Of a stretch of DNA of 64,000 nt, positions 1 to 64,000 are shown one piece after another. The first letter of the stretch is position 1; every line of letters begins with the position of its first letter. The stretch covers positions 18,645,432-18,709,431 of the forward strand of contig NC_092679.1 in NCBI RefSeq assembly GCF_964355755.1. Reading direction: 5' to 3'. Source of the DNA: Antedon mediterranea. Taxonomy: Eukaryota; Animalia; Echinodermata. A model generated the notes under the pieces. That model did not search any database, was not told the DNA's origin, and worked only from the letters and a program-made list of their open reading frames with translations. Made by a program: the position numbers and the translations under genes.

Positions 1-2
1 TT

Positions 3-1082
3 TTATTTAATAATTTCAGTCGCGTTGTAATAGTAGGTTTCCACATGCTGTGAAGCAACTGTAATATTGTAAAATTGGACTTCATCAATCAAGCCATAAA
101 AATAACGCCTGTTGCTGCCATGTGCTGTTCCAATAACGACTGGGTTAGAATTGATCGGTATAGGACCAGAGCAACAATCAGACTGACCAGATTGTATCTC
201 TGCATTGACATAAAACGCTAGGCAACTTCCATTGTAGGTTAAAACCAAATGTCGCCACACTCCAAATTGAGTCACAGGAACATATTCGAATCTAGAAATA
301 GATCGGAATAAAGTAAAAAGTGATACAAATAAATTATTAGGACCAAGTTTGAATTCAAATTCACCATCGTCCCGGAAACCATTATTCAAAATAAACTGTT
401 GGTTATCACCTCCTTCCAAACCTTTATACCACAAACTAACTGTAAATTCTGATCCAAAATCAAAATGACTAAACTCGTCAACAACAACTCTTTGAGAGCC
501 AGTGAAGTTGGCGGCTAATCCACTTACACCAGTTGTGTATGTTAAGTCTGTACCATTAGATCTTCCATGGCGTTCATTGCCAGATGTATCTTTGACGTCA
601 CACTCAAACGCGTAATAAGCAAGTAAATACTGGTTCTCTCCAACCAAGAGATTGTCATAGTTGCCACTTTGCGTACTGGACTCAGTTTTCAGACAATTAG
701 TTGACAATTCAGATTCCATTATATGATCTTCACCTGATACATCATCATCCATCTCGAATTGAGTACTAGACTCATTTTCCAGTCCATTAGTTGAGGATTC
801 CATACTTTGAAATTCTTCATCTGACGTCATGACACTATTTTGTTGATTTTCATTAAATTGGTGATGAGCAACCAGTTGATATTCGTTGCAAACATCATCC
901 ACACTCTTTTTAAGAAACTTAAATTTAACACTGGAACATATAATGCACTTTGAAAGTAACACTACCTCCAACATACATTTCTCTCGATCAGCCAGTTTCA
1001 CTAATTTTTGGTCGCTTGTACATTTACCATTTACGGCAAATATTCCAAGAGCTACGATCAGCGTTAACGAACTGCAATACAT
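3..1082 (-). CDS. Secreted LamG/ConA-like (pentraxin-like) protein, subtype A, copy 1 (359 aa)
   Basis: Intact ORF with hydrophobic signal peptide (MYCSSLTLIVALGIFAVNG), Cys-rich module and acidic repeats. LamG_3-type motifs follow: LLAYYAFE..DTSGN, FTVSLW, WRHLVLTYNG..FYVN, IG...YFYGLIDEVQFYN. Confidence 0.85.
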   Translation of the reverse strand: MYCSSLTLIVALGIFAVNGKCTSDQKLVKLADREKCMLEVVLLSKCIICSSVKFKFLKKSVDDVCNEYQLVAHHQFNENQQNSVMTSDEEFQSMESSTNGLENESSTQFEMDDDVSGEDHIMESELSTNCLKTESSTQSGNYDNLLVGENQYLLAYYAFECDVKDTSGNERHGRSNGTDLTYTTGVSGLAANFTGSQRVVVDEFSHFDFGSEFTVSLWYKGLEGGDNQQFILNNGFRDDGEFEFKLGPNNLFVSLFTLFRSISRFEYVPVTQFGVWRHLVLTYNGSCLAFYVNAEIQSGQSDCCSGPIPINSNPVVIGTAHGSNRRYFYGLIDEVQFYNITVASQHVETYYYNATEIIK

Positions 1083-1085
1083 AAT

Positions 1086-1559
1086 CTAATGAAACAAAGA
1101 ATAAATGCCGCATACGTGGTAGTTTTCAGTGAATATGAATTTTGTAAAAATAAACTTGTAAATTAATAATAATGAACAAAACTAAGTTCTGCATTGACAA
1201 AATGTTTATAAAAAAAAAAAAAAATCAACGAAGATTTACATATACAAATATACGAGATTTAAAATAATTAATAGTTGAGAGGCTATCCACATTGAAATGT
1301 CTAAATATAAACAAAAGTAATGAAGAACTGTGCGTTTAAACCAAGGACTAACTAGAAAATCTAACAAATGCTTTATAAATATTAGCGATTTATGAAGTTC
1401 AGATAAACAGATAAATTACCAAATTTATGAAAATACGATAACTTGTCGAGGCCTACAGTAGGCCTACTTTAAATTAAACCTTAACCAACGTTGTCAATAG
1501 GTAAACTAACAAGTACATGTCTGTTTTACTTTGTTGAAAGAATTATGGAACTAACTTAC
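1086..1559 (-). other. Predicted 5'-UTR intron of array gene copy 1 (acceptor conserved in all copies that retain their 5' end)
   Basis: Minus strand reads ttctttgtttcattAG|ATT ATG, placing an acceptor 3 nt before the ATG; B/E types read ttttatcAG|ATTATG. Candidate donor GTAAGT at 1559-1554. Confidence 0.6.
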
Positions 1560-1679
1560 AAATGTGTAGTTTGATACCAAACCGACGCATTACATGAGCA
1601 CTACTGGATACTCTATCTTTAGTATTGATTACTTTCGTAGGTAATAACTGGTTTTGTTTCCTCAATGAGTATACTGATA

Positions 1680-1860
1680 TACGTTTACATGAAAAAATGA
1701 CAAACACACAAAAAGATTATTAACCTCTATTGTGTCAAAATGAAAAAATATCGAGCTTTAATTGGTTACAGGCAATGACAATGCTATCTTATTCGTGTTT
1801 AATTAAACCTCAATGAGTGTCAGGTTTTGGATGCATCGACAATCAATCCGCCCAAACGTC
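1680..1860 (-). promoter_or_regulatory. Putative promoter block of array genes (CCAAT box, TTTACATG motif, GC box)
   Basis: ttaattggtta (CCAAT on minus, 1761-1765) and tttacatg recur upstream of divergent subtypes (e.g. ~10103, 21337, 33470, 37769, 42743, 48116) while the surrounding sequence diverges; ccgccc at ~1848. Confidence 0.45.
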
Positions 1861-2097
1861 CTCTAGAGGAAAACACTGCTAATCGACAAGGGTGTGGGCC
1901 GGTGGTGGACAATGTGGTTAGAAGTATATGTGATTGCCGGAGTTTTTCTTGGGAATGGTGTAACATGATAAATGTCCATTATTTAACATTTTGATATTTA
2001 CATATTTATTTTTAAAAATCAAGAAAGTATAAAACAAGAGTTAGAATAAACATTTGATACAAAAAATAAATAAATATCTTCACTAATTATTTTGTAG

Positions 2098-2976
2098 TCT
2101 GGGGAATGTCATATGGCACAAACATTATTGAAAAAACACATACTAAATTTTGTAGATATTTATTTCAAGTTGGGAAAAATGCACCAAATACCGCTGTTAT
2201 TTCTGAGTTAGGTAGATTACCACTTTCTTTGGATTGTTTAGTTACAGTTATAAGATTTTGGTTACATATTATTACTTTAGATCATGACAGATTCATTTTT
2301 AAGGGTTATGAGTTTCAACTTAGAAAAGTTAACCGTAATGAGAATTGTTGGGCACAACAGGTCAAACACTTACCTTTTTCTACTGGTTTTGGTTATATAT
2401 GGTTACAACAATATGTTAATAGTAAAGGTTTATTTTTGAGAGAATTTAAGTTGCGCTTATGTGATATTGAAAAACAAAATGCATTCAAAATTTAGTTCAC
2501 ATAATAAGTTAAGGCTCTTTTCTCTTTATAAAAAAGAAATATGTTTAAGTTATCACTTGACCAACATAATTAATTTTAAACAAAGAAGATTATTAACTAA
2601 GTTACGTTTAGGGATATTAGAGCTAGAAATTGAAAAGGGCAGATGGGAGGGTGTAGAAAGGTATAAGAGAACGTGTAAATTATGTAAAAAGAACATTATT
2701 GAGTATGAATATCATTTTATTTTGCAATGCACATTTTATAATGATTTAAGAAAAAGTTTTATTCCAAGATTTATTCGTGTTTTTACTTATATTAATAAGC
2801 TATGTTTATTACTTTCCAACACAAATTTTACTTATAATTTAGGAAAATACGTCTACTTTGCTTTTGAAAGAAGAAATCATTATCTTAAGTTATAGTTATT
2901 TTTTATTTGTTTGTATTAGGGCCAAAGGCCAATATACATTGAACTAATAAATTCCCTGAAGAGGGAAAGAAGAAGA
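2098..2976 (+). mobile_element. 5'-truncated non-LTR retrotransposon (LINE, RTE-X/CR1-group-like), 3' end of ORF2, frameshifted
   Basis: ORFs 2106-2495 and 2461-2895 carry ELGRLPL and LEIEKGR..RTCKLC..IEYEYHFILQC (LINE ORF2 C-terminal zinc motif). (GAA)n tail and ~13-bp TSD aactattttgtag; empty sites at ~38603 and ~43039. Confidence 0.85.
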
Positions 2977-3057
2977 AACTATTTTGTAGAATTTGTTTAA
3001 TATTCTCCGCAATAACACAAAACCAATAAACATAAACAATTGATTTGCAATAAATGA

Positions 3058-3381
3058 GATTTACTATTGATTTACTTAAAGATGTATGAAAAATGAAGAT
3101 TAATAAAAGCAGATTTACTATTGATTTACTTAAAGATGTATGAAAAATGAAGATTAATAAAAGCAGATTTACTATTGATTTACTTAAAGATGTATGAAAA
3201 ATGAAGATTAATAAAAGCAGATTTACTATTGATTTACTTAAAGATGTATGAAAAATGAAGATTAATAAAAGCAGATTTACTATTGATTTACTTAAAGATG
3301 TATGAAAAATGAAGATTAATAAAAGCAGATTTACTATTGATTTACTTAAAGATGTATGAAAAATGAAGATTAATAAAAGCA
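3058..3381. repeat. 54-bp minisatellite, 6 units
   Basis: Unit gatttactattgatttacttaaagatgtatgaaaaatgaagattaataaaagca, starting at 3058, 3112, 3166, 3220, 3274, 3328. Confidence 0.95.
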
Positions 3382-3781
3382 GATTTTGATTAGGCCATTT
3401 GGAATTTTTATCAAGTTATTTACTTATGTAAAAAAAAAGAAAACCAACAAACATACTGATTTTACTTACAAAAAGACAAAATAAACGGTTAAATTTAACC
3501 AAAAACAGACAGAATACTTTTTGCTTAAAATTACATTATTTTCAGGTATAATAACAATTTTAATTTTCGATCCAAAATGTGGGGAAAAGTGAATATCTAA
3601 ATGTGACATTAAAATTACATTACAATTATTTTTTCAGGGGTCGAAATATCTTTAAATTTCCTACCTAAAGAAATAAATTTACAATGTTGGTACTAAGGCC
3701 AAAAACGAACTACGAATTCAGAGTAAGCCTTTTATTTTTAAACATGTTAAAAAACGATTATGCGTCACTCAGAAATCAACT

Positions 3782-3830
3782 TTAAATTTCAATCACATTA
3801 TAATAATAGGCTTCCACTTGTTGTGATGTC
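3782..3830 (-). pseudogene. Last ~16 codons of a deleted subtype B gene (deletion junction)
   Basis: ttaaatttcaatcacattataataataggcttccacttgttgtgatgtc matches the B-gene 3' end (7924-7972), then switches abruptly to the A-type downstream spacer. Confidence 0.75.
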
Positions 3831-4190
3831 GTTTGAAATTGATTTACAATGATCTACAATTTACCAAGCATTTTTATACAATACATAAAAACCCTTCTGA
3901 ACAATAAACGCCTCGAGGCGTTTATCCAAATAGAATACAGTATCTTCATTTTCATCTTAACACGATTTTCAATAAATGCGATTTCTTTTTTCTTTCAGAC
4001 GTCACATTATTTCTAGTTCAGATATATATCTATGTAAACCAGCTTCTTTTCTTAAATATTCTACCGAAAGCAATTAATTCACAATTACAGTGCTAAAACT
4101 ACAGTATTTGACAAGCTAAATTAAAATTCTTAAAAATGTCTCCAAATTCTCAGCTAGCTATATTAGTTTATATGGTATTGTTGGACCATT

Positions 4191-5267
4191 TTATTTAATA
4201 ATTTCAGTCGCGTTGTAATTATAGTAGGTTTCCACATACTGTGAAGCAACTGTAATATTGTAAAATTGAACTTCATCAATCAAGCCATAAAAATAACGGC
4301 CGTTGCTGCCATGTGCTGTTCCAATACCGACTGGGTTAGAATTGATCGGTATAGGACCAGAGCAACAATCAGACTGACCAGATTGTATCTCTGCATTGAC
4401 ATAAAACGCTAGGCAACTTCCATTGTAGGTTAAAACCAAATGTCGCCACACTCCAAATTGAACCACAGGAACATATTTGAATCTAGATTTGATTAAAGTA
4501 AAAAGTGATACCAATAAAGTATTAGGACCAAGTCTGAATTCAAATTCACCATCTTCCCGGAAACCATTATTCAAAATAAACTGTTGGTTATCACCTCCTT
4601 CCAAACCTTTATACCACAAACTAACTGTAAATTCTGATCCAAAATCAAAATTACTAAACTCGTCAACAACAACTCTCTGAGAGCCAGTGAAGTTGGCGGC
4701 TAATCCACTTACACCAGTTGTGTATGTTAAGTCTGTACCATGAGATCTTCCATGGCGTTCATTGCCAGATGTATCTTTGACGTCACACTCAAACGCGTAA
4801 TAAGCAAGTAAATACTGGTTCTCTCCAACCAAGAGATTGTCATGGTTGCCACTTTGCGTACTGGACTCAGTTTTCAGACAATTAGTTGACAATTCAGATT
4901 CCATTATATGATCTTCACCTGATACATCATCATCCATCTCGAATTGAGTACTAGACTCATTTTCCAGTCCATTAGTTGAGAATTCCATACTTTGAAATTC
5001 TTCATCTGACGTAATGACACTATTTTGTTGATTTTCATTAAATTGGTGATGAGCAACCAGTTGATATTCGTTGCAAACATCATCCACACTCTTTTTAAGA
5101 AACTTAAATTTAACACTGGAACGTATAATGCACTTTGAAAGTGAAACTACCTCCAACATACATTTCTCTCGATCAGCCAATTTCACTAGTTTTTGGTCGC
5201 TTGTACATTTACCGTTTACGGCAAATATTCCAAGAGCTACGATCAGCGTAAACGAACTGCAATACAT
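4191..5267 (-). CDS. Secreted LamG-like protein, subtype A, copy 2 (358 aa)
   Basis: Intact ORF, close paralogue of copy 1, with a D-type variable loop (TLLVSLFTLIKSRFKY). Confidence 0.85.
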   Translation of the reverse strand: MYCSSFTLIVALGIFAVNGKCTSDQKLVKLADREKCMLEVVSLSKCIIRSSVKFKFLKKSVDDVCNEYQLVAHHQFNENQQNSVITSDEEFQSMEFSTNGLENESSTQFEMDDDVSGEDHIMESELSTNCLKTESSTQSGNHDNLLVGENQYLLAYYAFECDVKDTSGNERHGRSHGTDLTYTTGVSGLAANFTGSQRVVVDEFSNFDFGSEFTVSLWYKGLEGGDNQQFILNNGFREDGEFEFRLGPNTLLVSLFTLIKSRFKYVPVVQFGVWRHLVLTYNGSCLAFYVNAEIQSGQSDCCSGPIPINSNPVGIGTAHGSNGRYFYGLIDEVQFYNITVASQYVETYYNYNATEIIK

Positions 5268-6269
5268 AATCTAATGAAACAAAGAATAAATGCCGCATAG
5301 GTGGTAGTTTTCAGTGAATATGAATTTTGTAAAAATAAACTTGTAAATTAATAATAAATGAACAAAACTAAGTTCTGCATTGACAAAATGTATATAAAAA
5401 AAAATAAATCAACGAAGATTTACATATACAAATATACGAGTTTTAAAATAATTAATAGTTGAGAGGCTATCCACATTGAAATGTCTAAATATAAACAAAA
5501 GTAATGAAGAACTGTGCGTTTAAGCCAAGGACTAACTAGAAAATCTAACAAATGCTTTATAAATATTAGCGATTTATGAAGTTTAGATAAACAGATAAAT
5601 TACCAAATTTATGAAAATACGATAACTTTTCGAGGCCTAATGTACTTTAAATTAAACCTTAACCAACGTTGTCAATAGGTAAACTAACAAGTACATGTCT
5701 GTTTTACTTTGTTGAAAGAATTATGGAATTACAAATGTGTAGTTTGATACCAAACCGACGCATTACATGAGCACTACTGGATACTCTATCTTTAGTATTG
5801 ATCACTTTCGTAGGTAATAACTTGTTTTGTTTCCTCAATGAGTATACTGATATACGTTTACATGAAAAAATGACAAACACAGAAAAAGATTATTAACCTC
5901 TATTGTGTCAAAATGAAAAAATATCGAGCTTTAATTGGTTACAGGCAATGACAATGCTATCTTATTCGTGTTTAATTAAACCTCAATGAGTGTCAGGTTT
6001 TGGATGCATCGACCATCAATCCGCCCAAACGTCCTTTAGAGAAAAACACTGCTAATCGACAAGGGTGTGGGCCGGTGGTGGACAATGTGGTTAGAAGTAT
6101 ATGTGATTGCCGGAGTATTTCTTGGGAATGGTGTAACGTGATAAATGTTCATTATTTAACATTTTGATATTTACATATTTATTTTTAAAAATCAAGAAAG
6201 TATAAAACAAGAGTTAGATTAAACATTTGATACAAAAAAAAATAAATATCTTCACTAACTATTTTGTAG

Positions 6270-7114
6270 TCTGGGGAATGTCAGATAGCACAAACATTAT
6301 TGAAAAAACACATACAAAATTGTGTAGATATTTATTGCAAGTTGGGAAAAATGCACCAAATACCGCTGTTATTTCTGAGTTAGGTAGATTACCACTTTCT
6401 TTGGATTGTTTAGTTACAGTTATAAGATTTTGGTTACATATTATTACTTTAGATCATGACAGATTCATTTTTAAGGGTTATGAGTTTCAACTTAGAAAAG
6501 TTAACCGTAATGAGAATTGTTGGGCACAACAGGTCAAACACTTACCTTTGGTTTTGGTTATATATGGTTACAACAATATGTTAATAGTAAAGGTTTATTT
6601 TTTAGAGAATTTAAGTTGCGCTTATGTGATATTGAAAAACAAAAATGCATTCAAAAATTTAGTTCACATAATAAGTTAAGGCTCTTTTCTCTTTATAAAA
6701 AAGAAATATGTTTAAGTTATCACTTGACCAACATCATTAATTTTAAACAAAGAAGATTATTAACTAAGTTACGTTTAGGGATATTAGAGCTAGAAATTGA
6801 AAAGGGCAGATGGGAGGGTGTAGAAAGGTATAAGAGAACGTGTAAATTATGTAAAACAATAGCAATGCACATTTTATAATGATTTAAGAAAAAGTTTTAT
6901 TCCAAGATTTATTCATGTTTTTACTTCTATTAATAAGCTATGTTTATTACTTTCCAACACAAATTTTACTTATAATTTAAGAAAATACGTCTACTTTGCT
7001 TTTGAAAGAAGAAATCATTATCTTAAGTTATAGTTATTTTTTATTTGTTTTTATTAGGGCCAAAGGCCAATATACATTGAACTAATAAATTCCCTGAAAA
7101 GGGAAAGAAGAAGA
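6270..7114 (+). mobile_element. LINE 3' fragment, duplicate 2 (internal deletion near 6860)
   Basis: Same 5' truncation point, tail and perfect TSD aactattttgtag as 2098-2976. Confidence 0.85.
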
Positions 7115-7195
7115 AACTATTTTGTAGAATTTGTTTAATATTCTCCGCAATAACACAAAACCAATAAACATAAACAATTGATTTCCAATAAATGA

Positions 7196-7518
7196 GATTT
7201 ACTATTGATTTACTTAAAGATGTATGAAAAATGAAGATTAATAAAAGCAGATTTACTATTGATTTACTTAAAGATGTATGAAAAATGAAGATTAATAAAA
7301 GCAGATTTACTATTGATTTACTTAAAGATGTATAAAAAATGAAGATTAATAAAAGCAGATTTACTATTGATTTACTTAAAGATGTATGAAAAATGAAGAT
7401 TAATAAAAGCAGATTTACTATTGATTTACTTAAAGATGTATGAAAAATGAAGATTAATAAAAGCAGATTTACTATTGATTTACTTAAAGATGTATGAAAA
7501 TTAAGATTAATAAAAGCT
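7196..7518. repeat. 54-bp minisatellite, 6 units
   Basis: Same unit at 54-bp spacing. Confidence 0.95.
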
Positions 7519-7923
7519 GATTTTGATTAGGCCATTTGGAATTTTTATCAAGTTATTTACTTATGTAAAAAAAGAAAACCAACAAACATACTGATTTTAC
7601 TTACAAAAAGACAAAATAAACGGTTAAATTTAACCAAAAACAGACAGAATACTTTTTGCTTAAAATTACATTATTTTCAGGTATAATAATAATTTTAATT
7701 TTCGATCCAAAATTTGGGGAAAAGTGAATATCTAAATGTGACATTAAAATTACATTACAATTATTTTTTCAGGGGTCAAAATATCTTTAAATTTCCTACC
7801 TAAAGAAATAAATTTACAATGTTGGTACTAAGGCCAAAAACGAATTACGAATTCAGAGTAAGCCTATAGTTTACTATATTTAAACAGGTTAACAGACGAT
7901 TATGCGTCACTCAGAAATCAACA

Positions 7924-9129
7924 TTAAATTTCAATCACATTATAATAATAGGCTTCCACTTGTTGTGATGTCACAGAACTATTGTAAAATTGGACTTCGT
8001 CAATCAAGCCATAGAAATAACGTTCGATCTTTTTATGTGCTGTTCCAATAACGATTGGGTTAGGATTGATTGGTATAGGACCAGAGCAACAGTCAGACTG
8101 ACCAGAGCAACAGCCAGACTGACCAGCTTGTATTTGTGCATTGACATATACAGCTGCGTAAATGCCGTTATAGGTTAAAACCACATGTCGCCACACTCCA
8201 AATTGAACCACAGGCTTATACTTAAATCTAGATTCACGTCGGGTAAAAAGTAATACTGTTAAATTAGGATCATTCATCATATGACCAAGTTTAATTTCAA
8301 TTTCACCATCCTCATGGAAACCATTATTCAAAATAAACTGTTTACGATCACCTCTTTCGAAACTTTTATACCACAGACTAACCGTAAATTCTAATCCAAA
8401 ATCAAAGTTACTGAACTCATCTACAACAATGCTCTGAGAGCCAGTGAAGTTGGCGGCTAGACCACTTACACCAGTTGTGTATGTTAAGTCTGTACCATTA
8501 GATCTTCCATGGCGTTCATTGCCAGATGTATCTTTGACGTCACACTCAAATGCGTAATAAGCAAGTAAGTACTGGTTCTCTCCAACCAAGACATTGTGTT
8601 GATGGGTGTCAGTTTGAGTACTAGACTCACCTTCCAGACAATTAGTTGACAATTCAAATTCCATTGTATGAACTTCATTTGATGTCACGACATCATCATT
8701 CATCTCCGATTGTGTACTAAACTCGTTTTCCAGACCATTAGTTAAGGATTCCGTTAATACCATTGTATTACGACCGTCTTCATCTGATGTCATATTACCA
8801 TTCATCTCGGATTGAGTACAAGACTCATTTCCCAGACCATTAGTTGAGGATTCCGTTTCTATTATATTTGTATTATCAACTCCTTCATTTTGATTCTCAT
8901 TGAATCGGTTAGCCAAACCAAAGCCAATCAGTTGATATTTATTGCAAACATCATCCGTTTTAACATGGGAATATGTAATGCATTTTGATAGTGAAACCAC
9001 TTTCAACATACATTTCTCCAGATCTGCCAATTTCACCAGTTTTTGGTTGTTTCCACATTTTGTTTGACGTTTACCATTTACGTCAAAAATTGAAAGAACC
9101 ACGATCAACGTTAACACGCTGTAATACAT
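7924..9129 (-). CDS. Secreted LamG-like protein, subtype B, copy 3 (401 aa from the ATG at 9129)
   Basis: Intact ORF beginning MYYSVLTLIVVLSIF; the ORF track's MFYQI extension lies in the acceptor region. Distinct loops (GHMMNDPNL, HKKIER) and a 7-aa duplication GQSGCCS-GQSDCCS. Confidence 0.85.
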   Translation of the reverse strand: MYYSVLTLIVVLSIFDVNGKRQTKCGNNQKLVKLADLEKCMLKVVSLSKCITYSHVKTDDVCNKYQLIGFGLANRFNENQNEGVDNTNIIETESSTNGLGNESCTQSEMNGNMTSDEDGRNTMVLTESLTNGLENEFSTQSEMNDDVVTSNEVHTMEFELSTNCLEGESSTQTDTHQHNVLVGENQYLLAYYAFECDVKDTSGNERHGRSNGTDLTYTTGVSGLAANFTGSQSIVVDEFSNFDFGLEFTVSLWYKSFERGDRKQFILNNGFHEDGEIEIKLGHMMNDPNLTVLLFTRRESRFKYKPVVQFGVWRHVVLTYNGIYAAVYVNAQIQAGQSGCCSGQSDCCSGPIPINPNPIVIGTAHKKIERYFYGLIDEVQFYNSSVTSQQVEAYYYNVIEI

Positions 9130-9217
9130 AATCTGATAAAACAAAATAAAACTGTATGTGAAAACTAGCTGTTAATTCGTATTAAAAAAACAAACTTGGA
9201 AATACGAGTTAGTTAAA

Positions 9218-9372
9218 GCAAGGATAGGAACTACAGTCCTTTGATCTTATGTCTGGCTGCGACAAATACCAACAGTACTATAAATAATCTCCGCGGCGCA
9301 CGGTGTATGTTAGGGATGTGGAACTGATCGTGTCGCAACTACAGATATGGTCTCCAAAAATCATCATCCTGT
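9218..9372 (+). repeat. Dispersed ~160-bp repeat with internal inverted repeat (also 18778-18940, 27731-27843, and inverted at 62575-62748)
   Basis: aggataggaact..cctttgatct..gtctggctgcgaca...gggatgtggaactg..tgtcgca aligns to the reverse complement of a PC intron segment; absent upstream of E-type genes. Confidence 0.7.
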
Positions 9373-10336
9373 GATTGCCTTAGAGTTTAGAGGTTCTCCA
9401 CATTTTTGCCCAATAAACATAGTGAACAAATGACAGTCAATCAAAGGAGACAAATGGAAAATAAATAACGATAACAGAAAATTACGAAATTATGTTACCT
9501 TCAACATGAACCAGATTGTAATAAATCGACGGAAATAGCAGAAGCGTCACATGCTTAACTTCATAATGTAGCCAATCACATGAACTTCACAATAGTTACA
9601 ATACAATAACAAGCGCATATTCCTACAGAAGACTTTCTGAATGTATTATCTTACAATACTGTTACACGAATAAATCCTTTTTGTATACTCGTCACGTTAT
9701 ATTGATCTTTCTCTCTCTAAAAAAAAGTAAAACCAATATACAGTTACATGACAATGCCAGAATACACAAAGATGATTAAGTCAATATTAGTTAAAGGCAG
9801 TTTTCTCTTTTTAATCAATATTCAATTTATGACTTGATTTATATACAATAGACGTACCACAGTATCAATGTGTAAACCAGTATTTTAAATATTAGTTTTA
9901 CTGTGAAATTTTAAATGTACGAATTGCCCCTTTATATTACATTTTAAACATTTTATTGAATAATTTTATATATTTTATAACTTTCGTATGGTAATAACTC
10001 GTTATGTTGTCTCAAAGTACAGGTAGGCTACACTGTATACATTTACATGACAAACACACAAAAAGATGTTCAACCAGTATTGTGCAAAAATAAAGCGTTT
10101 TAATTGGTTACAGGCAATGAGAATATAGGATTCTAACATTCCTTATTCCAGGTAAACTTAACGAGTGTTAATATTTGAGTCTAGCATTGACCATCAATCT
10201 CCGAACCTCTTATAAAGGCACAGATGAGTGGTAACGATAGGCGTAAAACCGTGTAGATTGTCCCGCTATCCTGAGCGGAGTTTCTTCTCAACCGCCCGTC
10301 CGCTTTTTGGGTAAATATAGTATAGATTTTATATTA

Positions 10337-11660
10337 CTAGATGGTACGCTCGCTTCGCTCGCGTACCATCAAGGTCGTGCCCAGAGATGGTTCTCGAATA
10401 CACAGTAATTTCAGCGTAACAAAACTGGCGATTTCAAATGTACGTACCGCAGGACTATAGGCCTATACATTGTCGTTTACAGAAACGAATAAATAGACAC
10501 GATGATTTATGTAGTCAACTAAAATTAGCACCCTGGGAATTACTTCCGAAGGAGAAACTTATCACAAAATGAGTCCAAGTTTTTGATTTGGACTCATTTA
10601 AAGAAACCCAATTTGTGTTTTGTATGTAACATTAGGGTAGAGAGGGATGGGAAAGCGGATAGGTACAAAGAGGAACAATTTTTAAATATATTCTTTATCC
10701 ACTCAGTAACGAAATATTTTTTTCATGTTTTATAGGCCTATAAATAATATACCTCTAAATACAGTAAAACATTTGCGATTTAATACTTTTTTTATTTTAT
10801 TTATTTATTTATTTCTTTTAAATATTCATTGTACACTAATTTTCCCCGTGTATGGCAAGAGATTCCTAATTATATTAGAGAACATTCTTTATTTAGTTTA
10901 GTTAAAACTGTCACTGTCATAATCGATTGAAATATTAAAGTAGCATGTCACGATACACCACTACGACGTTTATATTTGGTAATTATTAATTAATACAAAC
11001 GTTGAGAAAGAACTGTCAGTATAAAGCTTATTTGTATATAATAATGTGTTTATATATCTAACAGTAGAGCCTATCCACAATCTCGCAAGTTTATTCTCAA
11101 AGGGCCCATATATTTACCTACCGTATGTGTTAAACCAAGGGCTCATAAATTTACCTACAGTACTTGTGTTAAACCAAACTCTGGCAGACTGAGAGATTGG
11201 GATGTTCCATTCATCGCAAATCAATAGATTTGTATAATCGTATATTAAATCTATCAAAATAGTATTTTTTAAAGAAAATCGGCCTGTCTTCAACATTATG
11301 ATGGTGTACTCTAGCTGTTCAACCGGTTTTCAGCTATTAAAAACAATTATCGTAGGAGGAGATAGGAAAATGCGAAGCCTCCTCCCATTTTTGTGGCGGG
11401 TATTTTTCAAGACGGACATCCATTATACAGTGTATACCACGGTCGGAAAACACCCCTATTTGGGGCAAATCTTGGAACCTAAATTCGTTTTAACCGTCAA
11501 TAACTTATTATCTAACTTAATTTAATTAGTAAACAGGGTTACATAAGGTGGTTAAAATCAGTACCGAAAGTACGAACCAACTTTATATACCATCGAGTAA
11601 AAATTATAGAAGTAAGGCGCGATTTACCGAATTTTGCCCTTACGTAAATTTATATATAGA
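10337..11660 (-). mobile_element. Complete non-autonomous Helitron (1324 bp)
   Basis: Minus strand starts TCTATATATAAA and ends ...CCATCTAG, with a perfect 10-bp hairpin gatggtacgc/gcgtaccatc (10340-10370). Inserted between A and T with no TSD; exact empty site in the duplicate at ~19903. Confidence 0.92.
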
Positions 11661-13605
11661 TTATTGTTATCCGATTACCGTTTACCGCTATCACTCGTCT
11701 GTGTAAATCTGCCTTTAAAGATGTATTTTCACCCAATCAGACTCTCAATAGTCCGTTTTGCAGTTTTAATAAAGTTATTCACTTCTGATTTCACATATAA
11801 AGCCAAACGTAACGATTAATTTTAAACAAAAAAACATTTTCTGATAAACAATTTTAGTTTTTTTTCTTTAAATTACTTTTTTTTAAGAAAAATTATTTTT
11901 TTTTCCAAAAGAATAGTAGTTATTTATCGTAAAGTGGAATAATTATTACAGTCTGCCGTTTTCTTTTTATGTTGCCATCTTGTATAAGATCAGGGATAAG
12001 AGCTACAGAAAATGTCTTTATCCAGTTAGCTGCTGCTGACTGAATTCCATTTGACAGACAAAAACCTTCTTTCTTTCTTTCCACCAATGGCGAAAACGAC
12101 TACTAGTTGCGAACAAGACATTTGATGAAATCTCCACCTGGTCTATCTTGTCCGGCTTATCTTCTAATTCGTATCTTGTTCATGAGTTTTTGATCGGAGG
12201 TCGGGAAGGGGCTAATTGGACCATCTGTATGCTAAATCATCCTTCTGGGAATTAAAGTTTTTTTTGCGGGGAATTTTAATCATATAATTTATTTTCTATT
12301 TATTCAGAGACTAGGGTTCGCACGGTCTTCAAACTTGGTTTCGGTATAAGAAAAAAAAACGAGTTAGGCCGTCAAGGTCAAATATCAAAATGTTCAAATT
12401 GCTCCGATCGAGCTGAAACTTGGTTGCTTGTATATTCACGTCAAATATTCAAAGAAAAAAAAAACTCCGCAATACATAATCTAGTGAAAAAAAAAATGAT
12501 GGTGGATATGCATGGTTTTCTGTAAAAATGTGAACTTAAAGACATAAACTTGTAAATTAACGATAAATGAACACAATTTTGACAAAATGTACACAAAATA
12601 GAAATACCAATAGAAAAACATATAGAAACATACGGGTTTACAAACAATTAATAGGTGAGAGGCTATATCCACATTGATTGAAATGCAAATATAACAAATG
12701 TAATATAGGAACGATCAGTACATACCAAGGACCAACTAGAAAACGCAACGCAACAAATTCTTTTAAACTTTTGGATTAAGTTTAGATAAACATATACATT
12801 TACCAAATTTATGAAAATACGCTAACTTGTTGAGGCCTACTTTAAGTTCCAAACTAACGTACTGTACTGTACATATCTTTCTAATTTTTGAAGAGAATCA
12901 TGAAACTAACTTACAAATGTGTAGTTTGATCCAATTGACAATTTAAATGATTTTTAATGACTTTAATATTGATCACTTTTGTAGATAATAACTACTCTTT
13001 TGTTTTCTCAAATGGATATACATTTACATGGCCAAATAACAAACAAAAAGATTAACCACTATTGTGTAAAAATCAAAAATAAATCGAGCTTTAATCAAAA
13101 GTAAGATTAAACATTTAATAAAATACAAAACTGTATAACAATCTATTCTCCGCAATAACACAAAGTTTTCATCTAGTAAGCATAATCAATTGATTTCCAA
13201 TAAATGCGATTTATTATTTCGTTTGGTGTATCACATCATTGGTAATACCCAAAGAAATTGATTTACAATGATTTACAATTTACCAAGCATTTTTATACAA
13301 TACATAAAAACCCTTCTGAACAATAAACGCCTCGAGGCGTTTATCCAAATAGAATACAGTATCTTCATTTTCATCTTAACACGATTTTCAATAAATGCGA
13401 TTTCTTTTTTCTTTCAGACGTCACATTATTTCTAGTTCAGATATATATCTATGTAAACCAGCTTCTTTTCTTAAATATTCTACCAAAAGCAATTAATTCA
13501 CAATTACAGTGTTAAAACTACTGACAGTATTTGACAAGCTAAATTAAAATTCTTAAAAATGTCTCTCAGCTAGCTATATTAGTTTATATGGTATGTTGGA
13601 CCATT

Positions 13606-14679
13606 TTATTTAATAATTTTAGTCACGTTGTAATAGTAGGTTTCCACATGCTGTGAAGCAACTGTAATATTGTAAAATTGGACTTCATCAATCAAGCCAT
13701 GAAAATAACGCCTGTTGCTGCCATGTGCTGTTCCAATAACGACTGGGTTAGAATTGATCGGTATAGGACCAGAGCAACAATCAGACTGACCAGATTGTAT
13801 CTCTGCATTGACATAAAACGCTAGGCAACTTCCATTGTAGGTTAAAACCAAATGTCGCCACACTCCAAATTGAACCACAGGAACATATTCGAATCTAGCT
13901 TCGATTAAAGTAAAAAGTGATACAAATAAATTATTAGGACCAAGTTTGAATTCAAATTCACCATCGTCCCGGAAACCATTATTCAAAATAAACTGTTGGT
14001 TATCACCTCCTTCCAAACCTTTATACCACAAACTAACTGTAAATTCTGATCCAAAATCAAAATTACTAAACTCGTCAACAACAACTCTCTGAGAGCCAGT
14101 GAAGTTGGCGGCTAATCCACTTACACCAGTTGTGTATGTTAAGTCTGTACCATTAGATCTTCCATGGCGTTCATTGCCAGATGTATCTTTGACGTCACAC
14201 TCAAACGCGTAATAAGCAAGTAAATACTGGTTCTCTCCAACCAAGAGATTGTCATGGTTGCCACTTTGCGTACTGCACTCAGTTTTCAGACAACTAGTTG
14301 ACAATTCAGATTCCATTATATGATCTTCACCTGATACATCATCATCCATCTCGAATTGAGTACTAGACTCATTTTCCAGTCCATTAGTTGAGGATTCCAT
14401 ACTTTGAAATTCTTCATCTGACGTAATGACACTATTTTGTTGATTTTCATTAAATTGGTGATGAGCAACCAGTTGATATTCGTTGCAAACATCATCCACA
14501 CTCTTTTTAAGAAACTTAAATTTAACACTGGAACATATAATGCACTTTGAAAGTGAAACTACCTCCAACATACATTTCTCTCGATCAGCCAATTTCACTA
14601 GTTTTTGGTCGCTTGTACATTTACCATTTACGGCAAATATTCCAAGAGCTACGATCAGCGTTAACGAACTGCAATACAT
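13606..14679 (-). CDS. Secreted LamG-like protein, subtype A, copy 4 (357 aa)
   Basis: Intact ORF; variable loop LFTLIEARFEY. Confidence 0.85.
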   Translation of the reverse strand: MYCSSLTLIVALGIFAVNGKCTSDQKLVKLADREKCMLEVVSLSKCIICSSVKFKFLKKSVDDVCNEYQLVAHHQFNENQQNSVITSDEEFQSMESSTNGLENESSTQFEMDDDVSGEDHIMESELSTSCLKTECSTQSGNHDNLLVGENQYLLAYYAFECDVKDTSGNERHGRSNGTDLTYTTGVSGLAANFTGSQRVVVDEFSNFDFGSEFTVSLWYKGLEGGDNQQFILNNGFRDDGEFEFKLGPNNLFVSLFTLIEARFEYVPVVQFGVWRHLVLTYNGSCLAFYVNAEIQSGQSDCCSGPIPINSNPVVIGTAHGSNRRYFHGLIDEVQFYNITVASQHVETYYYNVTKIIK

Positions 14680-15688
14680 AATCTAATGAAACAAAGAATA
14701 AATGCCGCATACGTGGTAGTTTTCAGTGAATATGAATTTTGTAAAAATAAACTTGTAAATTAATAATAAATGAACAAAACTAAGTTCTGCATTGAAAAAA
14801 TGTATATAAAAAAAAAATAAATCAACGAAGATTTACATATACAAATATACGAGTTTTAAAATAATTAATAGTTGAGAGGCTATCCACATTGAAATGTCTA
14901 AATATAAACAAAAGTAATGAAGAACTGTGCGTTTAAACCAAGGACTAACTAGAAAATCTAACAAATGCTTTATAAATATTAGCGATTTATGAAGTTCAGA
15001 TAAACAGATAAATTACCAAATTTATGAAAATACGATAACTTGTCGAGGCCTACAGTACTTTAAATTAAACCTTAACCAACGTTGTCAATAGGTAAACTAA
15101 CAAGTACATGTCTGTTTTACTTTGTTGAAAGAATTATGGAACTAACTTACAAATGTGTAGTTTGATACCAAACCGACGCATTACATGAGCACTACTTGAT
15201 ACTCTATCTTTAATATTGATCACTTTCGTAGGTAATAACTTGTTTTGTTTCCTCAATGAGTATACTGATATACGTTTACATGAAAAAATGACAAACACAC
15301 AAAAAGATTATTAACCTCTATTGTGTCAAAATGAAAAAATATCGAGCTTTAATTGGTTACAGGCAATGACAATGCTATCTTATTCGTGTTTAATTAAACC
15401 TCAATGAGTGTCAGGTTTTGGATGCATCGACAATCAATCCGCCCAAACGTCCTCTAGAGGAAAACACTGCTAATCGACAAGGGTGTGGGCCGGTGGTGGA
15501 CAATGTGGTTAGAAGTATATGTGATTGCCGGAGTATTTCTTGGGAATGGTGTAACGTGATAAATGTTCATTATTTAACATTTTGATATTTACATATTTAT
15601 TTTTAAAAATCAAGAAAGTATAAAACAAGAGTTAGATTAAACATTTGATACAAAAAATAAATAAATATCTTCACTAACTATTTTGTAG

Positions 15689-16562
15689 TCTGGGGAATGT
15701 CAGATAGCACAAACATTATTGAAAAAACACATACAAAATTGTGTAGATATTTATTGCAAGTTGGGAAAAATGCACCAAATACCGCTGTTATTTCTGAGTT
15801 AGGTAGATTACCACTTTCTTTGGATTGTTTAGTTACAGTTATAAGATTTTGGTTACATATTATTACTTTAGATCATGACAGATTCATTTTTAAGGGTTAT
15901 GAGTTTCAACTTAGAAAAGTTAACCGTAATGAGAATTGTTGGGCACAACAGGTCAAACACTTACCTTTGGTTTTGGTTATATATGGTTACAACAATATGT
16001 TAATAGTAAAGGTTTATTTTTTAGAGAATTTAAGTTGCGCTTATGTGATATTGAAAAACAAAAATGCATTCAAAAATTTAGTTCACATAATAAGTTAAGG
16101 CTCTTTTCTCTTTATAAAAAAGAAATATGTTTAAGTTATCACTTGACCAACATCATTAATTTTAAACAAAGAAGATTATTAACTAAGTTACGTTTAGGGA
16201 TATTAGAGCTAGAAATTGAAAAGGGCAGATGGGAGGGTGTAGAAAGGTATAAGAGAACGTGTAAATTATGTAAAAAGAACATTATTGAGTATGAATATCA
16301 TTTTATTTTGCAATGCACATTTTATAATGATTTAAGAAAAAGTTTTATTCCAAGATTTATTCATGTTTTTACTTCTATTAATAAGCTATGTTTATTAATT
16401 TCCAACACAAATTTTACTTATAATTTAGGAAAATACTTCTACTTTGCTTTTGAAAGAAGAAATCATTATCTTAAGTTATAGTTATTTTTTATTTGTTTTT
16501 ATTAGGGCCAAAGGCCAATATACATTGAACTAATAAATTCCCTGAAAAGGGAAAGAAGAAGA
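15689..16562 (+). mobile_element. LINE 3' fragment, duplicate 3
   Basis: Same boundaries and TSD; ORFs 15697-16098 and 15936-16481. Confidence 0.85.
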
Positions 16563-16643
16563 AACTATTTTGTAGAATTTGTTTAATATTCTCCGCAATA
16601 ACACAAAACCAATAAACATAAACAATTGATTTCCAATAAATGA

Positions 16644-17074
16644 GATTTACTATTGATTTACTTAAAGATGTATGAAAAATGAAGATTAATAAAAGCAGAT
16701 TTACTATTGATTTACTTAAAGATGTATGAAAAATGAAGATTAATAAAAGCAGATTTACTATTGATTTACTTAAAGATGTATAAAAAATGAAGATTAATAA
16801 AAGCAGATTTACTATTGATTTACTTAAAGATGTATGAAAAATGAAGATTAATAAAAGCAGATTTACTATTGATTTACTTAAAGATGTATGAAAAATGAAG
16901 ATTAATAAAAGCAGATTTACTATTGATTTACTTAAAGATGTATAAAAAATGAAGATTAATAAAAGCAGATTTACTATTGATTTACTTAAAGATGTATGAA
17001 AAATGAAGATTAATAAAAGCAGATTTACTATTGATTTACTTAAAGATGTATGAAAATTAAGATTAATAAAAGCA
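16644..17074. repeat. 54-bp minisatellite, 8 units
   Basis: Same unit; 431 bp. Confidence 0.95.
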
Positions 17075-17479
17075 GATTTTGATTAGGCCATTTGGAATTT
17101 TTATCAAGTTATTTACTTATGTAAAAAAAGAAAACCAACAAACATACTGATTTTACTTACAAAAAGACAAAATAAACGGTTAAATTTAACCAAAAACAGA
17201 CAGAATACTTTTTGCTTAAAATTACATTATTTTCAGGTATAATAATAATTTTAATTTTCGATCAAAAATTTGGGGAAAAGTGAATATCTAAATGTGACAT
17301 TAAAATTACATTACAATTATTTTTTCAGGGGTCAAAATATCTTTAAATTTCCTACCTAAAGAAATAAATTTACAATGTTGGTACTAAGGCCAAAAACGAA
17401 TTACGAATTCAGAGTAAGCCTATAGTTTACTATATTTAAACAGGTTAACAGACGATTATGCGTCACTCAGAAATCAACA

Positions 17480-18688
17480 TTAAATTTCAATCACATTATA
17501 ATAATAGGCTTCCACTTGTTGTGATGTCACAGAACTATTGTAAAATTGGACTTCGTCAATCAAGCCATAGAAATAACGTTCGATCTTTTTATGTGCTGTT
17601 CCAATAACGATTGGGTTAGGATTGATTGGTATAGGACCAGAGCAACAGTCAGACTGACCAGAGCAACAGCCAGACTGACCAGCTTGTATTTGTGCATTGA
17701 CATATACAGCTGCGTAAATGCCGTTATAGGTTAAAACCACATGTCGCCACACTCCAAATTGAACCACAGGCTTATACTTAAATCTAGATTCACGTCGGGT
17801 AAAAAGTAATACTGTTAAATTAGGATCATTCATCATATGACCAAGTTTAATTTCAATTTCACCATCCTCATGGAAACCATTATTCAAAATAAACTGTTTA
17901 CGATCACCTCTTTCGAAACTTTTATACCACAGACTAACCGTAAATTCTAATCCAAAATCAAAGTTACTGAACTCATCTACAACAATGCTCTGAGAACCAG
18001 TGAAGTTGGCGGCTAGACCACTTACACCAGTTGTGTATGTTAAGTCTGTACCATTAGATCTTCCATGGCGTTCATTGCCAGATGTATCTTTGACGTCACA
18101 CTCAAATGCGTAATAAGCAAGTAAGTACTGGTTCTCTCCAACCAAGACATTGTGTTGATGGGTGTCAGTTTGAGTACTAGACTCACCTTCCAGACAATTA
18201 GTTGACAATTCAAATTCCATTGTATGAACTTCATTTGATGTCACGACATCATCATCCATCTCCGATTGTGTACTAGACTCGTTTTCCAGACCATTAGTTA
18301 AGGATTCCGTTAATACCATTGTATTACGACCATCTTCATCTGATGTCATAATATTACCATTCATCTCGGATTGAGTACAAGAGTCATTTCCCAGACCATT
18401 AGTTGAGGATTCCGTTTCTATTATATTTGTATTATCAACTCCTTCATTTTGATTCTCATTGAATTGGTTAGCCAAACCAAAGCCAATCAGTTGTTATTTA
18501 TTGCAAACATCATCCGTTTTAACATGGGAATATGTAATGCATTTTGATAGTGAAACCACTTTCAACATACATTTCTCGAGATCTGCCAATTTCACCAGTT
18601 TTTGGTTGTTTCCACATTTTGTTTGACGTTTACCATTTACGTCAAAAATTGAAAGAACCACGATCAACGTTAACACGCTGTAATACAT
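17480..18688 (-). pseudogene. Subtype B LamG-like gene, copy 5, single nonsense mutation
   Basis: Near-identical to copy 3, but TAT>TAA at 18494-18496 (KY>K*); the frame is otherwise intact. Confidence 0.8.
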
Positions 18689-21600
18689 AATCTGATAAAA
18701 CAAAATAAAACTGTATGTGAAAACTAGCTGTTAATTCGTATTAAAAAAAACAAACTTGAAAATACGAGTTAGTTAAAGCAAGGATAGGAACTACAGTCCT
18801 TTGATCTTATGTCTGGCTGCGACAAATACCAACAGTACTATAAATAATCTCCGCGGCGCACGGTGTATGTTAGGGATGTGGAACTGATCGTGTCGCAACT
18901 ACAGATAAACCGTATGATCTCCGAAAATCATCATCCTGTGATTGCCTTAGAGTTTAGAGGTTCTCCACATTTTTGCCCAATAAACATAGTGAACAAATGA
19001 CAGTCAATCAAAGGAGACAAATGGAAAATAAATAACGATAACAGAAAATTACGAAATTATGTTACCTTCAACATGAACCAGATTGTAATAAATCGACGGA
19101 AATAGCAGAAGCATCACATGCTTAACTTCATAATGTAGCCAATCACATGAACTTCACAATAGTTACAATACAATAACAAGCGCATATTCCTACAGAAGAC
19201 TTTCTGAATGTATTATCTTACAATACTGTTACACGAATAAATTCTTTTTGTATACTCGTCACGTTATATTGATCTTTCTCTCTCTAAAAAAAAGTAAAAC
19301 CAATATACAGTTACATGACAATGCCAGAATACACAAAGATGATTAAGTCAATATTAGTTAAAGGCAGTTTTCTCTTTTTAATCAATATTCAATTTATGAC
19401 TTGATTTATATACAATAGACGTACCACAGTATCAATGTGTAAACCAGTATTTTAAATATTAGTTTTACTGTGAAATTTTAAATGTACGAATTGCCCCTTT
19501 ATATTACATTTTAAACATTTTATTGAATAATTTTATATATTTTATAACTTTCGTATGGTAATAACTCGTTATGTTGTCTCAAAGTACAGGTAGGCTACAC
19601 TGTATACATTTACATGACAAACACACAAAAAGATGTTCAACCAGTATTGTGCAAAAATAAAGCGTTTTAATTGGTTACAGGCAATGAGAATATAGGATTC
19701 TAACATTCCTTATTCCAGGTAAACTTAACGAGTGCTAATATTTGAGTCTAGCATTGACCATCAATCTCCGAACCTCTTATAAAGGCACAGATGAGTGGTA
19801 ACGATAAGCGTAAAACCGTGTAGATTGTCCCGCTATCCTGAGCGGAGTTTCTTCTCAACCGCCCGTCCGCTTTTTGGGTAAATATAGTATAGATTTTATA
19901 TTATTATTGTTATCCGATTACCGTTTACCGCTATCACTCGTCTGTGTAAATCTGCCTTTAAAGATGTATTTTCACCCAATCAGACTCTCAATAGTCCCTT
20001 TTGCAGTTTTAATAAAGTTATTCACTTCTGATTTCACATATAAAGCCAAACGAAACGATTAATTTTAAACAAAAAAACATTTTCTGATAAACAATTTTAG
20101 TTTTTTTTCTTTAAATTACTTTTTTTTAAGAAAAATTATTTTTTTTTTCAAAAGAATAGTAGTTATTTATCGTTGTTTTGTTTTAAAGTGGAATAATTAT
20201 TACAGTCTGTCGTTTTCTTTTTATGTTGCCATCTTGTATAAGATCAGGGATAAGAGCTACAGAAAATGTTTTTATCCAGTTAGCTGCTGCTGACTGAATT
20301 CCATTTGACAGACAAAAACTTTCTTTCTTTCTTTCCACCAATGGCGAAAACGACTACTAGTTGCGAACAAGACATTTGATGAAATCTCCACCTGGTCTAT
20401 CTTGTCCGACTTATCTTTTAATTCGTATCTTGTTCATGAGTTTTTGATCGGAGGTCGGGAAGGGGCTAATTGGACCATCTGTATGCTAAATCATCCTTCT
20501 GGGAATTAAAGTTTTTTTTTGCGGGGAATTTTAATCATATAATTTATTTTCTATTTATTCAGAGACTAGGGTTCGCACGGTCTTCAAACTTGGTTTCGGT
20601 ATAAGAAAAAAAAACGAGTTAGGCCGTCAAGGTCAAATATCAAAATGTTCAAATTGCTCCGATCGAGCTGAAACTTGGTTGCTTGTATATTCACGTCAAA
20701 TATTCAAAGAAAAAACTCCGCAATACATAATCTAGTGAAAAAAAAAATGATGGTGGATATGCATGGTTTTCTGTAAAAATGTGAACTTAATGACATAAAC
20801 TTGTAAATTAACGATAAATGAACACAATTTTGACAAAATGTACACAAAATAGAAATACAAATAGAAAATTTACATATAGAAACATACGGGTTTACAAACA
20901 ATTAATAGGTGAGAGGCTATATCCACATTGATTGAAATGCAAATATAACAAATGTAATATAGGAACGATCAGTACATACCAAAGACCAACTAGAAAACGC
21001 AACAAATTCTTTTAAACTTTTGGATTAAGTTTAGATAAACATATACATTTACCAATTTTATGAAAATACGCTAACTTGTTGAGGCCTACTTTAAGTTCCA
21101 AACTAACGTACTGTACTGTACCTATCTTTCTAATTTTTTGAAGAGAATCATGAAACTAACTTACAAATGTGTAGTTTGATCCAATTGACAATTTAAATGA
21201 TTTTTAATGACTTTAATATTGATCACTTTTGTAGATAAAAACTACTCTTTTGTTTTCTCAAATGGATATACATTTACATGGCCAAACAAAAAGATTAACC
21301 ACTATTGTGTAAAAATCAAAAATAAATCGAGCTTTAATTGGTTACACGAAATTGAAATAAGACTCGATTGTATTCGTGTCAAGGTAAACTCAATGAGTGT
21401 CAAGTTTTAGATCCAACGTCGGCCACTCATCCGCCCAAACCTCCTCTAGAGTAAAACACTGCTAATCGACCAGGGTGTGGTCATGTGGTGGACAAAATGT
21501 GATGTTGATATATATGTATTTATAAGTACATGTGATTACCGGTGTAAGGAATTTCAGTTATTTAACATTTTGATATTTACACATTTATTTTCATCAATCA

Positions 21601-22122
21601 AGCAAGCAAAAATCAAAAGTAAGATTAAACATTTAATAAAATACAAAACTGTATAACAATCTATTCTCCGCAATAACACAAAGTTTTCATCTAGTAAGCA
21701 TAATCAATTGATTTCCAATAAATGCGATTTATTATTTCGTTTGGTGTATCACATCATTGGTAATACCCAAAGAAATTGATTTACAATGATTTACAATTTA
21801 CCAAGCATTTTTATACAATACATAAAAACCCTTCTGAACAATAAACGCCTCGAGGCGTTTATCCAAATAGAATACAGTATCTTCATTTTCATCTTAACAC
21901 GATTTTCAATAAATGCGATTTCTTTTTTCTTTCAGACGTCACATTATTTCTAGTTCAGATATATATCTATGTAAACCAGCTTCTTTTCTTAAATATTCTA
22001 CCGAAAGCAATTAATTCACAATTACAGTGCTAAAAGTAATTGACAAGCTAAATTAAAATTCTTAAAAATGTCTCCAAATTCTCAGCTAGCTATATTAGTT
22101 TATATGGTATTGTTGGACCATT

Positions 22123-23202
22123 TTATTTAATAATTTCAGTCGCGTTGTAATAGTAGGTTTCCACATGCTGTGAAGCAACTGTAATATTGTAAAATTGGAC
22201 TTCATCAATCAAGCCATAAAAATAACGCCTGTTGCTGCCATGTGCTGTTCCAATAACGACTGGGTTAGAATTGATCGGTATAGGACCAGAGCAACAATCA
22301 GACTGACCAGATTGTATCTCTGCATTGACATAAAACGCTAGGCAACTTCCATTGTAGGTTAAAACCAAATGTCGCCACACTCCAAATTGAGTCACAGGAA
22401 CATATTCGAATCTAGAAATAGATCGGAATAAAGTAAAAAGTGATACAAATAAATTATTAGGACCAAGTTTGAATTCAAATTCACCATCGTCCCGGAAACC
22501 ATTATTCAAAATAAACTGTTGGTTATCACCTCCTTCCAAACCTTTATACCACAAACTAACTGTAAATTCTGATCCAAAATCAAAATGACTAAACTCGTCA
22601 ACAACAACTCTTTGAGAGCCAGTGAAGTTGGCGGCTAATCCACTTACACCAGTTGTGTATGTTAAGTCTGTACCATTAGATCTTCCATGGCGTTCATTGC
22701 CAGATGTATCTTTGACGTCACACTCAAACGCGTAATAAGCAAGTAAATACTGGTTCTCTCCAACCAAGAGATTGTCATAGTTGCCACTTTGCGTACTGGA
22801 CTCAGTTTTCAGACAATTAGTTGACAATTCAGATTCCATTATATGATCTTCACCTGATACATCATCATCCATCTCGAATTGAGTACTAGACTCATTTTCC
22901 AGTCCATTAGTTGAGGATTCCATACTTTGAAATTCTTCATCTGACGTCATGACACTATTTTGTTGATTTTCATTAAATTGGTGATGAGCAACCAGTTGAT
23001 ATTCGTTGCAAACATCATCCACACTCTTTTTAAGAAACTTAAATTTAACACTGGAACATATAATGCACTTTGAAAGTAACACTACCTCCAACATACATTT
23101 CTCTCGATCAGCCAGTTTCACTAATTTTTGGTCGCTTGTACATTTACCATTTACGGCAAATATTCCAAGAGCTACGATCAGCGTTAACGAACTGCAATAC
23201 AT
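22123..23202 (-). CDS. Secreted LamG-like protein, subtype A, copy 6 (359 aa, identical to copy 1)
   Basis: Identical translation to 3-1082. Confidence 0.85.
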   Translation of the reverse strand: MYCSSLTLIVALGIFAVNGKCTSDQKLVKLADREKCMLEVVLLSKCIICSSVKFKFLKKSVDDVCNEYQLVAHHQFNENQQNSVMTSDEEFQSMESSTNGLENESSTQFEMDDDVSGEDHIMESELSTNCLKTESSTQSGNYDNLLVGENQYLLAYYAFECDVKDTSGNERHGRSNGTDLTYTTGVSGLAANFTGSQRVVVDEFSHFDFGSEFTVSLWYKGLEGGDNQQFILNNGFRDDGEFEFKLGPNNLFVSLFTLFRSISRFEYVPVTQFGVWRHLVLTYNGSCLAFYVNAEIQSGQSDCCSGPIPINSNPVVIGTAHGSNRRYFYGLIDEVQFYNITVASQHVETYYYNATEIIK

Positions 23203-24217
23203 AATCTAATGAAACAAAGAATAAATGCCGCATACGTGGTAGTTTTCAGTGAATATGAATTTTGTAAAAATAAACTTGTAAATTAATAATAATGAACAAA
23301 ACTAAGTTCTGCATTGACAAAATGTTTATAAAAAAAAAAAAAAATCAACGAAGATTTACATATACAAATATACGAGATTTAAAATAATTAATAGTTGAGA
23401 GGCTATCCACATTGAAATGTCTAAATATAAACAAAAGTAATGAAGAACTGTGCGTTTAAACCAAGGACTAACTAGAAAATCTAACAAATGCTTTATAAAT
23501 ATTAGCGATTTATGAAGTTCAGATAAACAGATAAATTACCAAATTTATGAAAATACGATAACTTGTCGAGGCCTACAGTAGGCCTACTTTAAATTAAACC
23601 TTAACCAACGTTGTCAATAGGTAAACTAACAAGTACATGTCTGTTTTACTTTGTTGAAAGAATTATGGAACTAACTTACAAATGTGTAGTTTGATACCAA
23701 ACCGACGCATTACATGAGCACTACTGGATACTCTATCTTTAGTATTGATTACTTTCGTAGGTAATAACTGGTTTTGTTTCCTCAATGAGTATACTGATAT
23801 ACGTTTACATGAAAAAATGACAAACACACAAAAAGATTATTAACCTCTATTGTGTCAAAATGAAAAAATATCGAGCTTTAATTGGTTACAGGCAATGACA
23901 ATGCTATCTTATTCGTGTTTAATTAAACCTCAATGAGTGTCAGGTTTTGGATGCATCGACAATCAATCCGCCCAAACGTCCTCTAGAGGAAAACACTGCT
24001 AATCGACAAGGGTGTGGGCCGGTGGTGGACAATGTGGTTAGAAGTATATGTGATTGCCGGAGTTTTTCTTGGGAATGGTGTAACATGATAAATGTCCATT
24101 ATTTAACATTTTGATATTTACATATTTATTTTTAAAAATCAAGAAAGTATAAAACAAGAGTTAGAATAAACATTTGATACAAAAAATAAATAAATATCTT
24201 CACTAATTATTTTGTAG

Positions 24218-25096
24218 TCTGGGGAATGTCATATGGCACAAACATTATTGAAAAAACACATACTAAATTTTGTAGATATTTATTTCAAGTTGGGAAAAAT
24301 GCACCAAATACCGCTGTTATTTCTGAGTTAGGTAGATTACCACTTTCTTTGGATTGTTTAGTTACAGTTATAAGATTTTGGTTACATATTATTACTTTAG
24401 ATCATGACAGATTCATTTTTAAGGGTTATGAGTTTCAACTTAGAAAAGTTAACCGTAATGAGAATTGTTGGGCACAACAGGTCAAACACTTACCTTTTTC
24501 TACTGGTTTTGGTTATATATGGTTACAACAATATGTTAATAGTAAAGGTTTATTTTTGAGAGAATTTAAGTTGCGCTTATGTGATATTGAAAAACAAAAT
24601 GCATTCAAAATTTAGTTCACATAATAAGTTAAGGCTCTTTTCTCTTTATAAAAAAGAAATATGTTTAAGTTATCACTTGACCAACATAATTAATTTTAAA
24701 CAAAGAAGATTATTAACTAAGTTACGTTTAGGGATATTAGAGCTAGAAATTGAAAAGGGCAGATGGGAGGGTGTAGAAAGGTATAAGAGAACGTGTAAAT
24801 TATGTAAAAAGAACATTATTGAGTATGAATATCATTTTATTTTGCAATGCACATTTTATAATGATTTAAGAAAAAGTTTTATTCCAAGATTTATTCGTGT
24901 TTTTACTTATATTAATAAGCTATGTTTATTACTTTCCAACACAAATTTTACTTATAATTTAGGAAAATACGTCTACTTTGCTTTTGAAAGAAGAAATCAT
25001 TATCTTAAGTTATAGTTATTTTTTATTTGTTTGTATTAGGGCCAAAGGCCAATATACATTGAACTAATAAATTCCCTGAAGAAGGAAAGAAGAAGA
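24218..25096 (+). mobile_element. LINE 3' fragment, duplicate 4
   Basis: Matches 2098-2976 at offset 22120. Confidence 0.85.
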
Positions 25097-25177
25097 AACT
25101 ATTTTGTAGAATTTGTTTAATATTCTCCGCAATAACACAAAACCAATAAACATAAACAATTGATTTGCAATAAATGA

Positions 25178-26038
25178 GATTTACTATTGATTTACTTAAA
25201 GATGTATGAAAAATGAAGATTAATAAAAGCAGATTTACTATTGATTTACTTAAAGATGTATGAAAAATGAAGATTAATAAAAGCAGATTTACTATTGATT
25301 TACTTAAAGATGTATGAAAAATGAAGATTAATAAAAGCAGATTTACTATTGATTTACTTAAAGATGTATGAAAAATGAAGATTAATAAAAGCAGATTTAC
25401 TATTGATTTACTTAAAGATGTATGAAAAATGAAGATTAATAAAAGCAGATTTACTATTGATTTACTTAAAGATGTATGAAAAATGAAGATTAATAAAAGC
25501 AGATTTACTATTGATTTACTTAAAGATGTATGAAAAATGAAGATTAATAAAAGCAGATTTACTATTGATTTACTTAAAGATGTATGAAAATGAAGATTAA
25601 TAAAAGCAGATTTACTATTGATTTACTTAAAGATGTATGAAAAATGAAGATTAATAAAAGCAGATTTACTATTGATTTACTTAAAGATGTATGAAAATGA
25701 AGATTAATAAAAGCAGATTTACTATTGATTTACTTAAAGATGTATGAAAAATGAAGATTAATAAAAGCAGATTTACTATTGATTTACTTAAAGATGTATG
25801 AAAAATGAAGATTAATAAAAGCAGATTTACTATTGATTTACTTAAAGATGTATGAAAAATGAAGATTAATAAAAGCAGATTTACTATTGATTTACTTAAA
25901 GATGTATGAAAAATGAAGATTAATAAAAGCAGATTTACTATTGATTTACTTAAAGATGTATGAAAAATGAAGATTAGTAAAAGCAGATTTCATATTGATT
26001 TACTTAAAGATGTATGAAAATGAAGATTAATAAAAGCA
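25178..26038. repeat. 54-bp minisatellite, ~16 units
   Basis: 861 bp of the same unit, some units 53 bp. Confidence 0.95.
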
Positions 26039-26443
26039 GATTTTGATTAGGCCATTTGGAATTTTTATCAAGTTATTTACTTATGTAAAAAAAGAAAACC
26101 AACAAACATACTAATTTTACTTACAAAAAGACAAAATAAACGGTTAAATTTAACCAAAAACAGACAGAATGCTTTTTGCTTAAAATTACATTATTTTCAG
26201 GTATAATAATAATTTTAATTTTCGATCCAAAATTTGGGGAAAAATGAATATCTAAATGTGACATTAAAATTACATTACAATTATTTTTTCAGGGGTCAAA
26301 ATATCTTTAAATTTCCTACCTAAAGAAATAAATTTACAATGTTGGTACTAAGGCCAAAAACGAATTACGAATTCAGAGTAAGCCTATAGTTTACTATATT
26401 TAAACAGGTTAACAAACGATTATGCGTCACTCAGAAATCAACA

Positions 26444-27636
26444 TTAAATTTCGATCACATTATAATAATAGGCTTCCACTTGTTGTGATGTCACAGAACT
26501 ATTGTAAAATTGGACTTCGTCAATCAAGCCATAGAAATAACGTTCGATCTTTTTATGTGCTGTTCCAATAACGATTGGGTTAGGATTGATTGGTATAGGA
26601 CCAGAGCAACAGTAAGACTGACCAGAGCAACAGCCAGACTGACCAGGTTGTATTTGTGCATTGACATATACAGCTGCGTAAAAACCGTTATAGGTTAAAA
26701 CCACATGTCGCCACACTCCAAATTGAACCACAGGCTTATACTTAAATCTAGATTCACGTCGGGTAAAAAGTAATACTGTTAAATTAGGATCATTCATCAT
26801 ATGACCAAGTTTAATTTCAATTTCACCATCCTCATGGAAACCATTATTCAAAATAAACTGTTTACGATCACCTCTTTCGAAACTTTTATACCACAGACTA
26901 ACCGTAAATTCTAATCCAAAATCCAAGTTACAACAATGCTCTGGGAACCAGTGAAGTTGGCGGCTAGACCACTTACACCAGTTGTGTATGTTAAGTCTGT
27001 ACCATTAGATCTTCCATGGCGTTCATTGCCAGATGTATCTTTGACGTCACACTCAAATGCGTAATAAGCAAGTAAGTACTGGTTCTCTCCAACCAAGACA
27101 TTGTGTTGATGGGTGTCAGTTTGAGTACTAGACTCACCTTCCAGACAATTAGTTGACAATTCAAATTCCATTGTATGAACTTCATTTGATGTCACGACAT
27201 CATCATTCATCTCCGATTGTGTACTAGACTCGTTTTCCAGACCATTAGTTAAGGATTCCGTTAATACCATTGTATTACGACCGTCTTCATCTGATGTCAT
27301 ATTACCATTCATCTCGGATTGAGTACAAGAGTCATTTCCCAGACCATTAGTTGAGGATTCCGTTTCTATTATATTTGTATTATCAACTCCTTCATTTTGA
27401 TTCTCATTGAATCGGTTAGCCAAACCAAAGCCAATCAGTTGATATTTATTGCAAACATCATCCGTTTTAACATGGGAATATGTAATGCATTTTGATAGTG
27501 AAACCACTTTCAACATACATTTTTCCAGATCTGCCAATTTCACCAGTTTTTGGTTGTTTCCACAGTTTGTTTGATGTTTACCATTTACGTCAAAAATTTA
27601 AAGAACCACGATCAACGTTAACACGCTGTAATATAT
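26444..27636 (-). pseudogene. Subtype B LamG-like pseudogene, copy 7
   Basis: Start ATG>ATA at 27634-27636, stop in the signal peptide (~27599), and a ~13-nt frameshifting deletion at ~26930. Confidence 0.85.
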
Positions 27637-29062
27637 AATCTGATAAAACAAAATAAAACTGTATGTGAAAAGTAGCTGTTAATTCATATTAAAAAAAACA
27701 AACTTGGAAATACGAGTTAGTTATACAAAACAAGGATAGGAACTACAGTCATTTGATCTTATGTCTGGCTGCGACAAATACCAACAGTACTATAAATAAT
27801 CTCCGCGGCGCACGGTGTATGTCAGGGACGTGGAACTGATCGTATAACAAATGTAATAAAGGATCGATCAGTACAAACCAAGGACCAACTAGAAAACGCA
27901 ACAAATTCTTTTAAACTTTTGGATTAAGTTTAGATAAACATATACATTTACCAAATTTATGAAAATACGTTAACTTGTTGAGGCCTACTTTAAGTTCCAA
28001 ACTAACGTACCGTCCCTATCTTTTTTTATTTTTTGAAGAGAATTATGAAACTAACTTACAATTGTGTAGTTTGATCCAATTGACAATTTAAAGGATTTTT
28101 AATGACTTTAATATTGATCACTTCTGTAGATAATAACTACTCTTATGTTTTCTCAAAGCGTATAATATGGATATACATTTACATGGCCAAATGACAAACA
28201 AAAAGATTAACCACTAATGTGTAAAAATCAAAAATAAATCGAGCTTTAATTGGTTACATGAAATTGAAATAAGACTCGATTTTATTCGTGTCTAGGTAAA
28301 CTCAATGAGTGTCAAGTTTTAGATCCAACGTTGGCCACTCATCCGCCCAAACCTCCTCTAGAGTAAAACACTGCTAACCGACAATGGTGTGGTCACGTGG
28401 TGGAAAAAATGTGATTTTGATATATATGTATTTATAAGTACATGTGATTACCGGTGTTTGTCTTAAGAATGTAGAATAGTGTAAGAAATTTCAGTTATTT
28501 AACATTTTGATATTTACACATTTATTTTCATCAAGCAAGCAAAAATCAAAAGTAAGATTAAACATTTAGGAAAATACAAAACTGTATAACAATCTATTCT
28601 TCGCAATAACACACAACGTTTTCATCTAGTAAGCATAATCAATTGATTTCCAATAAATGCGATTTATTATTTCGTTTGGTGTATCACATCATTGGTAATA
28701 CCCAAAGAAATTGATTTACAATGATCTAAAATTTACCAAGCATTTTGATACAATACATAAAAACCCTTCTGAACAATAAACGCATCGAGGCGTTTATCCA
28801 AATAGAATACAGTATCTTCATTTTCATCTTAACACGATTTTCAATAAATGCGATTTCTTTTTTCTTTCAGACGTCACATTATTTCTAGTTCAGATATATA
28901 TCTATGTAAACCAGCTTCTTTTCTTAAATATTCTACTGAAAGCAATTAATTCACAATTACAGTGCTAAAACTACAGTATTTGACAAGCTAAATTAAAATT
29001 CTTAAAAATGTCTCCAAATTCTCAGCTAGCTATATTAGTTTATATGGTATTGTTGGACCATT

Positions 29063-29697
29063 TTATTTAATAATTTCAGTCGCGTTGTAATAGTAGGTTT
29101 CCACATACTGTGAAGCAACTGTAATATTGTAAAATTGGACTTCATCAATCAACCCATAAAAATAACGGCCATTGCTGCCATGTGCTGTTCCAATAACGAC
29201 TGGGTTAGAATTGATCGGTATAGGACCAGAGCAACAATCAGACTGACCAGATTGTATCTCTGCATTGACATAAAACGCTAGGCAACTTCCATTGTAGGTT
29301 AAAACCAAATGTCGCCACACTCCAAATTGAGTCACAGGAAAATATTTGAATCTAGAATTAGATCGGAATAAAGTAAAAAGTGATACAAATAAATTATTAG
29401 GACCAAGTTTGAATTCAAATTCACCATCGTCCCGGAAACCATTATTCAAAATAAACTGTTGGTTATCACCTCCTTCCAAACCTTTATACAATGCACAAAC
29501 TAATTGTAAATTCTGATCCAAAATCAAAATTACTAAACTCGTCAACAACAACTCTCTGAGAGCCGGTGAAGTTGGCGGCTAATCCACTTACACCAGTTGT
29601 GTATGTGAAGTCTGTACCATTAGATCTTCATGGCGTTCATTGCCAGATGTATCATTTACGTCACCCTCAAATGCGTAATAAGCAAGTAAATAGTCGT
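29063..29697 (-). pseudogene. Chimeric LamG-like pseudogene, copy 8, 3' part (A-type domain joined to C-type)
   Basis: A-type LamG C-terminus with frameshifts near 29490 and 29628; the 5' side matches C-type 43860-43938; cut by a TE at 29698. Confidence 0.8.
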
Positions 29698-31238
29698 TAT
29701 TGTCCCTTGGAACACAAAAAAATTAAGGTCAAAATACTCTAAATTTAAATTGGCCATATCAAAGTAATATTAAAGTTATTCACCTTAAAGGAAAGGAACA
29801 ACCTAATATTTTACCTAACTATTATAAAAGTAACCCTACCAACTTAATATTCAGAACAATTTATGTTTAAATCGGATTTGTAGTTTTCTAGTAAACAGGA
29901 TTTTAAAGCTGTTTTCAAGACATTTGAAAATCGCCATCTTGTGCTCATGGCAGCCTGTTTGTGACGTCAGATACGGCCGACGAAAATTTTAAGATTCGCG
30001 GTTGCATTCGGCGCTTCTATTGGATAAGCGAATCCGCTAATATGATTGGCTAATAACGCGACATGCGGTCATGCAGGACGGCGATGACGCGGTATGAGCA
30101 TGCGCTGGCTTGGTAAACAAACCTTCGCTCGATCTTTTCTTCTGCAAGCCAATTCGTAAATCTTTCAGCTATTATTAATCTATTGTTACTTTTATTGCCT
30201 AGCTGTTTCAAACGGGATTTGGTAGGGGAATTAACTGGCAAACCTTCCAAACGAAGGCTGTTGGTTGACGATGCAGTGTCTACTTTATTTTCGTTCAACA
30301 CGAGTTCTAGGCCTAGTAAGGCATACAGTACAGATACACTGGCCGAAAGTACACCATTCTTCGACGGCTTGTTATGCTCGAGAATGTTCTTCTTCTCTTC
30401 TTTTTTCCTCATCTGCACAACGCAAAACTAACTCTCTTTCTGTATATTCTGGTTCCAAATTTTCTGAATTATAAAAACTCCAAGCCATATTCCGAATTAT
30501 TAGGTATGTTAGGCTATTTAATTGATTTTATTTATGGTTATATCCCGCACTTCCATATTGAAATACTGTACTAAGACGATGGACGCTTGGATTTGCTTGA
30601 ATGCGTCCACCTAATCTGACGTCACATATTTGCTCTTAACCTGTCAAAATGGCGCTGTTCAATTTCCGATATGTTGTCGTTTAAAAGTCTATTTTTTAAC
30701 TAAATTGCTTACTATTGTACCTTGAACCATTGTAATCATGTTTTTATTACATTTATCTATAAGCACAGTGGCACATTTAGCCCAGGGTGTTCCTTTCCTT
30801 TAAGTCGAAAATTCGAGCCATTTTTACGTAATTAACAGCTAAATTAAATTGATTACATTTCGTCTGGATAATCGTCCCGAGCGAGAGTAAACAAAGATTT
30901 CAAACCATGAATATACATTATGCATGATGCTAATTAGGATTGTTTACAACTCGTCACGGATGAGAAAGTGTTCTCACACAGATCGCGAGGAAGTTTTATG
31001 ATTATGCATACAGGGTAGCCAAATAAGCACGTTGCATTATGAGATATGTTTTGATAGAAAACTTTGACTGGAAGTCAAAGTTATTTTTTGAACCAAAAAA
31101 CGTCTGTATTTCAGTTAAATGATTTTTTTTTCGACTCATTTTTGTTGAAAATTAATAACTATTATGATACTTCAAAATTACCCACTTTTTTTCGAAATCT
31201 TTTTTTTTTTTGGAATTTGACAAAGGGACAATACATCT
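29698..31238. mobile_element. TTAA-type non-autonomous DNA transposon (Kolobok-like), left tip eroded
   Basis: Inverted ends tattgtccctt / aagggacaata(catct)TTAA; absent from the paralogous site 43931-43946 (tagtcgTTAAacattg). Confidence 0.7.
29789..30799. mobile_element. Nested Kolobok-like element (1011 bp) with decayed KolX-like coding relic
   Basis: TTAA|aggaaaggaacaacct ... agggtgttcctttcct|TTAA, with inverted subterminal gtgacgtca and cgccat motifs. Minus frame ~30465-30335 reads LEPEYTERELV..EEWCTFGQC. Confidence 0.8.
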
Positions 31239-31242
31239 TTAA

Positions 31243-31700
31243 ACATTGACTAATAGACACATTTTCTAGACCATTAGTTGCGGATTTAGTTTCCATTGTA
31301 CTGCCACCTTCATCTGGAGGATCCCGTTACCACCATTGTATTACGACCATCTTCATCTGACGTCATGTCAGTATCATTCATCTCGGATTGAGTACTAGAC
31401 TCATTTTCCAGACCATTAGTTGAGGATTCCGTTACCGCCATTGTATTACGACCATCTTCATCTGACGTCATGTCAGTATCATCCATCACGGTTTGAGTAA
31501 TAGACTCATTTTCCAGTTTATTAGTTGAGGATTCCGTTACCATGATAGGCCTATTTGTATTATCAGCACAATCATCTGATTTTATGGGCCAAGTACGGAG
31601 CAACAAACTGATATTCATTGGAAAAATTAAAATTAACACTGGGATAGCAAATGCATTTTGTACTAAAGATCAACATACATTTATCGCGACCAGCCATTTT
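31243..31700 (-). pseudogene. C-type pseudogene, 5' part of copy 8 (acidic repeats, no signal peptide)
   Basis: ORF 31310-31639 has TESST..ENES..TSDEDGRNTM repeats; N-terminus truncated; duplicate at 43941-44398. Confidence 0.75.
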
Positions 31701-31744
31701 AACCCGAAAAAGAACTTAATGGGCGGAAAACGCGGCCTTGTTAC

Positions 31745-32725
31745 TTATGGTATCCGAGTAATATTATAGTAGTAGGCTTCTACTTGTTGTGACGACACAG
31801 AACTATTGTAAAACTGGACTTCATCAATCAAGCCATAAAAATAACGTTCGTTGTTGCCATGTGCTGTTCCAATAACGACTGGGTTAGAATTGATCGGTAT
31901 AGGACCAGAGCAACAATCAGACTGACCAGATTGTATCTCTGCATTGACATAAAACGCTAGGCAACTTCCATTGTAGGTTAAAACCAAATGTCGCCACACT
32001 CCAAATTGAACCACAGAAAGATATTTGAATCTAGATTTGATTAAAGTAAAAAGTGATACCAATAAAGTATCAGTACCTAGTTTAAATTCAAATTCACCAT
32101 CTTCCCGGAAACCATTATTCAAAATGAACTGTTGGTTATCACCTCCTTCCAAACGTTTATACCACAGACTAACCGTAAATTCTGATCCAAAATCAAAGTT
32201 ACTGAACTCATCAACAACAATGCTCTGAGAGCCAGTGAAGTTGGCGGCTAGACCACTTACACCAGTTGTGTATGTTAAGTCTGTACCATTAGATCTTCCA
32301 TGGCGTCCAATGCCAGATGTATCATTTACGTCACTCTCAAACGCGTAATAAGCAAGTAAATACTGGTTCTCTTCAACCAAGACATTGTCATGGTTGCCAG
32401 TTTGCGTACTGGAACCACCTTCCAGACCATTAGTTGACGATTCTGTTACCATTGTATTCTGACCATTTTCATCTGACGTCACAAAATCAGTAAGTTGATT
32501 TTTATTGAATTCTTGAGCCAAATAAGGAGCATTCACTTTCCCTTTTAGTGACTTAAATCTAAAACTGTGATACCAAATCCATTTTGAAACTACTTTCAAA
32601 ATACATTCCTCCCGATCAGCCAATTTCACCAGTTTCTGGTCGTTTCCACATTTTATTTCATGTTGTATACCATTTACGAGATGTATTTTCAGAACCACGA
32701 TCAACGTTAACACGCTGCAATACAT
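31745..32725 (-). CDS. Secreted LamG-like protein, subtype D, copy 9 (326 aa, shortest stalk)
   Basis: Intact ORF with signal peptide, about one acidic repeat, and the LamG domain. Confidence 0.85.
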   Translation of the reverse strand: MYCSVLTLIVVLKIHLVNGIQHEIKCGNDQKLVKLADREECILKVVSKWIWYHSFRFKSLKGKVNAPYLAQEFNKNQLTDFVTSDENGQNTMVTESSTNGLEGGSSTQTGNHDNVLVEENQYLLAYYAFESDVNDTSGIGRHGRSNGTDLTYTTGVSGLAANFTGSQSIVVDEFSNFDFGSEFTVSLWYKRLEGGDNQQFILNNGFREDGEFEFKLGTDTLLVSLFTLIKSRFKYLSVVQFGVWRHLVLTYNGSCLAFYVNAEIQSGQSDCCSGPIPINSNPVVIGTAHGNNERYFYGLIDEVQFYNSSVSSQQVEAYYYNITRIP

Positions 32726-32929
32726 AATCTAATGAAAAGAATAGTACAGCATAATATGTGGGGTTTTTTCTGAGATAAATTTTAAATACAATGTTTTGAC
32801 TGACTATAGGCCTATTAATAATCACTGCACAAATTAATTTTAAAAAATAAATTAAACAATTCGGCCGGATTACCTAGAATTTATCAATTAAATAAAAGTC
32901 ATAAGGGTATCTACATTTTAATGCAACAC

Positions 32930-33057
32930 AAGCACGTAAGGGCAACGCAACTGATTTTACCAATCACAAGAGATTGATTATTCAAACTGTTGCTAGTCAT
33001 TGGTAAACTCACTTGCGTTGCGTTTACGCTCTTGCGTTCTAGTGGGAAGAAAACTTA
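32930..33057. repeat. Imperfect palindromic MITE remnant (duplicate at 45630-45757)
   Basis: cgtaa..gcaacgcaa..accaat ... attggt..ttgcgttgc..ttacg arms, ending ctagtgggaa; left end missing. Confidence 0.5.
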
Positions 33058-34011
33058 AATAAAAGACTAACTGGCAAATCAACAGAGCTAAAAGAAAATC
33101 ATAAAATATTGTTACCTTCTCAACATGAACCAGCTTCTAAAATCGATCGAAATACTTGATTATGTTGTAAAAGTATTTCACGCCTTGCATTTAGTCAGTT
33201 AAACTTCTTACAGCATTTGTTTTTATTGTAAACATTTTGTGAAAAAATTACAAATACTGTAGTATACTACGTATAAACAGGCCTAAGTGATTTATTTTGA
33301 CTGTATATTCAATCTTTAATACTGAATTCTTTCATTTCATCTCGTTCTGTTCCCTCAAAAATTAAACTGATACACATTTACATGACAAATATGAAAACAC
33401 AATGGATGGTAAACTATATAATTAGTGTGATGCTACTGCTTCTGTGCTAAATTAAATCAGTGGAGTTAATTGGTTAAAAGGCGTATTTAATATCTTTCGA
33501 TTTCGGCTTGGTTTCCATTTTAATTGCTACGTGTAGCCAACGAAATCTGGAGAAAATATCAGGAGCGCTAAGCGATTCGTCAAAGAACGTTCCGAACTTA
33601 ACGATTTGTCTGCAATGACTCCAATTGTAATAGAGGACCAATAATACACACCAAGTTTAATAAACATCACCAGAAATCTCTGTCTCAATACATTTATACA
33701 CTTTATAATTAAACCCATTTTCTGACAGAATACTTTTTACTTTAAATTACAGTTATTTTCAGGTAAACAATAATAATAATAATTTTATTTTTCGATCCCA
33801 TTTTTTTTGGGAAAAGTGAATATCTAAATGCGACATTAAAATTACATTACAATTATTTGTTCAGGGGTCAAAATATCTTTAAATTGCCTATACCTAAAGA
33901 AATAAATTTACAATGTTGGTACAAAGGCCAAAAACGAATTATTTATATGTGAATTCAGTAGAATAGGCCTATAGTTTAGTATATTTTAACAGGTTAACTC
34001 AGAAATCAACA

Positions 34012-35400
34012 TTAAATTTCAACCACATTATAATAATAGGCTTCCACTTGTTGCGACGACACAGAACTATTGTAAAATTGAACTTCGTCAATCAAGCCAT
34101 AGAAATAACGATCGTTCCTGCCATATGCTGTTCCAATAATGAATGGGTTAGGATTTATCGGTATAGAACCAGAGCAACAGTCAGACTGACCAGATTGCGT
34201 TTCTGCATTGACATAAAACGCTAGGTAACTGCCGTTATAGGTTAAAACCATATGTCGCCACGCTCCAAATTGAACCACAGGCACATATTTAAAGTTACTT
34301 TCCAATCGGGTAAAAATTGATACACATAAAATATTACTTTTTGAAAGTTTAAGTTCAAATTCACCATCCACACGGTAACCATTATTCAAGATATACTGTT
34401 TGTCATCGCCTCCTTCCAAACGTTTAAACCACAAACTAACCGTAAATTCTGATCCAAAATCAAAGTTACTGAACTCATCAACAACAATGCTCTGAGAACC
34501 AGTGAAGTTGGCGGCTAAACCACTTATACCAGTTGTGTATGTTAAGTCTGTACCATAAGACCTTCCATGGCGTTCATTGTCAGATGTATCATTTATGTCA
34601 CTCTCGAATGCGTAATAAGCAAGTAAATACTGGTTTTCTCCAACCAAGACACTGTCAGTAGTTAAACATTGACTAGTAGACTCATTTTCCTGACCATTAG
34701 TTGCGGATTCCGTTTCCATTGTACTGCCAACTTCACCTGACGTCATGACAGTATCATTCATCTCGGATTGAGTACTAGACTCATTTTCCAGTTCATTAGT
34801 TGATGATCCCGTTACCACCATTGTATTACGACCATCTTCATCTGATGTCATATTATCATCCATCTCGGATTGAGTACTAGACTCATTTTCCAGACCATTA
34901 GTTGATGATCCCGCTACCACCAATGTATTACGACCATCTTCATCTGATGTCATATTATCATCCATCTCGGATTGAGTACTAGACTCATTTTCCAGACCAT
35001 TAGTTGAGGATTCTGTTACCACCAATGTATTACGACCATCTTCATCTGATGTCATATTATCATCCATCTCGCTTTGAGTACTAGACTCATTTTCCAGACC
35101 ACTAGTTGAGGATTCCGTTTCTATTCTATTTGTATTATCAACTCCTTCATTTTGATTCTCATTGAATCGGTTAGCCAAACCAAAGCCAATCAGTTGATAT
35201 TTATTGCAAACATCATCATCCCTTTTAAATTTAACATGGGAATATGTAATGCATTTTGAAAGTGAAACCACCTCCAACATACATTTCTCTAGACCATCCA
35301 ATTTCACCAGTTTTTGGTTGTTTCCACATTTTGTTTGACGTTTACCATTTACGTCAAAAATTGCAAGAACCACGATCAACGTTAACACGCTGTAATACAT
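34012..35400 (-). CDS. Secreted LamG-like protein, subtype E, copy 10 (462 aa, longest stalk)
   Basis: Intact ORF with about five ~34-aa acidic repeats and loops YRVDG..LSKSNILCVSIF and YGRNDR. Confidence 0.85.
   Translation of the reverse strand: MYYSVLTLIVVLAIFDVNGKRQTKCGNNQKLVKLDGLEKCMLEVVSLSKCITYSHVKFKRDDDVCNKYQLIGFGLANRFNENQNEGVDNTNRIETESSTSGLENESSTQSEMDDNMTSDEDGRNTLVVTESSTNGLENESSTQSEMDDNMTSDEDGRNTLVVAGSSTNGLENESSTQSEMDDNMTSDEDGRNTMVVTGSSTNELENESSTQSEMNDTVMTSGEVGSTMETESATNGQENESTSQCLTTDSVLVGENQYLLAYYAFESDINDTSDNERHGRSYGTDLTYTTGISGLAANFTGSQSIVVDEFSNFDFGSEFTVSLWFKRLEGGDDKQYILNNGYRVDGEFELKLSKSNILCVSIFTRLESNFKYVPVVQFGAWRHMVLTYNGSYLAFYVNAETQSGQSDCCSGSIPINPNPFIIGTAYGRNDRYFYGLIDEVQFYNSSVSSQQVEAYYYNVVEI
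34680..35120 (-). repeat. Coding 102-bp (34-aa) tandem repeat
   Basis: TESSTNGLENESSTQSEMDDNMTSDEDGRNTLVV-type units; copy 12 is exactly 68 aa (two units) shorter. Confidence 0.9.
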
Positions 35401-36097
35401 AATCTGATAAACAAAAGAATACTGTATGTGAAAACTAGCGGTTAATTTGTATTAAAAATAACTGAACAAAACAAACTTAGAATTACGATAATCCAACAGA
35501 AGACTTTCTGAATGTATTAACTTATAATACTGTCACCACTACACGAATACACGGGAAAATGATTACAGTACTTGTTTGCATACTCATCATTTTATATTGA
35601 TCAATCTCATTTTATAACTAATCATTCTCTAAAAAAAAAAGTAAAACCGATATACATTTACATGACAATGCCAGACTACAAAAAGATGATCAACTAGAAT
35701 TGTGCCAGATTAAAAGTCAATATGAATTAAAGGCAGTTTTCTCTTTTTAATCAATATGCAATTTATGACTTTATTTATATACAATAGACGTACCACAGTA
35801 TCAATGTGTAAACCAGTATTTTAGATATTAGTTTTACTGTGAAATTATAAATGTACGAATTGCTCCTTTATATTGCATTTGAAACATTTTACTGAATAAT
35901 TTTATATATTTTATTATATTTTTGAAAATAAATTAATATGGATTTGACAAATCTTACAAAATTAAGTTTCTTAAGGTAATGTTTAAATATACAATGAAGA
36001 TGTCGTTTGAAGGAAACCAAATTTTTGAGTATTTAAAGTTCAAATTATTCATACATCAGCATTCGTGTGCTTCTTGTGAGCGGTAAACAACGGTGCT

Positions 36098-37172
36098 TTA
36101 TTGTTCAGTGATGTTGTAATAGTAGGTTTCTACGTTTTTTGACGACACAAAACTATTATAAAATTTGATTTCATCAATCAAGCCATAGAAATAACGTTCG
36201 TTGCTGCCTTGTGCTGTTCCAATAACGACTGGGTTAGGATTGATCGGTATAGGACCAGAGCAACAATCAGACTGACCAGCTTGTATCTCTGCATTGACAT
36301 AAAACGCTAGGCAACTTCCATTGTAGGTTAAAACCAAAATGTCGTCACACTCCAAATTGAACCACATGAACATACTTGAATCTAGATCGGAATACAGTAA
36401 AAAGTGATACCAATAAATTATTAGGACCTAGTTTGAATTCAAATTCACCATCTTCCCGGAAACCATTATTCACAATATACTGTTTGTCATCACCTCCTTC
36501 CAAACGTTTATACCACAAACTAACCGTAAATTCTGATCCAAAATCAAAGTTACTGAACTCATCAACAACAATGCTCTGAGAACCAGTGAAGTTGGCGGCT
36601 AAACCACTTACACCAGTTGTGTATGTTAAGTCTGTACCATTAGATCTTCCATGGCGTTCATTGCCAGATGTATCTTTGACGTCACACTCAAACGCGTAAT
36701 AAGAAAGTAAATACTGGTTCTCTCCAACCAAGAGACTGTCATGGTTGCCAGTTTGCGTACTGGACTTAGTTTCCAGACAATGAGTTGACAATTCAAATTC
36801 CATTGTATGATCTTCACCTGATGTCACGACATCATCATCCATCTCGAATTGTGTACTAGACTCATTTTCCAGTCCATTAGTTGAGGATTCCATACTTTGA
36901 AATTCTTCATCTGACGTCATGACACTATTTTGTTGATTCTCATTAAATTGGTAAGGAGCAACTAGTTTATATTCGTTGCAAACATCATCCACACTCTTTT
37001 TAAGAAACATACATTTAACATTGGAAAACCTAATGCATGTTTAAAGTGAAACTACCTCCAACATACATTTCTCTCGATCAGCCAATTTCACTAGTTTTTG
37101 GTCGCTTGTACATTTACCATTTACGGCAAATATTCCAAGAGCTATGATCAGCGTTGACAAACTGCAATACAT
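36098..37172 (-). pseudogene. Subtype F LamG-like pseudogene, copy 11
   Basis: ATG at 37172, in-frame TAA at ~37041-37043, and a +1 frameshift at ~36337 (WRH region). Confidence 0.85.
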
Positions 37173-37780
37173 AATCTAATGAAACAAAGAATAAATACGC
37201 GGTGGTGTTCAGTGAAATATTTTTTAAAAATAAACTTGTAAATAATAATAAATGAACAAAACTAAGTTCTGCATTGACAAAATGTATATAAAAAAAAATC
37301 AGTTTTAAAATAATAATAGTTGAGAGGCTATCCACATTGAAATATTTAAAGATAATGAAGAACGGTGCGTTTAAACCAAGGACCAACTGGAAAATCTAAC
37401 AAATGCTTTAGAAATATTATTTATGAAGTTCAGATAAACAGATAAATTACCAAATTTATGAAAATACGATAACTTGTTGAGGCCTACTTTAAATTAAATC
37501 TTAACTAACGTTTTCAATAGCTAAACTAACAAGTACATGTCTGTTTTACTTTGTTGAAAGAATGATGGAACTAACTTACAAATGTGTACTTTGATACCAA
37601 CTGACGCATTAAATGACCACTACTGGCTACTCTATCTTTATTATTGATCACTTTCGTAGGTAATAACTCATTTTGTTTTCTCAATGAGTATACTGATATA
37701 CGTTTAAAAACAAATAAAAAGATCATTAACCACTATTGTGTAAAAATAAAAAGTAAATCGAGCTTTAATTGGTTACAGAC

Positions 37781-38312
37781 CATGAGGCGCGGTCAATATC
37801 GCCAATTCATTACAAAATAAAGTTTGATATGAACCGTGCGTTTTTCTATGTTTGTAAATGTCGTGTACCCATTCTCTTTTTCTTTTCTTATGTTGTTGAT
37901 AAGCAACATATAGGAGAAGCATCTCATCGTCACTGGAATCACTATCCGCCATTATTGATTGATTGATTAATTAATTGATTATGTGACCTCAAGTATTTTT
38001 AATTAAAATTCAAAATAAAGTGGCAACTTAACATTTGCGAAAATCAAAAACTAATTTATAAATATGTGAGCACATAAATTCTATTATTTTAAGTTTAAGT
38101 CTCCATCTTAAAAAAAAAAAATTGGCAACATTATTGTATAAATTACAAATTATCAATTTGTAACATTGCATAGTAACGTAAGCGTATCACGGTCAACGTC
38201 ATCACCTCCACGACAATCGTTACCAAATCGTTCAAATGTAAACGCGGACCTGTTACGACGACGACACGACAACGACATTCGTGTCGTTATCGTATCTAGT
38301 GTAAATGGCGCT
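37781..38312. mobile_element. ~530-bp insertion in the promoter block of copy 11, unclassified
   Basis: Interrupts the conserved ggttacag...ttattcgtgttt context. The right end ctagtgtaaatggcgct-tta resembles a Tourist/Harbinger terminus; no matching left TIR seen. Confidence 0.45.
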
Positions 38313-39181
38313 TTATTCGTGTTTAATCAAATCTCAATGAATGTCTTGGATACATCAACCATCCATATGCCCAAACCTTCTTTAAAGTAAAACCACTGCT
38401 AATCGACAAGGGTGTGGTGGCCAAAATGTGGTTAGAAGTATATGCGATTACCGGAGTTTTTCCAGGGAATGGGGTAACATGATAAATTTCCATTATCTAA
38501 TATTTTGATATTTACATATTTATTTTCAAAAATCAAGCAAGTATAAAACAAGAGTTAGATTAAACGTTTGATAAAAATATAAATAAATAAATATCTTCAC
38601 GAACTATTTTGTAGAATTTGTTTAATAATTATTCTCCGCAAAAACAATTAAAATAAACATAACAAATTGATTTCCAATAAATGAGATTTACTACTATTTA
38701 TTTACTTAAAGATGTTCCGCCAAAAACATGAAAAATGAAGATTAACAAAAGCAGATTTTGATTAGGCCATTTGGCATTTTTATCAAGTTAATTAATTCTG
38801 TAAAAAAAAGAAAACCAACAAATATTATGATTTTACTTACAAAAAGACAAAATAAATTATTAAATTTAACCAAAAACCCATTGTCTGACAGAATACTTTT
38901 TACTTTAAATTACAGTTATTTTCAGGTAAATAACAATAATAATAATTTTATTTTTCGATCCCATTTTTTTTTGGGAAAAGTGAATATCTAGGCCTAAATG
39001 CGACATTAAAATTACATTACAATTATTTGTTCAGGAGTCAAAATATCTTTAAATTGCCTATACCTAAAGAAATAAATTTACAATGTTGGTACAAAGGCCA
39101 AAAACGAATTATTTATATGTGAATTCAGTAGAATAGGCCTATAGTTTAGTATATTTTAACAGGTTAACTCAGAAATCAACA

Positions 39182-40366
39182 TTAAATTTCAGCCACATTA
39201 TAATAATAGGCTTCCACTTGTTGCGACGACACAGAACTATTGTAAAATTGAACTTCGTCAATCAAGCCATAGAAATAACGATCGTTCCTACCATATGCTG
39301 TTCCAATAATGACTGGGTTAGGATTTATCGGTATAGAACCAGAGCAACAGTCAGACTGACCATATTGCGTTTCTGCATTGACATAAAACGCTAGGTAACT
39401 GCCGTTATAGGTTAAAACCATATGTCGCCACGCTCCAAATTGAACCACAGGCACATATTTAAAGTTACTTTCCAATCGGGTAAAAATTGATACACATAAA
39501 ATATTACTTTTTGAAAGTTTAAGTTCAATTTCACCATCCACACGGTAACCATTATTCAAAATATACTGTTTGTCATCACCTCCTTCCAAACGTTTATACC
39601 ACAAACTAACCGTAAATTCTAATCCAAAATCAAAGTTACTGAACTCATCAACAACAATTCTCTGAGAACCAGTGAAGTTGGCGGCTAATCCACTTACACC
39701 AGTTGTGTAGGTTAAGTCTGTACCATTAGATCTTCCATGGCGTTCATTGCCAGATGTATCATTTATGTCACTCTCGAATGCGTAATAAGCAAGTAAATAC
39801 TGGTTCTCTCCAACCAAGACACTGTCAGTAGTTAAACATTGACTAGTAGACTCATTTTCCTGACCATTAGTTGCGGATTCCGTTTCCATTGTACTGCCAA
39901 CTTCACCTGACGTCATGACAGTATCATTCATCTCGGATTGAGTACTAGACTCATTTTCCAGACCATTAGTTGAGGATTCTGTTACCACCAATGTATTACG
40001 ACCATCTTCATCTGATGTCATATTATCATCCATCTCGCTTTGACGACTAGACTCATTTTCCAGACCACTAGTTGAGGATTCCGTTTCTATTCTATTTGTA
40101 TTATCAACTCCTTCATTTTGATTCTCATTGAATCGGTTAGCCAAACCAAAGCCAATCAGTTGATATTTATTGCAAACATCATCATCCCTTTTAAATTTAA
40201 CATGGGAATATGTAATGCATTTTGAAAGTGAAACCACCTCCAACATACATTTCTCTAGACCATCCAATTTCACCAGTTTTTGGTTGTTTCCACATTTTGT
40301 TTGACGTTTACCATTTACGTCAAAAATTGCAAGAACCACGATCAACGTTAACACGCTGTAATACAT
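39182..40366 (-). CDS. Secreted LamG-like protein, subtype E, copy 12 (394 aa)
   Basis: Intact ORF; same as copy 10 minus two repeats, with patchy LamG differences. Confidence 0.85.
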   Translation of the reverse strand: MYYSVLTLIVVLAIFDVNGKRQTKCGNNQKLVKLDGLEKCMLEVVSLSKCITYSHVKFKRDDDVCNKYQLIGFGLANRFNENQNEGVDNTNRIETESSTSGLENESSRQSEMDDNMTSDEDGRNTLVVTESSTNGLENESSTQSEMNDTVMTSGEVGSTMETESATNGQENESTSQCLTTDSVLVGENQYLLAYYAFESDINDTSGNERHGRSNGTDLTYTTGVSGLAANFTGSQRIVVDEFSNFDFGLEFTVSLWYKRLEGGDDKQYILNNGYRVDGEIELKLSKSNILCVSIFTRLESNFKYVPVVQFGAWRHMVLTYNGSYLAFYVNAETQYGQSDCCSGSIPINPNPVIIGTAYGRNDRYFYGLIDEVQFYNSSVSSQQVEAYYYNVAEI

Positions 40367-41046
40367 AATCTGATAAACAAAAGAATACTGTATGTGAAAA
40401 CTAGCGGTTAATTTGTATTAAAAATAACTGAACAAAACAAACTTCGAACTACGATAATCCAACAGAAGACTTTCTGAATGTGTTAACTTACAATACTGTC
40501 ACCACTACACGAATACACGGGAAAATGATTACAGTTTATTTTGATCAATCTCATTTTATAACTAATCATTCTCTAAAAAAAAAGAAGTAAAACCGATATA
40601 CATTTACATGACAATGCCAGACTACAAAAAGATGATCAACTAGAATTGTGCCAGATTAAAAGTCAATATGAATTAAAGGCAGTTTTCTCTTTTTAATCAA
40701 TATGCAATTTATGACTTTATTTATATACAATAGACGTACCACAGTATCAATGTGTAAACCAGTATTTTAAATATTAGTTTTACTGTGAAATTATAAATGT
40801 ACGAATTGCTCCTTTATATTGCATTTGAAACATTTTACTGAATAATTTTATATATTTTATTATATTTTTGAAAATAAATTAATATGGATTTGACAAATCT
40901 TACAAAATTAAGTTTCTTAAGGTAATGTTTAAATATGTAACAATGAAGATGTCGTTTGAAGGAAACCAACTTTTTGAGTATTTAAAGTTCAAATTATTCA
41001 TACATCAGCATTCGTGTGCTTCTTGTGAGCGGTAAACAACGGTGCT

Positions 41047-42123
41047 TTATTGTTCAGTGATGTTGTAATAGTAGGTTTCTACGTTTTTTGACGACACAAA
41101 ACTATTATAAAATTTTATTTCATCAATCAAGCCATAGAAATAACGTTCGTTGCTGCCTTGTGCTGTTCCAATAACGACTGGGTTAGGATTGATCGGTATA
41201 GGACCAGAGCAACAATCAGACTGACCAGCTTGTATCTCTGCATTGACATAAAACGCTAGGCAACTTCCATTGTAGGTTAAAACCAAATGTCGCCACACTC
41301 CAAATTGAACCACAGAAACATATTTGAATCTAGATTTGATTAAAGTAAAAAGTGATACCAATAAAGTATTAGTACCTAGTTTAAATTCAAATTCACCATC
41401 TTCCCGGAAACCATTATTCAAAATATACTGTTTGTCATCGCCTCGATCACCTCTTTCCAAACGTTTAAACCACAAACTAACCGTAAATTCTGATCCAAAA
41501 TCAAAGTTACTGAACTCATCAACAACAATGCTCTGAGAGCCAGTGAAGTTGGCGGCTAAACCACTTACACCAGTTGTGTATGTTAAGTCTGTACCATTAG
41601 ATCTTCCATGGCGTTCATTGCCAGATGTATCATTTACGTCACTCTCAAACGCGTAATAAGCAAGTAAATACTGGTTCTCTCCAACCAAACCATTGTCATG
41701 GTTGCCACTTTGCGTACTGGACTCAGTTTTCAGACCATTAGTTGACAATTCAGATTCCATTATATGATCTTCACCTGATACATCATCATCCATCTCGAAT
41801 TGAGTACTAGACTCATTTTCCAGTCCATTAGTTGAGGATTCCATACTTTGAAATTCTTCATCTGACGTCATGACATTATTTTGTTGATTTTCATTAAATT
41901 GGTGAGGAGCAACCAGTTGATATTCGTTGCAAACATCATCCACACTCTTTTTAAGAAACTTACATTTAACACTGGAACATATAATGCACTTTGAAAGTGA
42001 AACTACCTCCAACATACATTTCTCTCGATCAGCCAATTTCACTAGTTTTTGGTCGCTTGTACATTTACCGTTTACGGCAAATATTCCAAGAGCTACGATC
42101 AGCGTTAACGAACTGCAATACAT
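41047..42123 (-). CDS. Secreted LamG-like protein, mosaic A/E/B/D/F, copy 13 (358 aa)
   Basis: Intact ORF with A-type N-terminus, ERGDRGDDKQY hybrid loop, D-type loop and F-type C-terminus. Confidence 0.85.
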   Translation of the reverse strand: MYCSSLTLIVALGIFAVNGKCTSDQKLVKLADREKCMLEVVSLSKCIICSSVKCKFLKKSVDDVCNEYQLVAPHQFNENQQNNVMTSDEEFQSMESSTNGLENESSTQFEMDDDVSGEDHIMESELSTNGLKTESSTQSGNHDNGLVGENQYLLAYYAFESDVNDTSGNERHGRSNGTDLTYTTGVSGLAANFTGSQSIVVDEFSNFDFGSEFTVSLWFKRLERGDRGDDKQYILNNGFREDGEFEFKLGTNTLLVSLFTLIKSRFKYVSVVQFGVWRHLVLTYNGSCLAFYVNAEIQAGQSDCCSGPIPINPNPVVIGTAQGSNERYFYGLIDEIKFYNSFVSSKNVETYYYNITEQ

Positions 42124-43148
42124 AATCTAATGAAACAAAGAATAAATGCCGCATACGTGGCAGTTTTCAGTAAATATGAATTTTGTAAAAATAAACTTTT
42201 AAATTAATAATAAATGAACAAAACTAAGTTCTGCATTGACAAAATGTATATAAAAAAAAATAAATCAATGAAGATTTACATATACAAATATACGAATTTT
42301 AAAATAATTAATAGTTGAGAGGCTATCCACATTGAAATGTCTAAATATAAACAAAAATAATGAATGACTGTGCGTTTAAACCAAGGACTAACTAGAAAAT
42401 CTAACAAATGCTTTATAAATATTAGCGATTTATGAAGTTCAGATAAACAGATAAATTACCAAATTTATGAAAATACGATAACTTAGTCGAGGCCTACAGT
42501 ACTTTAAATTAAACCTTAACCAACGTTGTCAATAGGTAAACTAACAAGTACATGTCTGTTTTACTTTGTTGAAAGAATTATGGAACTAACTTACAAATGT
42601 GTAGTATTGATTACTTTCGTAGGTAATAACTTGTTTTGTTTCCTTATGAGTATACTGATATACATTTACATGACAAAATGACAAACACACAAAAAGATTA
42701 TTAACCTCTATTGTGTAAAAATGGAAAAAAATTCGAGCTTTAATTGGTTACAGGCAATGACAATGCTATCTTATTCGTGTTTAATTAAACCTCAATGAGT
42801 GTCAGGTTTTGGATGTATCGACCATCAATCCGCCCAAAGTCCTCTAGAGAAAAACACTGCTACAACAAGGGTGTGGGCTGGTGGTGGACAATGTGGTTAG
42901 AAGTATATGTGATTGCCAGAGTTTTTCTTGGGAATGGGGTAACATGATAAATTTCCATTATTTAACATTTTGATATTTACATTATTTAAAAAAACAAGAG
43001 TTAGATTAAACATTTGATAAAAAAAATAAATAAATAAATATCTTCACAAACTATTTTGTAGAAAAATAACAATACATTCAATAACGCAAAACCAATAATC
43101 ATAAACAACTGATTTCCAATAAATGAGATTTACTATTGATTTACTTAA

Positions 43149-43489
43149 AGATGTATTGTTCCCAAAAAACAAGAAGATTAATAAAAGCAGGTTTTGATTT
43201 AAGGCCATTTGGCATTTTTATCAAGTTAATTACTTCTGTAAAAAAAAAAGAAAACCAACAGATATAATGGTTTTACTTACAAAAAGACAAACAAACTGTT
43301 AAATTTAACCAAAAACCCATTGTCTGACAGAATACTTTTTGCTTTAAATTACAGTTATTTTCAGGTAAATAATAATAATAATAATAGCCTAATAATTTTA
43401 TTTTTCGATCCAATTTTATTGGAAAAGTGAATATCTAAAAGTAACTTTAAACTTTCATTACAATTATTTTTTTGGGGGTCAAAATATCT
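43149..43489. mobile_element. Old TTAA-flanked MITE (paralogous copies beside each minisatellite and at ~38709-39049)
   Basis: TTAA|agatgtattgttccc ... ggggtcaaaatatct|TTAA imperfect TIR; the left end is nearly identical to the terminus of the 29698-31238 element. Confidence 0.55.
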
Positions 43490-43636
43490 TTAAATTGCCT
43501 ATACCTAAAGAAATAAATTTACAATGTTGGTACTAAGGCCAAAAATGAATTATATGTCAATTCAGTAGAGTAGGCCTATAGTTTAGTATACTTAAACAGG
43601 TTAACAAATGATTATGCGTCACTAAAGAAATCAACA

Positions 43637-44398
43637 TTACATTTCACATTATAATAATAGGCTTCCACTTGTTGTGATGTCACAGAACTATTGTAAAATT
43701 GGACTTCGTCAATCAAACCATAAAAATCAGACTGACCAGGTTGTATTTGTGCATATTGACATATACAGCTGCGTCAATGCCGTTGTAGGTTGAAACCAAA
43801 TGTCGCCACACTCCAAATCGAACCGCAGGCTCATACTTAAAGTTATAGTTAGATCAGGTGAGATCTTCCATGGCGTTCATTGCCAGATGTATCATTTACG
43901 TCACCCTCAAATGTGTAATAAGCAAGTAAATAGTCGTTAAACATTGAGTAATAGACACATTTTCTAGACCATTAGTTGCGGATTTAGTTTCCATTGTACT
44001 GCCACCTTCATCTGGAGGATCCCGTTACCACCATTGTATTACGACCATCTTCATCTGACGTCATGTCAGTATCATTCATCTCGGATTGAGTACTAGACTC
44101 ATTTTCCAGACCATTAGTTGAGGATTCCGTTACCGCCATTGTATTACGACCATCTTCATCTGACGTCATGTCAGTATCATCCATCACGGTTTGAGTAATA
44201 GACTCATTTTCCAGTTTATTAGTTGAGGATTCCGTTACCATGATAGGCCTATTTGTATTATCAGCACAATCATCTGATTTTATGGGCCAAGTACGGAGCA
44301 ACAAACTGATATTCATTGGAAAAATTAAAATTAACACTGGGATAGCAAATGCATTTTGTACTAAAGATCAACATACATTTATTGCGACCAGCCATTTT
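43637..44398 (-). pseudogene. C-type pseudogene, copy 14, multiple internal deletions
   Basis: Fragmented B-like LamG 3' end (43637-43845), GN.RHGRS fragment, and acidic repeats (ORF 44008-44337). Confidence 0.8.
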
Positions 44399-44442
44399 AA
44401 CCCGAAAAAGAACTTAATGGGCAGAAAACGCGGCCTTATTAC

Positions 44443-45423
44443 TTATGGTATCCGAGTAATATTATAGTAGTAGGCTTCTACTTGTTGTGACGACACAGAA
44501 CTATTGTAAAACTGGACTTCATCAATCAAGCCATAAAAATAACGTTCGTTGTTGCCATGTGCTGTTCCAATAACGACTGGGTTAGAATTGATCGGTATAG
44601 GACCAGAGCAACAATCAGACTGACCAGATTGTATCTCTGCATTGACATAAAACGCTAGGCAACTTCCATTGTAGGTGAAAACCAAATGTCGCCACACTCC
44701 AAATTGAACCACAGAAACATATTTGAATCTAGATTTGATTAAAGTAAAAAGTGATACCAATAAAGTATTAGTACCTAGTTTAAATTCAAATTCACCATCT
44801 TCCCGGAAACCATTATTCAAAATGAACTGTTGGTTATCACCTCCTTCCAAACGTTTATACCACAAACTAACCGTAAATTCTGATCCAAAATCAAAGTTAC
44901 TGAACTCATTAATAACAATTCTCTGAGAGCCAGTGAAGTTGGCGGCTAAACCACTTATACCAGTTGTGTATGTTAAGTCTGTACCATTAGATCTTCCATG
45001 GCGTCCAATGCCAGATGTATCATTTACGTCACTCTCAAACGCGTAATAAGCAAGTAAATACTGGTTCTCTTCAACCAAGACATTGTCATGGTTGCCAGTT
45101 TGCGTACTGGAACCACCTTCCAGACAATTAGTTGACGATTCTGTTACAATTGTATTCTGACTATTTTCATCTAACGTCACAAAATCAGTAAGTTGATTTT
45201 TATTGAATTCTTGAGCCAAATAAGGAGCATTCACTTTCCCTTTCAGTGACTTAAATCTAAAACTGTGATACCAAATGCATTTTGAAACTACTTTCAAAAT
45301 ACCTTCCTCCCGATCAGCCAATTTCACCAGTTTCTGGTCGTTTCCACATTTTATTTCATGTTGTATTCCATTTACGAGATGTATTTTCAGAACCACGATC
45401 AACGTGAACACGCTGCAATACAT
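44443..45423 (-). CDS. Secreted LamG-like protein, subtype D, copy 15 (326 aa)
   Basis: Intact ORF, paralogue of copy 9 at offset 12698. Confidence 0.85.
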   Translation of the reverse strand: MYCSVFTLIVVLKIHLVNGIQHEIKCGNDQKLVKLADREEGILKVVSKCIWYHSFRFKSLKGKVNAPYLAQEFNKNQLTDFVTLDENSQNTIVTESSTNCLEGGSSTQTGNHDNVLVEENQYLLAYYAFESDVNDTSGIGRHGRSNGTDLTYTTGISGLAANFTGSQRIVINEFSNFDFGSEFTVSLWYKRLEGGDNQQFILNNGFREDGEFEFKLGTNTLLVSLFTLIKSRFKYVSVVQFGVWRHLVFTYNGSCLAFYVNAEIQSGQSDCCSGPIPINSNPVVIGTAHGNNERYFYGLIDEVQFYNSSVSSQQVEAYYYNITRIP

Positions 45424-46609
45424 AATCTAATGAAAAGAATAGTACAGCATAATATGTGGGGTTTTTTCTGTGAGATAAATTTTAAATACAATGTTTTGAC
45501 TGACTATAGGCCTATTAATAATCACTGCACAAATTAATTTTAAAAAATAAATTAAACAATTCGGCAGGATTACCTAGAATTTATCAATTAAATAAAAGTC
45601 GTAAGGGTATCTACATTTTAATGCAACACAAGCACGTAAGGGCAACGCAACTGATTTTACCAATCACAAGAGATTGATTATTCAAACTGTTGCTCATCAT
45701 TGGTCAACTCGCTTGCGTTGCGTTTACGCTCGGACGTCCTCGTGGGAAGAAAGCTTAAATTAAAGACTAACTGGCAAATCAACAGAGCTAAAAAAAAAAT
45801 CATAAGATAATGTTACCGTCTCAACATGAACCAGCTTCTAAAATCGATTGAAATATTTTGTTGTAAACCGTTGTTTAATACCTTTGCAAGAGTATTGAAC
45901 GCCTTGCAGTTATCAGTTAAACTTCTTACAGAATTTTGTTATAACATTTGCGAAAGAATTACAAATTAATACTGTAGTATATACAGTACTACGTATAAAC
46001 AGGCCTAAGTGATTTATTTTGACTGTATGTTTAATTATTAATATTGAATTCTTTCAATTCATCTCGTTCTGTTCCCTCAAAAATTAAACTGATACACATT
46101 TACATGACAAATATGAAAACACAATGGATAGTAAACTATAATTAGTGTGATGCTACTGCTATTGTGCTAAATTAAATCAGTGGAGTTAATTGGTTAAAAG
46201 GCGTATTTAATATCTTTCGATTTCGGCTTGGTTTCCATTTTAATTGCTACGTGTAGCCAACGAAATCTGGAGAAAATATCACAAGCGCTAAGCAATTTGT
46301 CGAAGAACGTTCCGAACTTGATGACCAATAACACACACCAAGTTTAATAAATTACCAGAAATCTATGTCTTAATACACTTCAATGTTTACAATTTATAAA
46401 AAAAAATAAAATGTAGATAGGAAGTAATACGATTTTTAATCTTTCTGATTTAACAAAATGAAATAAGATAAATATTTTGTACGATTATTAAAACAACTTG
46501 TAAATCAGTATCAGTTCTCTCCACAATTGGTAGGTTTTGAATAAACTCCGTCGTCGCACAAAACTAAATGAGAGTCTACGGGAGATAAACAACAGTGCTT
46601 GCTCTATCA

Positions 46610-47555
46610 CTATGGAGTTTGAGTCGTATTGTTATAGTCTTCCACGTTTTGCGACGTCAAAAAAACACTGTAAAATTTGACTTCATCAATCAATCCATAA
46701 TAGAAAAGATCGATCTTGTTTTTTACTGTTCCAATAACGACTGGGTTCGGATTGATCAGTATAGAACCAGAGCAGTCACACTGACCTGATTGCATCTCTC
46801 CATTTACATAAAATGGTGTGTAACTGCTGTTGTACGTTCAAACCACATGTTGCCTCATTCCATATTGAACCATTGGCGTATACAGAAATTTACTAAAATT
46901 AGGATGGGTAAAAATTGATCCATGTACCTTTTTATGACCCATTCTTATTTCAAATTCACCATCATCACAGTACCCATTACTCAAAATGTACTGATAGTTT
47001 TTACCCGATGCAAATTGTTTATACCACAAACTAACCGTAAATTCTGATCCAAAATCAAAGTTACTGAACTCATCAACAACAATGCTCTGAGAGCCAGTGA
47101 AGTTGGCGGCTAAACCACTTACACCAGTTGTGTATGTTAAGTCTGTACCATTAGATCTTCCATGGCGTTCATTGCCTGATGTACTGTATCTTTGACGTCA
47201 CCCTCAAACGGGTAACAAGCAAGTAAATACTGTTTCTCTCCAACCAAGACATTGTCAGTAGTTAAATGATGAGAACTTGACTCATTTTCCAGACCATTAG
47301 TTGAGGATTTCGTCACGACATATCATGTTGATTCTCAATAAATTGGTAAGCCAAGTATGGAGCAACAAGTTGATATTCATTCTTTTCAAGAAACTTTAAA
47401 TTAACACTGGGATACCAAATGCATTTTGTACTAAAGATCAACATACAATTATCGTGATCAGCCAGTTTTCGGTTGTTTCCACATATTATTTGATCTGTAC
47501 CATTTACAACAAATACTTCCAACACCAGGATCAACGTTGAAAAACTGCAATACAT
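46610..47555 (-). pseudogene. Divergent subtype G LamG-like pseudogene, copy 16
   Basis: Collinear fragments 47313-47555, 46838-47029 and 46610-46795, separated by stops and frameshifts. Confidence 0.85.
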
Positions 47556-48380
47556 AATCTAATAAACAAAACAATAAATACTGACTAATGAACAATTGTA
47601 AAAATTAATCTTTTTGATTTGATTATTTTTTACATTTTTGCTAGCATTTAATGCTAAAGTGGAATTATGTTATAGGCATTCAAAAGGAATAAACCTCAGA
47701 GAGAGATGAAAGACCTAATTGACAGAAATACTTGGAACATTTTGTAACACTTACAGTATCAAGGTTTATTTATATATATATAAAACTGACTAATAGACTC
47801 ATTTTCAGACCATTAGTTGAGGATTCCGTCACAACATTATCATGTTGATTCTCATTGTATCTGATATAATAACTAATACAACAAGTAATGATTATTCCTA
47901 CTAACATTTTTATGTTAAAAGGATTTGTGAAAAACATTACTTACAAATATTGTATGATACCAGCCGTCGCAATAAATAGATAAATGATTACTTTTGACAA
48001 TTAAAACATTAATATTGATTACTTTCATGTACAGTAGTATTATTTACATGACAAAATGATGAACACAAAAAGATGATCAATTACTATTGTGTAAAAATGA
48101 ACAATTCCAGATTAAATTGGTGACAGACAATGACAAAGATGGTCGATCTTTATTTGTGTCCCGGTAAATTCAACGAGTGTCAAGTTTTGGGTCAAACATT
48201 GACCATCTATCTGCCCTGACCTCTAAAATAAAACACTATTGTCCTAAAATAGTAGTTTTCTATCTTTTTAAATAGCAGTGACAGGGCAAGATACACATAA
48301 TTTGTTCTTATGACCTTACAGTAAACTTCAACAACCCTAGCCTCACTGAAATCCCTGCCAAGCGGCTCGGGTAATGCAGT

Positions 48381-48480
48381 GTGTGATAGGGGTCTGTAGT
48401 GTGTGATAGGGGTCTGTAGTGTGTGATAGGGGTCTGTATGGTGTGATAGGGGTCTGTATGGTGTGATAGGGGTGTGTAGA
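48381..48480. repeat. 20-bp minisatellite, 5 units
   Basis: gtgtgataggggtctgta(gt/tg) x5. Confidence 0.9.
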
Positions 48481-48939
48481 GCATGGCTAGGGTGCGGTAC
48501 GATATGTAGACCGATAATTTGTGTCACTTGCCGCTGTCTTGCTAAAATACAACATTCTCAACATTTTCCGCCTTTGGTAAGTCGTAAAATACCCATATTT
48601 ACTATACAGTTACCAATATTTTTCAATTTTTTAATAGCGCCGAATTAGCTTAAGGCAATTTTTAAAATATAGCGGCTTCGAAGCTTTCAAAAATCATCCC
48701 GATATTTCATTTTTCCAAGTTGGGAGGTCTGGACACATGTAAAGCAATTAATGTACAATTAGTACTATATATAAAAAAACACATTTATAAAAGTGGTTGA
48801 TATTTGATGTTAATTATAGAGTTTAACTTAGTTTTTTAAATAACATAAAAAGCTATATCACAACCGATAAAAAAAAAACGTTTTACATGAATGTACTACA
48901 ATAGGTTTGGTACACAGTGATACCATTAAACCTGTTAAA

Positions 48940-49100
48940 GCAAAGTTTAAATTCAAATTCACCATCATCGCGGTACCCATTATTATCGACAAACACAGAT
49001 TGCATTCACTTTCTTCAAACTGACAAATTAGTTCAAAAAGTTAAAAGTTATTTATACAAGAATATTCTTTTTTGAGAGCCGGTGAACTTGGCATTTATAC
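48940..49100 (-). pseudogene. Highly decayed relic of the LamG family (copy 17)
   Basis: Minus translation VDNNGYRDDGEFEFKL (~48943-48990) and AKFTGSQ (~49072-49092), in the expected order and roughly the expected spacing. Confidence 0.7.
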
Positions 49101-49457
49101 CATGTGTGGCAAGTATCTCTTCTATGACGATGACAAACCAATGTTGTATCAAAATGGTCTAGTTAATTTTATTACAGGTAGTTACGCAATTATAAACGCT
49201 GCTTTTGAGCCAAAGGTCAACACATATATAAGTTTTGGTGCAATATCAATCCTCCATTTGCAATAGCCTAACCTAAAATAAACCCTCACACACGCTTTGC
49301 TAACAGGTACAGATATGTAGCACGGCTGGTGTGTAAGGTGTGGCTGGGTTATGTACTAGAGTTTATAACTTCTGAAAATTCAAGTATTTAAACACATGTT
49401 TTTAGAGTTTTATACTGAAGTACCCAGATGCTTAATAATATTTCTGAAATGTTCTCA

Positions 49458-49498
49458 CTCCTGAGGACGATCAAAGTATTATTGATCGAAACGTCGAG
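49458..49498 (+). ncRNA. Minimal type I hammerhead ribozyme motif (Penelope-like/retrozyme type)
   Basis: ctc-CTGAGGA-c-gatcaa(agtatta)ttgatc-GAAAC-GTC-gag: intact core, 6-bp stem II, palindromic ACGT stem III and ctc/gag stem I. Confidence 0.75.
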
Positions 49499-49643
49499 AA
49501 ACAGTTCTTTTCAGAACAAGATATATTTGGTGTACCACAAACTTTATATCAACATTTGATTTTGCCAAACCTTCAATTTCAAACAATATATTATTACTGT
49601 ACATACCATTATGCTTCTGTCAAACATTCATTTGTTTACTTTC

Positions 49644-58408
<8,765 letters not shown>

Positions 58409-60618
58409 TTCAGATAACCTAAAGTTGGGTATAGAAAACGACATACAGTATCATAATACATGCCTGTAGGATGTGTAGTATGTACAGTAGTTATTAGCCT
58501 ACTTACTACTAATAATAGATGTGATTTTTTAAAGTTTTAACTTTTAGGCCTAATTAAAATTAATAATTTTATATTTAATAAAAATATGCCCATCCTTTAA
58601 TTTAAATGTTGAGAACGATATCTAAATAATAGACACTTGAAAACAGAAAGCTAGTACTTTATCAAACGGTTTTAAATTCCTAGGCCTAGACACAGGTACC
58701 AACTCCCTAAACATTGTCGGCGGAAGAAATCGACAATTCTTTCCACCAGTCCAACCATTATGATAGAGAGGGCCTAGGCTTAGCATAAAATATGTAAATT
58801 TATATTGAAAACAAATACATCACTTCTCCTACCAAATCAAGAGTAAGCCAAATATCTAGTTCAACTTATAAACTACATGAATGGCAAGTAATTTGTATTG
58901 ATAAATTTAAAAAGAACAGTTTAATGAGGTTAATAGTTACCCGTCAATAACCAAAAGCAGCAGAGCAGACGATCGACAGACCACATGGAACCAGTCATGT
59001 GGAACGAGACTACTGTACCAGCAGCCGTGCGTCAATTAAATATTCTATCGACACGGTCATCGTGAACTTTGAATATTGTTAAAATTAGTTATTATTTATT
59101 ATGTGGCCACCACAAATAAATGGGGCCCATTTGCATACATTCAAGTGGTATAAAAGCGTATGTACAACTCATTTAGAAAAAAGACGTATACTATTTGAGT
59201 GAAAAACATCGTATATTCACAATCGAAGTCTATAATCTACCATTATTACTATTTCAATTATTAGTTCATCTTAAAAATAAATTATGAAGACATCCCATGT
59301 TTCGATAGACTATGGTATTCAATACACACAGAAGTATATGTCAGAAAAATGTTACTATCAACTTGATTCAAGAAAAATAAATTTACATAGTAAATAAATT
59401 ATTATTTCATGATTAAAGCAAAGTATTTTTATAATGGCAGTTTTACTTTTACTTTCTGAGATGTAGGCCTACTGTGGAAATAAAACATAAACAAATGTGG
59501 GTTTCCCATCACTTTTGAAGTACGAGAAGGTAAATCTCAATACTGTATATACTGTATGTGGAGGGAAGTTACTTTGATATTATAACATCTCTATTCACGA
59601 ATACTACATACAATGTTTTTATAATTTTGATATTTAAAAGGCATTTCACTTATCTTTGGGGTGGTCCACACAAAATCCCTTCACTAACAAAACTTGCAAA
59701 AGCAAATGACCAACTAAAAGATGGAATGGATAAAATGAAATAGCGTTGAAAGAATTGATTTGATCTGTTTAGACATGGAATACAAATAATAAAAAATAAA
59801 TAGAAAATATATGTGTAAAATAACTTAACTATTCATTTTATCAATAGTATAGTATACAGCACAATAGGGAACTTCTGATTTACGCCTTAAGACCTATGCA
59901 TATCGCATTGTTGGTGACTTGGTCGTCTGGACCTAGAGTCAGGGCCAGTGGCTAGGTCGTCGCAAATTGTAATCTCCCAATTTTTTTCCCGAAACTTAAA
60001 CATACTGAGATGACAATTATGGCTATCAAAATATTATAGTGAATTGAAAAAATAAGAAGAAATATAAAATCATTATGTGTGAATAACATAAACATCATTT
60101 TAATATTAATGATTTACAGCACATTTCTTTTTTTTCCACTAGAGTAAGAACATCTACACTAGCATAGTTACTGTCTATTTTCGCTCTATTCAATAACAGA
60201 GTTTATATACTTATTTGTTACTTATTAGTAGTACTATAGTTACTTTATACACAATTTCTCTCTGGCTAGTTTTCATTTAATAACACCAAGATGCCACACA
60301 CATAGCACAATACCAGTTTAACAATCTAATTAACACACATTCTCTGTAATACTACCATACCTGTAATTTTACAGAATTAAAAAACATAAAGAAAAAATAA
60401 TGATATGCGATAAATGAACCAACCATTACATGAATTGGTATTTGGAAAAAACATAATATGTTGGAAGTTGTGTTTGCAAAATAAATAGTTTAAATAAAAA
60501 TTTTTTTTATCAAAATGTTTTACAAAATGCAAAGAAAAAAACCCAAGAAAATATAGTTGGTTTTTAAACAAACCATTAATTTAATTTGTTACTTTTGTTC
60601 AATTTTTATTGCATTTAT

Positions 60619-63600
60619 TTATTCTTCTATATCAACTAGCAGGTCTTCTCCCTGGACCTGGTATCCCATAGTGACGGATATTCCTTTAATCTTTCCCGAC
60701 ACCGGTGCGTTTATAACCATCTCCATTTTCATTGCACTGAGAACGACGAGCGGTTTACCCTTTTCGACTTTGTCCCCGACCTTCACTCGGATGTCAATGA
60801 CCTCACCTGGCATCGGTGCTCCGACTGATCCTTTCACTCCAGGTTGTACTTTAGGGTGTACATGCATCTCCTGTAAAAACAAAAAGAGTGAATCTCAACC
60901 CTCCATGTCAAATGTGAAAAATGTAATGTGCCCATATATGGACATGATGTCATATTACTACCATATTTGGGCACATTGCAATTTTTATTGTCAGACTAGA
61001 TTCAAGTATCAATTTATTTTCCTAAAAGCTATATAACTGGTGTGGATAACCATAAGAGCAAAGCTCTTATACCTGTCACTCATTAGTGCAGTACAATACA
61101 AACAACAAGGGTGCAATACACAAACAAGACAGAGCTTTAGGCTAAATAAAAACACACCTAACAATTTAAATACACCACTGAAGTGGTTAAATATTTATTG
61201 ATTTTTTTATAATGAAGTTCATCAGGCTTATTTCAGAGTGTATATGATAGTATAAAGACACCTACCTTTAAAGCCTGCTTGTCCTTAATCATCACTGACC
61301 TAAGTTGTCCATTCAACTCAAAGAATACTTCTCTTTCGCCGGTAGCTTTGTTTAACTCACCAAGGGCTAAGAATTTCACATGAAGAGTCTTGCCTCTTTC
61401 GATCTCAACCTATACAAATTTTTAGAAAAAAATTAAAAATAAAAATAATCACCAATAGTAAAAATTAAGAGAAAAGAAAAGAATTAGTCCATGTGCTAAT
61501 ATTTGTTTGATAATATTCATCCTCAAATTTAGGAAATTCAAATTTTCAAACTTAATGCAACAAAAAATGTGATGTGCCCATATATGGACATGACATGTCG
61601 TCATATCACTACTACTAGTACTACATATTTGGGCATATGACTGCCATATTTTGGCACATCACACAAATTTAGTCAAACTAGTTTAATAGTGTAGACAGAG
61701 CTTAAGACCTTAACCGTGTAACTCAACTCTAAGTAAGATTTACCTCAAATTCCTCGGCAACATCTGGCCCTGTTAGAAACAATCTTGTTGAGAGACAATT
61801 CACAGGTCCGAATTCTTTGTGAAAGTTCATGTAATCTTCATGAACCTTTGGATAGAGGGCGGCACTAATCACGTCTTCTTCTCGTACTCGAGAGCCATGT
61901 TTCTCAATTAATTTTTCCTTTAGACTACCGAGATTTTCTGGTTGCATTGTTTCTCCAGGTCTGCCATCAATTCTAGGCATATCTTTTATGACCTGAAAAA
62001 CATTTATCATTTTGATTTAATCTATAATAGAAATTATCATTGTATGAAATATTTATCTACTATCCACTATATACCATACTATGTAACTAGCTGTGTAATT
62101 TTTTAAAAACCATACATTTATCATTTCGTTTTTTGCATGATACTGTTAAAGCTCTATTTAATCTATAAAAATTATTAATCTATTAATTCATTATTTATCT
62201 AATGTAGGTCTACCAACTACTGTAACCCTGCTCTGAAACTAGTTGTTTCACTATAAAACATAAATTTATCATTTAGTGTAAATATTAGTTTAATTTAATA
62301 ACAAAATACAGGGCGTCGCTATGCTTTCTAACCTTTGTTCTTAGTGGCTCTGGGAAGCCTCCGTACGGTTGGCCTAGGTACCCTTGTAGGAATTCCACCA
62401 CAGACTTGGGCAACGAGAGTTCTTCCGCTTTCGTTTCTACATCTGCAGCACTCAGTTTATTTTGTACCATGAACTGGGCAAGGTCACCAACTACCTTAGA
62501 TGATGGGGTCACCTACCGAAGAAAGGTCATATTATGAGACATGACATAAAATATATTGTAAAGTATAAAATAACAACAGGATGCTGAGCTCCTAAGATCA
62601 AAGGGTTTATCCGTGTCTGCGACATCAACAGTTCCACATCCCATAACATACACTGAATGCTGCGAAGAATACGTACATGGTACAGTACTGTTGCTATCTG
62701 TCGCAGCCAGACCTAGATCAAAGGGCTGTTAGGAGTTCCTATCTTGGCTAGGCAAGCTCAGTGTCATGTTGTTAGATTGCCTTGATTTACAACCATTAAA
62801 CATTCTCCAGAAGAGAGCAAGTAGATAGACTAGTACAGGAGTTGCATATCTTACTGTCTTATGAGCCTTTATAGGTAGTTGAGTATGTGGAAGATTGAGC
62901 AGCATTCACTACTACAATGCTCAGACTTACTAAAAAAACATTCCAATAGTCAATACCTTAATAAGATCTCCCAACAACTGATTTGCTTCCACATAAGCCT
63001 TTTTGACTTCTGTGAACTGACTTCCAAGGCCTAGACTAAATGCTTGGAACTGAAGATTTGTGTACTGGCCTCCTGGAATCTCGTTCTTGTAGATATCCGC
63101 GTTGCCGCTCTTGAGTGTTGTACAACATTCAAAGGGCGCGTATAACTGCCTCGTAACCTCCCAGTATGAACTATAATCAAACACTTTATCCAGTGGGATT
63201 TCTGAAAACGTAACCAATAGATAAAATAATCCATTTATACCATACAGTGAATTGGCACACTATAATATAAACACATAAATTTGTTATAAGATATTTGTGA
63301 ACTTGCTTTGTCAGTGAAATAAACAATGTTTAACAGTGGAATTAAACTTACTTGTGTCAAGTTCTGTGTTCTCAAGAGCTGACACAACAGCTCCCATGCT
63401 AGGCTGAGATGTCAAGCCAGACATGGAATCGACGGCTACATCAACGACGTCAGCACCAGCCTGGGCTGAAGCCAACATGGCCGCTACACCAGCGCCAGCA
63501 GTATCGTGAGTGTGAATGTGAATAGGCATGTCTGGAAATTTGTCTCTCAATGACTTTACCAACAACGTGGCCGATTTCGGCTTCAATAAGCCAGCCATAT

Positions 63601-63947
63601 CCTATGAAATTATAGATTCAAAATTATTATTATTAGTTTTATAGTCTTTAGAGTGGCAATGCGATGGTTATATACTAATAATAATAATGAACAAGCACAT
63701 TCTTACTTTGATACAGAGAATGTGTGTTCCCATGGCTACAAGTTCAGTGGCCAGGTCCATATAATAATCTAAAGTGTACTTCGACTTCATTGGGTCAGAC
63801 ACATCACCACTGTACGATATTGCCGCTTGAACAACGCCCCCAGACTGGCCAGCGGCTTCCATGCCAAGCTTCATGTTCGGCACGTAGTTGAGACAATCAA
63901 AAACACGGAAAATGTCCATGCCGTTCTTATGAGCTAATTCACAAAAT
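60619..63947 (-). CDS. PC: Pyruvate carboxylase, 3' exons (gene continues beyond the window)
   Basis: Exons 63947-63707 (GMDIFRVFD), 63601-63352 ([18 protein letters not shown]), 63201-62957 ([10 protein letters not shown]), 62512-62333 ([15 protein letters not shown]), 61992-61744, 61409-61266 and 60870-60619 (biotin site SAMKME). Confidence 0.96.
61545..61702. mobile_element. Same MITE family in PC intron (another decayed copy at ~60900-61000)
   Basis: tgtgatgtgcccatatatgg core and right TIR agtgtagacagagct-taa. Confidence 0.7.
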
Positions 63948-64000
63948 CTAAACAAAACATTAAATTCATTTTTAATTTAAACAATTATGCACTTTATCTC

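What the first reader, a model, noticed from the sequence alone, without database searches (positions are those of the whole stretch)
3..49100. Rapidly diversifying tandem array of ~17 secreted LamG/pentraxin-like genes: candidate undescribed recognition or matrix-protein system
Seen: co-oriented paralogues of about 7 subtypes (10 intact ORFs, ~7 pseudogenes or relics). Each has one coding exon encoding signal peptide + Cys module + acidic stalk + LamG-like domain, with no TM segment. Known: such birth-and-death arrays are typical of invertebrate immune, gamete-recognition, venom and adhesive/matrix families. Inference: this is a lineage-specific repertoire of secreted binding proteins; I do not recognise it as a named family. 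The array probably continues left of the window.
Basis: partly seen in the sequence, partly recalled or inferred. Interest (0 to 1): 0.85.

Follow-up and report, generated by a model that had tools for sequence, protein, structure and literature searches.

The report
Feather star secreted lectin-like gene array
A feather star chromosome carries a row of ten intact and seven broken copies of an unnamed gene for a predicted secreted protein with a lectin-fold head on an acidic stalk; the copies swap segments and differ most where the head likely grips its target, so they are probably a small repertoire of recognition proteins.

Summary
The array is real. The window is from the crinoid Antedon mediterranea (source names). 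It holds 10 intact minus-strand ORFs, 4 full-length pseudogenes and 3 partial relics, plus small fragments. All 10 intact ORFs carry Pfam Laminin_G_3; none hits Pentaxin. Each has one coding exon behind a splice acceptor and a likely non-coding first exon. The family is older than the array: relatives with the same signal + Cys module + LamG3 layout occur at a second Antedon locus and in Anneissia, and the head belongs to an animal clade with sea star, hemichordate and amphioxus proteins (one fused to collagen, one to PAN/Apple). The predicted fold is closest to a bacterial sugar-binding module (5HON, Z 22.8). The scaffold is under purifying selection; the predicted cleft segments evolve at dN/dS about 1 and are shuffled by gene conversion. 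Positive selection was not shown (p=0.16). Best reading: a birth-and-death repertoire of secreted, lectin-like recognition proteins (0.45); matrix and gamete roles stay open. Expression and ligand are untested. An unnamed family of a familiar kind.

The parts
3..1082 (-). intact gene, subtype A (359 aa); CDS identical to 22123-23202
3782..3830 (-). last 49 nt of a deleted subtype-B gene
   Evidence: 100% to the B CDS end
4191..5267 (-). intact gene, subtype A (358 aa)
7924..9129 (-). intact gene, subtype B (401 aa); RefSeq model XP_071962032.1 adds MLKI from an upstream exon ending at 9499
12469..13095 (-). relic: upstream element, intron, acceptor and ATG, coding exon lost
13606..14679 (-). 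intact gene, subtype A (357 aa); reference for residue numbers: signal 1-19, Cys module 20-76, stalk 77-146, LamG3 147-357
15273..15360 (-). conserved upstream element of 13606-14679: CCAAT box, likely non-coding first exon, CAT|GTAAA donor (inferred); a like donor precedes 13 of 14 start positions
17480..18688 (-). pseudogene, subtype B, one stop at codon 65
20720..21350 (-). relic: upstream element, intron, acceptor and ATG, coding exon lost
22123..23202 (-). intact gene, subtype A (359 aa)
26444..27636 (-). pseudogene, subtype B: start codon lost, stop at codon 13, frameshift in the head
29063..29698 (-). relic, subtype A head only, frameshifted
31239..31700 (-). relic: Cys module and stalk repeats, no head
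31745..32725 (-). intact gene, subtype D (326 aa, shortest stalk)
34012..35400 (-). intact gene, subtype C (462 aa); stalk holds 4.5 copies of a 102-bp (34-aa) repeat at 34668-35119
36098..37172 (-). pseudogene, subtype A: stop at codon 44, second stop and frameshift in the head
39182..40366 (-). intact gene, subtype C (394 aa); 2.5 stalk repeats
41047..42123 (-). intact mosaic gene (358 aa): A-type N-terminus, C-like codons 201-235, D-like codons 236-270
43644..44420 (-). relic: Cys module, stalk repeats and pieces of a head
44443..45423 (-). intact gene, subtype D (326 aa)
46610..47555 (-). pseudogene, most divergent copy (subtype E), several stops and frameshifts
47784..47835 (-). stalk-repeat fragment in the intron of the E pseudogene
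48910..48984 (-). head fragment, right end of the array
25169..26043 (.). 54-bp minisatellite (16.3 copies; also 3049-3386, 7187-7523, 16635-17079) at the edges of duplicated blocks

Best explanation
This is a tandem array of ten intact and seven broken paralogues encoding predicted secreted proteins whose LamG3 head likely works as a lectin-like recognition module for surface ligands, probably glycans of microbes or foreign cells. Shown: the gene count, the domain layout, purifying selection on the head's scaffold, mosaic copies, and stalk length set by a 34-aa repeat. Inferred: each gene has its own promoter and non-coding first exon; the signal peptide is cut after VNG; the acidic, N-glycosylated stalk holds the head away from a small basic Cys module that would anchor or cluster the chains; the head binds in its concave cleft. 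Unequal crossing-over makes and deletes copies, and gene conversion moves cleft segments between them, which would give heads of different specificity on one frame.
For: Pfam Laminin_G_3 in 10 of 10. Head model pLDDT 86; best solved match is AbnA domain 4 bound to arabinotriose, Z 22.8, rmsd 2.7, 193 aligned, tied within 1 Z with clostridial HcN-type domains; PTX3 16.6, laminin/neurexin LG 12-14. AbnA domain 4 binds arabinan in an aromatic concave cleft (PMC9110388, passages). The variable segments 236-270 and 313-326 align with its Trp-rich segments, and the two most variable sites (252, 259) with Trp752 and Trp758 by my count from a low-confidence stretch of the alignment. Scaffold dN/dS 0.27 and 0.18, both below 1 at p<=1e-4; the variable segments 0.84 and 1.28. 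Minimum changes 57 nonsynonymous/15 synonymous in 218-270 plus 313-326 against 43/36 elsewhere in the head, Fisher p=0.002, regions picked after seeing the data. Three young A copies differ at 9 nonsynonymous, 0 synonymous codons in 238-269. Recombination test p=0.0002. Relatives put the same head on carriers typical of recognition proteins: collagen + 2 heads in amphioxus, PAN/Apple + head in Patiria. Crinoids have a precedent in the intronless multi-copy secreted lectin OXYL (PMC6409975, abstract and section 2.2).
Against: Positive selection is not significant (M1a vs M2a p=0.16; variable segments not different from dN/dS 1, p=0.86), so relaxed constraint explains the pattern as well. A shared fold shows no function; identity to AbnA domain 4 is 20% and the array has few cleft aromatics and has lost the conserved YQG and W of its sea star and amphioxus relatives, so a glycan ligand is not established. 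No relative has a known function. Seven of 17 loci are broken; the Cys pattern is lost in subtype D; stalk and N-terminus evolve at dN/dS 0.97 and 0.76. The acidic repeat stalk fits a mineral or adhesive matrix protein as well.
Confidence: 0.45

Rival explanations
1. Skeletal or adhesive matrix proteins: the acidic, phosphorylatable stalk binds calcium or mineral and the LamG3 head binds matrix, as in mollusc Pif/LamG3 proteins or sea urchin spicule-matrix lectins with repeats.
For: Stalk 16-23% D/E and 25-31% S/T with many S/T-x-x-D/E sites, varying by repeat number. LamG3 domains occur in mollusc shell matrix proteins in tandem clusters (PMC10543319, passages). Sea urchin skeletal lectins carry acidic repeats (PMC7351957, passages).
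Against: No chitin-binding or VWA domain. LamG is not among the 17 prevalent groups of the Anneissia skeletal proteome (supplement 3); the 280-protein list could not be read (main supplement too large). The Anneissia relative's stalk is Ser/Thr/His-rich and the second Antedon locus has almost none. High gene turnover is less expected for a structural need.
Confidence: 0.22
2. Reproductive proteins: gamete recognition, egg coat or brood cement, diversifying by conflict between sexes or species.
For: Secreted, recently amplified, long stem branch (0.93) to the array, changes clustered in one part of the head. That Antedon glues eggs to its pinnules is recalled, not from a call.
Against: No significant positive selection; no known gamete-recognition domain.
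Confidence: 0.15
3. A mostly neutral, decaying array: one or two copies do the work (or none any longer) and the rest are by-products of an unstable, minisatellite-flanked region.
For: 7 of 17 loci broken plus five fragments; variable regions at dN/dS about 1; only 2 of 10 query proteins (two database proteins and eight window ORFs) are in the protein collection letter for letter.
Against: Purifying selection on the scaffold across four subtypes; upstream element and acceptor kept in all intact copies; 10 open frames despite synonymous divergence of about 0.3 between subtypes.
Confidence: 0.13
4. Part of the left half is an assembly duplication, so the true count is lower.
For: 1-3386 and 22121-25506 differ by one base.
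Against: The other blocks differ by 2-5% and carry different lesions and minisatellite lengths.
Confidence: 0.05

Closest known systems
Uncharacterised crinoid proteins XP_071941674.1 (Antedon, another contig) and XP_033107812.1 (Anneissia japonica)
   Same: Signal peptide, Cys module (C-x3-Q-x2-V-x9-C-x7-9-K-C), one LamG3 head, 42% head identity; one clade with the array, 100/99.
   Different: Short or non-acidic stalk; no function known; the array sits on a long branch. The Anneissia model holds three signal + Cys modules and may join several tandem genes.
AbnA domain 4, arabinan-binding module of Geobacillus (PDB 5HON)
   Same: Same fold over the whole head, Z 22.8, TM 0.77.
   Different: 20% identity, bacterial enzyme module, Trp-lined cleft that the array lacks.
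Pentraxins (CRP, SAP, PTX3)
   Same: ConA-like superfamily; PTX3 also has an N-terminal extension before one head; Z 14-17.
   Different: No Pentaxin Pfam hit, no signature motif, Cys pattern differs.
Mollusc Pif / LamG3 shell matrix proteins (PMC10543319)
   Same: Secreted, LamG3 domain, low-complexity regions, tandem clusters.
   Different: Defined by chitin-binding and often VWA domains, absent here.
OXYL C1q-domain lectins of comatulid crinoids (PMC6409975) and prawn Rlecs (PMC7536079)
   Same: Secreted multi-copy lectin families; intronless coding region (OXYL); repeat-number variation beside a lectin head (Rlecs; abstract only).
   Different: Different head folds (C1q, C-type lectin); analogues, not homologues.

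Membership tests
ConA-like lectin/glucanase superfamily, Laminin_G_3 (PF13385) | Pfam score above the gathering cut-off over the whole model | tested here: met
   10 of 10, 58-77 bits against cut-off 27.6
ConA-like lectin/glucanase superfamily, Laminin_G_3 (PF13385) | two-sheet beta-sandwich fold | tested here: met
   model pLDDT 86, 14 strands; Z 22.8 to 5HON
Pentraxins | Pentaxin domain PF00354 | tested here: not met
   0 of 10 at E<=1
Pentraxins | signature H-x-C-x-[ST]-W-x-[ST] (motif recalled, from no call) | tested here: not met
   0 of 10; WRHLVLTY-type motif instead
Pentraxins | ring oligomer with calcium-dependent binding | not testable with these tools
   needs purified protein
Laminin G / LNS domains (laminin, neurexin, agrin) | Laminin_G_1 or Laminin_G_2 match | tested here: not met
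   0 of 10 at E<=1; Z 12-14 over about 145 residues only
Pif / LamG3 shell matrix proteins | chitin-binding domain, with or without VWA | tested here: not met
   none in 10 of 10; definition from PMC10543319 passages
Pif / LamG3 shell matrix proteins | presence in mineral matrix | not testable with these tools
   no Antedon proteome here; Anneissia list only partly seen
Secreted lectin (works-like claim) | signal peptide, no membrane anchor | tested here: inconclusive
   hydropathy and VNG cleavage pattern fit; no signal-peptide predictor available
Secreted lectin (works-like claim) | binds carbohydrate | not testable with these tools
   fold and cleft mapping only
Diversifying recognition gene family | tandem duplication, pseudogenes, gene conversion | tested here: met
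Diversifying recognition gene family | positive selection on the binding surface | tested here: inconclusive
   M1a vs M2a p=0.16; dN/dS 0.95 for the variable segments; 9 sequences, recombining

The most novel reading that the evidence does not exclude
The head defines an overlooked class of deuterostome lectin domain, derived from a bacterial carbohydrate-binding module and mounted on collagen, PAN/Apple or Cys-stalk carriers like collectins and ficolins; in feather stars it forms a variable pattern-recognition repertoire whose binding cleft is reshuffled by gene conversion. The sister group of the animal clade is a pair of unnamed TSP3/PKD proteins that look bacterial (96/91), which allows but does not show transfer.
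Probability: 0.2. Interest if true: 0.7.

Novelty: new variant of a known kind. Interest (0 to 1): 0.4.

Why it matters
Crinoid immunity, matrix and gamete biology are poorly mapped. If the reading holds, it adds a head domain other than C-type lectin, C1q, fibrinogen or pentraxin to the invertebrate recognition toolkit and gives a compact, testable case: four subtypes and natural mosaics that differ at a few cleft positions. If it fails, it remains an ordinary unannotated expansion: only 2 of the 10 queried proteins are on record.

Tried and rejected
Expression: no RNA holder listed; run X1, guessed RNA, covers intergenic repeats and runs unspliced through an acceptor, so it was treated as DNA; reads were laid on 29001-35800 only. 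Full-length fold with nine paralogues failed (pLDDT 26). Atlas search with the Cys module gave no usable hit. Word-index protein searches found only Antedon, Saccoglossus and unnamed or bacterial LamG proteins and missed relatives that the full search found, so they do not bound the family. Alternative last exons of one long gene: rejected because each copy has its own upstream element and the next gene upstream is a AAA ATPase ending near 49640. A membrane anchor: no C-terminal hydrophobic stretch. Toxin reading from clostridial HcN fold matches: 11-19% identity, superfamily-level only, no other toxin domain. Rfam: 0 matches. Synteny in relatives: no genome held. Earlier scan findings: none by place, sequence or words. 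Literature: searches listed no paper on this family; one search found none of six homologue ids in main texts; supplements and closed journals are not covered by those searches.
Full report
Source and observation. Proteins encoded in the window are filed under Antedon mediterranea, a feather star, on a 25,047,721-base contig. Ten intact minus-strand ORFs of 326-462 aa lie between 3 and 45423. All ten carry one Pfam Laminin_G_3 domain at the C-terminus and none hits Pentaxin or Laminin_G_1/2 at E<=1. A truncated paralogue, XP_071963319.1, is on a contig of the same length and is at most 89% identical to any window segment, 83% over its length, so the family goes on outside the window.

Gene structure. 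All 14 positions with a start (one mutated) follow a pyrimidine tract and AG|ATT. A CAT|GTAA[AC] donor-like motif lies 240-930 bases upstream in 13 of 14, with a CCAAT box 63-94 bases before it in 11 of 14, conserved between subtypes whose introns have diverged. I infer a promoter and short non-coding first exon for each gene; this argues against alternative last exons of one gene. The RefSeq model of the B gene uses the same acceptor with another donor at 9498 and adds four residues; whether RNA supports that model I could not see.

Protein anatomy. Signal-like residues 1-19 end in VNG; a basic module of about 50 residues has 2-5 Cys; an acidic Ser/Thr stalk of 43-179 residues varies by a 34-aa repeat with N-glycosylation sequons; the head is 211 residues with a vicinal Cys pair; the C-terminus is not hydrophobic. 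Intact genes form four subtypes; heads are 78-100% identical.

Relatives. A full search with the head listed the best 150 of 28,377 hits, mostly long multi-domain proteins at 24-33% identity, so single-domain relatives below that list were not seen. Per domain, a group scores 66-151 bits (most above 83) against at most 65 for the rest: a second Antedon locus, Anneissia, Patiria (PAN/Apple + head), Acanthaster, Branchiostoma (collagen + two heads), Saccoglossus and unnamed records. In a tree of 41 domains (these, five window copies and 20 best other domains; three window-derived and two isoform records left out) the animal-type clade has support 100/97, the crinoid clade 100/99 and the array 100/100 on a stem of 0.93; two unnamed TSP3/PKD proteins are sister at 96/91 (midpoint root, no one-clade test). 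The Cys module aligns with those of the two crinoid relatives; alone the match is weak (E 0.08-0.5 among 175), but these are the top three non-self hits. So the layout is a crinoid family and the array is its Antedon expansion.

Structure. The head model has pLDDT 86, pTM 0.87. Best match is AbnA domain 4 (5HON), Z 22.8, rmsd 2.7, 193 aligned, 20% identity, tied with clostridial HcN-type domains; PTX3 scores 16.6 and LG domains 12-14. That domain binds arabinan in an aromatic concave cleft (PMC9110388, passages). No coordinates were available, so the placing of variable residues on the cleft rests on strand pattern, alternation and the profile alignment, where array sites 252 and 259 fall on Trp752 and Trp758 by my count, at alignment confidence of only about 0.4-0.5. 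The array lacks most of those aromatics.

Evolution. About 55% of head codons are nearly invariant. Segment dN/dS: 147-217 0.27 (p=1e-4 against 1), 327-350 0.18, 271-312 0.44 (p=0.08), 218-235 0.42 (p=0.21), 236-270 0.84, 313-326 1.28, stalk 0.97, signal + Cys 0.76. Three young A copies differ at 9 nonsynonymous and 0 synonymous codons in 238-269, scan p=0.006 with a window chosen afterwards; over the whole protein 25 and 6. The site test for positive selection is not significant (p=0.16; own implementation, nine sequences, gaps removed, one identical copy left out). Mosaicism is clear: 41047-42123 is 1.3% from A in its N-terminus, 1.9% from C in codons 201-235 and 1.9% from D in 236-270; incompatibility test p=0.0002. 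Blocks of 2-6.7 kb at 90-99.97% identity and a 54-bp minisatellite at block edges point to unequal crossing-over.

Reality of the sequence. Contigs from four runs of two studies cover 29001-35800, unique flanks included; one study may be the source.

Mechanism. Most likely each intact gene makes a secreted stalked head that binds surface ligands, probably glycans, and copy turnover plus conversion vary the cleft (0.45). Count, layout, fold class, scaffold constraint and mosaicism are shown; secretion, ligand, oligomer and tissue are inferred. Matrix (0.22), reproductive (0.15), neutral decay (0.13) and partial assembly error (0.05) remain. For matrix: LamG is not among 17 prevalent groups of the Anneissia skeletal proteome (PMC7351957, passages and supplement 3), but the main supplement could not be read and may bear on this.

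Comparison and novelty. Not a pentraxin, LNS domain or Pif/LamG3 protein by the tests listed. It works like, by inference, multi-copy secreted lectin families such as crinoid OXYL (PMC6409975, abstract and section 2.2) and prawn Rlecs (PMC7536079, abstract). Eight literature searches (listings only, except the papers named) showed no description of the family. Arrays of this kind are common in marine invertebrates; what is new is the head subfamily and its crinoid layout. Verdict: real, unnamed, new variant of a known kind, interest 0.4.

Noticed in passing
window 49640-58200 and 60619-64000, minus strand: Two multi-exon housekeeping-type genes flank the array: a two-domain AAA ATPase and a pyruvate-carboxylase-type gene. 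Useful anchors for synteny.
   Followed up: partly
window 35127-35569: One contig of run X3 joins a C-type upstream region to an N-terminus lacking 9 bases like subtype B (13 other differences): perhaps a further mosaic copy or allele not in the window.
   Followed up: no
window 29682-31270 and 32860-33086: High-copy repeats (contig depth hundreds to thousands of times the genes') lie inside the array; not identified.
   Followed up: no
window 7924-9129, 17480-18688, 26444-27636: Subtype B has a 21-bp tandem duplication that doubles the vicinal Cys pair (GQSGCCS-GQSDCCS).
   Followed up: no
upstream of most copies, e.g. 15273-15290: The conserved donor-like motif also reads ATG-TAA on the sense strand; in unspliced RNA it would be a start-stop element.
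   Followed up: no
P0096 (XP_033107812.1, Anneissia): The model holds three signal + Cys modules before one head, which suggests several tandem genes merged by the annotation and so a second crinoid array.
   Followed up: partly
P0041, P0159 (unnamed records): TSP3/PKD proteins with two heads are the sister group of the animal clade; their source organism is unknown.
   Followed up: partly
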